Assembly: GCA_043228905.1 (NCBI GenBank)
Contig: JBHGNT010000005.1
Coordinates: forward strand, 24,304,001 to 24,368,000
Direction of reading: 5' to 3'
DNA from: Azolla caroliniana
Lineage: Eukaryota > Plantae > Polypodiophyta
DNA length: 64,000 nucleotides
Shown: positions 1 through 64,000 of the stretch, one piece after another
How the letters are laid out: every line of letters begins with the position of its first letter
Numbering within the stretch: position 1 is the first letter of the stretch
Notes under the pieces: model-generated
What the model saw: only the letters and a program-made list of their open reading frames with translations
Told to the model about the DNA's origin: nothing
Database searches by the model: none
Translations under genes and position numbers: made by a program

Positions 1-3000
1 ACTTCAACTTCTGGAAGGAGCAAATGCAAGATTATTTAATAGTCAAGGGGAAAATCGATCCCATCGAAAATGAAAATGCTCCAGAAGGATATAAGCCCCT
101 TGAATGGGAGAAGCTCGACAGAATTGTCCGAGCCACAATTCGGATGCACCTATCGGAGTCTGTGTACTCTACGGTGCAACCATGTTCGACTGCCTTCCAA
201 CTATGGAAGAAATTTTTGGACACTTACGAAAAGAAGGTCGCCGTCACGAAGATATATTTGATACGACGCCTTTATAACCTTTGGATGAAAGAATCTGATT
301 CGGTCCAGGCACACCTCAATGAGTACGAAAGTCTAAACTCCCAAATTTCGGCACAAGGGACGAGTATCGAGGATGAACTAAGAGCAATACTGCTTATGAG
401 TAGTCTCCCTCCTTCGTGGGAAATTTTCATCACAACTGTGTGCAACTTATCAACTGCGGCCGTGAAATACTCCTCAATCATGAGCGCAATTCTGATTGAA
501 GCAACTCAGAGGAAATTGTTTGCAAATGATTTGACCAATATTGTGTATGTAGTACAAGGTTCGACCGACTGACTGAACAACTGAGGAAGAGGTTCTTCAT
601 GACAGCCAAACAACCAGCGAAGTCGGAGCAAGTCCTGGGATAATCGAGTCTACAACTATTGCAAGAAACCCCGACACATCAAAGCCGATTGTCATGCACT
701 CAAGGATGGAAATGATAAGGCTCAACGAGCGGATCAGAAGAGTGACCGGCATGAGGAGATCAACTACATCGGCTCGTCAATCGAAGTATTGTCGAACGAC
801 CCGAACATTCTATCGATTGAAAACCCAGTCGAATCAGAAATTCTGCTTACGATTGAGGAATCAAGCACATGGCTCTTGGATTTGGGCGCTTCATATCATG
901 TGACACCTCATCGATCACAATTTTGGCAATAATCTGCCCAACATACTGACTCAGTTTGAGTCGGAAACTCGCAATAGTGCACGATTATCAGAATCGGCAC
1001 AGTAGAGCTCAACCTCTCGGGCGGCTCTACACTAGTACTACATAGTGTCCAACATGTACCTGAGCTCTCAAGACCTTTGATCTCAGTTGGACAATTGGAT
1101 GAAGATGGCATCCGTGCCGACTTCTCATCAGGAGGGTGGACACTCCACAGGGGAAACCTCCTGCTTGCTCGAGGACCGAAAGTACACTCGTTGTACCCAC
1201 TATATGTCACACTCAGAGAGGGTGAATTGTTCTTGGTCGACATTCTCGTGTCATGACTTTGGCATGGAAGACTCGGACACCTCAGCAAGGCCGGCATCAC
1301 ACATTTATCCATAGCCGGATACATCCTCAAACTCTCCTTCTCGGATCATCAGTTCTGCGACCATTGCCAATACAGCAATCCGATATCAACACAAAAAGAA
1401 TCGAGTCCCCTTGATTTGGTCCACTCGGACGTCTTTGGTCCTATGCCACATTAGTCTCTTGGCAGTGCCCTGTATTTCGTCAGCTTTATTGATGACTCGA
1501 CTCAGAAGGTGTGGGCTTACCCAATTAAAACTAAAGATCGAGTGTTCTCGATTTTTTCTGATTGGTTCACTATGGTTGAGAATTAGTCTGCTGAAACTGA
1601 AATGCTTTCAGACTAATAACGGGGGAGAGTTCAAATAAGAGGAATTCGTCAAATTTTGCCAACAACGCGGCATAAGACGTTGTCGTGTTATTCTGCATGC
1701 GCAGGAGAAACCAAGGCGGGACTACGGGGGCCCTGAATCAAGGAATAACCGAACAGAGGGAGGAGTGATACAAAACCATGGCCGAGTCACGCACACAAAT
1801 ACACAGAGAACTCACAACGAAGATCGAACAACAAATAAGGCAAATATATACTTATGATCAAGATTACAGCCGGCTAGCCGGTAAGCGTCAACGTGCTTAC
1901 ACCAACTCACACAACGCGAGATGGAGCCTCTGACGGAAGCACTCAGGCTTTCCACGAAGCAGAGGCAGCCTCCCAAAACCTGCAGAGAACAATGAAAGAT
2001 AGAGGAGAAGAGTTCGGTCCCAGTCCGACAACACTTTGTCCTCGACTACCCGATCCCCACTCAGTCCCTTTTCCTCTCCTTTTATAGCCCAAGGAGAGAG
2101 GGACGTTACAATATGTTACATCACTTTTATTCTCTGTCCTTTCAGACAGAGATACCCCTTGATTCCCTACCTAACGAATATGCGCTACCTAGGATATTCA
2201 CATCGCCGATCTGTACCTAACTATGTACAATACATCAAAACATGTGCCCGCGTGTAAGGGCTGGTTCACGCACACTATTCACCGATTCCTCCTAGGGACG
2301 GTTTTCTCCACGAGATCCGCCCCCACCGATAAACCTTTGCTAGAGAAGACCGGCCCGCGCATTCACGTCAGGTTCACCAAATTATGTCATGTTATTCTGC
2401 ACACGCAGGAAAAACCAAGGCAGGACCGTGGGGGCCCTGAATCAAGGAATAACCGAACAGAGGGAGGAGCAACACGAAACCACGACCGAGCCACGCGCAC
2501 AAATACATAGAGAACTCACAACGAAGATCGAACAACGAATAATGCAAATATATACTTATGATCAAGATTACAACTGGCTAGCCAATAAGCATCAACGCGC
2601 TTACACCAACTCACACAACGCACACAAACAACGCGAGATGGAGCCTTTGCCGGAAGACAGAGGAAAAGAGCTTGGTCCCAGTCCGACAACACTTCGTCCT
2701 CGACTACCTGATCCCCACTCAGTCCCTTTTCCTCTCCTTTTATAGCCCAAGGTGAGAGGGACGTTACAATCTGTTACATCACTTTTATTCTCTATCCTTT
2801 CGGACAGAGATACCCCTTGATTCCCTACCTAACGAATACACACTACCTAGGATATTCACATCGTCGATCTATACCTAACTATGTACAATACATCAAAACA
2901 TGTGCCCGCGTGTAAGGGCCGGTTCACGCACACTATTCACTGATTCCTCCTAGGGATGGTTTTCTCCATGACAACGTGAATTTACGGCACCATATAGTCC

Positions 3001-3083
3001 GGAGCAGAACGGAATTGCCGAGCACATGAATTGGACAATTGCCCTGGACTATGAGACGGCTCTTGGACAAAGGCACTGCTTAT
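1..3083 (+). mobile_element. Degenerate Ty1/Copia element (gag, zinc knuckle, protease, integrase), interrupted at 1681-2973 and cut at 3083
   Basis: ORF 24..572 is Copia gag-like (LLMSSLPPSWE). It is followed by a YNYCKKPRHIKADC knuckle, a WLLDLGASYH protease motif and integrase LVHSDVFGP...FIDD. GIRR/EFTAPYSPEQNGIAE reads through once the insert is removed. Confidence 0.9.
1681..2973 (-). mobile_element. Non-autonomous TRIM-like LTR element of the Trp-primed Gypsy group
   Basis: Two similar LTRs (1681-2315, 2385-2973) flank a 69-bp interior with a tRNA-Trp PBS (2363-2379) and a PPT (2316-2327). Exact 4-bp TSD ACGT at 1677-1680 and 2974-2977. Confidence 0.92.
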
Positions 3084-3737
3084 TGTCATAGACATATAAT
3101 GCTACGAAGGAAGGTAGGGATTGAACCCAAGACCTCATGGTCTCTATTGGGCAAGCCTACCAATTGAACTACATATGCATCCGTGTACCAAATCCAACTT
3201 CATGTAGTGTAGATTGAACATTGGAGGTTTCTAGGTTGCACACATTCTCATGCATTCTCTATTGCATGCATCCTCATGCATCCTCTATTGCATGCATCCT
3301 CATCCATACTCTATTTCTAGCTGGCTTACATAGCCCTACCTTCTTGTATAAATACTCAGGTGCACCTTGATTATAATCAAGGTGAACAACACTAGTTACG
3401 GATTCTACCATGTCCGGCTCTGTTGAAAACCTAAACCAAATCATGACAGCCTTGCAACAACTTCAGCTAGAGAATGAAATCCTTCGGGAATCGTTATGAG
3501 AATCTTCAAGAAATCCACCACCCGCCGAGTCACATCCATCGTCGGCACCTAGCCCGACTACGTCCTCTCTTAGAAAACGTCATCGCTTTCATTGAGGATC
3601 TCGAAGCGACATTTGGCGAGACAGACCGGTGATGAACGACACTCACAAAGCTTTATTCTTTCCAACAAGGCTCACGTCCAGCCTCGGTCTACGCCTCAGA
3701 GTTCCGTCAGATTTCCTGTTATGTTAGTTGGGATGAC
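3084..3737 (+). mobile_element. Tcn1-like chromoviral Gypsy: 5' LTR remnant and degenerate gag start
   Basis: Starts TGTCATAG inside the Copia integrase, with a TATA at 3347. ATG at 3410 (MSGSVENLNQIMTALQQLQ) leads to the Retrotrans_gag-like FIEDLEATFGE...QQGSRPASVYASEFRQ. Confidence 0.75.
3113..3178 (-). other. tRNA-like (Pol III A/B-box) segment inside the Tcn1-like LTR
   Basis: Minus strand reads TGTAGTTCAATTGGTAGGCTTGCCCAATAGAGACCATGAGGTCTTGGGTTCAATCCC, which aligns with the SINE heads at 52478 and 63855-63915. Confidence 0.7.
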
Positions 3738-4615
3738 TGTTGGGAGACAGGTCCCTCCGGATGGGAAAGGAGAAGAACAGTGTTGATGAACAAACCGTAT
3801 GACGAGTACCCGGCCACGGAGAGCCGGATGGTGCAGACCCGGTGAAGACCGGATGAGGAGTACCCGGCTACGGAGAGCCGGATGGTGCAGACCCGGTGAG
3901 AACCAGATGAGGAGTACCCGGTTATAGAGAGCCGGATGGTGCAGACCCGGTGAGAACCGGATAAGGAGTACCCGGTTACGGAGAGCCGGATGGTGTAGAC
4001 CCGGTGAGGAATGCTCACCGGATGAAGAGACATATTCGTAAATATGTTTCTGAGAGTCCATCGAGGCTATATTTGTAAATAGCCGAAAAGTCATATTAGT
4101 ATAAATATGACTTAGGGCAAACTTTTTAGTGACAGTTGTTGTCATTCTTGTTGGTGCAAGGTGAGAGACAGCGCGTAACTGTGTACAGAGAGAGAGAGAC
4201 AGAAAGAGGTCGTTGCCTCTGTTGTAACTGCCGCTTGTGGCGAAGATTGTGAGCACGAGGTCGTTGCCTACGTGAACTCACTGTTGTATATTCTAACATA
4301 GTGATAGTTTGCAGCTTGTGGGCTGCCGTGGTTTTTCCCTGTTTGGGTTTTCCACGTAAACATCCTGTGTACTCGTCTCCTCTTCGTGTCGTTCTTTATT
4401 TCCCGTTTTCTGTGTATGATTCTAAGCTCGGCTGTGGCCGAGCGTTGCGTGTAGGGAGTGTGTTGTTCCCTTCAAGTGGTATCAGAGCGAAACGACACAG
4501 AAAATGGACGAATCGTTTGGCAGCATGTTCAAGCTCACCGGCTCCAACTATTTAGTGTGGAAGTCGAAGATGAGGGACATGCTCGTGGTTAAAGACCTCT
4601 GGCTGCCGGTTCAGA
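3738..4615 (+). mobile_element. Tork-like Copia 5' LTR, PBS and gag start (rest deleted)
   Basis: TGTTGGG start; LTR homologous to 8108-8677; PBS TGGTATCAGAGC at 4477; gag MDESFGSMFKLTGSNYLVWKSKM. Confidence 0.9.
3800..4030 (+). repeat. 54-bp tandem repeat array in Copia U3 (about 4 units)
   Basis: Repeated GAGTACCCGG(C/T)TACGGAGAGCCGGATGGTGCAGACCCGGTGA unit. Confidence 0.9.
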
Positions 4616-7600
4616 AAACAATAAATACATCAAAACATGTGCCCGTGTGTAAGGGCCGGTTCACGCACACTATCCACCAATTCCTCCTAGGGACGGTTTT
4701 CTACATGACATCCGCCCCCACCTAACCACGCATCCTCCGGTATGCGCTAGAATAGACTTCTACTGGAGAAGACCGGCCCGTGATTATCTTTCGCTCTCCA
4801 GTTCGCCATCCGCTCTGAACCAGTCATCATCGCCATCCATGCCCTCTGGGTCTGGTTCGTCCTCGTGCCGCTTCTTGAACGCCTTGATCCTCTTCCGGGA
4901 TACCGGCATAGCTATTCTCGTTCCGTAGAGCTCCACAAGATGGTAGGTGCCGTTGTCGTTGGCGCTTGTCACCACGTAAGGCCCGAACCACCTTCTCGCA
5001 AACTTTCGCATTGCCTTGTGCCAATTGTCGAGGCTATTGTCGTAGACCAGAACCCAGTCGCCTTCCTCGATTTTCTTTGGTCGTAGTTAGTGAGTCCGGT
5101 CGAATCGCCCCTTGTTCTTTGTCCTTGCGCACGCAGCTTCGCCGTTGCTCATTCTATGTCCTCCAGTCTTCGCTCGAGTTGTTGGATTCGCGCCGCTAAC
5201 AACTCTTCCCGGCTCATCTCATTTCTCCAGTCCACCGCGGCCCATGAGGAGATCGTTCTCTCCATCGGCATGATCGGCTTCTGCCTGTACATCAGCTCTA
5301 CCGGCATGAACCTGGTTACTGAACTGGGCGTAGTTCGGTCTGTCCACAATGCATAGGGTAGGAGCCGCAACCAGTTTCCGACTTGGCCTCCGCAAGCCCA
5401 TACCAACGCTTTTATGATTGGCCTGTGTCCACGCTCCACCTTCCCGTTTGCCTCCGGATTGTACGCCGTGGTGAGCGAGAGTTTAACCCCTAACCATTCA
5501 AATAGCTCTTCGGCCTCTTGCGCATCCAGTTCTCCACAGTCTGCTACGATCTTCCCTACGCACCCGTACCGACATACCACCTCCTCTATTAGGAACCGAC
5601 ACACGATCGCGGTCATCTTGTTTGGTAATGCTCGGCCCTCCACTTGGTTCGTTAGATCCTCTCGTGCTAGCACCAGGTATCGCATCTGCCCTATCCCTAT
5701 CGGCATTGTCACCAGGTCCACCATCCACTTGAAGTGGACGTTCGGCGAGTAAGTCGGGTGCAGCTCATCTCGATGTTGGACTATGAAATGCATCTAACAA
5801 CTTTCACAAGACGTTACGAACTGATGCACATCCCGGTGTCCGGCCCAAGGACTCTCGTGGTACGCTGTCAACAATGCTTCCTGCTCCTCCTTCCTCGCCA
5901 CTACCTGGAGTGGGACGCCATCTCGCTTCTTCGGGTGCTTCCATATGCTCCCGTCCCGTAGGAAGAATCGATACGCTTTCTTCCAAATCTGGTTAGCCTC
6001 TTCCTTTGTCCATGCCCCGTCCGACACCATCGTTTTCAGGAACCCACCGATCTGGAGCCACTCCCCGTCGTACTTTCTCTCGTCGAACTCGTTACGCGCC
6101 GGAGTGCTCCCCTTCCTCGTCGTCATGTAAGTCGTCCTGAAGAAGTCTACGCCAACTTCCTCGTCATCAAACCTTGCTCTTGAAAGCATGTCAGCCATGG
6201 CGTTGTCTTTCCCTGAGATGTGTCGTATCTCCGGAATCAGGGACTTAATGTACGCTATCCATGGGAGCATTCCCAGGTCTGGCATCGCACATATGGAAAC
6301 AATACCGAAAATCGGTAGGCCATCCGTCTCTATTATTACCTCTGTCCCGATCAGGTAGTCTTTGTCGGCCTTGACCGCCTAAATGATACCCCAGAGTTCG
6401 CGTTTAACCTGGGCATATCCTCGTTGTCGCGCACTAAGTACTTTCGCACCGAACCAGATGGGGACCCTCGCGCGTTCTCATCCTCCTGGTTGATCACCTA
6501 TCTGATCCCGGTCGGACTCGTGTCTACGGTTACATAAATCGAAACGTGTTTATCGTAGACCGCTTTCCAAAGTGTCGGTGTCGCGGCAAGCGCTTCTTTC
6601 ATTCTCCGGACCAACTCCTCATGCTCCTTGCTCCACTCAAACTTACGCCCTTTCTTCGACAACCCGTAGAGTGGCTCCGCGATCTGGGCGTAATGCGGGA
6701 TCCAAATGTGGTAGAACGCGCAAGCTCCCAAGAACCTTCAGACTTCTGTAACCGACTTGCAATCTTCCTTCATCGCGGAGATAGCTTCCACTTTAGCCGG
6801 AGACGGTTTCCGGCCATAAGGCCCACACAAGTGTCCGATGACCATAATTTCTGATTTTCCGAAAGCTGACTTCTCCCCGGAGAAGGTGAACCGCGCGCGC
6901 CTTCTAGTCTTTGCAGCACCTTCTCGCAGTCTCCGATGTGGTCCGAGACAAATTTCCGACACCCGTCCGGTTCGACCGTTTCGTCCTTATCCTCCACCGG
7001 ACATCCCTTGATCGGAATGTCATCCAAAAATGGCATGGTGATGTCCGAGATGCAGTCCCTTAGTACCTTATTCATCGCATTCACCATGTGCGCTACCGAG
7101 TTTGTCCCTCCTTGCAGAAGGGTACACATCCGCACTAGGCCGAGAGGAGTCCACATTGTCGTAATATCCCTGCTCTCAACGGCTAGTTGGAATTGGTCGT
7201 ACCCCAAATACAGGTCCCCGACCAAGTAAATCGACCTTCCGGCAAAGGCCTCCGCGAACTCGTCAATGGTCGGTACAATTCTTGCGTTCCAAATGGTCAC
7301 CTTGTTGACCGGTTGTAGGTCCTCAATAAAGCGCAACGTGCCGTTCTTCTTTGGCACGGTAAACCACCGATTCGAGTATGGGGCACTCGATGGTTCGAGG
7401 GTGCCCATCTCCACCTTCTGCTTTAGCAGTTCCATCAGCTTCGAGATGTGAGCTTTGGGTACTGGAATTGGTTTGAGATTCCACGGCACATGCGGTACCG
7501 TGAAGATAACCATCGGCTCAATGACCGTCGGGTCTACGCACCCGATCTCTTCCGGCGAGAATGCGAAGGCCTTCCCGTGCCTCCCGAGCATTCTCTGAAA

Positions 7601-8705
7601 CCGTTCCTCCTCAACCGGAAGAAAGCCACCCCCACCAACCTTGAGCTCCCGTAGCGTTATGTTGGTGAACCGGTGGCCTATGCCGGCCAGATCCCATAGA
7701 CTTGGGTTCGACGTGACCCCTTTCTTTCGTAACTCGCTGCCCTCTTGCAAGGTTGCTACAATTGGCCTCACCTTCTGGTCCATAGTCTTGTACTTTGTAT
7801 GCACATGGGCCGTCCGATCCGACTCGATCCCTCTTTCGAAGTCGGCGATGACTTTGTACATCCGTTCCGAACTAACCGGAATCGTCTGGTCTTCACCGAG
7901 GCCTTCTTCGAGCACGTTCCTCAGATCTCCCAAGGTATCGTCAAAAGAGACCGCCTCCACGGCGCTGCCTATCACTTCGTCAGGGCCGAGGACTCCGCAC
8001 GCCCTGAGACGTTCCTCTGCCCGCTTCTTCTCCGAGCCACTAATGCTGGTTATTGTACATCCTCCGTTGTCAGAGAACCAAAATTTCCCGTCTATCGTAC
8101 AGGGTTTTGTTGGGTGGCAGGTCCCTCCGGATGGTGCAGACCCGGTATGAACCGGATGAGGAGTACTCGGGTACGGAGAGCCGGATGGTGCAGACCTAGT
8201 ATGAACTGGATGAAGAGACATATTCGTAAATATGTTTCTGAGTGTCCATCGAGGCTATACTTGTAAATAGCCGAAAAGTCATATTAGTATAAATATGACT
8301 TAGGGCAAACTTTTAGTAAGTTGTTGTTGTTCATTTTCTTGTTGGTGCAAGAAAAGAGAGTGTGTGTGTAACTGTACAGAGATAGAGAGAGAGAAAGAGA
8401 AAGAAGTCGTTGCCTCTGTTGTAACCGCCGCCTGTGGCGAAGATCTGTGAGCACGAGGTCGGTGCCTCAGTGAACTCACGGTTGTATATTCTTACATAGT
8501 GACAGTTTGCAGCCTGTGGGCTGCCGTGGTTTTTCCCCTAGTTTGGGGTTTTCCACATGAACCTCCTGTGTATCTCCCTCTTCTTCTTGTCGTGTTTTAT
8601 TTCCCGTTTTCTGTGTATGATCCTAAGCTCGGTTGTGGCCGAGCGTTGCGTATAGGGAGCGTTGAGTTCCCGTCAAGTGGTATCAGAGCGAAATCGACAC
8701 AGAAA

Positions 8706-11700
8706 ATGGACGAATTGTTTGGCGGCATGTTCAAGCTCACCGGCTCCAACTATTCAGTGTGGAAGTCGAAGATGAGGGACATGCTCGTGGTTAAAGACCT
8801 CTGACTGCCGGTTCAGTTCGGGGACAAGAGAACAGACAAAATCGACGCCGCGATATGGGAGGTGATGCACATGAAGACAACGGCGTACATATAGTGCTTC
8901 ATCGACATGAGCCTGTACAACAATTTCAATGAAGAGAGCAAGGCTCATGAGCTCTGGGAGAAGATCGGCATAATGTTTCAGAACAAAAATGTTGTCAATC
9001 AGGTGTCGGTATTCCAGAAGCTAGTAAGACTCCGGTACCAAGATGGCTCCAGCATGGCGGAGCACATGAATGCCTTCCAGGGGCTGATCCACCAGGCAAC
9101 TTCATTGGAAGTACCTCTCGCCGATGAGGTACTAGCGCTACTCCTGCTCGGTTCCCTCCCGGATAGCTGGGAGACATTGGTTGTCACCTTGCGCAACGCC
9201 GGGCCGGAAGGAAAACGGTTATCCCTAGCAAGAGTAAAGTCGAGCTTGCTAGATGAGGAGGCGCGTCGGAAAGATAAAGATACGAGCTCCGACTCCAAAG
9301 CGCTCCTTACCGAATCGGAACGCGGAAGACATAGAAACCGTAGTCCCCAAAACCGGGAGAAGTCGGGGACACGGTCAAAGTCAAGGGGGAGGCCCACTTG
9401 CTTCTATTGCGGCAAGTCGTGTCACTTCCAAAAGAACTGTCGGCATTTCCGTAAAGACAAGGAAATCGACGGTACCGATTCGAAGTGGACCCCGGACCGG
9501 AACGGTAAAGACCGGAAGTGGACGGACCGGAAGGGAACGACCGCAATCGCGGCAAGTGAAGAAGAGTTGATGCTCATCACCGAGGAGAGTGAGATAAACC
9601 TTGCCGGCGACGAGATGACCTGGGTGGTAGACTCCGAAGCAGCGTTCCACCTTACCCCGGACCGGAAATGCTTCTCATCCTACTCAGCCGGTGACCACGG
9701 CTGTGTCCGGATGGGGAATGAAGGTACATGCCGAATTGTCGGCATAGGAGACGTGTGGCTGTCAACACCAACCGGATGCAAGTTGCTGCTGAAGGATGTC
9801 CGACACGTTCCGGAGGTTCGTCTGAACCTGATATCAGCCGGTCGGCTAGATGATGAAGGCTACACGGGTAGCATCCGGAACGGTGTCATGAAGTTCAGCA
9901 AAGGGAGCCTGATTGTGGCTCGGGCCCGGAAGGTCAACACACTGTACTTGATGAATGCCTGGTTATACCCGGAAGAAGTGAACATGGCATCCGACACTGC
10001 CGGTGAGCTGTGGCACAAGAGGCTGTGTCATATGAGCGAGAAGGGGATGAAGAGGCTTGCAGACGACAACCTCATTCCAGTGAAGAACGTGCACTTAGAG
10101 AAGTGCACTGATTGTCTGGCCGGTAAGCAAAACCGGACCTCCTTCCAACCAAGGCCACCGATGAGACGTAATGCACCACTGGAGTTGGTGCATACGGATG
10201 TGTGTCAAGTAGACACAAAGTCACATGCCGGAGCACAGTACTTCGTGACATTCATAGATGACCACAACCGGAAGCTGTGGGCCACACCGTTGAAGACGAA
10301 GGCTCAGGTGTTATCCGTCTTCAAAGAGCTCCACGCGAGAGTGGAAAGAGAAACTGGCCGGAAGCTAAAGGCGGTTCGAGCAGATAACGGAGGAGAACAC
10401 CGGGGGCAATTCGAGGAGTACTGTCGCTCGAAGGGAATCCGGCTCGAATGTACCGTGCCGAAGACGCCGGAACTAAACGGACTGGCCGAGAGGATGAACC
10501 GGACCATAATGGAGAGGGTTCACAGTATGCTAGCGCATGCAAAACTACCCAAGAAGTTTTGGGCTGAGGCACTGTCGACGGCGACATATGTGATAAATAG
10601 ATCACCCTCAGTACCCTTGGACGGAGACACGCCACAGAGAGTGTGGACCGGTAAGGAAGTATCCTACCGGCATCTGAAGGTGTTCGGGTGTCTCGCGTAC
10701 GTGCATGTAGCTAAGGACCGGAGAGGAAAGTTAGATCCAAAGACCCGGCGATGCATATTCCTCGGTTACGGTGACGATGAGTTCGGCTACCGAGTGTGGG
10801 ACCTGGTCGACAAGAAGGTATTCCGGAGTCGAGATATTATCTTCATGGAGGACAAGACGCTCGCCGACTGGGAGTCGGAGAAGAAGATAATGAACTCCGA
10901 GTCGACCAGTAAGCACTCGAGGGACCAGCCGGTTACGGTGAGGATACCGAACAGGCTGAAGGAGAAGTAGAGGAAGCTGAAACCGGAACCGGCCAAGACC
11001 CCGAATCAGATTTGGATGAAGAGCAGATGGATGAGCCGGTCACCGAAGCCCAGAGATGGAGATATCCTCTCAGAGAGAGAAGGCCCCCCCCGGAGATTTC
11101 CGGATGCAGAGCATGTTCTGCTGACCGATGAAGGGGAACCGGAAAGCTTCGAAGAAGCGAAGGAAGACATCCACAGCCGAAAATGGTTAAGTGCCATCCA
11201 ATATGAGATGGATTCCCTGCATGAGAACCATACGTACGAATTGATGGAGTTGCCGAAAGGAAAGCGGGCACTCCGAAACAAGTGGGTGTACAAGTTGAAA
11301 CCGGGAGATGCCGGCAACCCCCCGAGATACAAAGCCAGGATCGTGGTGAAGGGGTTCTAGCAGAAGAAGGGCGTGGACTTCGACGAGATATTTGCCCCGG
11401 TAGTAAAGATGACCTCCATCCGGACGGTGCTGAGTATAGCGGCAAGCATTGACCTCGAGGTAGAGCAGCTAGACGTGAAGACGACATTCCTTCACGGCGA
11501 CCGCGAAGAGGAGATCTACATGCAGCAACCAGAAGGTTTTCGTGAAGAAAGGGAAGGAGCACCTGGTATGCCGGTTGAAGAAGAGCCTCTACGGGTTGAA
11601 GCAGGCCCCCCGGCAATGGTACCGAAAGTTTGACTCCTTCATGACCGATCAAGGGTACCGCAAGACGCAGGCCGATCACTGCGTGTTTGTGAAGAAGTTC

Positions 11701-12692
11701 GAAGGAGGCGACTTCCTAATACTCCTTCTGTACGTCGATGACATGTTGATTGTCGGACGTGACCAAGTCAAAATACGGATGCTGAAGAAGGCTCTAAACC
11801 GGACCTTCTCAATGAAAGACTTGGGTCCGGCAAGACAGATGATGGGGATGCACATCATTCGAGACCGGTCAGAGAAGCAATTATGGCTGTCACATGAGAA
11901 GTACGTGACAAAGGTGCTTCACCGGTTCAACATGTCAGATGCGAAACCGGTCGGATCGACACTTCCGGCAAACTGCAAGCTGTCCGGTAAGCAAAGCCCG
12001 AAGACGAAAGCAGAGAAGGCGGATATGATGAAGATTCCATATGCCTCTGCCGTCGGGAGCTTGATGTATGCAATGGTTTGTACCCGACCGGACATAGGAT
12101 ACGCAGTCGGAGTGGTGAGCCGGTTTATGAGCAATCCCGGCAAGGAGCACTGGAACGCGGTCAAATGGATACTCCGGTATTTGAAGGGCACTTCAAATAT
12201 GTGTCTCTGATTCGGTTCCGGAAAACTAGCCGGTCGGACATGTCGGCTGATGTGGATACCAGCCGGTCTACATCTGGGTGTGTAATGACATATGCAGGGG
12301 GAGCTGTTTCGTGGCAGTCGAGGCTGCAAAAGACGATTGCATTGTCAACCACGGAGGCGGAGTATATGGCGGCTGTGGAAGCCGGCAAGGAAATATTATG
12401 GATGAAGGACTTCATCGGAGAGCTCGGTATCCGGCAAGAGGAATATCGACTCTATTGCGATAGTCAAAGTGCCATCCACCTTGCTAAGAATGCGGCCTAC
12501 CATTCCCGGATGAAGCATATCCAGCGGAGGTATCACTGGATCCGGGAAAGAGTAGATGACCAGGAGTTCGCACTGACGAAGATTCACACGGCTGAGAACG
12601 GGTCAGATATGCTGACCAAAGTGCTGACACCCGACAAGTTGGACGCATGCCAGAAGAGGATCGGACTGGTAAGACACCCCATGCAGGAGTGA
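8706..12692 (+). pseudogene. Copia gag-pol polyprotein with a few stops and frameshifts
   Basis: ORFs 8907..10970, 11016..11360, 11373..11633, 11542..12210 and 12078..12692 carry the CFYCGKSCHFQKNC knuckle, WHKRLCH, YVDDML and HSRMKHIQRRYHWIRE motifs. Confidence 0.93.
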
Positions 12693-12721
12693 AGGGGGAG
12701 TTTGTTGGGTGACAGGTCCCT

Positions 12722-12920
12722 CCGGATGGTGCAGACCCGATATGAACCGGATGAGGAGTACCCGGCTACAGAGAGCCGGATGGTGCAGACCCGGTATGAA
12801 CCGGATGAGGAGTACCCGGCTACGGAGAGCCGGATGGTGCAGACCCGGTATGAACCCGATGAGGAGTACCCGGCTACGGAGAGCCAGATGGTGCAGACCC
12901 GGTATGAACCGGATGAAGAG
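12722..12920 (+). repeat. 54-bp tandem repeats in the 3' LTR (about 3.7 units)
   Basis: Units start at 12722, 12776, 12830 and 12884. Confidence 0.92.
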
Positions 12921-15900
12921 ACATATTCGTAAATATGTTTCTGAGTGTCCATCGAGGCTATACTTGTAAATAGCCGAAAAGTCATATTACTATAAATATG
13001 ACTTAGGGCAAACTTTTAGTGAGTTGTTGTTGTTCATTTTCTTGTTGGTGCAAGAAAAGAGAGTCTGTGTGTAACTGTACAGAGAGAGAGAGAGAGAAAG
13101 AGAAAGAGGTCGTTGCCTCTGTTGTAACCGCCGCCTGTGGCGAAGATCTGTGAGCACGAGGTCGGTGCCTCAGTGAACTCACGGTTGTATATTCTTACAT
13201 AGTGACAGTTTGCAGCCTGTGGGCTACCGTGGTTTTTCCCCTAGTTTGGGGTTTTCCACATGAACCTCCTGTGTATCTACCTCTTCTTCTTGTCGTGTTT
13301 TATTTCCCGTTTTCTGTGTATGATCCTAAGCTCGGTTGTGGCCGAGCGTTGCGTATAGGGAGCGTTGAGTTCCCGTCAAGAGGTTTCCTACCTATGGTAC
13401 ACGTGTGGGGTTTCTCCGAGGTGTCCGGACTATCGCAGCCCCACGCCTTGATAGCCCTCTCTAAAAATCCCCTCGGCTTTTGCCGCCGAGGGTCTTGCGG
13501 TTGTGCTTGTGGTTCGGTCGCACCGTCAGAAATTGGACGGATTGTCGCCCATCTTGACTCTTCACGCGTGCATACGCCGAACCATTATCCAGCACCTTCA
13601 TCTCCATGCGTGCTACCGTAATGTACAGTTCTCCGAGTATCACCAGATGTAAGGATGTCTCTTGCACGAAGAAGTGTTAGTCTCTCGACATCACCGATTT
13701 TCACCCATACATTGGGGCAGGCCCCGTGTAGCTCCTCCATGGCGCGCGTCGCCGCTTGTATTTTCCACCCGTGCTTTGTGTTGATTGGCCACTTTCCCTT
13801 CTTGTAAAAGTCCCTAGACATCAGGTTGATCTCTGAACCGTGGTCTACCAATGCCACCACCGGCTCCCGGACGTCTCCGATCCGAACAGGGGTCTCCGTA
13901 GTGGCTCTAGCCCAATGCAACTTCGAATAGTGGTTTTCTGCCAACTCGTCTTCAATGGCCATGTCTTCTAGGTGCGTCGTTCGCACCTCCATCGGCTTCT
14001 CCGGCTCTAGATCTGTTGAAGGTCTTTTTCGCTTCATTGGGTCTACGATGGAGTCATGGAATTCTTTCTTGGTGATCCCAAGCACCTCCCTCAGCGACAA
14101 CTTCACCTTGTTGTCGAGGATTTGTTCCTCAAGGACCTTCCGCATGTCCGTCGTCCTTTCTATCTTGGTGCTTAACCGGTAACCGGCTTTCTTTGTTTTA
14201 TCCAGTGCACCGGTAGCACCGACATCATTCTGCTTCGGCCCGAACCGGGTCTCGTACCACTGCGAGGGTCCAGCCCCTCCAGCCTTTCCCGCACGTTTAT
14301 CTTCTACCAGAACCTCGTAGTTCTGGCACGTGGCTTCCATGAAGCCGTTTTTTTCTTCCACCAGATCGTTCCACCCGGTGACCTCCCGGACCCGTCTTTC
14401 CGCACGGTCTGCTTCCTCCCTTCTCAGCCGCACTCCGGTGAGGCGTTCTAGCACCACCGGCGAGAACCCGGAGTCTTTCGTCTTTCGGCCTTCGTCACTC
14501 CTAACCCGGATTCTTGCCGATGCCGAGTAGTGGATGGTCTCCGCGTGGCATGCTGTCGTTTCTTCCATCAGCCTCTTCATTCCTGCTCGTCCGATATTCA
14601 ATTCTAGGGCTCTCCGGGTCTCGCTAGCGTGCACCCTTCTGTTCCATAGGTACACCATGTTAGCCCTTATTGCTTCCGCCAAGTCCACACAGTCCTTCCG
14701 GGCATGACCGACCGTGTCAGACCATAAGCACCAATGCGCACCCGGAGGCCTTCGGTCGCGAGGCTGCTCACCACCGTCCCTCCTTGCTTGTGCAATCTGG
14801 AGGTCTCGTACCATCTGCGTCAGTTCTTCCAGAGCCGCTCCGCCGGACGAGCCCTTGACCACGCCGGTCGAAGTCGAGCATGTCTCAAGCCAATCCCGGG
14901 TTTCCTCTTTGCGCGCTGGCGGGGGTCCCCCGAGGTTTCTTGCCGCAACCGCTCCTGCCCCTGACGTGCCCTTGTTGACCCACTCATGTCATTTGTCAAA
15001 CCAGCCGCAGACCCCTTTAACCACAGCCCAGTCGGCCGTCAGCCCATTGTCCGTCTCCAGCAAGAGACCCACTTGCTCCCGATCCCGCACGTCCACAGCT
15101 TTGACGAATAAAAGGACACGGCTCGTGTCCAATATGGTCTTATCTAGAGCCGAAAGTCATGCGAAGCGTTCCTCAAACTCCCGGAGGAGCACCGACACAT
15201 TCCTCCCCTTTCCTAGGGTCTCCATCCAATCCATAAAGTCCTGCTTCGATAACCGAAGCGTGTCATCAAGCCTGTACCGCTCGAGGAGCCGCGCTTCGAA
15301 TTCTCCCCAGGTTCGGCATCCAGCATGCACCTCAAACACCTCTACGTGGATGCCCGATGTCGCTACCCGAGGGAACCCACCCATGCGCCTTTCCTCCAGG
15401 ATGTCCCTCATCACCATTTCAGCCCGGTAGGCCACCAAATAACTCGTTGTGTCCTTCCCATCGAACCGGCCTATTGTGCTGACAATTGCTTCAGTGGCCC
15501 TGTCGAGGGCGACCGTGCCCTCGCGAGCGCTTACTATCCGATCGACTGCTGCCGCCATGGCTTCGGCGAGCTCTAACCCCCTCATCCTCGATTACTCTGC
15601 CGCCTTGTTTCACATCGGGTTCACCAAATTATGTCGTGTTATTCAGCACGCGCAGGAGAAACCAAGGCGGGACCGGGGGGACCTTGAACCGAGGAATAAC
15701 CGAATAGAGGGAGGAGCACTACGAAACCACGGCCGAGCCGCACACACAGATACACAAAGAACTCACAAACAAGGTTGGACAACGAATAAGGCAAATGTAT
15801 ATATGTATATATGTATATATGTATATATGACCAAAATTACAGCCGGCTAGCCGATAAGTGCCAACTCGTTGACACTAACTCACACAACGCAGGCGACAAC

Positions 15901-16298
15901 AAGAGATGGAGCCTCTGCCAGAAGCGCTCGGGCTTTCCACGAAACAGAGGCAGCCTCCCAACCTACAGAGAACGATGAAAGACAAAGGAGAAGAGCTCGG
16001 TTTCAGTCCGACAACACTTAGTCCTCGAAAACGCAATCCCCCATTCACCCCCTTTTCCTCTCCTTTTATAGCACAAGGAGAGAGAGTCGTTACAGATTGT
16101 TACATCACTTTTATTCTTTGTCCTTCCAGACAGAGATCCTCTTCGATTCCCTACTTAACAAATTCGTGCTACCTAGGATAATTACATCGCCGACCTGTAC
16201 TTAACTATGTAAATACATCAAAACATGTGCCCGTGTGTAAGGGACGGTTCACGCACACTATCCACTGATTCCTCCTAGGGACCGGTTTCTCCACGACA

Positions 16299-16646
16299 GC
16301 GTGTTTAGGGAGAACGAAGTGTTGTCAAACTGGGAACCGAGCACCCGCTCTCTGCCTCCTGATTCGTTTTGTTACCATGGACGGCTTTGCTCGCGCAGGA
16401 AGCCCGTGTGCTCCCGTCAGAGGCTCCATGTTGTATCTTGGTGTGTGAGTGTGTGCGTTGTTCGCTGAGCTTGTAACTCAGCCCCGAGTGAGCCAGTTGT
16501 AATTACTCTATTTCCCTAATTAATCGTTGGTACCCGTCTTGTTGATAATCATGTGTTGTTTCTCTTCTTTTCCTTCTTGTACTCCTTGGTCCAAGGCCTC
16601 TATGGTTCCGCCTTTGTTTCGCATGCACACATGTAAATACGTGACA
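16299..16646 (+). mobile_element. 3' half of a Trp-group Gypsy LTR (solo or truncated)
   Basis: Shares family LTR motifs (AGGCTCCAT, GGTTCCGCCTTTGTTTC), ends GTGACA and is followed by CCGT. Confidence 0.75.
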
Positions 16647-17997
16647 CCGTGCACATAGTATCCCACCGTCCGCACATCACAACCCATATCCGTTGACGTG
16701 ATCGACAATCGGGTTCTCTCTTCGGGGGTGGTTACTAAAGCCACTATCCCGTTGCTACTTCAAGTCGGGGCACACCAGGAGGAACTCACGTTCTACCTAA
16801 TCGCAACCCCACGACATCCGATTGTGTTGGGACTATCTTGGTTGGAGACACACAATCCGACAGTGGATTGGTGTAACCTCTCCATCAGTTTTCCAGTAAG
16901 GCCAATTCTTGCTGGGTCACGACACTCTCTTGATTCCGTTGTGGTCGAGTCTGGTTTGGTCGCTACACTGGCCGTTGTGTCGGGGGACGTCACCGTTCCT
17001 ATAAAAAATTTACCCGTCTGATATAGCGGCTTTTCCGACATCTTCGAAAAGAGGAATGCCGATCGGTTACCAACTCATCGCCCCTACCGGCTCATCTATG
17101 GGTTATCTGAATCTGAACTTGAGGCTCTCCGCACATATTTGAATCTGAACATGAGGCTTCATTCAACCCTCCAAATCACCAGCCGGGGCACCAATCTCAA
17201 CAAGAAGGATGGCTCCTTACGCTTATGTGGGGATTATCGGGGTCTCAACAAAGTTATGGTGTGTAATCGTTAACCCCCTGCCCTTACTTCCAATGCTCCT
17301 CGATCGACTCCGAACTGGGCATATCTTCTCCAAAATCGACCTTTGGGGCGCCTACAATTTGGTGCGCATCAAGCCTGGGGGCGAGTGGAAAACGACCTTT
17401 CAAACGCGCTATGGACATTTCGAGTACAAAGTGATGCCATTCGGCCTTACCAACGCTCCAGCCGTCTTCCAGCACGTGATGAATGATATTTTTCGAGAGT
17501 ATCTCAATCATTTCGTGGTCATCTACCTTGAGAACATCCTAGTTTTTTCTTCCAACTAGGAGGAGCACACACACCACGTCCGTCTGGTTCCCACCAAACT
17601 CCGGGAATATGGGCTTTTCGCCAAAAGTGAGAAATGTGAATTCGATAGGACCTCTATCAAATTTCTGGGTTACATGATCTGACCTACCGGGATCACAATG
17701 GATGAATGCAAGGTAGCAGCAATCACTGATTGGCCTCTCCCGACTTGGCTAAAAGAGGTACACTCGTTTCTTGGTTTTGCAAATTTTTATAGATGAGTTC
17801 TCTTCCCTAGTCCAACCTCTCATCCAACTTACGCGGAAAGATACTCCATTTCTTTGGACCCCTGCGGCACACAATGCTTTGAAAACCCTCAAAGCAACTT
17901 TTCTCTCTGCCCCCGTGTTAGTCCACCCTGACCCCACCCACCCTTTCCAGGTTGAAACCGACGCCTCCAACATTGCCATAGGTGTGGTCTTGTCTTA
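16647..17997 (+). pseudogene. Tcn1-like chromoviral pol fragment (protease, RT, start of RNase H)
   Basis: HPIVLGLSWLETHNPTVDW; [16 protein letters not shown]; [21 protein letters not shown]; FQVETDAS. Probably the same element as 3084-3737. Confidence 0.88.
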
Positions 17998-18243
17998 GCT
18001 TGTGTAGTATCTTCTCGCAGTCGGAGATGTGGTCCGCGACAAACCTCTGACATCTGTTCGATCCGACCGATCCATCCTTCGTTTCCTCCAGACATCCCTT
18101 GATCGGGATGTCGTCCAAGAACGGCATGTTGATGTCCAGGATGCAGTCCCTCAGCACCTTGTTCATTGCCTTCACCATGTGTGCCACTGAGTTGGTCCCT
18201 CCTTGTGGCAGGGTACACATCCGAACTAAGTCGAGAGGGGTTC
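17998..18243 (-). mobile_element. Trp-group Gypsy RT fragment
   Basis: MCTLPQGGTNSVAHMV...PFLDDIPIKGC. Confidence 0.88.
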
Positions 18244-18435
18244 ACAGAAGTCATTACGTATCTGGACATAGATCAATTGGTATCCAAATAAGCCGACATG
18301 TCTGAATCAGTACAACCTTCCAATATGGGGTTACTTGAGCCGAATCAAAGGCACACGCTCTAGGTACCAAAGTATCTATTTCACTGTAACCCAATGCTCT
18401 CTTCCAGGATTGCTCATATACCAACTGATGACTGT
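18244..18435 (-). mobile_element. Copia RT/RNase H junction fragment
   Basis: Minus strand reads YMSNPGREHW...LEGCTDSDMSAYLDT. Confidence 0.75.
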
Positions 18436-18480
18436 CAGGAATAGTACTAAGACAGAGAGCGAATTAGTACTAGAGATGAG

Positions 18481-21410
18481 TGTTGAGAAATCGATGCGGA
18501 ATAGATCACAATGAACAAGCTACGGGCTGAAATACGATTTACAGAAATGCTAGAAAGACAAGATGAACAATGGTGCATAGGGATTTACGTGGAAACCCTA
18601 AAACGGGGAAAACCACGAGTGGAAAGAATCTTCACTATACAAAGTGGATATACAACACTCTGTCGAGTGCATCAGCCGCACAGGGCTCTTCGCGTCTGTT
18701 GTTTCACACACAGCTATGGCGTGGCTCACACACACTCTCTCTCTCACTCTCTCTCTGCACACTACGACTTCTGTACACTCTATTCTTACACGCTAACACA
18801 CAAACTGAAAGTTTGCCCTAGTTGCATATGTACTTACGCAACTTTCTAGTTATTTACATACGTAGCCCTCGTGGAGCGCACACTTAGACTATTTACAAGT
18901 ATAGTCCCTCATCAACTCGGCTCCTCGACTGTCCGCTTTCCTAACGGTCAGATCTTCCTCCCACTGGAGGGACATATTCCCAACAAACTCCCCCTTCACC
19001 CCTGTGGGAGAAAATTTGTCAATCCTGTATTCTGTCGGCAGACTCTGAGTCTGTCCATAGGTAGGTTCTTCGTCAGCATGTTGGATCCATTGTCGTCAGT
19101 ATGGATCTTCTCAAGAGCAAATTCTCCTTCTTCGACTCTCTCTCAACCAATGATACCTTCTCTATATGTGCTTTGTTCGGGAGTGATATGCCGCGTTCTT
19201 GGCTAGATGTATGGCGCTTTGGCTGTCACAATGAAGCAAGAACTCCTTTTGCTTCATGCCTAATTCAGTGAGAAAATTTCTCATCCAGATCGGCTCTTTT
19301 CCGGCTTCTACCACTGCCATATACTCTGCCTCTATAGTCAACAAGGCTACAGACTTCTGCATTCGTGACTGCCACAACACTGCTCCCCCTGCATAGGTCA
19401 TCATGTACCTTGACGTGGATCAGCTTGAGTCGACATCTCCTAACATGTCCGAATCGATAAAACCTTCCAGCACAGGTTTTCACACCCCCGAGGTGCCCTT
19501 TAAGTAACCGAGTATCCATTTCACCGATGCCCAGTGTTCTCTCCCTGGATTACTCATATATTGGCTTACTGCTCCCACAGGAAATGTTATGTTCGGTCTC
19601 GTACAGACCATAGCATACATTAGACTACCGACGGCTGAGACATATGGTACCTTCTTCATCTCACCCTTTTCCTTCTGCCCTTTTGGACACTGCTTCGCAT
19701 TTAATCTGCAATTTGTCGGCAACACGGAGACGACCGGATTTGCATTCGGCATGTTGAACCTCTCTAGGATCTTTGTCACATACTTCTGTTGTGACAACCA
19801 TACTATCTTCCGAGCTCTGTCTCAGGTTATGTGCATTCCTAGGATTTGCTTTGCCGGACCAAGGTCTTTCATGGCAAATGATTTGTCGAGAGCTTTCTTC
19901 AAGCTTCCAATCTTCCTTGTGTCTTGACCGACTATCAACATATCATCAACATATAGCAAGAGAATCAAGAAATCTCCTTCCTCGTACCTTTTGAAGAACA
20001 CATAGTGATCGGCCTGTGTTTTCTAGAACCGATGTTCTATCATGAAGGACTTGAATTTCTTGTACCATTGGTGTGGAGCTTGTTTCAATCCGTACAAGCT
20101 TTTCCTCAATCGACACACCAGATTCTCTTTCCCTTTTTCCTCAAAACCTTCGGGTTGCTGAATGTAGATTTCTTCTTCTAGCTCCCCGTGTAGAAATGCG
20201 GTTTTGACATCCAACTATTCAATCTCCAGATCCATGTGGGCCGCTATGCTCAGAACAGTTTGAATCGATGTCATCTTCACGACTGGTGCGAATATTTTGT
20301 CAAAGTCGACGCCCTTCTTCTGTTGGAAACCCTTCACCACTATGCGAGCTTTATACCTGGGCTCGTTGTCGACTTCTCCAGTCTTCACCTTGTAGACCCA
20401 TTTATTCCTGAGTGCTCTCTTACCTTTCAGCAACTCTACTAGGTTGTCGGTGTAATTCGCGTGCAAGGATTCCATCTCCTCTTGCATCACGTTCAGCCAC
20501 TTTTCTCTACTCTCATCGGCAGTGGCTTCTTCATAGCACTCAGGTTCACCATCATCAATCAAGAGGATGTATTGACTGGCATATGTAATCAGTGCCTTCC
20601 TTTCTCTAAGTGGGTATCTTCGTCCACTCGTTGTTGGCTCTTTCTGGATGTCTCTGCCAACTCTTCTCTTTGCTCGGGATTCTGCTCATCAATCGGCATC
20701 TCTAGGTTGGACAGCTCCATCTCATATTCCTCGATTGATTTTAGCAAGTCTGTCAACTCTGATTCATAGTCTATCGGCCTTTCTGAGTCGACCGACTTAG
20801 ATTCGGCTCTATCGGCCAACTGTCTCCTTACAGCTGTCAGTGACGACTCACTTGGCCTTAAGTCGATGGTAGTCGAGGTTGACTGGGGAGTCGGTTCCGA
20901 CTTCTGTTGCTTCCAGTCTTCAATTGTCTTGTCTTCTAGAAAGACTACATCCCGACTTCTCACTACCTTCTTGTCGACTAAGTCCCACAACCTGTAGCCG
21001 AACTCATCTTCCGAGTATCCCATGAATATGCATGCTTTCGACTTGTTGTCGAGCTTTGACCTCTAATCCTTTGGTACATGCATATACGCCAAACATCCAA
21101 ACACCCTCAGGTATTGGTAGGAGACATCCTTTCCTATCCACACCCTTCGTGGGACATCACCCTTTAGAGGTACTGAGGGAGACTTGTTGATCAGATAAAC
21201 AATTGTGTACATCGCCTCAGCCCAATACGATTTCGGCAATTTCGCATGAGAGAGCATGCTCCTCACTCTCTCCATGATCGTTCGATTCATCCTCTCTGCA
21301 AGCCCGTTCAACTCTGGGGTCTTTGGCACTGTGTATTCGATTCGAATACCTTGGCACTTGCAGTATTCCTCAAACTGCCCTCTTGACTCGCCACCGTTGT
21401 CGGTTCGGAC
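18481..21410 (-). mobile_element. 5'-truncated Tork-like Copia (integrase, RT, RNase H, 3' LTR)
   Basis: 3' LTR 18481-18985 (TG..CA) with adjacent PPT; ORFs contain [23 protein letters not shown] and YHSRTKHI. Confidence 0.92.
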
Positions 21411-21834
21411 TCCCCCCCGCTTTGATTTCTTCACATCAAATCCACGCATTCTCTCTATGTGTATAGGACTTTACAATACCCTTTAATTCCTACTACCTAG
21501 TACATACCAGTCCTATGCTATTTACATTATGTTTGTACAAGTTTCTTGGTTCGTGTGTATCGGTGCACACATCCATTCGCGCGCGCTTGGCCTCACTTCT
21601 ATTTATGGCCGGAATCCTTCACAACATCCACCCCCACCAAACCGCACACCCTCCAACATGTGCCAAGTAATGTAGCGGTGGATTCCGGCCCAGTCCTTAC
21701 TCTTCCTTTGATCCTTTAGTAATCTGGTCTTCATCCGGCTCCTTGCTTTCGCCTTTCTCCCTATCATCGATCTCCGAGTCTGGTTCTGCTTCGTGCCGTT
21801 TCTTGAAGGCCTTTATCCTTTTCCCCGCAACCGG
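21411..21834 (-). mobile_element. 3' end of another Trp-group Gypsy (integrase tail, PPT, LTR remnant)
   Basis: PVAGKRIKAFKKRHE; PPT 21627-21638; LTR begins TGTTGTGAAGG at 21626. Confidence 0.85.
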
Positions 21835-24800
21835 TGTCGCGTTGTTACGCGCGTGCGTGTAGAAAGAGGCGGGACCACGGGGGTCTCGGACCAAGGAGAG
21901 AGATAGATAGATAGATTATATTATCGTCTTCGGAGGTCAAATATGACCTATGAGAACAGGAATCTGATTACTATAGTTAATAGCTTACAACCGGCAACCT
22001 GGTGATGGACCCGACACGGGGTCCTTCTCACGCACACCGACGACAGCCACACGGCTCGAAGAAACAAAAGGGAAAAGGGGGAAGGAGAGAGATTCTGCTG
22101 GAAGCACACGGGCTGTCCACGAAGCAGAGGCAGGGAACTCCTGACACCCGCAGAGAACGACGATTGGAGGAGAGAGAGAGAGCTCGACACTCGGTTCTGC
22201 AGCAGCACTTCGTCCTCGCCAACGCGCGATCCCCTCTCTCCCTTCTCTCCTCTCCTTAAAATAGTTCCCAAAAAGGGTGCGCTCTCTCCCTAGTCAAATC
22301 GCTTTATTCCCTATCCCTTTTGACAGAGATACGCACAATCCCCTAATAAATGTGTACTACTTAGCATTTACATCAGCCGATCCATTTATGAATCAATATC
22401 AAAATATCAATTCATGCGTCCATCCGTGTAATAGCCGGTTCATGCGCCTTTTTGTCCGATTCCGCCTATGGCCAGTTTTCTTCACGACATCCACCCCCAC
22501 CAAACCGCGCATCCACCGGCATGCGCCAGAGACGGCAGATACCGAAGAAAACTGGCTTCACTCGTCGGTCTCCGATTCTCCGCCGGGCCCGAACTGATCG
22601 TCGTCGTCGCTCCCGCCCGCAGGCTCCGGCTCGTCTTCGAACCGCTTCTTCAACGCTTTGATGCGCTTCCCGGCCACCGGCACCGCTAACTGTGTCCCGT
22701 CGAGTTCTGCGAGGTGGTACGTGCAGTTGTCGTTCACGCTCGTCACCGTGTAGGGCCCGAACCACCTCCTAGCAAACTTTCGCACCGCCTTGTGCTGATT
22801 GTCGAGGCTACTGTCGTACACCAAGACCCAGTCGCCTTCCTCGATCCTCTTTGGTCGCAACCAGTGTGTCCGGTTGAACCGGGCCTTGTTCCGCTCCCTT
22901 GCCGCCACAGCTTTTCCTTCGCCCTTTTCACGTCCTCTGGCCTCCACTCGAGTTGCCGAATTCGCGCCGCCAGCAACTCCTCCCGACTCATCTCGTCCTT
23001 CCAATCTACCGCCGCCCATGAAGAAACCATCTGTTCCACCGGCGTGATCGGCTTCTGTCCGTACATCAGCTATGCCGGCATAAACCCTGTCACCGAACTG
23101 TGCGTAGTTCGGTCCGCCCATAGTGCGTAAGGAAGGAGCCGCGATCAATTCCTGACCTGCCCTCTGCATGCACGCACCAACGCCTTTACGATCGGCCCGT
23201 GCCCACGTTCTACCTTCCCGTTCGCCTCCGGATTGTATGGCGTAGTGAGGGAGAGTTTGACCCCTAGCCGGTCGAACAACTCCTCAGCTTCCCGCGCATC
23301 CAGCTCTCCCCAGTCCGCCATGATCCTCCCGACGCACCCATATCGACACACTACCTCTTCGATCAGGAACCGGCATACCGCCGCGGTTGTCTTGTTCTGC
23401 AGTGCATGGCCTTCCACCTGGTTCGTTAAGTCTTCCCGTGCAAGCAGCAGGTATCGCATCTGTCCTACTCCCATCGGCATCGTCACCAAGTCCACCATCC
23501 ATTTGAAATGGACCGCAGGCGGGTAAGTCGGGTGTAGCTCTTCCCGATGTCAGACTATGGAGAGCATCTGACAACTTTCACAAGTCGTTACGAACCGATG
23601 CACGACCTAGTACAGCCCCGGCCACCAGTTCTTCTCCACGTTCCGCGGTGTCCGGCCCAGGGACTCTCGTGAAATGCCGCCAGCAGTTCCTCCTGTTCTT
23701 CTTTCTTTGCCACTACTCGGAGCAGGATGTCGTTTCTCTTTTTTGGGTGCCTCCATATGCACTCCCGTACTCGGCTCGCCTCTTCTCTCGTCCATGCTGT
23801 GTCCGGCGTCATCGTTCGTAGGAACCTCCCAATTTGGAGCCAGTCCCCATCGTACCTTCTTTCGTCAAATTTGTTAAGCGCCGGAGCGTCCCCTTTCCTC
23901 GTCGTCACGTTAGCCGACCCGAAGAAGTCCTCCCCGACTTCTTCATCATCCAAAACCATGTCGTCTTCGTCGTTGAACCTCGCTCTCGAAAGCATGTCGG
24001 CCATGGTGTTATCCTTTTCGGAGATGTGCCGTATCTCCGAGTTCAGGGACTTAATGTACGCTATCCACCGGAGCATTGCTAGGTTTGGTGTCGCGCATCC
24101 GAAAACCATGCCGAGTATCGGTAGGAAGTTCGTCTCGATGATCACCTCCGTCCCAATCAGATAGTCCTTGTCGGCCTTGACTGCAGAAACGATACCCCAA
24201 AGCTCTCGCTTAACTTGGGCGTATCCTCGCTGCCACTCGCTCAATACCTTCACCCCGAACCGGATCGGGAATCGCACGCCATCCTTGTCCCCCTGACTGA
24301 TTACCCACCCAATCCGGGTCGGGCTCGTGTCCACCATCACGTAAATGGGGACATCCCTGCCATAAACCACTTTACGGAGAATCGGCGCTACCGTAAGCAC
24401 CTCCTATAGTCTCTGTACCGACTCCGTGTGCTCTGTCCTCCACTCAAAGCTACGCCCCTTTTTCAATAGTCCATAGAGGGGTTCCACGACATGTGCGTAG
24501 TGCGGGATCCAGATATGGTAAAACGTGCATGCTCCCAAGAATCTGCGGACCTCCGTGACCGACCCGCAATTGTCCCTCCTCACTGAGATGGCCTCTACCT
24601 TTGCTGGAGATGGTTTCCCAAGATCTCCGACTGCCCGAACGCCGATTTTTCTCCGGAGAAGGTGAGTCGTGCGTTTTCGAGCCTCTGCAGCACCTTCTCG
24701 CAGTCGTTGATGTGGTTCACAAAGAACCTCTGGCATCCGTCTGCCCCGACAGTCTCATCCGCGTCATCCATTGGACACCCCTTTATCGGGATGTCGTCCA

Positions 24801-27800
24801 AGAATGGCATGTTGATGTCTGGGATGCAGTCCCTGAGCACTTTGTTCATCGTGTTTACCATGTGAGCCACCGAGTTCGTCCCTCCTTGTGGTAGGGTACA
24901 CATCCATACTAGGCCGAGAGGAGTCTGCATCGTCGTAATGTCTCTGCTCTCCATGGCTAGTTGGAACTGATCGTACCCCGAGTACAGATCACCAACAGAG
25001 TAAATCATCCTTCCGACGAAGGCCTCCGCGAACTCTCTATGGACGGTCCGATTCCTGCGTTACGGATGGTCACCTTGTTGACCAGTTGCAGGTCCTGAAT
25101 GAAGCGCAGCGTGCCGTTCTTCTTCGGCACCGTAAACCACCGATTCGAATACGGGGCACTCGACGGTTCAAGGATGCCCATCTCCACCTTTTGTTTCAGA
25201 AACTCCATCAACTTCGGGATGTGAGCTCTCGGCACCGGAATCAGTTTGAGATTCCACGGTACATGTGGTACCGTGAAGATCACCATCGGTTCAATGACCG
25301 TCGAGTCCACGCACCAGATCTCCCCCGGCGAGAACGCGAAGGCTTTCCCATGCCTTCCGAGCATTCTCCGAAACCTGTTCTCCTCCGCCGGCAGTAGAAA
25401 GCCACCCCCACCAACCTTGAGCTCCCATAGTGTTATGTCGGTGAACCGGTGCCCTATGCCAGCCGGATTCCGTAAACTCGGGTCCGACGCTCCTCGTTTA
25501 TCCGCTCCTCGCTGCCCTCCGGCAAGGGTCCCACGACTGGCCTCACCTTCCGGTCCACAGTCTTGTACTTTGTGTCCACGCAGGCCGTCCGATCCGACCC
25601 GATCCTTTCCCCAAAGTCCGCGATGACTTCATACATTCCCATCGATCCTACCGGAACGGTTCGGTCTTCTCTAAGGTCTTCACCAATCACCTTTTGCAAC
25701 TCGCCCAAGGTGTCGTCAAAAGAGACCGCCTCCACGGCACCGCTGATCTCTTCGTGGGGGGAGAGGACTCTACATCCCCTGAGCCGCTCCTCCGCTCGCT
25801 TCCATTCCCGGCCGCTGATGCCGGCCATAGTACAACCTCCGTTGTCGGAGAACCAAAATTTCCTACCTATGGTACAGGTCTTCTTCCGTACTATAAATTT
25901 GTGGGGTTTTCCCGGGGTGTCCGGACTATCGCATCCCCACGCCTTGATAGCCCTCTCTAAAAATCCCCTCAGGTTTCGCCGCCGAGGGCCTCACGGTTAC
26001 GCTCATGTTTTGGTCACACCGTCAGGAACTGGACCGAGTGACGCCCGTCCTGGCTCTTGACTCTTGCATAGGCCGAACCGTTGTCCAGCACCTTGGTCTC
26101 CATTCGTGCCGCCGTGATGTATGGCTCTCCTAGTATAACTGGATGCGAGGACGTCTCCTGCACGAAGAAGTGTTGGTCGATCTCGACATCGCCGATTTTC
26201 ACCCGTACATTCGAACAGACTCCATGTAGTTCTTCCGTGGCGTGCGTCGCGGCCCGTATTTTCCAACCATGCTTGGTGTTGATCGGCCATTTACCCCTCT
26301 TGTAGAAATCCATGGACATCAGGTTGATTTCGGATCCATGGTCTACCAAGGCCACCACCGGTTCCGGAACGTTGCCGATCCATACAGGGGTTTCTGTAGT
26401 TGTCCTGGCCCAATGCAGCTTCGTGTAGTGGTTTTCTGCCAACTCGTCTTCTAGGGCCGCATCTTCCAAGTGCGTGGTCCGCACCTCCACTGGCTTCTCC
26501 GGTTCCGGCTTCGTCAATAGCCTTTTCCTCTTCCCCAAGTCTACGATGGAGTCGTAGAACTCCTTCTTGGCGATCCCGAGCACTTCCCTCAGCGACAGAT
26601 CCACTTTGCTGTCGAGGATACGTTCCTCCAGGACCTTTCGCAGGTCTGTGGTCCTTTCGATTTTGGTGCTCAACCGAAACCCCACCTGCTTCTTTCCGTC
26701 CGGCGCGCCTGGGTTGCGGTCCAAACCGGGTCTCATACCTCTGTAGGGGACCGACCCCTCTGTCTTTTCCTGCCCGTTTGTCTTCCACCAAAACCTCGTA
26801 GTTCTGGCAAGCGGCTTCTACGAAGCCCGTCTTCTCTTCGACCGGATCGTCCCAACCGGTGACCCCCTGGACCCGTTGTTCCGCGCGGTTCGCCTCTTCC
26901 TTCTTCAGCCGAACTCCGGAGAGGCCTTCTAGCACTAGCGGCCAGAATCCGGAGTCCTTCGCCTTCCGGGTCTCATCACCCCCGACCCGAATTCCCGCCG
27001 ACGCTAAGTAGTTAACGGCTTCAACATGTCGTGCCACGGCCTCTTCCATCAACCTCTTCATTCCGTCGCGCCCCGTATTTAGTTCTAGGGCTCTCCGGGT
27101 CTCGCTCGCGTGCACCCGCCCGTTCTAGAGGTACACCACGTTGGTCCTAAGCGCTTCAGCGAAATCCGCACAATCCTTCCGAATGTGACCGATCGCGTCA
27201 CACCACATGCACCGCTGCCCAGCCAGCGGCCTCCGGTCGCGAGGTTGTTCGCCGTTGTCTCTCTGGGCATGTGCGATCTGCAGGTCGCGCACCATCTGTG
27301 TCCGCTCCTCTAACCACGTCATTCGATGCCGACCCCGACTCTAGCCAGATTCGGGTCTCTTCCTTTCTACCGGCCGGCACCGATACCGGCTCCTCGAGCT
27401 TCCTCCCCGGGACCGGCCCTGACCCCGACGAGCTTCCGTCGCTCCAATCGTGTCGTTTGTCCAAACGGCTGCAGACCCATTTTACCACGGCCCAGTCTGC
27501 CGTGAGCCCTTCATCCTTTCCAATAGGGGACCCACCTTTTCCCTGTCGAGCGTGTCCACCGACTTGATAAATAGTAGTACTCGACTCGTTTCAAGCATTG
27601 TCCGGTCCAGCGTTGACAGCCGCGCGAACCGTTTTTCGAACTCCTGGAGGAGCACCGATGTGTTCCTCCCTTTTCCAGGGCTTTCCACCCACGCCATGAA
27701 GTCCCGCCTCGACATCCAAAGCGAGTCGTCAAACCCGTACTTCTCAAGGAGCTGCAGCTCAAACTCCTCCCAAGTCTGGCGTTCGACCAGCACCTCGAGC

Positions 27801-28031
27801 ACCTCCGCGTTGTTATGTCGCGTTGTTACGCGCGTGCGTGTAGAAAGAGGCGGGACCACGGGGGTCTCGGACCAAGGAGACAGAGAGAGAGAGATGCAAG
27901 TACACAGAGAGAGATTAAGAGCAAGGAAAATAGCAATCTGATTACTATAGTTAATAGCTTACAACCGGCAACCCGGTGATGGACCCGACACGGGGTCCTA
28001 CTCACGCACACTGACGACAGCCACACGGCTC
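21835..28031 (-). mobile_element. Degenerate Trp-group Gypsy element G3
   Basis: 3' LTR 21835-22489; matching 5' LTR piece 27816-~28031; PBS and gag N-terminus deleted; gag-PR, RT, RNase H and integrase remnants present. Confidence 0.92.
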
Positions 28032-30117
28032 CGCTGTGGTGAGCGAAAGTTTGACTCCTAGCCGGTCGAACAGCTCTTCGGCCTCTTCTGCGTCCAACTC
28101 ACCACCGTCAGCCACGATCTTCCCCACGCACCCGTATTGGCATACTACGTCCTCAATCAAAAACCGGCACACGGCTGTCGTCGTCTTGTTCTGCAAGGCT
28201 CAGCCTTCAACCTGGTTCGTTAGATCTTCCCGAGCCAGCACCAGATACCGCATCTGTCCTACCCCCATTAGCATCGTCACCAAATCCACCATCCACTTGA
28301 AGTGGACGGTCGGAGGGTAGGTCGGGTGAAGCTCGTCCCAATGTCGGATCATAGAGTGCACCTGACAGCTTTCGCAAGACGTCACGAACCGATGCACGTC
28401 CCGGTATAGTCCCGGCCACCAGTACTTCCCCTTTAGCCTTTCGAACGTGGCCCACGTTCCATGGTGTCTAGCCCACGGGCTATCGTGGTACGCCGCCAGC
28501 AAATCCTCCTGTTCCTCCTTCTTCGCCACCACTCGGAGTGGGATGTCGTTCCTCTTCTTCGGGTGCTTCCATATGTATCCGTCCCAGAGAAAGAATCGGT
28601 AGGCTTTCTTCCGAATTCGGTTGGCCTCGTTCGTTGTCCATGCCGCGTCCGGTGTCATTGTTTTCAGGAACCCGCGGATCTGCAGCCACTCCCCGTCGTA
28701 CTTGCTCTCGTCGAAATCGTTAAGCGTTGAAGATCATTCCGTGCCGGTTGTTACGTAAGCCGCCTTGAAGAAGTCCACGTTGACTTCCTCGTCCTCTGAA
28801 ACCATGCCGCCCTCGTTTTCGAACCTCGCCCTTGAAAGCATATCGGCCATGGCATTGTCTTTCCCGGAAATGTGTCGTATTTCTGGATTCAAGGACTTGA
28901 TATACGCTATCCACCTGAGCATTGCCAGGTCCGGCGTCGCGCATCCGGAAACCATGCCAAGGATCGGCAGGCAGTCCGTCTCGATAATTACCTATGTCCC
29001 GATCAGGTAGTCTTTATCGGCCTTTACCGTCGAAACGACACCCCAGAGCTCGCGTTTAACCTGGGCGTATCCTCGTTGTCGCTCGCTGAGGACCTTCGCG
29101 CCGAACCGGATCGGGGAACGCATGCCGTCCTCATCCTCTTGGTTGACGACCCATCCGATCCCGGTCGGACTCGTGTCTACCGTTACGTAAATTGGAGTGC
29201 TCTTTCCGTAGACAGCCTTTCGTAGCGCTGGAGCCGCAGCAAGTGCTTCCTTCATCTTCCAGACAGACTCCGTATGCTCGTCTCTCCACTCAAATTTTCG
29301 CCCCTTTTTCAGCAACCCGTTGTCGTGAAGAAAACCGTCCCTAGGCGGAATCGGCGCACCAAGGCGTGGGAACCGGTTCTTCGCGCGCGCACGCTCCAAG
29401 TTGTACATAGAAGAGAGTTAGGAGGATAATCGGCAGGAACGGGCCCTAACACGAGTGGAGACAAAAACCGCGCGAACAGTCTCTTCGGTGGCGCGCGCGA
29501 GCTAAGGAACTGCACGAGTCGGCGGCGTAACTACGCGGATGCGTGAAGAACGGAGCGGATCCCTGTTCGAAAGGGACAGGGAATAAAGCTGACAGGACGG
29601 CCTGCTCGTCGGCCTATATAAGGAGCAGGAAAGAGCTGTTGCAGGGATCTCGCGCGGAGAGGACGAAGTGCTGTCGGACCGTTTCTGGACGCTTCTCTCT
29701 CTGTTTTCTTCCTTCTTGAGCTCCATAGCTTTCTTGTGCAGGGTTCCGGGGAGGCTCGCGCTGTTTCGAGGAACGCCCGAGTGCTTCCGGCAGCACCTCC
29801 GACCTGCTACCCCTTTTGTGCGTCGAAGCGAACAAGCATCGGCATCTGTTCGCCGGCCTGTTCGGCTGTAGCCAACCTGTGCCCCATCGAGGGTTGTAGT
29901 CGTGTTAGCCATTTTCTTAATATACATATTTAGTCATTCGCATCTGTCTGTGTCGGTGTTTGTTCGCGTTCTCCGTGCTGAAGGGCCGTGTCCCTGTGTA
30001 TCCCCGGTCCTGCGTAGCCGGTTCTCTCTCTTTCTCCTCCCTCGCTTGCTCTTTGGTTCGAGACCCCCGCGGTCCCGCCTCGTTTCCACACGCACTTGCA
30101 TAATATCTCGACATCTT

Positions 30118-30134
30118 TGGTGAACCCGACGTGA
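30118..30134 (+). promoter_or_regulatory. Primer-binding site complementary to the 3' end of plant tRNA-Trp
   Basis: TGGTGAACCCGACGTGA is the reverse complement of TCACGTCGGGTTCACCA (plant cytosolic tRNA-Trp 3' end, from memory). The same PBS occurs in four copies. Confidence 0.85.
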
Positions 30135-30157
30135 AGGAGGCGGCAGAAGAGCAGAAG

Positions 30158-32242
30158 ATGAGGGGGTCGGATCTTGCAGAGGCCATGGCTTCGGCCGTGG
30201 ATCGGATTGTAAACGCGCGCGAGGGCACCGGTGCCCTCGACAGAGCCATTGAGGCGGTCGTCGGCACGATCGGCCGGTTCGATGGGAAGGATGCCACGAA
30301 GTATTTGGCGTCCTACGGTGCAGAGATGCTGATGCGGGACATTCCGGAAGAAAGGCGTCTTGCCGGATTTCCCCGAGTGGCGATGCCGAGCATCCATGCG
30401 GAGGTGCTCGAGGTGCGGGCGGAGAGCCGTACCTGGGAGGAGTTCGAAGGTCGGCTCCTAGAGAAATACGGGCTGGACGACGCGCTCCGGCTTTCGAAGC
30501 GAAGGTTCATGGAATGGGTGGAGTCCTCGGGGAAGGGAAGAAACGCGTTGGCACTCCTCCGGGAGTTCGAGGAAAGCTTTGCGCGCCTTTCGGCGCTCGA
30601 CCGAACCATCCTGGACACGAGCCGGGTCTTGCTGTTTGTCAAGTCGGTCGACGAGCGGGATCGGGAGCAAGTGGGCCTCTTGCTGGAAACCGAAGACGGG
30701 CTCACTACCGACTGGGCGGCTGTCAAAAAAGTATGTGGCCGTTTCGACAAACGGCGAGAATGGGCGGACAACGGGGCAACCGGGTCGGGCTCGGTCGCAG
30801 GAAGGGAGCTCGAACCAGCGCCACAGGTGCGAAAGGAAGAGACCCGAGAGTGGTTGGAAACTGGTTCGGCTTCGACCGGCGTAGTCAGAGGCTCAACCGG
30901 AGGAGCGGCGCTGGAGGAATTGACGAGGGCGATAAAGGACCTCCAAATCGCGCAAGCCCGAAGGGAAGGTGGCGAACCGGCTCGTGACCGACGGCCGGCG
31001 GCAGGAAACAGGTGCATGTGGTGCGATGAAGTCGGCCACATTCGGAAGGACTGCGGCGACTTCGCGGAGGCGCTGAGGAACAGGGTGGTGTACCTGTGGG
31101 AAGGACGGGTGCATGCCAGCGACACCCGAAGGGCTCTGAGCCGAAACGACGGGCGAGGTGGTATGAAAGGGTTGATGGAAGAGGCAGCGGCCCGACATGC
31201 GGAAACCGTCCACTACTCGGCGTCGGCCGGCATTCGAGTCGGGGGCGGCGAGGCCCGAAGGGAAAGCAAAGCCGGATTCTGGCCGACGATGCTGGAAGGC
31301 CTTGCCGGTGCAAGGCTTAAAGGGGAGGAATCGGACCGTGCGGAGAAACGGGTACGGGAGATGACCGGGTGGAGCGACCCGGTCGAGGAAAAGACGGGCT
31401 TCGTGGAAGCCGCTTGCCAGAACTACGAGGCTCTGGTAGAAGAGAAGCGGGTGGGGAAACCCGGGACGACCGGGCCCTCACATCGATACGAGACCCGGTC
31501 CGGGCCACGACGGGACGAAGCCGGCGGGGCCGGTACGCAAGATAGACCCCAGAAGGGCGGGTACCGTCTGGGGACGGAGATAGAAAGGACCACGGACTTA
31601 CGAAAGGTCCTGGAGGAACGGATCCTCGACAGCAAGGAGTTCCACGACTCCATCGTGGACTTGGTGAAACGGAAGAGGCTGTCAACGGAGACCGAACCGG
31701 AAAGACTGGTGGAAGTGCGGACGACGCACCTAGACGACATGGCGCTGGGGGACGAGTGGGCGGAAAGCCACTATTCGAGACCACACTGGGCCCGAGCGAC
31801 CACGGAAACCCCGGTGAAGATCGGCGATGTCCAGGAACCGGTGATAGCTTTGGTGGACCACGGATCGGAGATCAATTTGATGTCCATGGACTTCTATAAG
31901 AAGGGTAAATGGCCGATCAACACCAAGCACGGGTGGAAAATAAGGGCAGCAACGCGCGCCACCGAGGAACTGCACGGGGCCTGTCCGAATGTGCGAGTCA
32001 AGATCGGCGACGTGGAGATTGACCAGCACTTCTTCGTGCAAGAGACGTCTTCACATCCGGTCATACTGGGAGAGCCGTACATCACGGCGGCGCGAATGGA
32101 GACCAAGGTGCTGGACAATGGTTCGGCCTACGCGAGGGTCAAAAGCCAAGACGGGCGCCATTCGGTCCAGTTTCTGACGGTACGGCCGAACCACGAACGT
32201 AACCGCGAATCCCTCGGTTCCGAAAACCGAGAGGATTTTTAG
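30158..32242 (+). CDS. ORF1: Gag, CCHC knuckle and aspartic protease
   Basis: ATG at 30158 (MRGSDLAEAM); CMWCDEVGHIRKDC; ALVDHGSEINLM...VILGEPY; ends REDF-stop. Confidence 0.93.
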   Translation: MRGSDLAEAMASAVDRIVNAREGTGALDRAIEAVVGTIGRFDGKDATKYLASYGAEMLMRDIPEERRLAGFPRVAMPSIHAEVLEVRAESRTWEEFEGRLLEKYGLDDALRLSKRRFMEWVESSGKGRNALALLREFEESFARLSALDRTILDTSRVLLFVKSVDERDREQVGLLLETEDGLTTDWAAVKKVCGRFDKRREWADNGATGSGSVAGRELEPAPQVRKEETREWLETGSASTGVVRGSTGGAALEELTRAIKDLQIAQARREGGEPARDRRPAAGNRCMWCDEVGHIRKDCGDFAEALRNRVVYLWEGRVHASDTRRALSRNDGRGGMKGLMEEAAARHAETVHYSASAGIRVGGGEARRESKAGFWPTMLEGLAGARLKGEESDRAEKRVREMTGWSDPVEEKTGFVEAACQNYEALVEEKRVGKPGTTGPSHRYETRSGPRRDEAGGAGTQDRPQKGGYRLGTEIERTTDLRKVLEERILDSKEFHDSIVDLVKRKRLSTETEPERLVEVRTTHLDDMALGDEWAESHYSRPHWARATTETPVKIGDVQEPVIALVDHGSEINLMSMDFYKKGKWPINTKHGWKIRAATRATEELHGACPNVRVKIGDVEIDQHFFVQETSSHPVILGEPYITAARMETKVLDNGSAYARVKSQDGRHSVQFLTVRPNHERNRESLGSENREDF

Positions 32243-32298
32243 AGAGGACTGCCAAGGCGTGGGGCCGCGACAGTCCGGATGCTCCGGGAAAACCCCAC
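32233..32298 (+). promoter_or_regulatory. Predicted -1 ribosomal frameshift signal (slippery heptamer plus H-type pseudoknot)
   Basis: G_GAT_TTT at 32233-32239, then TAG; stem 1 32246-32253/32269-32276; stem 2 GTGGGG 32259-32264/CCCCAC 32293-32298. Conserved in four copies. Confidence 0.82.
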
Positions 32299-35200
32299 AT
32301 CTGTACGATAAAACCGTGTACAATAGGTAGAAAAATTTGCTTCTCCGACAGCGGAGCATGTACGATGGTCGGCATCGCCGGCCGAGAGAAAACAAAGACG
32401 GAGGGGAGACTTCGAGCGTGCGGAGTTCTCGGCCCTGACGAAGAAATCAACGGAGCCGTGGAGACAGTCTCCTTCGACGACACCTTAGGAATGCTCGGGA
32501 AGGTAGTCGAAGGAGACCTTAACGGAGACCGGACGATACCGGTATGGTCCGAAGAAATGTACGAAGTCATCGCGGGCTTCGGTCGAGGGCTCGAGTCGGA
32601 ACGGACGGCCCGAGTTAGCACCAAGTACAAGACTGTGGACCGGAAGGTGAGGCCAGTTGCGGCGCCCTTACCGGAGGGCAGCGAATCCCGAATCAAAGGG
32701 GTTGCATCGGACCCCAGCTTACGAGATCCGGCCTGCATAGGACACACCTTCACCAACGAGATGCTCCGCGAGCTGAAGATCGGTGGGGGCGGGTTCCTAC
32801 TGCCGGCGGAGGAAGACCGGTTTCGGAGAATGCTCGGAAGGCACGGAAAAGCCTTCGCATTCTCACCGGAGGAAATCGGGTGCGTAAACCCGACGATCGT
32901 AGAGCCGATGGTGATATTCACGGTACCGCATGTACCGTGGAATCTCAAGCCAATTCAGGTTCCGAGAGCTCACATCCCGAAGTTGATGGAGCTGTTGAAG
33001 CAGAAAGTTGATATGGGCATTCTCGAGCCGTCGAGCGCCCCGTATTCAAACCGATGGTTTACCGTACCAAAGAAAAACGGATCGTTGCGCTTCATTCAGG
33101 ACCTGCAGCCGGTCAATAGAGTGACCATTCGGAACGCAGGGATCGGACCGACCATAGACGAGTTCGCGGAGGCCTTCGCCGGAAGGTCGATCTACTCGGT
33201 CGGTGATCTATACTCAGGGTACGACCAGTTCCAGCTAGCCGTGGAGAGCAGAGACATTACGACGATGCGAACTCCCCTCGGCCTAGTGCGGATGTGTACG
33301 CTGCCGCAAGGAGGGACCAACTCGGTGGCCCACATGGTGAATGCAATGAACAAGGTGCTGAGGGACTGCATCCCGGACATCACCATGCCGTTTCTAGACG
33401 ACATCCCGATCAAGGGGTGCCCGGTAGAAGAGAAGGACGAGACGATCGGGCCGGACGGATGCCGGCGATTCGTGGTGACGCACATCGACGACTGCGAGAA
33501 GGTGCTGCAAAGGCTAGAGGGTGCGAAGCTCACCTTCTCGGGGGAGAAGTCAGCCTTCGGGCAGTCGGAAATCATGGTGGTCGGACATTTATGTGGACCA
33601 TATGGCCGGAAACCGTCTCCGGCAAAGGTAGAAGCCATCTCCGCGATGAAGCCTGATTGCAGCTCGGTCACGGAAGTACGAAGATTCTTGGGAGCATGCG
33701 CCTTCTACCACATATGGATCCCGCATTACGCGCACGTCGCGGAGCCGCTGTACGGATTATTGAAGAAAGGGCGAAGATTCGAATGGCTAGACAAGCACAC
33801 GGAGTCGGTCCGGAAGCTGAAGGAGGCTCTTTCGGCAGCACCGGCGCTCCGAAAGGCCGTCTACAGGAAGGGCACCCCAGTGTACATAACGGTTGACACG
33901 AGTCCGACCGGAATCGGGTGGGTCGTCAACCAAGAAGACGAGGACGGCAATCGGTTTCCGATCCGATTCGGCGCGAAGGTCCTCAGTGAGCGGCAGCGAG
34001 GATACGCCCAGGTTAAACGCGAACTCTGGGGTATCGTTTCGGCGGTGAAGGCCGACAAGGACTATCTGATCGGGGCAGAGGTAATCATAGAGACGGATTG
34101 CATGCCGATTCTCGGCATGGTTTCCGGATGCGCGACGCCGGACCTGGCAATGCTCAGGTGGATAGCGTACATCAAGTCCCTGGACCCGGAAATACGACAC
34201 ATTTCCGGGAAAGACAACGCCATGGCCGACATGCTTTCAAGGGCTAGATTCGATGACGAGGGCGGCATGGTTTCGGAGGACGAAGAGGTCGGCGTGGACT
34301 TCTTCGAGGCGGCATACGTAACAACCGGCGGGACGAGCACTCCGGCGCTTAACGACTTCGACGCGAGCAAGTACGACGGGGAGTGGCTGCAGATCGACGG
34401 GTTCTTGAGGACAATGGCGCCGGATACGTCATGGACGAAAGACGAGGCCAACCGGATCCGGAAGAAAGCGTACCGGTTCTTTCTCCGGGATGGCTATCTA
34501 TGGAAGCACCCGAAGAAGAGGGACGGCGCTCCGCTCCGGGTGGTGGCGACGAAGGAGGAACAGGAGGAGCTGCTGACGGCCTACCACGACAGCCCTTGGG
34601 CCGGACACCGTGGAACTTGGGCCACGTTCGAGAAGATAAAGGAGAAGTACTGGTGGCCGGGACTGTACCGGGACGTGCATCGATTCGTGACAACTTGCGA
34701 GAGCTGTCAGATGCACTCCGTGGTCCGACACCGGGACGAGCTTCACCCTACGTACCCTCCGACCATCCACTTCAAATGGATGGTAGATCTGGTGACGATG
34801 CCAATGGGGGTAGGACAGATGCGGTACCTGGTCCTGGCGCGGGAGGATCTAACGAACCAGGTGGAAGGCCGGGCCCTTCCCAACAAAACGACCGCGGCCG
34901 TATGTCGGTTCCTAATCGAGGACGTGATATGCCGGTACGGGTGCGTCGGGAAGATCGTGGCTGACCGAGGGGAATTGGACGCCGAAGAAGCCGCGGAGCT
35001 GTTCGACCGGCTGGGAGTCAAGCTCTCGCTCACCACTGCGTACAATCCGGAGGCGAATGGAAAGGTGGAGCGCGGACACGGACCGATCGTCAAGGCGCTG
35101 GTTCGAGCATGCGGGGGCCAAGTCGGTAACTGGCCGCGGCTGCTACCTTATGCTTTGTGGGCAGACCGGACCACGCACAGTTCGGTAACCGGGTACATGC

Positions 35201-35721
35201 CGACGGAGCTCATGTTCAGCCAGAAGCCGATCATGCCGATGGAACGGACGATCTCCTCGTGGGCAACGGTCGACTGGAAGGACGAGATGAGCCGGGAGGA
35301 GTTGTTGGCCGCGCGTATGCGACAGCTCGAGCGGAGACCGGAGGACGTGGAACTGGCTGCGGAGAAGCTCCGGGTGGCGAGGACAAAGAACAAAGCCAGG
35401 TTCGACCGAACGCACCGGCTCCGACCGAAGAAAATCGAAGAAGGTGACTGGGTGCTCGTCTACGACAGCAGCCTCGACAACCAGCACCGAGCTACACGGA
35501 AGTTCGCACGAAGGTGGTTCGGGCCTTACGTGGTACGGAGCGCCAATGACAACGGGACATATCACCTGGCGGAACTAGACGGCACGAGAATGGCGATACC
35601 GGTTGCAGGGAAACGGATCAAAGCGTTCAAGAAGCGACACAACGACGAGCCAGACCCGACTCTCCTAGTCAGCAGTGACGAACGATCCGAAAACGAGGAA
35701 GAACCGACGGGCGAGGAATGA
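32239..35721 (+). CDS. ORF2 (-1 frame): RT, RNase H and integrase
   Basis: The frame is open from the slip site through the 1118-aa ORF 32365..35721. Motifs: DLYSGYDQ, LPQG, FLDD, VDTS (RNase H), HHCC, D-D-E, GPY. Confidence 0.95.
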   Translation, partial: LERTAKAWGRDSPDAPGKPHICTIKPCTIGRKICFSDSGACTMVGIAGREKTKTEGRLRACGVLGPDEEINGAVETVSFDDTLGMLGKVVEGDLNGDRTIPVWSEEMYEVIAGFGRGLESERTARVSTKYKTVDRKVRPVAAPLPEGSESRIKGVASDPSLRDPACIGHTFTNEMLRELKIGGGGFLLPAEEDRFRRMLGRHGKAFAFSPEEIGCVNPTIVEPMVIFTVPHVPWNLKPIQVPRAHIPKLMELLKQKVDMGILEPSSAPYSNRWFTVPKKNGSLRFIQDLQPVNRVTIRNAGIGPTIDEFAEAFAGRSIYSVGDLYSGYDQFQLAVESRDITTMRTPLGLVRMCTLPQGGTNSVAHMVNAMNKVLRDCIPDITMPFLDDIPIKGCPVEEKDETIGPDGCRRFVVTHIDDCEKVLQRLEGAKLTFSGEKSAFGQSEIMVVGHLCGPYGRKPSPAKVEAISAMKPDCSSVTEVRRFLGACAFYHIWIPHYAHVAEPLYGLLKKGRRFEWLDKHTESVRKLKEALSAAPALRKAVYRKGTPVYITVDTSPTGIGWVVNQEDEDGNRFPIRFGAKVLSERQRGYAQVKRELWGIVSAVKADKDYLIGAEVIIETDCMPILGMVSGCATPDLAMLRWIAYIKSLDPEIRHISGKDNAMADMLSRARFDDEGGMVSEDEEVGVDFFEAAYVTTGGTSTPALNDFDASKYDGEWLQIDGFLRTMAPDTSWTKDEANRIRKKAYRFFLRDGYLWKHPKKRDGAPLRVVATKEEQEELLTAYHDSPWAGHRGTWATFEKIKEKYWWPGLYRDVHRFVTTCESCQMHSVVRHRDELHPTYPPTIHFKWMVDLVTMPMGVGQMRYLVLAREDLTNQVEGRALPNKTTAAVCRFLIEDVICRYGCVGKIVADRGELDAEEAAELFDRLGVKLSLTTAYNPEANGKVERGHGPIVKALVRACGGQVGNWPRLLPYALWADRTTHSSVTGYMPTELMFSQKPIMPMERTISSWATVDWKDEMSREELLAARMRQLERRPEDVELAAEKLRVARTKNKARFDRTHRLRPKKIEEGDWVLVYDSSLDNQHRATRKFARRWFGPYVVRSANDNGTYHLAELDGTRMAIPVAGKRIKAFKKRHNDEPDPTLLVSSDERSENEEEPTGEE

Positions 35722-35780
35722 AGACGGGCCGGTTTTCTCCGTCCCAACTCTCTTGGCGCATATCGGAGGATGCGCGGTTA

Positions 35781-35792
35781 GGTGGGGGCGGA
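35781..35792 (+). promoter_or_regulatory. Polypurine tract
   Basis: GGTGGGGGCGGA directly before the 3' LTR. Confidence 0.85.
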
Positions 35793-37430
35793 TGTCGTGA
35801 AGAAAACCGTCCCTAGGCGGAATCGGCGCACCAAGGCGTGGGAACCGGTTCTTCGCGCGCGCACGCTCCAAGTTGTACATAGAAGAGAGTTAGGAGGATA
35901 ATCGGCAGGAACGGGCCCTAACACGAGTGGAGACAAAAACCGCGCGAACAGTCTCTTCGGTGGCGCGCGCGAGCTAAGGAACTGCACGAGTCGGCGGCGT
36001 AACTACGCGGATGCGTGAAGAACGGAGCGGATCCCTGTTCGAAAGGGACAGGGAATAAAGCTGACAGGACGGCCTGCTCGTCGGCCTATATAAGGAGCAG
36101 GAAAGAGCTGTTGCAGGGATCTCGCGCGGAGAGGACGAAGTGCTGTCGGACCGTTTCTGGACGCTTCTCTCTCTGTTTTCTTCCTTCTTGAGCTCCATAG
36201 CTTTCTTGTGCAGGGTTCCGGGGAGGCTCGCGCTGTTTCGAGGAACGCCCGAGTGCTTCCGGCAGCACCTCCGACCTGCTACCCCTTTTGTGCGTCGAAG
36301 CGAACAAGCATCGGCATCTGTTCGCCGGCCTGTTCGGCTGTAGCCAACCTGTGCCCCATCGAGGGTTGTAGTCGTGTTAGCCATTTTCTTAATATACATA
36401 TTTAGTCATTCGCATCTGTCTGTGTCGGTGTTTGTTCGCGTTCTCCGTGCTGAAGGGTCGTGTCCCTGTGTATCCCCGGTCCTGCGTAGCCGGTTCTCTC
36501 TCTTTCTCCTCCCTCGCTTGCTCTTTGGTTCGAGACCCCCGCGGTCCCGCCTCGTTTCCACACGCACTTGCATAATATCTCGACACTGTATAACGGCTCC
36601 GTGACGTGAGCGTAATGCGGGATCCATATGTGGTAGAACGCGCACGCTCCCAAGAACCTCCGAACCTCCGTGACCGAGCTACAGTCGTTCTTCATCGCGG
36701 AGATGGCTTCTACCTTAGCCGGAGACGGTTTCCGGCCGTACGGCCCACATAGGTGTCCGACAACCATGATCTCTGATTGCCCGAAGGCCGACTTTCCCCC
36801 GGAGAAGGTGAGCCTCGCGCCCTCCAACCTTTACAGCACCTTCTCGCAGTCATCGATGTGCATCGCCACGAATTTCCGGCATCTGTCCGGTCCGATTGTC
36901 TCGTCCCTTTCCTCCACCGGGCATCCCTTGATTGGGACGTCGTCCAAAAACGGCATGGTGATGTCCGGGATACAATCCCTCAGCACCTTGTTCATTGCGT
37001 TCACCATGTGAGCCACCGAGTTCGTCCCTCCTTGCGGTAGGGTACACATCCGTACTAGGCCGAGAGGAGTTCGCATTGTCGTGATGTCTCTGCTCTCTAC
37101 GGCAAGTTGGAATTGATCATACCCCGAGTAGAGATCACCGACCGAGTAAATCGACCTTCCGGCGAAGGCCTCCGCGAACTCGTCTATTGTCGGTCCGATT
37201 CCGGCGTTTCGAATGGTCACCTTGTTGACCGGCTGCAGGTCTTGAATAAAGCGCAGCGTGCCGTCCTTCTTCGGCACGGTAAACCACCGATTCGAGTATG
37301 GGGCACTCGACGGTTCGAGGTTTCCCATCTTGACCTTCTACTTTAACAGCTCCATCAGCTTCGGGATGTGAGCTCTGGGTACTGGAATCGGTTTGAGACT
37401 CCACGGCACATGCGGTACCGTGAATATCAC

Positions 37431-37686
37431 CATCGGTTCCACGACTGTCGGGTTTACGCACCCGATCTCCTCCGGTGAGAATGCGAAATCCTTCCTGTGC
37501 CTTCCGAGCATTCCCCGAAAACGGTCCTCTTCCGCCAGCAGTAGGAAGCCGCCCCCACCATCGGTTCCACGACTGTCGGGTCTACGCACCCGATCTCCTC
37601 CGGTGAGAATGCGAAATCCTTCCCGTGCCTTCCGAGCATTCCCCGAAAACGGTCCTCTTCCGCCAGCAGTAGGAAGCCGCCCCCAC
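37431..37686. repeat. 128-bp tandem duplication inside the G4 pol ORF
   Basis: CATCGGTTCCACGACTG recurs at 37431 and 37559. Confidence 0.93.
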
Positions 37687-40481
37687 CGATTTTGAGCTCG
37701 CGCAGCGTTATGTCGGTGAACGTGTGTCCTATGCGGGCCGGATTTCGTAAACTCGGGTCCGACGCAACCCCCTTTATTCGCAACTCGTTGTCCTCCAGCA
37801 AGGGAGCCGCGACTGGCCTCACCTTCCGGTCCACAGTCTTGTACCTCGTGTCCACCCGGGCCATCCGATCCGACTCGAGCCCTCTACTGAAGTCCACGAT
37901 GACTTCGTACATCTTTTCCGAACATACCGGAATCGTCCGGTCCTCTTTAAGAACTCCTCCGACTACCTCCCGCAGCTCCCCCAAGGTATCGTCGAAAGAG
38001 ACCGCCTCCACGGCTCCGTTGATTTCCTCTCCGAGGTCGAGGACGCCACATGCCCGAAGTCGCTCCTCCGCCCTTCTCTTCTTCCGGCCAACAACGTCGA
38101 CTATCGTACACCCTCCGTTGTCAGAGAACCAAAATTTCCTACTTATAGTACAGGTCTTCTTCGCTATCATACACTTGTGGGGTTTTCCCGGAGTGTACGG
38201 ACTATCGCAGCCCCAAGCCTTGATAGCCCTCTTCAAAAATCCTCCCGGCTTTCGCCCCCGAGGGTCTCGCGGTTCCTCTCATGGTTCGGTCTCACCGTCA
38301 AGAACTGGACCGAGTGACGCCCATCCTGGCTCTTGACCCTTGCATAGGCCGAGCCGTTGTCCAACACCTTGGTCTCCATCTGTGTTGCCGTGATGTACGG
38401 TTCTCCGAGTATAACCGGATGCGAGGACGTCTCCTGCACGAAGAAGTGCTGGTCAATCTCGACATCGCCGATCTTTACTCGTACGTTTGGGCAGGCTCCA
38501 TGCAGTTCTTCGGTGGCTCGCGTCGCCGCCCGTATTTTCCACCCGTGCTTGGTGTTGATCGGCCATTTTCCCTTCTTATAGAAGTCCATGGACATCAAGT
38601 TGATTTCTGAACCATGGTCCACCAACGCCACCACCGGTTCATGAACATCTCCGATCTTCACGGGGGTCTCCGTGGTCGCTCTGGCCCAGTGCGGCCTGGA
38701 ATAGTGGCTCTCCGCCAACTCGTCTTCCAGCGCCATGTCCTCTATGTGCGTCGTTCGCACCTCCACCAGCTTCTCCGGTTCTGTCTCTGTCGACAGCCTC
38801 TTCCTCTTCACCAAGTCTACGATGGAGTCGTGGAACTCCTTCTTGGCAATCCCGAGCACTTCCTTCAGCGATAGCTCCACCTTGCTGTCGAGGATTCGTT
38901 CTTCCAGGACCTTTCGCAGGTCCGTGGATCTTTCGATTTCTGAGCCCAGCCGGTACCCACCCTTCTTGGGATTATCCTGGGCGCCGGTTACAATGGCCTC
39001 ATTCCGTCTTTGCCCGAATCGAGTTTCATATCGCTACGAGGGCCCGGCCTCTCCGGTTTTCCCTACTCGCTTGTCCTCCACCAGAGCCTCGTAGTTTGGA
39101 CAAGCGGCTTCGACAAAGCCCGTCTTTTCTTCCACCGGGTCACTCCACCCGGTTACCTCCCTGACCCGTTTTTCCGCACGGTCCACCTCTTCTTTCCTCA
39201 GCCGTGCGCCGGCGAGGCCTTCCAGCATCGTCAGCCAGAACCCGGCTTTGTTCGTCTTCGGGGCCTCGCCACCTCCAACCCGAATACCAGCTGACACCGA
39301 GTAGTGGACGGTCTCCGCGTGACGAGCCGCCGCCTCCTCCATCAGCCTTTTCATACCCCCTCGCCCGACGTTCAGGTTCAGGGCCCTTCGGGTCTCGCTA
39401 GCGTGCACCCGACCGTTCCACAAGTACACCACGTTGCTTCTCATCGCCTCGGTGAAGTCCCCGCAGTCCTTCCGGATGTGCCCAACCGCGTCACACCACA
39501 TGCACCTGTTTTCAGCCAGAGGTCGTCGGTCACGGGCTGTTCGCCACCATCCCTCCATGCCTGGGCGATCTTGAGATCCTTTACCATCCGCGTCAGCTCC
39601 TCTAGAGCTGCTCCCCCGGACGAGCCCTTGATCATGCCGGTTGAAGCCAATCCGGTCTCGAGCCAATCTTGGGTCTCTTCCCTTCGCGTTGGTGGTGTTG
39701 GCTTGAGCTTCTTTGCTGCGACAGAGCCCGCCCCTGTCGATCCTTTGTCAACCCATTCCCGCCGTTTGTCGAAACGGCCACAGACCCTTTTCACCACGGC
39801 CCAGTCGTCCGTCAGCCCGTCATCAGTCTCCAATAGGAGGCCTACCTGCTCCCGATCCCGCTCGTCAACCGACTTAACAAACAATAGGACACGGCTTGTG
39901 TCCAGAACGGTCCGGTCAAGCACCGAGAGGCGCGCGAAGCGTTCCTCAAACTCCCGGAGGAGCACTGACGTGTTCCTTCCTTTGTCGGGGGTCTCCACCC
40001 ACTCCATGAAGTCCCGCTTCGAAAGTCGAAGCGCATCTTCAAGCCCGTATATTTCGAGGAGCCGACCTTCGAACTCCTCCCAGGTCCGGCTCTCGGCCCG
40101 TACCTCGAGCACCTCCGTATGGATACCCAGCATCGCCACTCGAGGGAATCCGGCTAGACGCCTCTCTTCCGGAATGTCCCTCATTACCATCTCAGCCCGG
40201 TAGGACTCCAAGTAGCTCGTGGCATCCTTCCCACTGAACCGGCCGATTGTACCGACAACCGCCTCGATAGCCCTATCAAGGGCGTCGGTGCCTTCGCGCG
40301 CACTCACTATACGGTCTACAGCCGAAGCTATGGCTTCTGCAAGGTCTAACCCCCTCATCTTCTACTCCTCTGCCGCCTGTTCACGTCGGGTTCACCAAAT
40401 ATGTCGCGTTGCTACGCGCGTGCGTGGAGAACGAGGCGGGACCACTGGGGTCTTGGACCGAGGAATAGGTGAGGAAGCGAA

Positions 40482-40520
<39 letters not shown>

Positions 40521-41105
40521 GCTCACACACGGATAGACAAAGAAGAGCGCGGGACGCAGCCCAATCAACACAAGAGACACAAGTTGGGCGGGAGATAGAG
40601 CATAAAAACGTGTATATAAATATATGTATGCAGATGACTCGAACGGTTACAACCGATCAGGTCGGCGAGACGGGTGTCGACGCCTGATCACCCACGCACA
40701 CAGGGGAGCAAGATGGAGACTCTGCCGGAAGCACACGGGCGTTCCACGGAGCAAAATCAGCCTCTCGAGAACCTACGCAAAGAAAGCTATGGAGAACGAC
40801 AGAGGAGAAGAGCTCGGTCCCAATCTGACAGCACTTCGTCCCCTCTAGTGCGCGATACCTCTCTCCCCCCCGTCTCCCTCTCCTTTATAGCTCAAGGAGG
40901 GAGGCCGTTCACCCGTTTACATCACATTAATTCTCTGTCCTTTCGGACAGAGATACTCCTCGATTTCCCCTATAGAATATTGCTACCTAGGATTTAACCT
41001 TTGTGCCTACCTATCTACTACACAACAAGGGGCGTGCCCACATGTAAGGGCCGGTCCACACACACTATACACGGTTTGCGCCTGGGGACGGTTTTCTTCA
41101 CGACA

Positions 41106-44100
41106 ACGTTAACTTTCACATGGTATCAAAGCGTGAGGGTTGAGAACCTCTACATCCAACATTTGCTTTCGTAGACGAACCCTAGAACCCAATAACAACA
41201 GACAAAGAGAAGATATGGACAGAGGAATGACAAGTTCACTTCCAACAGAGAAGCTCGACCGAAGCAACTACGCATCCTGGTCATACAAGATACACCAGTA
41301 CCTGTTGGGGCATGGATATTGGAGCTTCGTGGAACGAACGAACGAGGTAGCACCGGAGCTGGCACACGAGGACTTTCTGATATGGGAGCAAGGAGTGAGC
41401 CGAGTATTGTATTGCCTCGCGTCTTGTGTGCACGACCAGATGCTCGGCTACATAAAGGATGCAAAAATGCCGAAGGAGGCCCGGGGAAATGTGAGGAAGA
41501 TTTTCACCGCGAGTACTACAGCCCGTAAGTTGCAGCTCCGGCAAGAGTTGAACAACATCCAACAAAGAGACATGTCGGTTACGTATTACACCACCAAAAT
41601 AAAGGAGATTTGTGAAGCACCCATGTCCATCAACATGACGGTGGACGAAGACAAGATGGAACAAATATGCCTCAGTGGTCTAGCGCAAAGGTACGGGCCA
41701 ATCTGAACAGCGATCTTCACCCGGGAGAAACCACCGACTTTCTTCAACTTGCAATCGATGCTAGTGATCGAAGAAAACCACGCGAGTGGGTCGAGGACCA
41801 CTCAATCGGACGGTCGGATGTTGTACACGGAGACAGATCGGCCCCATGGGCGTGGTAGACGAGGTGGGTCGGCACGCAATGGAGGCGGCCGGCAAGAGCA
41901 AGACTGGAGGCATAGAGGTAGTGCCGACAACAGTTCTAAACCCTCCACAAGCAGGGGGAGTCAAAGCGGCACCGGAAGCCGGCAAGGAAAAGCCGACACG
42001 GAAACTGGTATTGTGGCAAAAAGGGCCACAGGGAAAGCGAGTGTTGGAAGAGGCACGCTGATTCGGACAAATCCGGATCCGGCAAGGCCGGTCGGGAAAA
42101 CTAGCAAAGCTCACACTACACAGAAGGATCGGAAGGATCCAGAACCGGGAAGACCGGTAAAGGGCCAGCCTTCGTGATGAAGCACAAGGCTAACTCGATG
42201 AAGAAGAATACTTCCGGATCAAAGGAAGTATGGTATGTTCATTCCAGTGCATCAAACCACATGACGAGCCACGAAGAGTGGTTCTCCTTTTTGGAAAAAC
42301 CGGAACAACCGGGGATCGTCGAAACCGGAGACGATACCCCTCACCCGATTGTGCATGTCGGAGAAATCCCTTTAAGCCATGTCAAACAAAAGGGGAAGTT
42401 GATGAACGTACTACACGTTCTGACTATCACAAAGAGCTTGGTATCGGTCAGACAAATCATCGACCAGGGAATGCAGGTGCGGTTTATGCACCTCGGGTGC
42501 TTCATTGAGGAAGAAGGCCGAATAATTGCACAAGGGCATAGAGAAGGTAGGATGTTCATCCAAAACACTAATGACGTCGGCACCACCATGTTTGCTAAAG
42601 GACAGAAGATTGAATCGGACATCAATCTCTTGCATAAGCGGATCGGCCACATCAACTACCGGAGGCTTCAAGTCCTGCAATCGAAACAAGTTGTGTTCGG
42701 ATTGCTGAAATTCAGTCGCCGAAAAGCCCAAATATGTGAAGCCTGCCAACTCGGGAATCAAAACCGGCTTCCATTCCCCACTGAACGAAACCGGAGCCGT
42801 AACAAGCTTGATCTAATACATTCGGATGTATGGGGACCGTCACAGAACGTTAGTCTTGGCGGGAGTCGATACTTCGTCTCCTTCATCGACGACTACAGGC
42901 GGCACACGTGGATCTACCTCATCAAATGGAAGAGCAAAGTCTTCGAATGTTTCTGAAACCTTCAAAGCTTGGTTGAATGGGAAACGGAGAGGAAGATCAA
43001 GTGTCTACATTCGGATGGTGGAAAATAATACTTTTCCGGCCAATTCAACAGTTATCTACAGCAGAACGGAATTCGAAGAGAATTCAGCTACGGATACACA
43101 CCGGAGCAAAATGGTGTGGCCAAAAGGAAGAACCAGTCAATTGTCAACGCGGCAAGGGCAATGTTGGAGGAGAAGAGCATGCCCCATTTCTACTGGGTTG
43201 AGGCGGTCCAAACGGCCGTCTATATCCAAAACCGGATCGATGACAAGGTGTCAGCACACGAGTTGTATTTCGGACGCAAGCCGAATTTGAGACACCTTCG
43301 GATATTCAGCAGCATAGCATATGTGCATGTACCGGATGAGAAGCGGAGGAAGCTAGATCCGAAGTCAAAGAAGTGCATTCTAGTCGATTACTCGCATGAG
43401 CAGAAGGGGTATAACTTATATAACCCCCTGACGAAGCAAGTCCGAGTAAGCCGAGATGTCGAGTTTGATGAGACGGCATCATGGTACTCCCTACTGACTC
43501 CAACTCCCGACGAAGAACCGATTCCGGAAGATGAGGCTAGTGAGCCCGAGGAGGTCCAAGAGAAGATGAAGAACTCAGCACTCGAGAAGAGAGTCTGATC
43601 TCATTCCGACTAAGTGGACCGAATGAGCGCCTAAGTCGGGATGACTAGTCGGATGAGGAACCGGCGAGCAATGGAGACCCTGTCGTGCTCTCCCCGCGCA
43701 AGGAACTGAGGAGATGGTTCACGCGCAAAGAGAAAGGGAAGCAGAAAATGTCGAAATATGAAGCCGGCAACGTTGAGTCCGATCAGAGCGAATCCGAATC
43801 CGGAAAGGATGAAAGCGGATCTTTGGGAATGAAGTCCGAACCGGCCAAGAAGGGCCCCAAACCGGGTGATGACAAGTTACGTCGGTCTTCCCGCTAGAAG
43901 AACCCCGTTACGCCGTTTGGGTACAATGAGTACATGGCACATCACTATGCGTACATGACCAAAGTGGCAGAAGTGCGTGAGCCAGAGAGCTACGCAAAAG
44001 CGGCAAAGGACGCAAATTGGCGTGCCGCTATGAAGGAAGAAACGCGGGCACTCAATGCCAATGACACATGGGACCTCGTTGACCCTCCCCGACACTGTAA

Positions 44101-47100
44101 ACCGATCGGTTGCAAATGGGTATACAAGGTACAGTACAATGCCGACGGTTCGGTTAACCGGTACAAGGCCCGATTAGTGGCGAAGGGATACGCACAGACC
44201 CACGGAATCGACTACGACGAGACCTTCACTCTGGTATCGAAGATGACGACGGTTCGTGTGGTACTGGCGGTTGCCACGGCAAGGGGTGGCATCTTCACCA
44301 GATGGACGTGAAGAATGTGTTTCTTCAAGGTGACCTTGAAGAACAGGTCTATATGATCCAACCTCCCAGTTTTCAATTGGAGATGAACAAGTCAGCAGTG
44401 TGCCGACTTAAGAAGTCGCTTTACGGTCTGAAACAAGCCCCCCGAGCTTGGAATGCGAAGATCACACACTGGTTGCGTAAGATGGGATTTGTGACCTCTA
44501 AATCTGACTCATCATTGTTCATCCGGCAAGGTCCAGACGGTCTGGTTTGCATCTTACTTTATGTAGATGATTTAGTCATCACCGGACCTGGACTCAATGA
44601 AATCGGTTGTGTCAAGGCCCAGCTGTCAGACGCATTTGAGAGACAAGCTCAACATCGGCCGGATTGGCTGAAGAAGCCGAGGACCGGATCGGTTTGGACC
44701 GATCGGTTAGGCCGAATGCGTAAACCGGTACGCAGACCGGTGCGTAGGTAGGGCCGGATCAGTGCATAAACCGGGAGGCCGTTAGGAAAGATATTCCGTG
44801 AGGAATATATTTGGGAGTTAGTGTAGGAGCTCTTAATGAGCATTGAAGTACTGTCAGTACTTCTATCAGTCCTTCTAGGACTTGTATAAAAGTGTTCATT
44901 GAACACACATATGTATGAATGGTGAATAGAGATTGAGTACCGTTGTTGAATATAGTTCTTGTGTTTTCTCTCTCTCACTCACTCTCTGTCTCTCCCGCGT
45001 ATACTGTGCAAGCTCAAGCTCTCCATTAAACCTAAGTTTTCTTCCTTCTGTTCGGTCTTCATACTTGCTTCCGCACGCTACTTTTTACATGGTATCAGAG
45101 CGCGAGGGTTGAGAACCTCTCTGCAGCTGACATAGCTTGACGAAGAAGAACAAGAAGAACGATGGATAGAGGCATGGCGAGCTCGCTTCCAACAGAGAAG
45201 CTCGACAGAACCAACTACGCGTCTTGGTCCTACAAGATGCACCAGTACCTGCTCGGGCACGGCTACTGGAGTTATGTCGAAGGAGCTAATGACGTGGCAC
45301 CCGAATCGACACACAGAGACTTCCCGTCGTGGGAGCAATCGGCGAGCAGGGTATTATACTGCTTCGTGTCGTGTGTGGGCGAACAGTTATTGAGCTATGT
45401 TCGGGATGCAAAGACGTCGAAGGGTGCGTGGGAAAATCTGAAGAAGATTTTCGCCGCGACCACCACAGCCAGGAAGCTTCAGCTCCGATAGGAGTTGAGC
45501 AACCTACGACAACGCGACTTGTCGGTGGCGGACTATACCTCGAAGATCAAGGATATCTGCGACTCCCTCACCTCCATAGAGGTGAACATCGAGGAGAGCG
45601 AGATGGTCCAGATCTATCTCGGAGGTTTGGCATCGAAGTTCAAAGCGTTCCGAACGGCTGTGTGTACCCGGGAGAATACGCCGTCCTTTTTCGACTTACA
45701 GTCAATGCTCCTGGTAGAGGAGAACCACGCGGGTGCGTCTACAAGCACGCACACCAACAGCAGAATGTTGTACATGGAGGGAGATAGGCCCCGTGGACGT
45801 GGAGGACGAGGCGAGTCGGCGCGCAATGGAGGCAGCCGACGAGATCAAGGAAGAAGGCACCGAAGTGATGCCGACAGCAACTCCGGACCCTCCGGAAATA
45901 GGGGGAGTCGAAGCGATGAGAACCGGCAAGGGAAGGCCATCGCAGAGTGCTGGTACTGTGGCAAGAAAGGCCAAAGGGAAAGTGAGTGATGGAAGAAGCG
46001 CGCCGATTCGGAGAGAACCGGTTCCGGAAACGGCTCCGGACATACCGACAAGGGAAATCGGCAGCGATCGCACTACGCTGAAGACTCCGGGAGAGCCGGA
46101 GAAGGGTCTGCCTTCGTGACGAGACACGAAGCAAACTCAATGAAACGGACCACCCCGAGATCGGACGAGGTGTGGTACGTAGACTCCGGCGTGTCAAACC
46201 ACATGACGAGCCATAAGGAGTGGTTCTCGTACCTTGAAAAACCGATACAACCTGGAGTAGTCGCAACTGGAGACGACACTCCGCATCCGATCGCGAATGT
46301 CAAAGAAGTTCCCCTTAGCCATGTCGGGCAGAAAGGGAAACTCATGAACGTGCTTCACGTTCCGACAATCACGAAGAAATTGGTCTCGGTCGGACAGATC
46401 GTCGACCAAGGGATGGACGTTCGGTTTACACACCTCGGGTGCTTCATTGAGGAAGAAGGCCGTGTGATTGCGCAAGGGCGCAGAGACGGGAGGATGTTCA
46501 TCCTCGATTCCATTGATGGCGGCACCGCAATGTTCGCGAAGGGACAAAAATCCGAGTTGGACATCGACTTGTGGCACAAGCGGATAGGCCACGTCAACTA
46601 CCAGCGACTTCAAGATCTGCAATCGAAACAGGTAGTGTTCGGATTGCCCAAATTTAGTGGCCGAAAGGCACAAATTGTGAAGCCTACCAGCTCAGGAAGC
46701 AACACCGACTTCCTTTCCCCAACGAGCGAAACCGGAGCCGGAACAAGCTCGACCTTATACACTTCGATGTGTGGGGGCCGGCACAAAACGTTAGTCTTGG
46801 CGGGAGCCGATATTTCGTCTCCTTCATCAACGACCACACGTGGCACACGTGGATCTACCTCATTGAGAGGAAGAGCGAAGTCTTCGACTGTTTCCGGGAC
46901 CTCAAAGGGTTCGTGGAAATGGAAACGGGATGAAAGATCAAGTGCCTGCGGTCGGATGGCGGGAAAGAGTACTTTTCCGGTCAATTCAATGCTTATCTAC
47001 AACAAATGGGAATTCGGCGCGAATTCAGTTGTAGATACGCGCCGGAGTAGAACGGTGTGGCCGAGAGGAAGAATCGGTCAGTTGTGGAAGCGGCATGGGC

Positions 47101-50100
47101 AATGCTGGAGGAGAAGAGCTTGCCCAAGTTCTACTGGGCCGAGGCAGTAAGGACTGCGGTATACATCCAGAACCGGATCGGAGACAAAGTGTCGGCGCAC
47201 GAGCTATATTTCGGAACAAAGCCGAACTTGCGACACTTGAGGGTGTTCGGTAGCATTGCGTATGTGCATGTACCGAAGGAGAAGAGGAGGAAGCTGGAGG
47301 CAAAGGCCGAGAAATGCATCTTGGTCGGTTACTCGGACGAGCAGAAGGGTTATAAGTGCTATAACCCTCGCAGCAAACAAGTGCGTGTTAGCCGCGACAT
47401 TGTGTTTGACGAGTCCGCGTCCTGGTACCAGCCCCCGACTACGAACCCCGACTCCAATCCGAGCTCTGACGATGAGGTCAGCAAGGCCGAGATGCCTCCG
47501 GATGAGCCCGAAATCGAGACCCCCGAAGAGAGTCTGATTTCACTCCGTTTAAGTGGACCGATTGGACGACTGAGTCGGTACGGCCAGTCCGATGAAGAGC
47601 CGGCGAGTAGTGGAGACTCGGTCGTGCATTCCCCATGCAGGAAGCCGAGGAGATGGCTTATGCGCAAAGAGAAAGGGAAGAAGAAGGTGTCGGATTCCGG
47701 CACGGATAGGAACGAGTCAGACCGACGCGAGTCCGACGCGAATCCGACTCTGAGGGAACCGGTGACGGGTCTTTAAAGGTGAAGTCTGCGTCGACCGAGA
47801 AGGCCTCGACATCGGCTAATGTGAGATTACGCCGACCTACCCGCCAGAAGAATCTTGTTTTGCGGTTCGGATACAACGAGTACATGGCGCATCATTATGC
47901 GTACATGACCCGTGTAGCGGAAGTGCGTGAGCCAGAGAGCTACGCAGAAGCGGCTAAAGACGCGAATTGGCATGCCGCGATGGAGGAAGAGATGCACGCA
48001 TTGGCGGAGAACGAGACCTGGGACCTGGTTGACGCACCAAGAGGGGTAAAACTGATCGGGTGTAGGTGGGTGTACAAGGTCAAGTACATCACCGATGGCT
48101 CGGTCAACCGGTACAAGGCTCGGCTAGTGGCAAAGGGCTACGCGTAGAAACACGGCATCGACTACGATGAGACATTTGCGCCGGTCACGAAAATGACGAT
48201 CGTCCGTGTTTTGCTCGCAGTAGCTGCGGTGAAGGGGTGGCACTTACATCAGATGGATGTAAAGAATGCAATCCTGCAAGGTGACCTTGAGGAACAGGTG
48301 TACATGGTACAGCCCCCCGAATTTCACTCCGGAACGAACTCCTCGGCAGTATGCCGACTGAAGAAGTCCCTTTACGGACTGAAGCAAGCCTCGAGTGCCT
48401 GGAACGCGAAGATCACGCAACAACTGCGTCGGATGGGCTTCGTCACGTCAAAATCGGACTCTTCCATGTTCATCCGGAAAGGTCGACTCGGACCGGTTAG
48501 TATTTTACTATATGTTGATGACTTGGTCATCACCGGCGCCGACCTAGGTGAAATCGACCGCATGAAGCTCTAGCTTGCGGCATCGTTCGACATGAAGGAT
48601 CTGGGGGACCTTCATTACTTCCTCGGGATCGAAGTGATCCGTACCCCCGAAGGCATATTCATCAGCCAACGTCATTACGTGTTGAGTATGCTCTTCAAAT
48701 TCGGGATGGTCGACTGTAAGTCCGTCTCGACTCCTCTGGACAGAACCGTCAAGCTTCGTCCCGATACAGGAACGGTATGTGACCCAACGAGGTTCCGACA
48801 AATTGTCAGAAGCCTCATATACTTGACCATCACCCGACCCGACCTCAGTTATCCGGTCGGAGTGATCAGTCAGTTCATGGCGCGACCTACCGAGGAGCAC
48901 CTTCAGTGTGCGCAACGCATACTTCGGTATGTCAACGGCACTAAGGACCGGGGACTGCTATATCGGACCGGTGCAGCCGCGTAGTTAGTCGGCTACACCG
49001 ATGCTGATTGGGCTGGCAACGCCGCCGATCGCCGATCCACGTCCGGATACGCGTTCTCCCTCGGGAGTGCCGCGATCGCGTGGAGCAGTAAGAAGCAGCC
49101 GACAGTTGCATTGTCGAGCACCGAAGCTGAGTACCGAGGAGCGGTTGTTGCGACATGCAAAGCCATATGGTTGAAGCGGCTACTTAGGGACCTGCAAGAG
49201 GAGGTGTCAGATCCAACGACGATCTACTGCGACAACCTCAGTAGCATCCAGCTCGCTAAAAACCCCGTTTTCCACGCACGGACCAAGCACATTGAGGTGC
49301 ACTACCATTTCGTCCATGAGCGTGTCCTTTCCGGTGAAATCGAACTTCAGTACGTGCCGACGGATCGGCAGGCTGCCGACATCTTCACTAAGCCTCTTGG
49401 TCTGGACAAGTTGCGGCAATTCTCCGGTGCGCTCGGATTGCGTCACCTTGACGTGCCAAACTCGAGGGGGAGAACAGTCCCGAACGACCAAGCAAGGCAG
49501 CAGGAAAGGAGCGAAGACCGCGACACCGAGCCGGTTTTCGAGTTCGACTTCGGATCGGCTGAAGAAGCCGAGGGCGGACAGAAGGGGAGCAGCCGAAGGA
49601 GAGAGCCGAAGCCAACCACGCATGGGGAAGATGACGCCATTGAGGGCGAGAAGACCGAAGACAAGTTGGAGACACCCAACTCAGATGAGAGAGAAAACCG
49701 ATCAGAGGTAGCCGTGTCGGTTCGGAAGTTTGATTCAGATACGTTGAATCAACCGAGGCCCAAACGGAAGAAAAGGCAGCAGGAGAAGTGTCAACACTGC
49801 AACAGCAGAAGAGCTGATAAGGGCCACATGAGCAGACAGGCCGACCGAAAGGGTCGAAGCGCGCGGAGTCGAACAGGTCGAGGAGCGCGAGCGAGGCGTG
49901 AAGCCAAGAGGAACCGGAGCTGTGAGCCCAAAGATCCCGAAGAGCCTCAAGTTGAGCTTGAAGGGGAGTGTTGAGAGACAAGCTCAACATCGGCCGGATC
50001 GGCTGAAGAAGCCGAGGACCGGATCGGTTGGGACCGATCGGTTAGGCCGAATGCGTAAACTGGTACGTAGACCGGTGCGTAGGTAGGGCCGGATCGGTGC

Positions 50101-51915
50101 ATAAACCGGGAAGCCGTTAGGAAAGATATTCCGTGAGGAATATATTTGGGAGTTAGTGTAGGAGATCTTAATGAGCATTGAAGTACTGTCAGTACTTCTA
50201 TCAGTCCTTCTAGGACTTGTATAAAAGTGTTCATTGAACACACATATGTATGAATGGTGAATAGAGATTGAGTACCGTTGTTGAATACAGTTCTTGTGTT
50301 TTCTCTCTCTCACTCACTCTCTGTCTCTCCCGCGTATACTGTGCAAGCTCAAGCTCTCCATTAAACCTAAGTTTTCTTCCTTCTGTTCGGTCTTCATACT
50401 GGCTTCCGCACGCTACTTTTTACAGGACTGTTATACCGGCATGGTATAACTGAAGAGTTAGTCGGATTCACAGATGCCGACTAGGTTGGTGATGCATCGG
50501 ATCGCCGATCCACCTCCAGTTACATGTTTTCTCTAGGTAGCGCGGTTGTTGCGTGGAGCAGCAAAAAGCAGCCAACAGTGGCTCTGTCGAGCACTGAGGT
50601 TGAGTACCGGGGCGCTACCAATGCCACCTGTGAAGCCATCTAGCTTCGGCGACTGCTGCAAGATCTCCGGATTGAGGTGTCGACCCTGATCCTAATCTAT
50701 TGCGACAACATAAGCAACATACAGCTCGCCAAGGACCCCGTATTCCATGCTCGAACAAAGCACATAGAAGTGCATTATCACTTCGTGCGTGAGCGGGTCC
50801 TGATTGGTGAAGTCGAACTTCAGTATGTTTAGAAGGATCGGCAGGTTGTTGACATCTTCACCAAACCGCTTAGATCAAACAAATTACAGCACTTCACCGA
50901 AATGTTTGGTGTTCAGCATCTCGACGTGCCGCACTTGAGGGAGAGAACAGGCGAAGGCAAAGAAACTGGTGCCATAACGGGCAAAGGCAAAGAAACTGCT
51001 GACGGCACCGGACAAGGAATCGGAAAGGGAAGAACCAACAAAGGGGGAGACAAGACGAAAAAGGAAGCCGAGTTGACGAAGGAAGTCGGCACATCCGAAC
51101 AATTCGGAACGAGTGGCAGCGGCGATAGAGTCAAGAAGGGCAGAGCCAACTGGAAGGAGAAGGCCAAGACCTGGACATGGTCTAATGTGGTGAAGGGCCT
51201 GAAACCGAAAGATGAGTTGGAGAAGGCCAAGACCCGGACATGGTCTGATGTGGTGAAGGGCCTGAAACCAGAAGATGAGTTGGAGAACACCGACTCGGAC
51301 AAGAGCGGGAACGAATCGGAGACAGCCGATTCGCTTCAATAGATGGATTCGAAGGAATCGGATCAACTAAAGGCCAACTGGACACAGACGCAACAGAAGT
51401 CGACGCCAACACGAAGGAACCGACGGGTCGACAAGCGTTAGAGTCGCAACAGCGAGGGAGCTGAAATGTGCCTGTTGAGCAGACAAGCCGACCAAGGAGG
51501 TCGAGGTGCGCAAAACCAGAAGGGTCGTGGCAAACAGGACCGGACCGGATGAGGAGCGCGAGCAAGGCGGAGCAACACAAGAAGGAGCCAGGTAGAAAAC
51601 CGGCTGCCACGGACATTAACACCACGATCCGACCTCAAGTTGATCTTGAGGGGGAGTGTTGAGAGAGCAAGCTTAACCTGATCTGGATCGGCTGAAGAAA
51701 CCTGAGCCGAATCGACATCCGGGAGTATGAGCTGGATCGGTATCCGGAAACAACCAGACGGATCGGGGAGATGGATCAGAGAGCCGGATTCAAGCGGGAA
51801 CCGGAAGCCTAGTAGTGCCTAGACTACTAGGTAATTATTGTCTCATAGTTAGTGTCAGTCGCACGTACGAATATTGAAGTACCTGTCAGTACTTCTGTCA
51901 GTCCTTTAGGGAGTT
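41106..51915 (+). mobile_element. Ale-like Copia element C4, interrupted by the related element 44636-50424
   Basis: LTR stub and PBS at 41121; gag (KLDRSNYASW); integrase; RT to 44635; resumes at 50425 (GLLYRH, RNase H); PPT and truncated 3' LTR from 51657. Confidence 0.9.
44636..50424 (+). mobile_element. Ale-like Copia element C5, near full length
   Basis: LTRs 44636-45089 (first TG missing) and 49969-50424; PBS at 45090; gag-pol 45162-49974 with several stops ([24 protein letters not shown]). Confidence 0.94.
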
Positions 51916-52469
51916 CGGTTCAATTCAAACTGAACCATTGCCAATTGTTAGCGACATCAAGCAATTGCTTTTTATTGCATTATTCAGATAGAACATAATA
52001 TTCATCATTTCATACAAATGTGTGATCGTGTGTCAAATTTGGAGGTATATTTCTTAAAATTGGTAAGTTTTATACACTGTTATTTGATGCCAGTGTTTGC
52101 ACAATTCACATAAGTTGACCCAAAATTAGAGATGGAGATCGTTTTCCTATTTCTAAGGTATCGGGGATTACATCATAATTCGGATATGCGCAATTCTTTA
52201 GTATTTAATGGTAGGCATGGAGTTTGGAAACATATCTATGAAAGTTGAAGGGAATACTAATGTGACAATTTTCTTTATTGGAGCAAGTAGAAAAAATTTC
52301 CCCGATGGAATGTTCGTCTTGCTTATTGGCAATTCAATATATTCCACTACCCATGTAGTCTAGTTAGTGGGTGAACATACTCCATTGTGATACCCATCAT
52401 ACGTAATGTTTTCACACACATTTATTAATATAATTGCGTGTTTTTACTAAGAGAGAGAGAGAGAGAGAG

Positions 52470-52590
52470 CCCAGATGGATGTAGCTCAGTTGGTAAGGTT
52501 GCCCAATGGAGACCAAGTGGTCATGGGCTCAACCCCTACATTCCACAGTGGCATCTAATGAATTAAGAGATATATATGAAGTCAACCCCC
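52470..52590 (+). mobile_element. tRNA-derived SINE-like element
   Basis: A-box TAGCTCAGTTGG, B-box-like GGCTCAACCC, preceded by (GA)n. A second copy lies at 63731-63921. Confidence 0.7.
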
Positions 52591-52801
52591 AAAAGAGAAT
52601 GAGTGAAAGAATAGAATAGATGTTTTATCCTCCATGAAGAGACCAATTTTAACCTATGGGACCAAACAATATATCCTTGTACATGACTCCTACTAGCGAT
52701 GGGTCCATTCGGTTTTGGTTTGGTTAGCTTTCTTTGCTTTGAAACCGAACCAAATTAGATTCGACCATTTATATCAAATAAAAACCAAACCAACCATTTA
52801 T

Positions 52802-53941
52802 TAGCAATGGGCCCAGTTTCAGCTCAAATGAAACCGAACTGTTAAGCCATGGTTTAAAGGTTTATAAGTTCCAAAATATCTAAATGGTTTGGTTTGGTTT
52901 GGTTTTAATTATTATAAATGGTTCAGTTTTAGTTCAATTTGGTTTTGAAACTAGGGTTTATTGGTTTATAGGTTTAAGTGGTTTGGTTTAAAGGTGTAAA
53001 GAATCAATGGTGATTCTTGTGTAGCGGAATAGATGTGTGTTATGTGCGTATATGTGTGAGAGAAGAAGAGTGGAGAGAAAAGAGAACTCAAGATAGATAA
53101 ATGATTAGAAAATAGAATACTCAAGAAGAAGGTGTATATTTCACAAGTAGAATGAGATTTACAAAATGTAGCATAACAAGGAGTCACAACCGACATAGTA
53201 TAAAGTATGAGGAGGGTGCTTTATATAGAGTCACCCTCTCTCTTCATTAACTTTACAACAACCACTCTCTCTCTTGGGGAATGTGAAGACTCATAGTCAT
53301 GGGGAATATGTAAGTCATTAGTTTTGTGTCATAGAATATGATTCTATGACACATAGTTAATGTGTAGAGAGTAGTGTTGTGACTCTTGACTTTTAAGTAA
53401 TCATGGATTCTCAAAAGGTGTGTTCACATGTTGTGCTATGTTAAGCTTGATTCTCAACAAAAGGTTTATACGTTTTTTAGCTAACTTTTTTTATCCCAAC
53501 GTTTATATAATTTAATGTTTTTTATTGATTTAATTCACTTAACTTAAATGTTTATTTAATCTAATGGCTTAATTAATGCTTATTTATTTACTTAATTAAT
53601 TGAACATAAATACTTATTTAATTTAGTGCATTTTTATTTATTTAATTTTTTAATTAGTTTGACTTAAATGTGGTTAGGTTTAAACTTTTTATTAAATTGC
53701 TCGATTTGGCTTCAACTTTCCCTAAACAGTTTTGGTTTAAATACTATCATTTACCTTATCTTAAATGGTTTGGTTTAATAGATTGAAAGTTCATAAACAG
53801 TTTGATTTGGTTTTTGTTTTATATAAATGGTTTTGTTCAATTCGATTTGATTTGGTTTGATTTGGTTTTCGTTTTATATAAATGGTTTTGTTCATTTTGG
53901 TTTAGTTTCAAGGCAAAGAAACCGAACTAGGCCCATTGCTA
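52802..53941. mobile_element. Same-family hAT MITE nested in inverted orientation
   Basis: TIRs TAGCAATGGGCC...GGCCCATTGCTA; its left arm matches the reverse complement of the outer right arm; degenerate TSD CCATTTAT/CCGTTTGA. Confidence 0.72.
52995..53459 (-). mobile_element. Solo LTR inside the inner MITE
   Basis: TGTAAAGAATC...GATTCTCAACA with a perfect 5-bp TSD AAAGG; TATA on the minus strand near 53225. Confidence 0.85.
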
Positions 53942-54667
53942 CCGTTTGAGAACTCTCAAGCCATTTAAACCAAACTATTTAAGAAAAGGTAAACCAAATC
54001 TTTTAAATCAAAACCGTTTAGGGAAAAGTTGAAACCAAAACAAACCATTTAATAAAAGAATTAAACCTAACCATTTAAGTCAAATTAATTAAAATAACAA
54101 AAATACATTAAATTAAATGAGCATTTAAGATTAACTAATTAAATTAGAAAAAAAATTAAATAAATAAACATTTATTAAACCATAAAATTAAATAAGCATT
54201 TAAGTGAAATTAATCAAATCAATAAAACATCAACTAAACCATTATATTAATAAACCATCACAATGATAAAAAAGTTAACCAAACAATAATAAACCTTTAA
54301 ACCAAACCATTTATTTATTCGTGAATCGATAAATCAACCATGGCTTAACGGTTTAGTTTGATTTGAGCTGAAATCAGGCCCATAACTAACACCTACTTAT
54401 GAAAGGGGTTACTACACCACCATAAAACTCTCTATGTAAAAATAATGCTACCACATGAGAGAGAGAGAGAGTTTAGATATGGAGAGAGATAGACATTATT
54501 AGACACTACACAAGGATACCAAAGACAATGTATTAGAAAATAGAAGATAGTCATACAATGATAAACATCCACAAAAGATGAAATGGAAACATCATTAAAC
54601 AATTTAATTACATTTATAGAGAAACATGCAATGACATTGTTACAAATAATGATCCAACACCAAAGCA

Positions 54668-55734
54668 CTAACTAGTACTAGTAGGGCTCTGGCCTGAGTT
54701 TTCCTTCTTGTTATCTTCCTTCTCCTTCTTTAGTTTTTCCTCGAGGTAATAGAATATGGTGCCATCATATATTTGTTTAACATCTTCTTTATGAACAAAT
54801 CCATCTTTATCTTTCAAAGTATGGAATGCTACTCTCCATTCGATAAAGGATGCAACTCTATATTGTCATTGTAGGCCACAATAAGATAGAAAATTTATAT
54901 TAACATTTTGAGAATAATGTATCAACCATGTTGTGATTAGTAAATTTTACTATAATCATCATATAGTTATGTTATTGAAATGTTAAAAAGTGTTTTATAA
55001 ATTGTTTCTATTGATGGGGTTTCTTACTTTCCACCAAAGCTCGAATCCCTGCGGAACGATTTGCGCATTTCATTGATTTCATTTAACGTCATCATATTCG
55101 GATTTGTTCTCGAGTACTTGTTGAACAATTGCTCGAAAACGTGAGGTACAAACCTACAAGACCAAATTTACAATAGAGCAAAAACAAACAAAAATGTAAC
55201 AATATCTAGCACATTCACTCATAGACAAGAGGAATCCATACATTAACAACATTTCAATGTATTGTGACTTACCTTCCACCTTCATCATATATCCCTGAAT
55301 CGTTCCCATGCAAACCAAGATGGATGTTCTTTACATAAATAGGGAAAGATATTGACGGAAAGTTGGCCTGTAGTCATCGTGAGAATTTATGAGGGATGCA
55401 TTTGTAAGGACCTAAGCACAATTAAAGTGGAAGTCGTTTGTTTTACTCACTTTGGAAGTTCTACCACTAAGACCAACATTAATGAAGATCGCCCCAAAAA
55501 CCGATAAAGGCACATTACATCCTATTGCTCTCAATCCTAGAAAATAATTATTGAGGATACAATCAATAGAAAAACAATATGATTATACATTACACACACC
55601 GATATGTACATGAGTTATGACTCACCCGTATATGTTTCTCGTGGGTAAATTATACCATCTTTGTTACGATCAAAGAATTCCACATGACGTTGTAGAGGAG
55701 TCAAAGAATAGCCTTCTTGACCAAGGGTACCTAT

Positions 55735-55785
<51 letters not shown>

Positions 55786-57551
55786 ATATATGTATATATA
55801 TATATACATATGCATGCATACCCACACACACACATATGCAACAACCACAAAAGCAAGAATCAAATCAAACATTTTGCATTGATGAAATAAGTTGGTTCTT
55901 GTTGAAATGCCATAGTCGAATATTAGTCTTGATATGGTGTCTCGACCACCATATTCTTGGGATAGCTACAACTAATAAGGGTCAAACAATATATGGACAC
56001 TAGACAATCATGTTCCTAGAACCTTAACTTTGGGATGGCTACATTAGCGATTGAAAGTACATGCACGTTCTAACTAAACTTTTAGGCCAAATCATGTATG
56101 ACTTTATTAACTTGATTCCTAATGATTACACGTGTGTTACTACGCATGATTATAATATTTATGAACAGTACGTGTGTTATATTCGAGAACCCAAGACCAC
56201 AATATGTTTTACCAACAATAAAAGATTTCTTTACTTCAATATTATACATAGGCTACAAAATTTATTTTTGCTCGTACTACATAGTTGTGTCAAGGACTAT
56301 TGGGACATGGGAGTTGTATATTACACTATTAAAAGTTTGATAAAATGAGACCAAGTGGCAATCCCTCTTGGTTAAATTACATGCAAATTGTGACTTTCTC
56401 CAACTAAATTATGATAGCAATGTTGCAAAACATCCAATCAAGGAATATTAGGACGAATATTAGGACCTCATCAATCAAGGAATATTAGGACGAATATTAG
56501 GACCTCATCAATCAAGGAATATTGGCACATGATCCAACAGTATTCTAAGTACTAAAATACAATTTGGGAAGCTTGATAAACTAAGATCAAGTATGGGTTA
56601 TCTTTCAAGACAAAATTCAGAACTACACCATTCTTCCAACTACAAAAAATTTGACAAACTAAGATCAAAACATATTTCAGGACATGACCATTATTCTAAC
56701 TACGAAATCTCGATAATGTATTTTGGGATGTCCATACTAGAAAATCTTCATAAACTAGGATTAAGTACTTGTCATCCTTTGTTGTTAAAAACACAATTTG
56801 TGACACACTTCTCCTAGCAATGATAGTGTGAATAATTAGGAACATTGGTACGAACAATTATACGCCACTAATAACTCTTGAAAGAGTGATATCAAGCAGT
56901 GATCCTTTCTCATTAATTCAATAAACTTCGCAACATTAATGTCATGTGAGATCACATGTGACAAAACCAAGCCAGATAATTAGGGCATAAGCCCAATTAT
57001 TCATACTATGGGAACCTCATAAAATCATGAGACTTAAGTTGTTCCAATATCGAAAATGAACCACTTTTTGCAACGTTTCTTTCTAGGCATTATTACTAAA
57101 TATTGTAAATATTGTATAAAAGATCATTCACACCCACCCTTACAAGCCAACCTCAATGGCAAGAATGGACATGTTCAAACAACCATATGTTTGGAACACA
57201 TACAACTAGAAACAAACTCATATATCTCTAGAACCATGCCGACATTGAGTCAACAATGATGTTGTGGTGTTTCGGGTCATCCATGGCTATCAATGTAACC
57301 AACATGGCCATCTTACACTATGTTGTTATACTAAGGGAGAATGATGGCCAATTAGTTGCGCTTTTTGTTGATCCATGCACAAGATATCATGGATTGAATT
57401 TAAGACCAGATCAATTATATCATGTAATATCATGAGATGCACACATGCATACACATGAATGTATTAATCATGAGATGCACATATACATACACATGAGTGT
57501 ATGCAAGGCTGTACATGTGTATGTGTATGTATGTATGTATGTATGTATGTA

Positions 57552-57608
<57 letters not shown>

Positions 57609-57908
57609 ATGTATACAAAACCTCTTATGTGTGTTTTTGTGTATGCATACATGTACTTTCATGAGTATATATTGTATGCAAAAGATCATGAATCTATATA
57701 AACATAGAAGAGAAATGGGATTGAATCAAATGAGTGTGTTTTAAAGGATTTGATTAGAAGAAGCTCAAAGAAAACAGAGGATTAGGTTAGAGATGAAAAC
57801 AAATATCATCAAATCAATTAATTCCTGTGAAAAAGAAGGGGAAACCATTCCAAACATCAGAGAGAGAGAGAGAGGGAGGAAGGGAGAGAGACCTGCAAGA
57901 TTCTCCAT
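54668..57908 (-). CDS. Caleosin/peroxygenase (short L-type), 6 exons, about 205 aa
   Basis: Exons 57893-57908, 55626-55730, 55451-55536, 55273-55367, 55028-55153 and 54668-54857, all GT-AG and in phase (618 nt). Motifs: [22 protein letters not shown] (EF-hand), [26 protein letters not shown]...KDKDG...YDGT. The 16-nt exon 1 is the least certain. Confidence 0.92.
56434..56524. repeat. 37-bp tandem repeat in caleosin intron 1
   Basis: CAATCAAGGAATATTAGGACGAATATTAGGACCTCAT, about 2.5 copies. Confidence 0.85.
57515..57607. repeat. (TATG)n(TG)n compound microsatellite
   Basis: Direct reading. Confidence 0.95.
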
Positions 57909-57998
57909 TAAAGCTGTTGAGACGGAACAGGGGAGAGACAGAGAAAGAGAGAGGGATTGTAATTGGAAATATTAAGTCCTCCCATCACTTCATTCTAA

Positions 57999-58008
57999 TT
58001 TTTATAGT
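57999..58008 (-). promoter_or_regulatory. Candidate TATA box of the caleosin gene
   Basis: Minus-strand ACTATAAAAA about 95 nt upstream of the ATG, followed by a pyrimidine-rich leader. Confidence 0.45.
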
Positions 58009-58210
58009 AAGACATTAACATGTAATTCATTCGTTAAAAAAGCTATATTCTGCTGTTGCATTTAGGGCATAGATAACTTCACGCCATGCCTATCCAATTT
58101 CTCTTCTCCTTCACGTATACGTGTTCTCTCTCCATCTCCTTCTCCTTCTTCCTTCTTCCTTCTTCCTTCTTCCTTCTCATACATACATAGCAAGTGTTAC
58201 TTACAATACA

Positions 58211-58212
<2 letters not shown>

Positions 58213-58274
<62 letters not shown>
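58213..58274. repeat. (CT)n microsatellite (others at 55738-55780 and 58790-58848)
   Basis: Direct reading. Confidence 0.95.
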
Positions 58275-58276
<2 letters not shown>

Positions 58277-58785
58277 GTTCAATTATATTAATACATTTGT
58301 GTGTGTGGAAAACACTGCCCACCACTAGTTGTCTCTACCATTAGATAGGGCTCTTAGTGGGGATGTGCTGAATCAATCGCCAATCATTAAGCTATATATA
58401 TATATATATTGTCTCTACCATTAGATAGGGCTCGTAGTGAGGACGTGCTGAATCAATCGCCAATCATTAAGCAATATTTATTTATTTATGGACACCCCAG
58501 TTGGTTGTGGGTAAACGCATGAACCGATTGTCAAATCAATCAGCTATATATAGATAGATAGATATCGAAACAATTGTCAAATCAATATATATATATATAT
58601 ATATATGGACAAACACTCCATCGAGGAAAGAATTTTGAACTTGCTCCAATCAACAAAACCTGCTTACGTCATATACTCCCTTGAACTCTCTCGTAGATAT
58701 ATAAATACATATATATAATGCTCTATAAGTCCGTGTCTATCATCAAATATAAAAGCATTGTGCATATCCCAGTTATGACGCACTC

Positions 58786-58852
<67 letters not shown>

Positions 58853-58893
58853 ATCAAAATCAGTCTCACCATGGACTATAAAATATCTACTAT

Positions 58894-61800
58894 ATTTTGT
58901 CTCTTTGAAGATCACTTTGCTGTGCGAGATGTTATTGTATATGCCGCACATAGGGTTGGCAAAAAGCAATTAGAGGGAAAGTCTTCTAAAGCTATTGTTT
59001 GTACAATCCTTGATGAACATAAAAGGGCAATGATTCTAGATAGTAGTAAGGTATACTTAAAAGGGACAAGTTTTTTTGTAATGGAGGATAGAACTCCACA
59101 AGAGCAAGAACGTAGAAGGCAAGCATATTCATCGAGGAAAGCAAATCAAAAGGCATAGCAAACAACAACCTATGGGACTATAAGTGTTTCACGATTGAAA
59201 GTAATGTTTTGGAATTGTGTAGGATATCCATCGAATAAGGGTTTAGGACTCAATGATGTAGCTCAAGGTATGGATATTATATTTTTGACTGAAACATGGG
59301 AGCATGAGGCAAAACGTATACCTAAGATAGACGGTTACCTCATAAAATCGATATGGCCTCACTCCAAAGGGAATATTGGGTGTGTCGAGATAGCATGTAT
59401 CTACCATGAGAGCTTAGATAATTCTATCAAAGTATGCAAATATGATGACTATAAGAGATACATATTGATAGAGGTTAATTTGGGGAAAGAGAAGTTGTAT
59501 ATAGTTGCATGTTACATTTCTCACAAAGACTCAAACTACTATAGTAGGTTTTGGTTAGATTGTGATGATCCTTTTACATAATTATGCCATGGTATACTTT
59601 CATTTGAGAAGCTTGGTAAAGTTTTAATTATGGGAGACTTCAATGCAAGAGTTGGAAATTTTCCAAAACGTGGCGACATTTGAAGAAAATGTAATAGAAC
59701 ATTGTCTATTGCATGACTCAGAGGATTGTGTCATGTCTGATTATGGAAAACTTTTGATACATATGTTAAATTGCACAAACTTGATTATCCTAAATGGCAT
59801 AAAGGCATTCCCATTGACAAATGTGCTCACATGTTTACCATCCTCGGGTGGAGGAAATGAGGTTGATTACACATTAATGTTCGCTAGTTGGTTCTCTATC
59901 TCCGGACTCAGACTACAAGCCATTGTACCTAGAGCTTGCAATTCCACATTTCACCAATAGATGCCATGGAGTGAAGGATGAAAAAAGATGTATCATACAA
60001 CCTTGTTACGAAAAAGCTAAGATGTATGCAAATGAAGTGGAGAACCATTTGTTAAATTTTTCTCTAAGCAACAATGTTAAAGAAAATTGGCAACATTTGA
60101 AGGATATCATCCTTAAGGCTGGGTATCGATACTTTAAGAGGCATGTGGGTGGGGATAAGACGTGTAGTTTTCCATGTAATTATTGGTTCGACAATGAATG
60201 TAAGATGTATCTCAAATGGTTTAAGTCCATAGAGGGGGAAAATGAAAAGATTATTGCATGGCACCTATATAAGAAAGTAGTGAGGAGAAAGAAAAGAAGA
60301 TATTTCCAAATGCAAGAGATGAAAAGGAAAAACTTGTTTAAGCTCAAGCCAAAATTAGCATGGGGACAACTCAAAGGTGAGAAAGAAGATGTGAAAGACC
60401 ACTTTACAAATGAAGAGATGTTTTACTATGTACAAAGGCTATATATGCATGACGGTGTGGCTCCTATGGTTGAGAAAATTGAAACACCATGCACTACATG
60501 TATCGATATTGATGATTTCAATAAGGGAATAAAGAAGATGGTGAGTGGGAAAGCAGCAGATGCAACCTACATCTCAAGTGAGCTTTTAAAATGGACAATG
60601 CCACATACTCGTCATTGGATAATGACAATAATAGAGCAAGCTATAAAACAAGGATTTCTAAATGATTGGCTTATGAATTGGATTAAACCAATATTTAAAG
60701 CCGGAGATAAGAATCAAGTATCAAATTATCGTACAATAATGGTGAGCTCAACTATTGCTAAATTATATAGCACTATTATGGAGCAAAAGATAAGCACATG
60801 GGCTGAAAGTACAAGTAAAAGAGCACTTGGGCAAGCAAGATTTAGACCAAAACACTCCACTATGGATCATTTGGTCACATTGAGAGTAATCATGGAAGAG
60901 AGTCGACTACAAGGAAAAACACTTTATTGTTGTTTTGTTGATTTTAAGAAAGCTTTTGATACCGTACCACGAAGTGAGCTCTGGAATAGAATGGTAGAGA
61001 TTGACATGCCATTAGAGTACCAAGTTGTTGTTGCACGCCTATATGAACAAGTAAAATGCCACTAAAAATGGATAGTGGATTCTCAAAGCACTTTTTAAGT
61101 AACATGGGGGTCAAGCAAGGATGTCCACTATCACCCACACTTTTTGGCTTATGTATTGATAAATTAGAAGAAGTGATAAATAAGGTTACAAGAGAAGAAG
61201 GATTGAATGCTCCCAAATTGATGCAACATGTTATCTTATTGCTTCTATATGCTGATGATGTGGTACTCTTCTCACATGATGTTGATAGTATGCAAAATTT
61301 ACTTGGGGTATTAGAAGAATTTTGCCATAGTAATGGACTAGCAGTGAATGTGGATAAAACAAAAATGATGGTAGTGCAAACCATTCAACCTCATCATTAC
61401 CCTATGCTCACATATAGAGGTGAACATATACAATTTGTTCAAAGCTTTAAATATCTTGGTATTGATGTACCTACCACAAATAAATGGAGTGCATGCTTTG
61501 ATTCTAGGCTCCAAGCCGGTTGGAAATCGTATTACCTTTTGGAGAACCAATGCAACCAAAGTGATACTTATGGATGGGAAGTAAAACTAATGTTGTTCAA
61601 TGCTATGGTAACTCAAGTATTGCTTTATGGAGTAGAAGTATGGGGTGGCACCATCTCTCTTAATGCATGGAATGAGATTGAGAAAATTCAAAATATGTTT
61701 TTAAGGAGGCAATTAGGAGTTAAATGCACTACCTCTTACCATGTTATGCTCTTGGAAACAAGTGTTCAACCCATAGAACTATTGGCACTCCAAAAAGTAT

Positions 61801-62570
61801 ATAAATACATTACAAAAGTCAAGAATATGTCGAATCATCGATTACCACATCTTGCTTTGAATGTTGGATGTAAGCTACAAAAGAATCATAAAAGTAAGAT
61901 TCTCTCATCCGGTTGGGTTGTTGACATAAGGAAATGGTTTAGAAGATGGGGTTTGGATGATCTTTTAAAGCTTTCGGGCAATGCTATGCAATATGTAATG
62001 ATTGAGGAAAGGTTGGTGGAATCATTAAGGATGAAGTGAGAAGATGCTAAGAGGACAAAGCTAGAATACTACATTGCAAATGTCAACCCTCAATGTTGGT
62101 CTCAATATAAAGCAAGAATGTCTATTGATCGTATCCAACCTTATTTCATTACCAATATGAGTAGTAATGCTCGTAGAGCCCTTACACTACTTCGCACTCA
62201 ATCTCACAAGTTAGGTATTGAAGTTGCATCATGGTATCAAAATGTAACTAATTTGAAGACATGCAAAGTATGCAACGAAGGCATGGTAAAGGATGAGTGT
62301 CAATTGCTCTTCACATGCTCGACATATAGTGCAATTCGTTCAAGATATGCTAGCATACTAAGAGGGAGTGATAACGTAAGTGCCATACTTAAGACACCAC
62401 CGAGAAGTTGAGCTCATATGTGTTTGCTTTATTCACACATAGAGATTGTGTGCTTCAATGTATGAATACCCCTTCTTAGGAAGGAGACATATCAAGAACG
62501 CATGTATACTCTGGTCCCATGGGTCAAAATTGGCCTCTTTATGGGCAATAAAAATTCTAATTCTAATTCT
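58894..62570 (+). mobile_element. 5'-truncated degenerate LINE, RTEX/CR1-group-like
   Basis: ORF1 tail (HRVG..AIVC..LKGTSFFVMEDRT); APE domain (MFWNC, IFLTETW, MGDFNAR); RT (FVDFKKAFD, GVKQGCPLSP, LYADD); C-terminal CKVC..FTC finger; (ATTCTA)n tail at 62553-62570. Confidence 0.9.
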
Positions 62571-62619
62571 TTCTCTTAGGTCAAAATTAGACTCATCATG
62601 GACTATAAAATCTCTCTCT

Positions 62620-63730
62620 CTAAAGATCGGATGTGGAAGATCTCCTAAAGATGGGATGTTATGAAATATGTAGTTACTGAGGAAAGATTAATTGACCCAC
62701 TAAGGAAGATTCAGTGGAAAGATGCTAAAAGGACAAGTTTAGAATATTACATTGCAAACATAAATCCTAAGTGTTGGGTTCAACCTTATTGATCATATTC
62801 AACCTTACCCCATTACTAACATGAGTATTAACTCTCGTAGGGCTAGGGATCGGCAATAGTTCGGTTTAGGCTTAACTGGTTTGGCCTTATCCAAGCCAAA
62901 CCGGTTAAGCCTAAACCGTTTTGGGGTTCTCAAACCTGAATAAACCAAACCAAACTGATCCCTAAACCAGTTTGACCTAAACAAGTTTGTGAACTGGCAT
63001 GGGAACTGGCTTGGAAACCGAGTTGTGAACCAATTTGGAAACCTCCCTCCGTCTCTCTCTCTCTCTCTTCTCTGTGTAGTCTCCCTCCCCCTCTCTCTCT
63101 CTCTCGTCTGTGTAGTTTCTTTATTTTTTTGGTAAAAGCACACAATTATATTAATTGTATGCAAAATCCACTTTGTTAAAACACTTCTTAGTCTCCTCTG
63201 CCTATCATATGCCTATGTGGGGGGAGGGTCATTCTCTAATGCTACTAAAAAACCTGAATATGCATTTGAGGAAATGATCCCCACATGCTCTAACATCCAT
63301 CGTCTGTGTACTCTCTCTCTCTCTCTCTCTCAAGTGTCTAACTAATTTCTAACTTTGAAGTTTTTCTTTAATCTAACTAGTAAACCACATAACTGGCTTA
63401 GCCGGTTTGAGGCAGTTTGGCAAGGCTCGAGACAGGCCAAACCGAGCTCAAACTGTTTAGTCAAGCTCAAGCATGAGCCGAGTCACTAAGCTGTTTTAAA
63501 CCGGTTTAGGCTTGAACTAAGTTGTTGTCGGTCCCTACGTAGAGCCCTAACAATCTTTCGCACTCGATCACACAACCAATTATTGAAGTTGCATTATGGA
63601 ATCAAAATCAACCAAATATAAAGGCATGTAAGGTATGCAATGAAGGGCCAATAGAGGATGAATATCACTTGCTTTTTACATGCTCTACATATAGTGCAAT
63701 TCGTGAAAGCTATGATGATAGCTTTAAGGG
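62620..63730 (+). mobile_element. Second fragment of the same LINE family (3' region), split by a MITE
   Basis: Colinear with 61940-62370 (KRTSLEYYIANINPKCW; CKVCNEGPIEDEYHLLFTC). Confidence 0.85.
62844..63537. mobile_element. hAT-type MITE
   Basis: TIRs TAGGGATCGGCAA/TTGTCGGTCCCTA; 8-bp TSD CGTAGGGC/CGTAGAGC. Confidence 0.85.
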
Positions 63731-63921
63731 TTTCTTTCTTTCTTTACACTACTAGCACTACATCCTAGGTTCGAAACCCAATTGTCTCACCTCTTAAGGA
63801 CTCCTAAATATCTCTTATTTCACTAATATAGATGTCACTATGGAATATTTTAGGGGTTAAACCCATGACACCACCTTGTCTCCATTGGGCAACCTTACCA
63901 ACTGAGCTACATCCATCTAAG
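63731..63921 (-). mobile_element. tRNA-derived SINE-like element, second copy
   Basis: Minus strand reads GATGGATGTAGCTCAGTTGGTAAGGTTGCCCAATGGAGAC..., with (GA)n upstream and an (AAAG)n tail. Confidence 0.72.
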
Positions 63922-64000
63922 CTCTCTCTCTCCCTTTAAATAATGGTTTTCATTACGAAAGAAAAAAAACACCACCATGACTAACTTACCACAAAGTATA

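What the first reader, a model, noticed from the sequence alone, without database searches (positions are those of the whole stretch)
1677..41109. Trp-primed Gypsy group inserts with 4-bp TSDs centred on CpG at all six readable sites
Seen: the flanks are ACGT/ACGT (1677, 2974), GCGT (16299), CCGT (16647), CCGG (21831), CCGT/CTGT (29317, 36586) and ACGT (41106), all N-CG-N. Four of the six are one-sided, so their TSD is inferred. Copia and solo-LTR flanks in the same window are 5 bp with no CG (GGTTT, AAAGG). The single TSD mismatch is C-to-T at the CpG. Known: plant LTR elements mostly make 5-bp TSDs with weak sequence bias. Inference: an integrase lacking a chromodomain reads CpG, possibly methyl-CpG, directly. 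That would steer it into CpG-rich TEs and away from AT-rich gene space, which would explain this nested island.
Basis: partly seen in the sequence, partly recalled or inferred. Interest (0 to 1): 0.82.

Follow-up and report, generated by a model that had tools for sequence, protein, structure and literature searches.

The report
Phygy-like retrotransposon that inserts at CG
This plant Ty3/gypsy retrotransposon group inserts almost only at four-base sites with CG in the middle, a habit already published for the moss Phygy lineage, and its integrase likely reads the DNA letters themselves rather than their methylation.

Summary
1033 of 1144 outer flanks of one LTR start are NCGN, against 3.95% background. 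26 of 33 two-sided sites are exact 4-bp duplications and none is 5 bp; all 33 keep CG on at least one side. It is not new: Neumann 2019 (PMC6317226) lists Phygy as 4-bp NCGN (100% of 186 elements), tRNA-Trp-primed, with no extra domain. Added here: (1) the motif is tighter, VCGB (994 of 1033, against 45% expected); (2) flanks of 76 insertions match randomly drawn VCGB sites in CpG density and repeat content, so sequence alone accounts for the drift into CpG-rich transposon islands; (3) the integrase has a conserved Glu at the foamy-virus Ala188 target-contact position and a conserved C-terminal loop, both candidate readers. The methyl-CpG idea found no support and was not excluded: no methylation data were available, and decay of the duplicated CpGs is strand-symmetric. 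Phygy membership by phylogeny could not be tested.

The parts
29321..36585 (+). Young full-length Phygy-like Ty3/gypsy element, 7265 bp (family A)
   Evidence: LTRs 29321-30113 and 35793-36585, 99.87% identical; termini read
29317..29320 (+). Left target-site copy CCGT
36586..36589 (+). Right target-site copy CTGT (C-to-T at the CpG)
30118..30134 (+). Primer binding site, read as tRNA-Trp (the tRNA assignment is recalled, not from a call)
   Evidence: the same site occurs at three other window LTRs and in 34 of 80 metagenome relatives
30104..32242 (+). ORF1: Gag with a weak zinc knuckle, and a protease-like motif read by eye
32203..35721 (+). ORF2: RT, RNase H, integrase; no chromodomain, no extra RNase H, no methyl-DNA-binding domain found
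34972..34974 (+). Integrase Glu158, aligned to foamy-virus Ala188 (target contact); candidate base reader
   Evidence: alignment; Glu in 75 of 76 aligned sequences
35464..35514 (+). C-terminal-domain loop (integrase residues 322-338) ahead of the GPY/F motif; candidate reader of the central CG
   Evidence: Gln328 69 of 76, His329 68 of 76, Lys334 and Phe335 75 of 76; role inferred from PFV Arg329
1677..2977 (-). TRIM-like LTR pair (1681-2973) with ACGT/ACGT duplication, inserted in a Copia integrase
15632..16302 (-). Family B 5' LTR with outer flank GCGT at 16299, inside a family-D LTR
16330..16650 (+). 3' part of a family D LTR with outer flank CCGT at 16647
21831..22489 (-). Family C 3' LTR with outer flank CCGG at 21831
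40402..41109 (-). 5' LTR of the element hosting the young copy; outer flank ACGT at 41106, near the end of a Copia LTR
8103..13386 (+). Control: Copia element with 5-bp GGTTT duplication
52990..53418 (.). Control: solo-LTR-like TG..CA stretch with 5-bp AAAGG on both sides

Best explanation
These Trp-primed Ty3/gypsy elements insert almost only at VCGB sites with a 4-bp duplication, and their integrase likely selects the site by reading the DNA sequence and shape itself, with no need for methylation. Shown: the motif, the 4-bp length, the lack of a chromodomain, and flanks that match random VCGB sites. Inferred: as in retroviruses that make 4-bp duplications, the intasome must kink the target at a central pyrimidine-purine step and disfavours T at the first and A at the last position. 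Lineage-specific contacts would narrow that step to CG; the candidates are Glu158 and the conserved C-terminal loop. Because most VCGB sites lie in GC-rich transposons, nesting follows passively. The duplicated CpGs then decay to TG or CA, likely through methylation after insertion.
For: 1033 of 1144 outer flanks are NCGN. 994 of 1033 are VCGB, against 45.2% of CG 4-mers in 600 kb of background. 26 of 33 two-sided sites are exact at 4 bp, 0 at 3, 5 or 6 bp, and all 33 have CG on one side. Flank CpG per base: 76 insertions 0.054, random VCGB 0.056 (p=0.49), random positions 0.039 (p=5e-7), Copia 0.038. Repeat-hit flanks: 67 of 76 against 1226 of 1500 random VCGB sites (p=0.17). Serrao 2015 (PMC4422553, passages) reports that 4-bp-duplication retroviruses favour a central YR step and disfavour T at 0 and A at +3, the same edges as VCGB. 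The integrase's best PDB matches by sequence and fold are the PFV and Ty3 integrases. Drosophila ZAM-group elements target CGCG (PMC5408687, passages) in a genome with little CpG methylation (recalled). Left-flank decay is strand-symmetric: 40 CA of 81. CpG decay inside LTR pairs is the same in VCGB and other contexts, 44 of 746 against 48 of 709.
Against: No methylation data were seen. Most VCGB sites lie in repeats, which are likely methylated, so the null cannot cleanly separate plain CG from methyl-CG. The repeat fraction is slightly above the null (88% against 82%, null interval 74-88%), and 2 of the 9 no-hit flanks are old transposons by Pfam. The duplicated CpGs decayed in 5 of 24 elements against 1.7 expected from their own LTRs (P about 0.02, post hoc), and this is unexplained. 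The residue roles rest on alignment only: the model had no DNA, and its pTM was 0.57. The flank sample is 76 sites from one contig.
Confidence: 0.7

Rival explanations
1. The integrase needs or strongly prefers methylated CpG, and so reads the host silencing mark directly to land in silenced transposons.
For: 88% or more of flanks are repeats. Target CpGs decay faster than LTR CpGs, 5 against 1.7 expected. A 1992 paper on CpG methylation and retroviral integration in vitro exists, but I saw only its title in a reference list (not held).
Against: Flank CpG density and repeat share fit a sequence-only null. There is no strand asymmetry of the kind deamination in the integration gap would leave (40 of 81). 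No MBD, SRA or chromodomain was found at E up to 10. CpG decay, a proxy for methylation, does not differ between used and avoided contexts.
Confidence: 0.15
2. A host DNA-binding factor tethers the intasome to CG-core motifs and so sets the site, as TFIIIB does for Ty3.
For: ACGT is the commonest duplication, 28 of 76 against 5% of background CG 4-mers. Ty3 integrase is among the nearest solved structures.
Against: CG sits exactly at the centre of the cut in nearly all sites, which a bound factor would be expected to block or offset. Positions outside the duplication are only weakly biased. The same motif occurs in relatives from other samples (3 of 3 clean flanks) and in published Phygy.
Confidence: 0.1
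3. The pattern is an artefact of CpG-rich surroundings, of boundary calling, or of selection after insertion.
For: The island is CpG-rich, 0.072 per base.
Against: 90% against 4-8% background. Copia flanks from the same genome show 1 of 32 NCGN. Boundaries are fixed by shared LTR termini and by uninterrupted homologues.
Confidence: 0.01

Closest known systems
Phygy, non-chromovirus Ty3/gypsy clade of Physcomitrella patens (Neumann et al. 2019, PMC6317226)
   Same: 4-bp duplication, NCGN motif, tRNA-Trp primer site, no extra domain, coding region filling nearly all of the interior. Nesting of Phygy into other LTR elements is also published (PMC6911290).
   Different: Copies here are about 6.7-7.3 kb where not nested or deleted, below the listed 7656-9968 bp. 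The motif is resolved to VCGB. The ORF layout, listed as not determined for Phygy, is two overlapping frames here. Named relatives occur in Riccia, Adiantum and Chara.
TatI (OTA/Tat non-chromovirus)
   Same: 4-bp duplication and tRNA-Trp primer
   Different: TatI carries an additional archaeal-type RNase H in 100% of listed copies; none was found here. No NCGN is listed for TatI.
Selgy (Selaginella non-chromovirus)
   Same: 4-bp duplication, compact element, no extra domain
   Different: tRNA-Ala primer, about 5 kb, no sequence motif listed
Drosophila errantivirus-group elements (ZAM/Tirant CGCG, gypsy TATA, Idefix ATAT)
   Same: Ty3/gypsy integrases with sequence-specific 4-bp targets
   Different: Other lineage. 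They lack the GPY/F motif, which is present here, and their motifs are alternating rather than CG-centred.
Prototype foamy virus intasome
   Same: 4-bp duplication, central YR step, T and A disfavoured at the edges; best structural match
   Different: Only a modest YR bias (about 63% above random, averaged over four viruses) against near-absolute CG here; Ala188 where this lineage has Glu

Membership tests
Ty3/gypsy LTR retrotransposon | LTR pair with TG..CA ends, primer site, polypurine tract, RT-RNase H-integrase order | tested here: met
Phygy | Placement in the Phygy clade in RT/RH/INT trees (the basis of the lineage definition) | not testable with these tools
   No labelled Phygy or Physcomitrium protein appeared among the 120 + 120 listed hits, and the supplement tables I read hold no sequences
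Phygy | 4-bp target-site duplication | tested here: met
   26 of 33 exact at 4 bp, 0 at 3, 5 or 6 bp
Phygy | NCGN target motif | tested here: met
   1033 of 1144
Phygy | tRNA-Trp primer binding site | tested here: met
   Same 17-base site at four window LTRs; the assignment to tRNA-Trp rests on recalled tRNA knowledge, no tRNA gene was fetched
Phygy | No chromodomain, no extra RNase H, no extra ORF | tested here: met
Phygy | Size 7656-9968 bp (descriptive; the paper calls size insignificant for classification) | tested here: inconclusive
   7265 bp in the window and mostly 6.7-7.3 kb: slightly below the range from one other species
TatI | Additional archaeal-type RNase H domain | tested here: not met
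   No such Pfam family at E up to 10 in either ORF
Chromovirus (Tcn1, Reina, Tekay, CRM, Galadriel) | Chromodomain at the integrase C-terminus | tested here: not met
Selgy | tRNA-Ala primer site | tested here: not met
Fungal Ylt1-like elements | Placement in the Ylt1 clade | not tested
   Lead from memory only; two papers read in passages gave no target motif, and no named fungal hit appeared among 10 distant proteins looked up

The most novel reading that the evidence does not exclude
The Phygy-like integrase is a direct methyl-CpG reader with no known reader domain. It would use its catalytic core and C-terminal loop to pick methylated VCGB sites, so a streptophyte-wide lineage (Chara, liverworts, ferns) would target host-silenced DNA without a chromodomain.
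Probability: 0.12. Interest if true: 0.75.

Novelty: new member of a known kind. Interest (0 to 1): 0.28.

Why it matters
The headline is already in print for Phygy. What remains is modest but usable: a plant LTR integrase with near-absolute dinucleotide specificity, a sharper motif (VCGB), evidence that this preference alone can account for nested CpG-rich islands, and two named candidate contact sites. These make the mechanism testable on purified protein. My searches found no paper on how Phygy reads CG or on whether methylation matters (open-access library only, and for most hits I saw only the listing). If methylation did matter, it would be a new route by which a transposon finds silenced DNA.

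Tried and rejected
Bisulfite runs: none was listed for window 27900-29400; this is no evidence either way. Footprint of deamination in the integration gap: none (40 CA of 81). Context-dependent CpG decay as a link between VCGB and methylation: none (p=0.52). Genes in the 9 no-hit flanks: 19 ORFs scanned; two flanks gave transposon domains above cut-off, none gave a host gene above cut-off. Named Phygy reference proteins: none found. Target motif of Ylt1: not given in the passages of PMC5014426 or PMC2864245. PMC12810828 (Cryptococcus) was read in passages and is irrelevant. The 1992 methylation paper is not held. Earlier scan notes were not available. Metagenome relatives: most of the 80 contigs are collapsed; only 3 gave a clean outer flank, and other script matches were internal look-alikes that I set aside. 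Other copies of the TRIM-like form: only the window's own among the held genome loci (not a genome-wide search). Rows dropped before counts: L251 (paired with a nested element's LTR), L281 (a 5' LTR with a worn primer site), L091 (Copia LTR with a cut 5' end). One search excluded T after the LTR end, so it was not used for motif counts.
Full report
Setting. The window lies on contig C5 of a 523-Mb genome. Bases 1-51000 are a nested island of Ty3/gypsy and Ty1/copia elements, about 46-62% GC with little CpG depletion, next to AT-rich sequence. The nearest named relatives of the polymerase are from Riccia (up to about 65-67% identity over the RT-integrase region), Adiantum and Chara, so a non-seed plant is likely (inference).

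The observation. All cited flanks read as stated. The youngest element spans 29321-36585, with LTRs 99.87% identical, two overlapping ORFs and RT-RNase H-integrase order. Its primer site recurs at three other window LTRs; I read it as tRNA-Trp from recalled tRNA knowledge. Its flanks CCGT/CTGT overlap by exactly four bases against three uninterrupted homologous stretches. The ACGT/ACGT pair at 1677/2974 bounds a 1.3-kb LTR pair, and the two sides read as consecutive parts of a Copia integrase motif. The four one-sided flanks are true LTR termini of related families. The two 5-bp controls are present.

Genome-wide test. One exact 20-base LTR start, with a non-G filter at position -14, has 2354 matches. 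1210 end in a polypurine-tract-type flank (99 of the 100 listed rows are clearly that tract), leaving 1144 outer flanks. Of these 1033 are NCGN, 81 have another pyrimidine-purine centre and 30 are something else, against 3.95% central CG in 60 evenly spaced 10-kb stretches. These counts are not deduplicated; a few flanks repeat. Of 60 consecutive sites fetched whole, 35 gave a second flank and two were dropped as mis-called. Of the 33 left, 26 are exact 4-bp duplications and none is exact at 3, 5 or 6 bp; six differ by one C-to-T or G-to-A at the CpG and one has an uncertain end; all 33 keep CG on one side. Four LTR families show CG in 31 of 32, 19 of 27, 22 of 28 and 4 of 7 flanks; 16 of the 18 exceptions are TG or CA. 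Copia controls show 1 of 32. Three clean outer flanks among 80 metagenome relatives (66-79% integrase identity) are all NCGN, and 34 of 80 carry the same primer site.

Already known. Neumann et al. 2019 (PMC6317226; passages, plus one supplementary table read whole) state that Phygy elements prefer NCGN. They list 186 elements with 4 bp (100%), tRNA-Trp (81%) and no extra domain. Jedlicka et al. 2019 (PMC6911290; passages) report GC-rich centres in 4-bp duplications and Phygy nested in Tcn1. The elements here work like Phygy on every trait I could test. The defining tree placement could not be tested, and they are slightly shorter than the listed range, so I call them Phygy-like. TatI, Selgy and chromoviruses each fail a defining feature.

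What is added. First, the motif is VCGB: 994 of 1033 against 45.2% of background CG 4-mers, and all 40 decayed CA flanks keep the same edges (read from the listing). Serrao et al. 2015 (PMC4422553; passages) describe the same edge rule and a central YR step for retroviruses with 4-bp duplications, and name PFV Ala188 and Arg329 as base contacts. Second, 76 flanks from contig C1 have 0.054 CpG per base, like random VCGB sites (0.056, p=0.49) and unlike random positions (0.039) or Copia flanks (0.038). 67 of 76 hit repeats, against 82% of random VCGB sites (p=0.17) and 60% of random positions. Third, the integrase best matches PFV and Ty3 integrases. It has Glu at the Ala188 position in 75 of 76 close relatives, falling to 34 of 107 among proteins under 40% identity. 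It also has a conserved loop before the GPY/F motif. Their role is inferred from alignment only.

Methylation. No methylome was available. Three indirect tests gave no support: the flank distribution fits the null; left-flank decay is strand-symmetric (40 CA of 81); and CpG decay within LTR pairs is equal in used and avoided contexts (44 of 746 against 48 of 709). No methyl-DNA reader domain was found. Drosophila ZAM-group elements target CGCG (PMC5408687; passages) in a genome with little CpG methylation (recalled). Against my reading: target CpGs changed in 5 of 24 full-length elements against 1.7 expected (P about 0.02, post hoc); the repeat share is a little above the null; and since most VCGB sites lie in repeats, these tests have low power. 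The methyl reading is therefore unlikely but open.

Literature limits. Searches for NCGN with retrotransposon, Phygy and two mechanism queries showed no mechanistic study. I read passages of eight papers and only listings of the rest. The library is open-access only, and only five of the Neumann supplementary files were held as text.

Verdict. A real and striking feature, already described for Phygy; a new member of a known kind, with a sharper motif and testable candidate residues. Interest 0.28.

Noticed in passing
window 1681-2973: TRIM-like element: two related LTRs (91% identical without gaps) separated by only 68 bp holding the primer site and the polypurine tract, with an intact 4-bp duplication. 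No other copy among the held loci.
   Followed up: partly
window 32203-32242: ORF1 (Gag plus a protease-like motif) and ORF2 overlap by 40 bases in the -1 frame, with a GGATTTT heptamer just before the ORF1 stop; this looks like a frameshift site (motif type recalled). The Phygy ORF layout is listed as not determined.
   Followed up: no
L245-L301 (24 full-length elements on contig C1): Target-site CpGs decayed about three times more often than CpGs inside the same elements' LTRs (5 against 1.7 expected); cause unknown.
   Followed up: partly
window 8108-13381: Copia element whose right LTR does not end in CA before its 5-bp duplication: a non-canonical terminus.
   Followed up: no
window 30114-30117: Four bases separate the LTR end from the primer site; the spacer length varies among families and relatives.
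   Followed up: no
window 1-51000 against 52000-64000: Sharp boundary from a GC-rich island with little CpG depletion to AT-rich, CpG-depleted DNA with microsatellites and a LINE-like RT remnant at 59878-62039.
   Followed up: no
G000:C1:7222654 and G000:C1:14785093: Two insertions share the same 14-base left flank: either a repeated host site hit twice or a duplicated block.
   Followed up: no
P0170, P0136, P0017: Relatives occur in Chara, Adiantum and Riccia, so the lineage is wider than the single moss species for which Phygy was defined.
   Followed up: partly

Follow-up and report, generated by a model that had tools for sequence, protein, structure and literature searches.

In Rous sarcoma virus (RSV; ASLV), the protease is described as part of Gag (PMC12789967), and about 5% of ribosomes are reported to shift into the -1 frame near the gag stop codon, giving Gag-Pol (PMC5009743). 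In plants, a Gag-fused protease with RT-RH-INT as a second ORF is described for Ogre and Retand, Tat elements of angiosperms which also carry aRH (PMC6317226; PMC4408406). Their two ORFs are separated by an intron-like spacer in Ogre and by a single in-frame stop codon in Retand, and the table of PMC6317226 has no lineage in which GAG-PROT overlaps RT-RH-INT in another frame. According to the summary in PMC5009743, a survey of 2003 found overlaps in two plant groups, all of them +1. The same source gives G_GAU_UUU near a stop codon as a plant-virus shift site, with G_GA as an accepted first triplet. This heptamer, with a nearby 0-frame stop codon, is read by plant ribosomes in PEMV RNA2 (an umbravirus) and RCNMV (a dianthovirus), together with a bulged stem-loop and kilobase-range pairing.

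Phygy is a non-chromovirus Ty3/gypsy clade from Physcomitrium patens (Neumann et al. 2019, PMC6317226). It has a 4-bp NCGN target-site duplication (TSD), a tRNA-Trp primer-binding site (PBS), and no chromodomain, aRH or extra ORF. Its quoted length of 7656-9968 bp is the range of a single species, and size is called a weak classifier there. The survey enters the clade as species-specific and its ORF organisation as 'ND'.

The element in the window

I analysed a window of 64,000 nucleotides of the Azolla caroliniana genome (contig JBHGNT010000005.1, positions 24,304,001 to 24,368,000). It contains a young Phygy-like Ty3/gypsy LTR retrotransposon:

29317..29320, no strand: left TSD, CCGT (NCGN type)
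29321..30113, + strand: 5' LTR, 793 bp, TG...CA, 792/793 identity with the 3' LTR
30118..30135, + strand: PBS, complementary to the 3' 18 nt of tRNA-Trp
30158..32242, + strand: ORF1, Gag fused to an aspartic protease; first in-frame ATG at 30158, TAG at 32240-32242
31013..31054, + strand: Gag CCHC knuckle, within ORF1
31630..31645, + strand: site of a 42-nt in-frame Gag deletion (near 31637), private to the window copy
32233..35721, + strand: Pol, -1 frame; linker, RT (33064-33588), RNase H (33784-34173), integrase from 34552
35776..35792, + strand: polypurine tract, assigned from sequence
35793..36585, + strand: 3' LTR
36586..36589: right TSD, CTGT against CCGT on the left

The LTRs, the PBS, the polypurine tract and the domain order Gag-PR-RT-RH-IN are those of Ty3/gypsy. 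The Phygy traits of TSD, primer and domain content were also found. The 18-nt PBS matches the tRNA-Trp(CCA) genes located in the genome, plus CCA. Of 20 sister copies fetched, all 16 with both ends resolved are flanked by NCGN at both ends, and the TSD halves are identical in 15 of them. The coding region fills the internal part, leaving no extra ORF, and a Pfam scan of the window Pol detected a single RNase H region and neither a chromodomain nor a second RNase H. The element is short, its 7.27 kb lying slightly below the 7.66-9.97 kb range; its subfamily measures about 7.3 kb, and the -2 subfamily described below about 7.9 kb. The Tat features, namely an aRH domain, a 5-bp TSD and a tRNA-Arg or -Lys primer, were not found. 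Named homologs exist in P. patens and relatives also in Riccia and Adiantum. The Phygy-type ORF organisation is resolved here, which fills the 'not determined' entry. In the tree, drawn from the midpoint and without 7 short loci and 5 distant proteins, the P. patens row is an unreliable long branch. A viral_contigs search returned no relative, and no RNA record carrying the element was among the matches listed. Among 30 near-identical copies, 29 have 42 nt more at the Gag deletion site, the remaining one being the window copy itself, and this difference is also visible in RNA reads.

Two reading frames and the slip site

The junction of the two frames and the other copies in the window are as follows:

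32233..32239, + strand: slippery heptamer G_GAU_UUU, immediately 5' of the ORF1 stop codon
32240..32245, + strand: 6-nt spacer including the ORF1 stop codon; same register in 24/24 -1 families
32246..32276, + strand: stem 1, 32246-32253 with 32269-32276; 7/8 pairs in this copy
32259..32298, + strand: stem 2 of a predicted pseudoknot, GUGGGG (32259-32264) with CCCCAC (32293-32298)
13464..13470, - strand: slip site of copy B, degenerate; an inserted Copia displaces Pol, which resumes near 8107
25960..25966, - strand: slip site of copy C, degenerate
38236..38242, - strand: slip site of copy D, with TGA as the stop codon; its Pol is interrupted by the window element in antisense orientation

From stop to stop, ORF1 spans 30104-32242, and its product ends in EDF. 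Counted from the heptamer, the -1 frame (32203-35721) runs for 1162 codons without a stop and contains RT, RNase H and integrase. An earlier note on this DNA had reported four G_GAT_TTT-stop sites, three with TAG and one with TGA. Exactly these four exist on the two strands of the window, all in this Phygy-like family. It was also right that Pol is open in the -1 frame from the slip site, and that two other copies have Ile in place of the first Met of the window Pol, which is codon 44 after the slip. These are copies D and B, the latter read from its displaced Pol continuation, and copy C has Met. The three minus-strand copies are all degenerate, with stops, frameshifts or insertions.

The best reading is that programmed -1 frameshifting joins Gag-PR to RT-RH-IN (probability about 0.88). 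ORF1 would be translated as Gag-protease and terminate at the G_GAU_UUU-stop. A minority of ribosomes, paused by the predicted pseudoknot 6 nt downstream, would slip back one base, with a tandem slip from GAU UUU to GGA UUU and a transframe sequence ...EDF-LERT.... If ribosomes shift in this way, the protease would be made at the level of Gag, and RT-RH-IN would be rationed. The arrangement resembles that of RSV in having the protease in Gag and a -1 shift near the gag stop codon. It differs in belonging to a plant retrotransposon with no env, in the G_GAU_UUU heptamer and in a D-H-G protease.

The earlier note called this strategy unusual for a plant retrotransposon. The fusion of protease to Gag is already known in plants from Ogre and Retand, from which the window element differs in having no aRH; what would be new is frameshifting as the joining device behind it. 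Where Ogre uses splicing and Retand an in-frame stop codon, frameshifting would add a third means of limiting RT downstream of a Gag-protease fusion. It would also give plants a conserved -1 frameshift retrotransposon, against the +1-only survey of 2003. In the literature outside subscription journals, neither a Phygy frameshift nor a -2 shift in a retrotransposon was among the matches listed.

Conservation of the junction

The junction is retained in 30/30 near-identical copies, and its pattern has 2216 matches in the genome versus 0 in a reversed control. I picked 100 genome copies solely by the protease motif. GGATTTT lies directly before the stop codon in 77 of them. The RT frame is -1 in 76, +1 in 12 and 0 in 3, with 9 unscored. 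The three frame-0 copies still carry the stop codon, and thus none of the 100 copies is a single ORF. Ten of the 12 '+1' copies do not belong to the -2 subfamily described below; they look like copy-specific indels, as judged from off-by-one distances or late-opening frames. Among 80 metagenome loci, 73 were scorable and 59 of these had RT: 57 in the -1 frame, 2 in +1/-2 and none in frame 0. In all 59, a GG[AGU]UUU[UC] heptamer lies in the ORF1 register and Pol is open from it; G_GAU_UUC, G_GGU_UUU and G_GUU_UUC occur besides G_GAU_UUU. In 8 of 9 pairs, the cassette has diverged less than RT at synonymous sites.

Is the split a mere mutational decay of one ORF? Other stop codons and indels are indeed present in most copies. 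However, thousands of copies and 26 families share the position of the break, all three stop codons are in use, and in young copies neither frame is interrupted. Decay is refuted by these conservation data.

Many of 120 homologous proteins end soon after the protease, with [DGN]F in 67, [DG]F-xxx-P[LF] in 22 and VFx in 2, and named proteins of Riccia, Adiantum and Physcomitrium are among them. Long tails were found in 17 of the 120, and several fused Gag-PR-Pol proteins are present in databases. In P0235, a distant protein with a single record, the protease runs in frame into RT. The named fused proteins are eukaryotic gene models which miss part of the junction at inconsistent points. Such models of Riccia and Physcomitrium, three of the Riccia ones sharing one join, would fit an Ogre-style splicing that removes the stop region and joins Pol to Gag-PR. 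Yet no such joint was seen in 1232 poly(A) reads from three runs (junction depth about 6-16 reads, diverged relatives). In a simple motif scan, no more than 6/24 families had a donor-like motif close to the slip site, and these motifs lay at 5 different places. Moreover, 59/59 metagenome loci have a Pol frame that is open through the entire junction, which would be unnecessary with an intron. Splicing is therefore very improbable. Gene predictors appear to span the junction with introns, and thus many of the 'fused' database proteins are probably mis-models. The earlier note had named a prevalence of single-ORF copies and a spliced RNA as evidence that would count against frameshifting; the genome copies showed none of the former, and the thin RNA data none of the latter.

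Pol might instead be produced separately by internal initiation, by reinitiation or from a subgenomic RNA. Spumaviruses and caulimoviruses make Pol separately, and a Pol downstream of an ORF1 that already includes the protease need not carry one. In the -1 families, however, a Pol-frame ATG upstream of the slip site was found in 0/24. Downstream of the slip, the position of the first Met varies between codon 3 and codon 111, so that no internal start is conserved. No clustered read starts were seen at the low depth available, and a separate Pol leaves the fixed heptamer-to-stem spacing unexplained. This route is highly unlikely.

Slippage of RNA polymerase or reverse transcriptase on the U-run could also yield in-frame transcripts, and PMC5737442 documents such slippage by reverse transcriptase at the shift site of a retrovirus. 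Here the run is just 4-5 U and is interrupted to UUUC in 5 loci, the thin RNA data show no indel in it, and the 3' structure is conserved at a ribosomal spacing. The chance of this explanation is slight in the extreme.

RNA structure downstream of the slip site

The variants of stem 1 among the four copies in the window are as the earlier note described, apart from a C.A mismatch at the seventh pair of the window copy, and the TGGGG loop pairs with CCCCA as it had claimed. The z-score of the single-sequence fold is -0.25 for the window copy and ranges from -0.25 to -2.39 over the four copies, and stem 2 of the window copy alone has a shuffle p of 0.11. The window copy alone thus does not stand out from chance, and the case rests on the comparison across families. 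Rfam had no match at E<=5.

For this comparison, 26 families were chosen from 117/173 loci that already had the heptamer plus an open Pol; conservation of the slip site within their alignment is therefore by construction. The families align without gaps over stem 1, where 203/208 cells are paired and two-sided (compensatory) changes occur at 6/8 pairs. A 12-pair version of the stem tops all 500 shuffles on four of five measures, plus every slid register. In the alignment, stem 1 appears as a covarying helix at a fixed register. A stem 2 helix of 4-9 bp can be drawn in 26/26 families. In 0/10000 swapped-partner permutations were the families' own partners equalled, a test inflated by the relatedness among families. 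The helix was chosen per family as the best one, its register varies, and about half the families are individually non-significant. Stem 2 thus seems to be supported by comparison, less firmly than stem 1.

In summary, the locus has an in-register heptamer of the X_XXY_YYZ type with an open new frame, and a 3' structure, stem 1, a short and constant distance away. What the earlier note proposed, namely a Gag-PR / RT-RH-IN layout with Pol in the -1 frame, a slip site and a covarying predicted pseudoknot, holds throughout the genome and in diverged families. The predicted pseudoknot differs from that of RSV, with an 8-bp stem 1, a 4-9-bp stem 2 and about 4 nt between the stems. In contrast to PEMV RNA2 and RCNMV, the second pairing is made nearby, 11-16 nt beyond stem 1.

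A sister subfamily with Pol in the -2/+1 frame

I found a derived, recently active sister subfamily in the same genome (86 pattern matches), which the earlier note had missed. It has AG_GUU_UUU, a 5-nt spacer (1 nt shorter), a -1-frame stop codon and a Pol that lies in the -2/+1 frame. At RG_GUU_UUU loci, RT is in the -2/+1 frame in 23/30 genome loci and 2/2 metagenome loci. The geometry of U-run, stems and Pol frame is unchanged, but ORF1 comes in one base later; the same device would thus need a -2 shift. Probably, this subfamily uses -2 frameshifting. Reads on it number 6, 5 and 1, too few to inform.

The subfamily resembles the PRRSV nsp2TF -2/-1 site, described as AG_GUU_UUU with an immediate -1-frame stop codon (PMC7618472; PMC4937337). 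In PRRSV, nsp1-beta/PCBP must be bound to a C-rich motif 10 nt downstream, where no RNA structure exists. In contrast, the sister subfamily has a predicted pseudoknot stimulator 5 nt downstream, and the product is an essential polymerase. Of the PRRSV features, the CCCANCUCC motif placed 10 nt downstream, which works with a protein trans-activator, was not found in it. Stem 1 occupies the CCCANCUCC position in the alignment, and thus the likeness to PRRSV would be at the slip site only.

Could Pol be reached by a +1 shift? The frame offset alone does not separate +1 from -2, and in the L220 lineage UUU_U allows perfect +1 re-pairing. In the main lineage, however, a +1 shift would place tRNA-Phe on UUG, while a -2 shift gives UUU in both lineages. 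The heptamer is identical to the PRRSV -2 site in PMC7618472, and the 3' pseudoknot predicted for the -1 ancestors is retained. A +1 shift is therefore unlikely. Termination-reinitiation is doubtful as well. In each of the two lineages, an ATG at which Pol could start lies in the Pol frame, 2-5 codons upstream of the slip site and near the ORF1 stop codon. But its position differs between the two lineages, and in 7/24 -1 families Asp-rich tails incidentally create such an ATG in the same frame. The subfamily retains the U-run together with both stems, and synonymous change is low, 0.165 versus 0.547 in RT.

According to PMC4937337 and PMC3458567, shorter spacers favour -2 shifting. A clean rule of 6 nt for -1 and 5 nt for -2 is weakened here, since 11/24 -1 families can add one pair, which makes the effective spacer 5 nt.

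On balance, I lean towards an RSV-like post-protease cassette in one retrotransposon lineage of non-seed plants, distributed across mosses, liverworts and ferns, of which a still-active branch switched from -1 to -2. In the switch, the incoming frame would have moved by one base against a fixed U-run and pseudoknot. If so, this would be the first -2 frameshift in any retrotransposon, and a natural -2 signal driven by RNA structure for an essential polymerase. The spacer-length (tension) rule has been demonstrated with engineered reporters. Since the -1 and -2 cassettes differ mainly by one base of register, the rule could be tested on natural sequences with plant ribosomes, and the switch, if real, would be an evolutionary test of the mRNA-tension model.

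The protease domain

The C-terminal domain of ORF1 has the following position:

31781..32200, + strand: retropepsin-fold protease domain, non-canonical D-H-G triad at 31856-31864

Pfam protease matches are weak and were obtained in 11-12 of 34 homologs. Sequence searches of the PDB with the protease or with the ORF1 profile gave nothing useful, so that a fold search was needed. The AlphaFold2 model of the domain has a pLDDT of 85, and its best Foldseek matches are Ddi1 and retroviral proteases (E 3e-6). As modelled, the domain is of the retropepsin (A2) fold. D-T/S-G is given as the canonical retropepsin motif in PMC7072860; D-H-G was found in its place. A D-H-G protease may be a weak enzyme, and if so, its dosage at the Gag level would explain the layout. 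Among the 120 homologs, the triad is DHG in 113, DSG in 1 and DCG in 1, and the motif was not found in 5.

The junction between ORF1 and Pol

In the window element, an intact Phygy-like Ty3/gypsy retrotransposon, ORF1 (Gag and protease) ends on a slippery heptamer and Pol is open in the -1 frame. On re-reading, the sequence at 32233-32298 agrees with the earlier note.

Features of the window element:
30104-32242, + strand: ORF1, stop to stop (first ATG 30158), C-terminus EDF* on G_GAT_TTT_TAG
32203-35721, + strand: open -1 frame (Pol), encoding RT, RNase H and integrase
29321-30113 and 35793-36585, + strand: LTRs, identity 792/793

The four GGATTTT+stop sites claimed for the window are at their places and all belong to this family; the three minus-strand copies are all degenerate. 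Stem 1 is present in the window copy but contains a C.A mismatch, and the predicted structure of this single copy is no better than chance. A 42-nt in-frame Gag deletion is private to it.

Among relatives, the junction is common to 30/30 near-identical copies, and its pattern has 1115+1101 genome matches (control, 0). Since selection on the frameshift signal was to be avoided, frames were surveyed in the first 100 of 2683 genome matches to a protease-coding motif. The RT frame after ORF1 is -1 in 76, +1 in 12 and 0 in 3 of these (9 unscored); GGATTTT precedes the stop in 77, and none is a single ORF. Two of the 12 +1 copies belong to an AG_GUU_UUU sister subfamily, and the other 10 look like copy-specific indels. 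Metagenomes supplied 80 loci, of which 73 were scored and 59 extend to RT. RT is in the -1 frame in 57 and in +1/-2 in two, with no frame-0 case; each of the 59 carries a GG[AGU]UUU[UC] heptamer in register, from which Pol is open. All three stop codons occur at the end of ORF1, and in 91/120 homologous proteins the C-terminus falls only a few residues from a D/G/N/V-F dipeptide that follows the protease; of the rest, 17 carry a long tail and 5 another kind of short tail, and in 7 the anchor is missing. The ORF1/Pol split is real and conserved, and is programmed rather than decay. Four families (L206, L232, L233, L238) have their ORF1 stop within stem 1, 5 codons beyond the heptamer; thus, a stop adjoining the heptamer is not required.

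It is possible that a spliced or single-ORF branch or outgroup exists among the relatives. Fused Gag-PR/Pol proteins are present in databases, three Riccia gene models (P0130, P0155, P0161) have one join in common, and in a single distant record, P0235, protease and RT lie in one continuous frame. However, the named fused proteins are gene models of eukaryotes in which part of the junction is skipped, not always at the same point. Three poly(A) runs from a related organism gave 334, 209 and 689 reads at 85% likeness; no splice joint or slip-site indel was found in them at the thinly covered junction, which speaks weakly against splicing.

RNA structure and the proposed -1 frameshift

One real representative was aligned for each of 26 clusters at 85% identity, with the window copy for its own; the clusters were drawn from the 117 of 173 loci already having the heptamer and an open Pol. 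The representatives align gap-free over 73 columns, and RNAalifold gave one 8-bp stem (columns 14-21 with 37-44). The covariation claimed for stem 1 was borne out by two-sided changes at 6/8 pairs, with 203/208 cells paired. A 12-pair version scored above all slid registers and above all 500 shuffles on 4/5 measures (4/500 on the fifth), values which, like those for stem 2, are inflated by the kinship of the families. The downstream pairing of the pseudoknot was supported as well: in 26/26 families, the G-rich loop can form 4-9 bp with a segment 11-16 nt past stem 1, and the two sides change together, for example GCGAGA/UCUCGC, CAAGG/CCUUG and UGAGGGUU/AACCCUCG. With partners chosen family by family, mean energy was -11.4 kcal/mol for own and -9.3 for swapped partners (equalled in 0/10000 permutations). 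Rfam has no match for the cassette.

In 8/9 pairs, synonymous sites have diverged less in the cassette than in RT. After the slip site, the position of the first Met varies between codon 3 and codon 111, and the upstream overlap contains a Pol-frame ATG in none of the -1 families. I consider -1 frameshifting between protease and RT to be the best reading (probability about 0.9). Most ribosomes would terminate once the protease has been translated; a minority, stalled at the predicted pseudoknot with P-site GAU and A-site UUU, may slip to GGA UUU and continue as ...EDF-LERT..., giving Gag-PR as the major and Gag-PR-RT-RH-IN as the minor product.

The protease in ORF1

The C-terminal domain of ORF1 alone has no sequence match in Pfam or PDB. 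Its predicted structure (pLDDT 85) resembles those of Ddi1 and retroviral proteases (E 3e-6), so the protease is located in ORF1, as had been proposed. Its triad is D-H-G (window 31856-31864), found in 113/120 homologs (P0003-P0122) and with 2033 genome matches to the coding pattern, whereas canonical retropepsins have D-T/S-G, whose hydroxyl stabilises the dimer according to PMC7072860. Speculatively, a D-H-G protease may dimerise weakly and need dosage at the level of Gag. DUF4100 (PF13352), a family of unknown function, matches 33/34 ORF1 homologs and can thus serve as a marker of Gag-PR in this lineage.

The layout would operate as in RSV/ASLV (PMC12789967, PMC5009743). Protease in Gag is already known from angiosperm Tat elements (PMC4408406), whose Gag-protease ORF is, in contrast, joined to the second ORF by an intron or stop (PMC6317226). 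A 2003 survey, as summarised in PMC5009743, had only +1 cases in plants. The accessible portions of PMC7466625, PMC11963269 and one bioRxiv preprint hold nothing on such a cassette, and no description of it was found in a literature search outside of which subscription journals lay.

Phygy-like traits

Phygy is characterised by an NCGN target duplication and a tRNA-Trp primer site, its ORF organisation being given as 'ND', in the accessible part of PMC6317226. The window element and its sister copies have the same traits. The window copy has the duplication CCGT/CTGT and an 18-nt match to genomic tRNA-Trp. Twenty sister copies were fetched; 18 yielded an LTR pair (identity 98.5-99.9%), NCGN flanks both sides in 16/16 with both ends resolved, and both frames are open at full length in 7/20. 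The named homologs come from Physcomitrium, Riccia and Adiantum, from which it can be inferred that the host, with 523 Mb, is likely a plant without seeds and probably a bryophyte.

The young window element is nested antisense in Pol of an older copy of its lineage (window 28032-40382). A Copia element with LTRs at about 8127-8684 and 12830-13387 splits copy B, one of the minus-strand copies; 54-nt tandem repeat arrays lie at 3716-4059 and, inside a Copia LTR region, at 12668-12957. At 59878-62039, in the AT-rich part of the window, two ORFs that match LINE-like RT overlap each other. In the genome, tRNA-Trp 3'-end matches form long clusters at G000:C8:17796786-17823371 (spacing about 1.2 kb) and C16:4989495-5105657; loci L271-L274 are other sites.

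A sister subfamily with Pol in the -2/+1 frame

Sister subfamily:
L067/L241 (G000:C1:909506), L213, L220; L295-L314: AG_GUU_UUU, 5-nt spacer, Pol -2/+1

In L067, L159, L213 and L220, ORF1 ends CAG GUU UUU (G/U)AC UAG, and RT is in the +1/-2 frame. The pattern has 86 genome matches; among 30 that were scored, RT is in +1/-2 in 23, in -1 in 2, in frame 0 in 3 and missing from 2, open frames reach both locus edges in 9, and a UGA lies two codons into the -1 frame in 28. Seven of 20 full-length stretches have about 735 + 1154 open codons, counts that are not a frequency as 12 were picked for open frames. The two LTRs of a copy can be as much as 100% identical, and both the NCGN and the tRNA-Trp trait persist. 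Between the two lineages of the subfamily, Pol is under purifying selection (pN 0.067, pS 0.547 over 248 codons). In a midpoint-rooted tree with 12 rows left out, they form a 100/100 branch within a 98/98 clade containing 15 -1 families, two further -1 families falling outside; this nesting suggests that -2 is likely derived.

The U-run, stem 1 and Pol frame share register with the -1 families in a gap-free alignment, and only the incoming frame is displaced, by one base, which leaves the 5-nt spacer. AG_GUU_UUU is the -2/-1 site of PRRSV (PMC7618472), where the -1 frame also runs into a stop (PMC4937337), and -2 frameshifting is optimal with spacers 1-2 nt shorter (PMC3458567). Users of -2 listed in PMC5009743 are phage Mu, arteriviruses and Trichomonas vaginalis virus 1. 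I somewhat favour -2 frameshifting as the route to Pol here. Against it, stem 1 can be extended to an effective 5-nt spacer in 11/24 -1 families. Reinitiation is improbable: a Pol-frame ATG is nearby in both lineages, but 7/24 -1 families provide a background for it. A +1 shift into Pol is just as improbable, and some other route is less probable still. The proposed switch to -2 is the most surprising part of this analysis. At L229:1258-1330, a family with G_GUU_UUC and a 6-nt spacer, whose Pol is in the -1 frame, provides a natural control for the sister subfamily.

What the first reader, a model, noticed from the sequence alone, without database searches (positions are those of the whole stretch)
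35726..35813. Covarying stem pairs the 3' UTR with the U3 terminus and encloses the PPT
Seen: just after the pol stop, each subfamily has a motif complementary to its own LTR start. The pairs are GGGCCGGTTTTCTCC/GAAGAAAACCGTCCC (35726-35740/35799-35813), GCCAGTTTTCTTC/GAAGAAAACTGGC (13/13; 22471-22483/22544-22556) and GGCCGGAATCC/GGATTCCGGCC (11/11; 21607-21617/21680-21690), with a similar pairing at 4690-4780. An inner hairpin with an 8-nt loop also covaries (GCGCAT..ATGCGC versus GCACAT..GTGTGC). Sequence changes while pairing is kept. Inference: a cis-acting RNA or ssDNA element for plus-strand priming, strand transfer or packaging. It could also be a distal frameshift enhancer, as in luteo- and dianthoviruses.
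Basis: partly seen in the sequence, partly recalled or inferred. Interest (0 to 1): 0.78.

Follow-up and report, generated by a model that had tools for sequence, protein, structure and literature searches.

The report
Conserved hairpin flanks retrotransposon second-strand primer
A whole group of plant jumping genes keeps a small hairpin, with paired base changes, a fixed 17-18 bases before its end repeat and right against the purine tract that starts the second DNA strand, even in copies that lack the copying enzyme gene, so it is likely a signal that helps the copying enzyme cut out or use that primer rather than a frameshift enhancer.

Summary
The pairing is real and covaries. It lies at the 3' end of a young Ty3/gypsy element (29321-36585) with Phygy-clade hallmarks. 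Two layers emerged from 140 copies (own genome plus metagenome relatives, RT identity 53-98%). (1) An inner 6-bp hairpin abutting the polypurine tract (PPT) is the deeply kept core: 5 of 6 pairs change on both sides, at least 10 separate switches on a tree, 3' end 17-18 nt before the LTR in 48 of 53 clusters. (2) The outer 3'UTR/U3 stem is lineage-specific (cognate versus swapped pairs 0/20000); distant lineages lack it and fold U3 locally instead (16 of 23). The frameshift-enhancer idea fails: no loop/frameshift pairing signal, a local covarying pseudoknot already sits at the -1 shift site, and 14 of 14 pol-less elements lack that site yet most keep the hairpin. Best reading: a cis signal for reverse transcription at the PPT (pause/positioning); packaging signal is the main rival. 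Function untested. I found no description in ten literature searches; the scan's earlier notes did not hold this structure.

The parts
35726..35740 (+). 5' arm of the outer stem (3' UTR, 4 nt after the pol stop); lineage-specific
   Evidence: 13 of 15 WC pairs with 35799-35813; cognate/swapped test; pair counts
35741..35755 (+). pyrimidine-rich linker; predicted loose pairing with the PPT
   Evidence: pyrimidine fraction 0.74 versus 0.28 upstream, but no better than shuffled linker
35756..35775 (+). inner hairpin, 6-bp stem and 8-nt loop; the deeply conserved core
35776..35792 (+). 17-nt G-rich polypurine tract between hairpin and LTR
   Evidence: sequence; 4410 exact PPT+LTR-start pattern matches in the genome, control 0
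35799..35813 (+). 3' arm of the outer stem = U3 nt 7-21
35793..36585 (+). 3' LTR (TG...CA)
   Evidence: 99.87% identical to 29321-30113
29321..30113 (+). 5' LTR; flanks CCGT / CTGT (4-bp NCGN-type target duplication with one change)
30118..30135 (+). primer-binding site complementary to the 3' end of host tRNA-Trp
   Evidence: genomic tRNA-Trp(CCA) genes found and read
30158..32242 (+). gag-protease ORF with one CCHC zinc knuckle
   Evidence: translation; knuckle motif scan; no Pfam hit for this ORF, protease label from sequence motif and position only
32233..32298 (+). slippery heptamer G_GAT_TTT, gag stop, and a predicted H-type pseudoknot (stem 1 32246-32253/32269-32276; stem 2 32259-32264/32293-32298)
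32203..35721 (+). pol ORF in the -1 frame: RT, RNase H, integrase; no chromodomain
22471..22556 (-). same structure in a second subfamily (inner hairpin 22507-22526)
21607..21690 (-). same structure in a third subfamily (inner hairpin 21644-21663)
4690..4780 (-). decayed copy of the structure (inner hairpin 4728-4747)

Best explanation
These Phygy-type retrotransposons keep a covarying hairpin directly against the 5' edge of the polypurine tract and a second helix over the start of U3, and the pair likely acts in cis during reverse transcription to help the element's reverse transcriptase/RNase H generate and use the plus-strand primer. Shown: the structure, its covariation, its fixed distance from the LTR start, its retention in pol-less elements, and two alternative ways of pairing the U3 start (with the 3' UTR in the near lineage, locally in distant ones). 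Inferred: RT moving from U3 through the PPT would stall at the hairpin base, favouring an RNase H cut near the PPT/U3 junction; the nearly wobble-free stem could also fold on the freed minus-strand DNA and bound the PPT hybrid; the U3 helix would give a pause just after plus-strand initiation, helping primer removal and a precise LTR end. The conserved loop G's may be a protein (NC or RT) contact.
For: Spacing: hairpin 3' end 17-18 nt before the LTR in 48 of 53 clusters; an open offset scan (8-69 nt) peaks only at 17-19 (26, 40, 17 of 53; at most 4 elsewhere); 33 of 38 metagenome copies, found through RT peptides and so not selected on the PPT, are at 17-18, while pol-stop-to-hairpin distance runs from -167 to +213 and arm-to-hairpin linker from 5 to 22. 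The two most distant relatives (RT 53-54%) carry a hairpin of unrelated sequence at the same place. Retention: 12 of 14 pol-less elements keep all 6 pairs, like 28 of 31 autonomous ones; three have LTRs 99-100% identical; 10 pol-less rows form one long-branch gag clade (SH-aLRT 100, quick tree). Wobble: 7 G-U in 261 paired cells of the inner stem against 24 in 209 of the RNA frameshift stem (Fisher p 1.4e-4, cells not independent); in metagenome rows 0 G-U and 4 A-C against 15 G-U and 0 A-C; 102 of 102 pairs WC in 17 young copies. U3 start paired in both lineages by different partners. Literature: 3'-directed RNase H cuts fall 17-18 nt behind the HIV-1 polymerase site and occur mainly at hairpin pauses (PMC3627382, passages); a pause at +12 coordinates plus-strand initiation with primer removal (PMC3185700, passages).
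Against: No functional data. The 17-18 nt ruler is HIV-1's; Ty3 RT, a closer relative, has about 13 bp between its sites (PMC5371799, one passage), so a simple stall at the stem base would cut inside the PPT unless the geometry differs in Phygy RT. Fixed spacing may only mean the hairpin abuts a conserved PPT block. Strand is not resolved for the whole structure (z plus -2.2, minus -2.5) or the outer stem (cognate gap -5.9 versus -6.1). A SHAPE study of HIV/SIV judged PPT pairing a likely by-product of G content (PMC3616985, passages). Loop sequence conservation (G5 46 of 49, G7 47, G8 49) fits a protein-binding packaging site as well. Lack of wobble also fits template-switch copying of one arm from the other.
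Confidence: 0.5

Rival explanations
1. The hairpin is a 3' packaging or nucleocapsid-binding signal: its G-rich loop is bound by the Gag zinc knuckle and selects the RNA (including pol-less RNAs) for particles; the outer stem only presents it.
For: Kept in pol-less elements that have no knuckle of their own (0 of 14) and must be mobilised in trans; loop reads GG(A/U)G, like the HIV-1 psi GGAG tetraloop bound by NC (PMC7599994, passages; the GGUG loop of SL2 is recalled, not found in that paper); autonomous Gag has a CCHC knuckle; Ty3 needs both UTRs for packaging (PMC11381356, passages).
Against: A packaging hairpin need not sit at a fixed 17-18 nt; the most distant relatives keep position but not loop; loop position 4 is A in 7 of 49 and the loop may close as a triloop (two C-G to U-A changes, inconclusive); the stem avoids G-U, unlike an RNA-only stem of the same elements.
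Confidence: 0.22
2. Mutational by-product: template switching during reverse transcription copies one arm from the other (quasi-palindrome correction), so arms track each other without selection, above all the outer stem.
For: Few wobble intermediates in the inner stem; the outer stem comes and goes between lineages; two of five whole-structure measures on the near-lineage alignment are not above shuffles (63 and 369 of 500).
Against: Position and loop are held across RT identities of 64-98% while flanks take many indels; active families keep bulges and mismatches in the outer stem that copying would erase; at least 10 separate switches at 5 different pairs.
Confidence: 0.12
3. RNA export or stability element in the 3' UTR, like the CTE/RTE/MTE elements of simple retroviruses and mouse retrotransposons (recalled; MusD MTE seen only as a cited title in PMC3362945).
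For: Same genomic position (3' UTR before the PPT); needed in cis by pol-less elements too.
Against: Core is only 20 nt; fixed spacing to the LTR is not expected; no Rfam family matches.
Confidence: 0.08
4. 3' half of a Ty3-like bipartite primer-binding site: the hairpin's 3' arm pairs with the freed T-arm of the primer tRNA-Trp and circularises the RNA.
For: A G-U-rich helix with tRNA-Trp nt 43-55 recurs in 36 of 53 clusters (mean 11.2 nt versus 9.0 +/- 0.7 for shuffled tRNA); Ty3 precedent (PMC11381356, passages).
Against: Its energy (-10.0) is mid-range among 24 T-arm segments of unrelated host tRNAs, several better; it would destroy the covarying stem; a better complement of the T-arm already lies in U5.
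Confidence: 0.05
5. Distal frameshift enhancer: the apical loop kisses the structure 3' of the slippery site 3.5 kb upstream, as in BYDV and RCNMV.
For: The element does use a predicted -1 shift at G_GAT_TTT before a stop (pol in -1 frame in 24 of 28); one family has a 6-bp complement at shift+49; viral precedent (PMC5009743, passages).
Against: Cognate -8.38 versus swapped -8.18 +/- 0.17 (2506 of 20000, 56 elements) and no recurring site; no conserved loop complement anywhere in 34 full elements; a complete local pseudoknot covaries; motif absent in 14 of 14 pol-less elements that keep the hairpin.
Confidence: 0.03

Closest known systems
Phygy clade, non-chromovirus Ty3/gypsy (Neumann et al. 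2019, PMC6317226; passages and supplement table row)
   Same: 4-bp NCGN target duplication, tRNA-Trp PBS, no chromodomain or extra ORF, compact coding interior; relatives in liverwort and fern proteins.
   Different: The paper lists ORF organisation as not determined and, in the passages seen, no RNA structure; element here is 7265 bp, below its 7656-9968 range; pol-less derivatives are not mentioned in what I saw.
Base-paired PPTs of HIV-1/SIV (PMC3616985, passages) and Ty3 (PMC11381356, passages)
   Same: PPT predicted in a paired context near the U3 start.
   Different: There the PPT itself pairs, with low confidence or as a presumed by-product; here a separate hairpin with compensatory changes abuts the PPT at fixed spacing and a second helix covers U3.
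Pause-directed RNase H cleavage and the +12 plus-strand pause of HIV-1 RT (PMC3627382, PMC3185700; passages)
   Same: Template hairpins stall RT and direct cuts; a pause after initiation aids primer removal.
   Different: No conserved hairpin dedicated to PPT selection is described in the passages seen; Ty3-type RT spacing is about 13 bp (PMC5371799).
HIV-1 psi (SL3) GGAG tetraloop (PMC7599994, passages)
   Same: Short hairpin with GG(A/U)G in the loop; Gag with CCHC knuckle.
   Different: Psi lies in the 5' leader; here 3' UTR, 8-nt loop, single-knuckle NC; binding untested.
Long-distance frameshift elements of BYDV, RCNMV, PEMV2 (PMC5009743, passages)
   Same: 3' UTR stem-loop some kb downstream of a -1 shift site.
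   Different: No loop/bulge complement; local pseudoknot instead of bulged stem-loop; kept where no shift site exists.

Membership tests
Phygy clade (host element) | 4-bp target duplication with NCGN preference | tested here: met
   20 of 29 full elements have an exact 4-bp duplication, all with central CG; the other 9 keep CG on at least one side
Phygy clade (host element) | PBS for tRNA-Trp | tested here: met
   Phygy 81% tRNA-Trp
Phygy clade (host element) | Ty3/gypsy order PR-RT-RH-INT, no chromodomain, no extra ORF | tested here: met
   Pfam: RT, RNase H, integrase, no chromodomain
Phygy clade (host element) | phylogenetic placement with REXdb Phygy references | not testable with these tools
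   no REXdb sequences on hand; nearest named proteins are from Riccia and Adiantum
Long-distance frameshift element (BYDV/RCNMV type) | apical loop complementary to a bulge 3' of the shift site, covarying | tested here: not met
Long-distance frameshift element (BYDV/RCNMV type) | occurs only with a shift site | tested here: not met
   0 of 14 pol-less elements have the motif; 12 of 14 keep the full stem
Ty3-type bipartite PBS | 3' sequence specifically complementary to the primer tRNA | tested here: not met
   not better than unrelated tRNA arms
Retroviral psi/NC-binding hairpin | exposed G-x-G loop on a short stem | tested here: inconclusive
   G5, G7, G8 conserved but may pair inside the loop
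Retroviral psi/NC-binding hairpin | NC binding and packaging dependence | not testable with these tools
   needs experiment
Known Rfam RNA family | match at gathering score | tested here: not met
   0 hits on L001; two chance hits E 1.4 and 5.5 far below cut-off

The most novel reading that the evidence does not exclude
[quoted passage not shown] This would be a dedicated structural PPT-selection signal, which I did not find described for any LTR retroelement.
Probability: 0.3. Interest if true: 0.7.

Novelty: new variant of a known kind. Interest (0 to 1): 0.5.

Why it matters
How RT recognises and cuts out the PPT primer is still described as largely unknown at molecular level (PMC3185511, abstract passage). 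Here evolution supplies a ready set of compensatory variants, a fixed spacing and pol-less elements that keep the signal, so a 90-nt template makes the question directly testable with purified enzymes. It also defines a minimal cis signal of a very abundant plant retrotransposon clade (at least 4410 PPT-LTR junctions in this genome) and, as a side result, a covarying -1 frameshift pseudoknot in plant LTR elements, for which a 2016 review reported only +1 arrangements as of a 2003 survey (PMC5009743, passages).

Tried and rejected
Loop partner search: no perfect complement of loop nt 3-8 recurs at a homologous place in 34 full elements; loop versus frameshift region null. Palindromic kissing loop: the ACCGGT palindrome is only in the T variants, 31 of 49 clusters have A at loop position 6, so a self-dimer loop was not pursued. 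Origin from the tRNA-Trp D-arm (looks alike in the GCGC variant): the GCAC variant fills the deep branches and GCGC arises repeatedly. tRNA T-arm pairing: rejected against control tRNAs. Specific PPT sequestration: compositional only (cognate 4888 of 20000 in the near lineage; 866 of 20000 in the far one). Strand by folding z-score or outer-stem gap: unresolved; the 26 G-U versus 59 A-C count on the outer stem depends on an imperfect register and was not used. Triloop versus tetraloop: inconclusive. Expression: no RNA holder listed; three contig runs laid on the stretch gave nothing on RNA ends. Rows dropped: 2 of 100 fetched loci not oriented; of 80 metagenome loci 46 reached the integrase end, 36 junctions were found by pattern and 3 added by hand; L206, L210, L242, L243 (non-homologous hairpins) were left out of loop, wobble and tree-switch counts; 18 of 59 rows lacked enough integrase for the tree; four own loci whose shift site belonged to another element or lay over 4 kb away were left out; L215's shift region was dropped from A4. 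The gag tree is the quick, unfinished version and recombination between families may move 3' ends. A genome-wide count of junctions with the hairpin was not obtained. Not-in-print claim rests on searches (open-access library only; older subscription papers and most supplements unseen).

Full report
Setting. The finding lies at the 3' end of a young LTR retrotransposon at 29321-36585 (+): LTRs 99.87% identical, PBS at 30118 complementary to the host's tRNA-Trp, a gag-protease ORF ending at 32242, and a pol ORF (RT, RNase H, integrase, no chromodomain) in the -1 frame ending at 35721. Full-length relatives in the genome have 4-bp duplications with central CG (20 of 29 exact). These features match the Phygy clade (PMC6317226, passages and supplement row). 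Named protein relatives come from a liverwort and a fern. The PPT-plus-LTR-start pattern has 4410 exact matches in the genome, control 0.

Observation. All cited pairings are present and three of four window copies fold better than shuffles. To test covariation I fetched the first 100 listed junctions with 8.3 kb each (98 usable) and 80 metagenome loci found by RT peptides (39 usable 3' ends), giving 140 sequences in 53 clusters.

Layer one, the inner hairpin. Of 102 own-genome copies 74 have 6 of 6 Watson-Crick pairs and 23 have 5; of 36 metagenome copies 28 have 6. On 49 distinct cluster rows 94% of cells pair, 5 of 6 pairs change on both sides, and no shuffle of 500 reaches the count of doubly changed cells. 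On an integrase tree at least 10 separate pair-to-pair switches are needed among 37 rows. The hairpin ends 17-18 nt before the LTR in 48 of 53 clusters; an open scan of offsets 8-69 peaks only at 17-19. Flanking distances vary widely. The two most distant relatives have a different hairpin at the same place.

Layer two, the outer stem. In 27 own-genome clusters each arm pairs best with its own U3 (-17.8 versus -13.0 +/- 0.7; 0 of 20000); 11 of 14 pairs show double changes, though only 69% of cells pair and two of five measures do not beat shuffles. In 23 distant clusters there is no such stem (9341 of 20000); instead the first 34 nt of U3 fold on themselves in 16 of 23, against 1 of 32 near-lineage rows. 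So the U3 start is paired in both groups by different partners. Pairing of the PPT itself with the linker is compositional only.

A natural experiment. Fourteen LTR-bounded elements encode a gag-like protein but no pol; three have 99-100% identical LTRs; the ten placed in a gag tree form one long-branch clade (quick tree). None has the frameshift motif (0 of 14, against 32 of 33 pol-bearing) or a zinc knuckle, yet 12 of 14 keep all six inner pairs and all show an outer duplex of -12 kcal/mol or better. The structure is therefore needed in cis for mobilisation, not for making Pol.

Frameshift enhancer rejected. Loop pairing to the 150 nt after the slippery site is no better for cognate than swapped partners (2506 of 20000, 56 elements); no loop complement recurs anywhere. 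The shift site has its own pseudoknot: stem 1 96.8% paired with 6 of 8 pairs doubly changed (0 of 500), stem 2 cognate -10.8 versus -9.1 +/- 0.3 (0 of 20000), pol in the -1 frame in 24 of 28.

Mechanism. Fixed spacing to the PPT/U3 junction, survival of position after loss of sequence, helices on both sides of the PPT, and near absence of G-U wobble in the inner stem compared with the RNA-only frameshift stem (7 of 261 versus 24 of 209; metagenome rows 0 G-U/4 A-C versus 15/0; 102 of 102 WC in young copies) point to a role while the region is being copied. For HIV-1 RT, hairpin pauses trigger RNase H cuts 17-18 nt back (PMC3627382, passages) and a +12 pause aids PPT removal (PMC3185700, passages). 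I infer a pause/positioning signal for plus-strand primer generation and use (0.5). Against it: Ty3 RT spans about 13 bp (PMC5371799), strand is unresolved for the outer stem, PPT pairing in HIV/SIV was judged incidental (PMC3616985), and nothing was assayed. The main rival is an NC-binding packaging signal (0.22): the loop holds GG(A/U)G, like the HIV-1 psi loop (PMC7599994). Template-switch copying (0.12), export (0.08), 3' tRNA binding (0.05; rejected against control tRNAs) and frameshift enhancement (0.03) follow.

Novelty. No Rfam match. Ten searches of the open library listed no paper on this structure; I read passages only, of PMC6317226 (plus supplement rows), PMC5009743, PMC7599994, PMC11381356, PMC3362945, PMC3185700, PMC3616985, PMC3627382, PMC5371799, PMC3185511, PMC1142308 and PMC6088434. 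The scan's earlier notes hold no look-alike of this stretch; several describe another lineage in this genome with a small hairpin before a tRNA-like plus-strand site, an unchecked lead that a hairpin before the plus-strand primer may be more general. Verdict: real, well-supported, undescribed cis structure of a known kind; function inferred. Interest 0.5.

Noticed in passing
window 32233-32298 (+); also 25966 and 38242 and 13470 on the - strand: Slippery heptamer, gag stop and a covarying H-type pseudoknot kept across the clade: a predicted -1 frameshift between protease and RT in plant LTR elements.
   Followed up: yes
L071, L074, L075, L086, L093, L094, L128, L138, L150, L151, L154, L158 (G000:C1): Recently active pol-less derivatives with a divergent gag-like ORF (up to 1421 aa in L094, whose stop falls in the PPT), no zinc knuckle, one clade.
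   Followed up: partly
window about 30085-30100 (U5) and 35 full elements: A CACGC/AACGC motif 10-30 nt before the PBS in 33 of 35 elements, complementary to the freed T-arm of tRNA-Trp, like a primer activation signal (label recalled); no control run.
   Followed up: partly
window 2300-2385 (-): PBS fused to the outer-stem arm with the inner hairpin deleted, between two LTRs 84% alike; the junction pattern has 1 match in the genome, so a dead remnant.
   Followed up: yes
window 28032-29320 and 36588-40517 (-): The young element sits inside the pol of an older relative; the window holds several nested gypsy and copia elements.
   Followed up: no
L207, L208, L218: The pol stop codon lies inside the PPT, so the conserved hairpin overlaps coding sequence.
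   Followed up: no
L084, L112 versus L065: Apparent recombinants: frameshift region of one family with the 3' end of another.
   Followed up: no
G000:C8 17.80-17.82 Mb and C16 4.99-5.11 Mb: Tandem arrays of tRNA-Trp-like 3' ends at about 1.2 kb spacing.
   Followed up: no
window 59878-62039 (+): Broken RT of non-LTR type in the AT-rich end of the window (Pfam RVT_1; type inferred).
   Followed up: no
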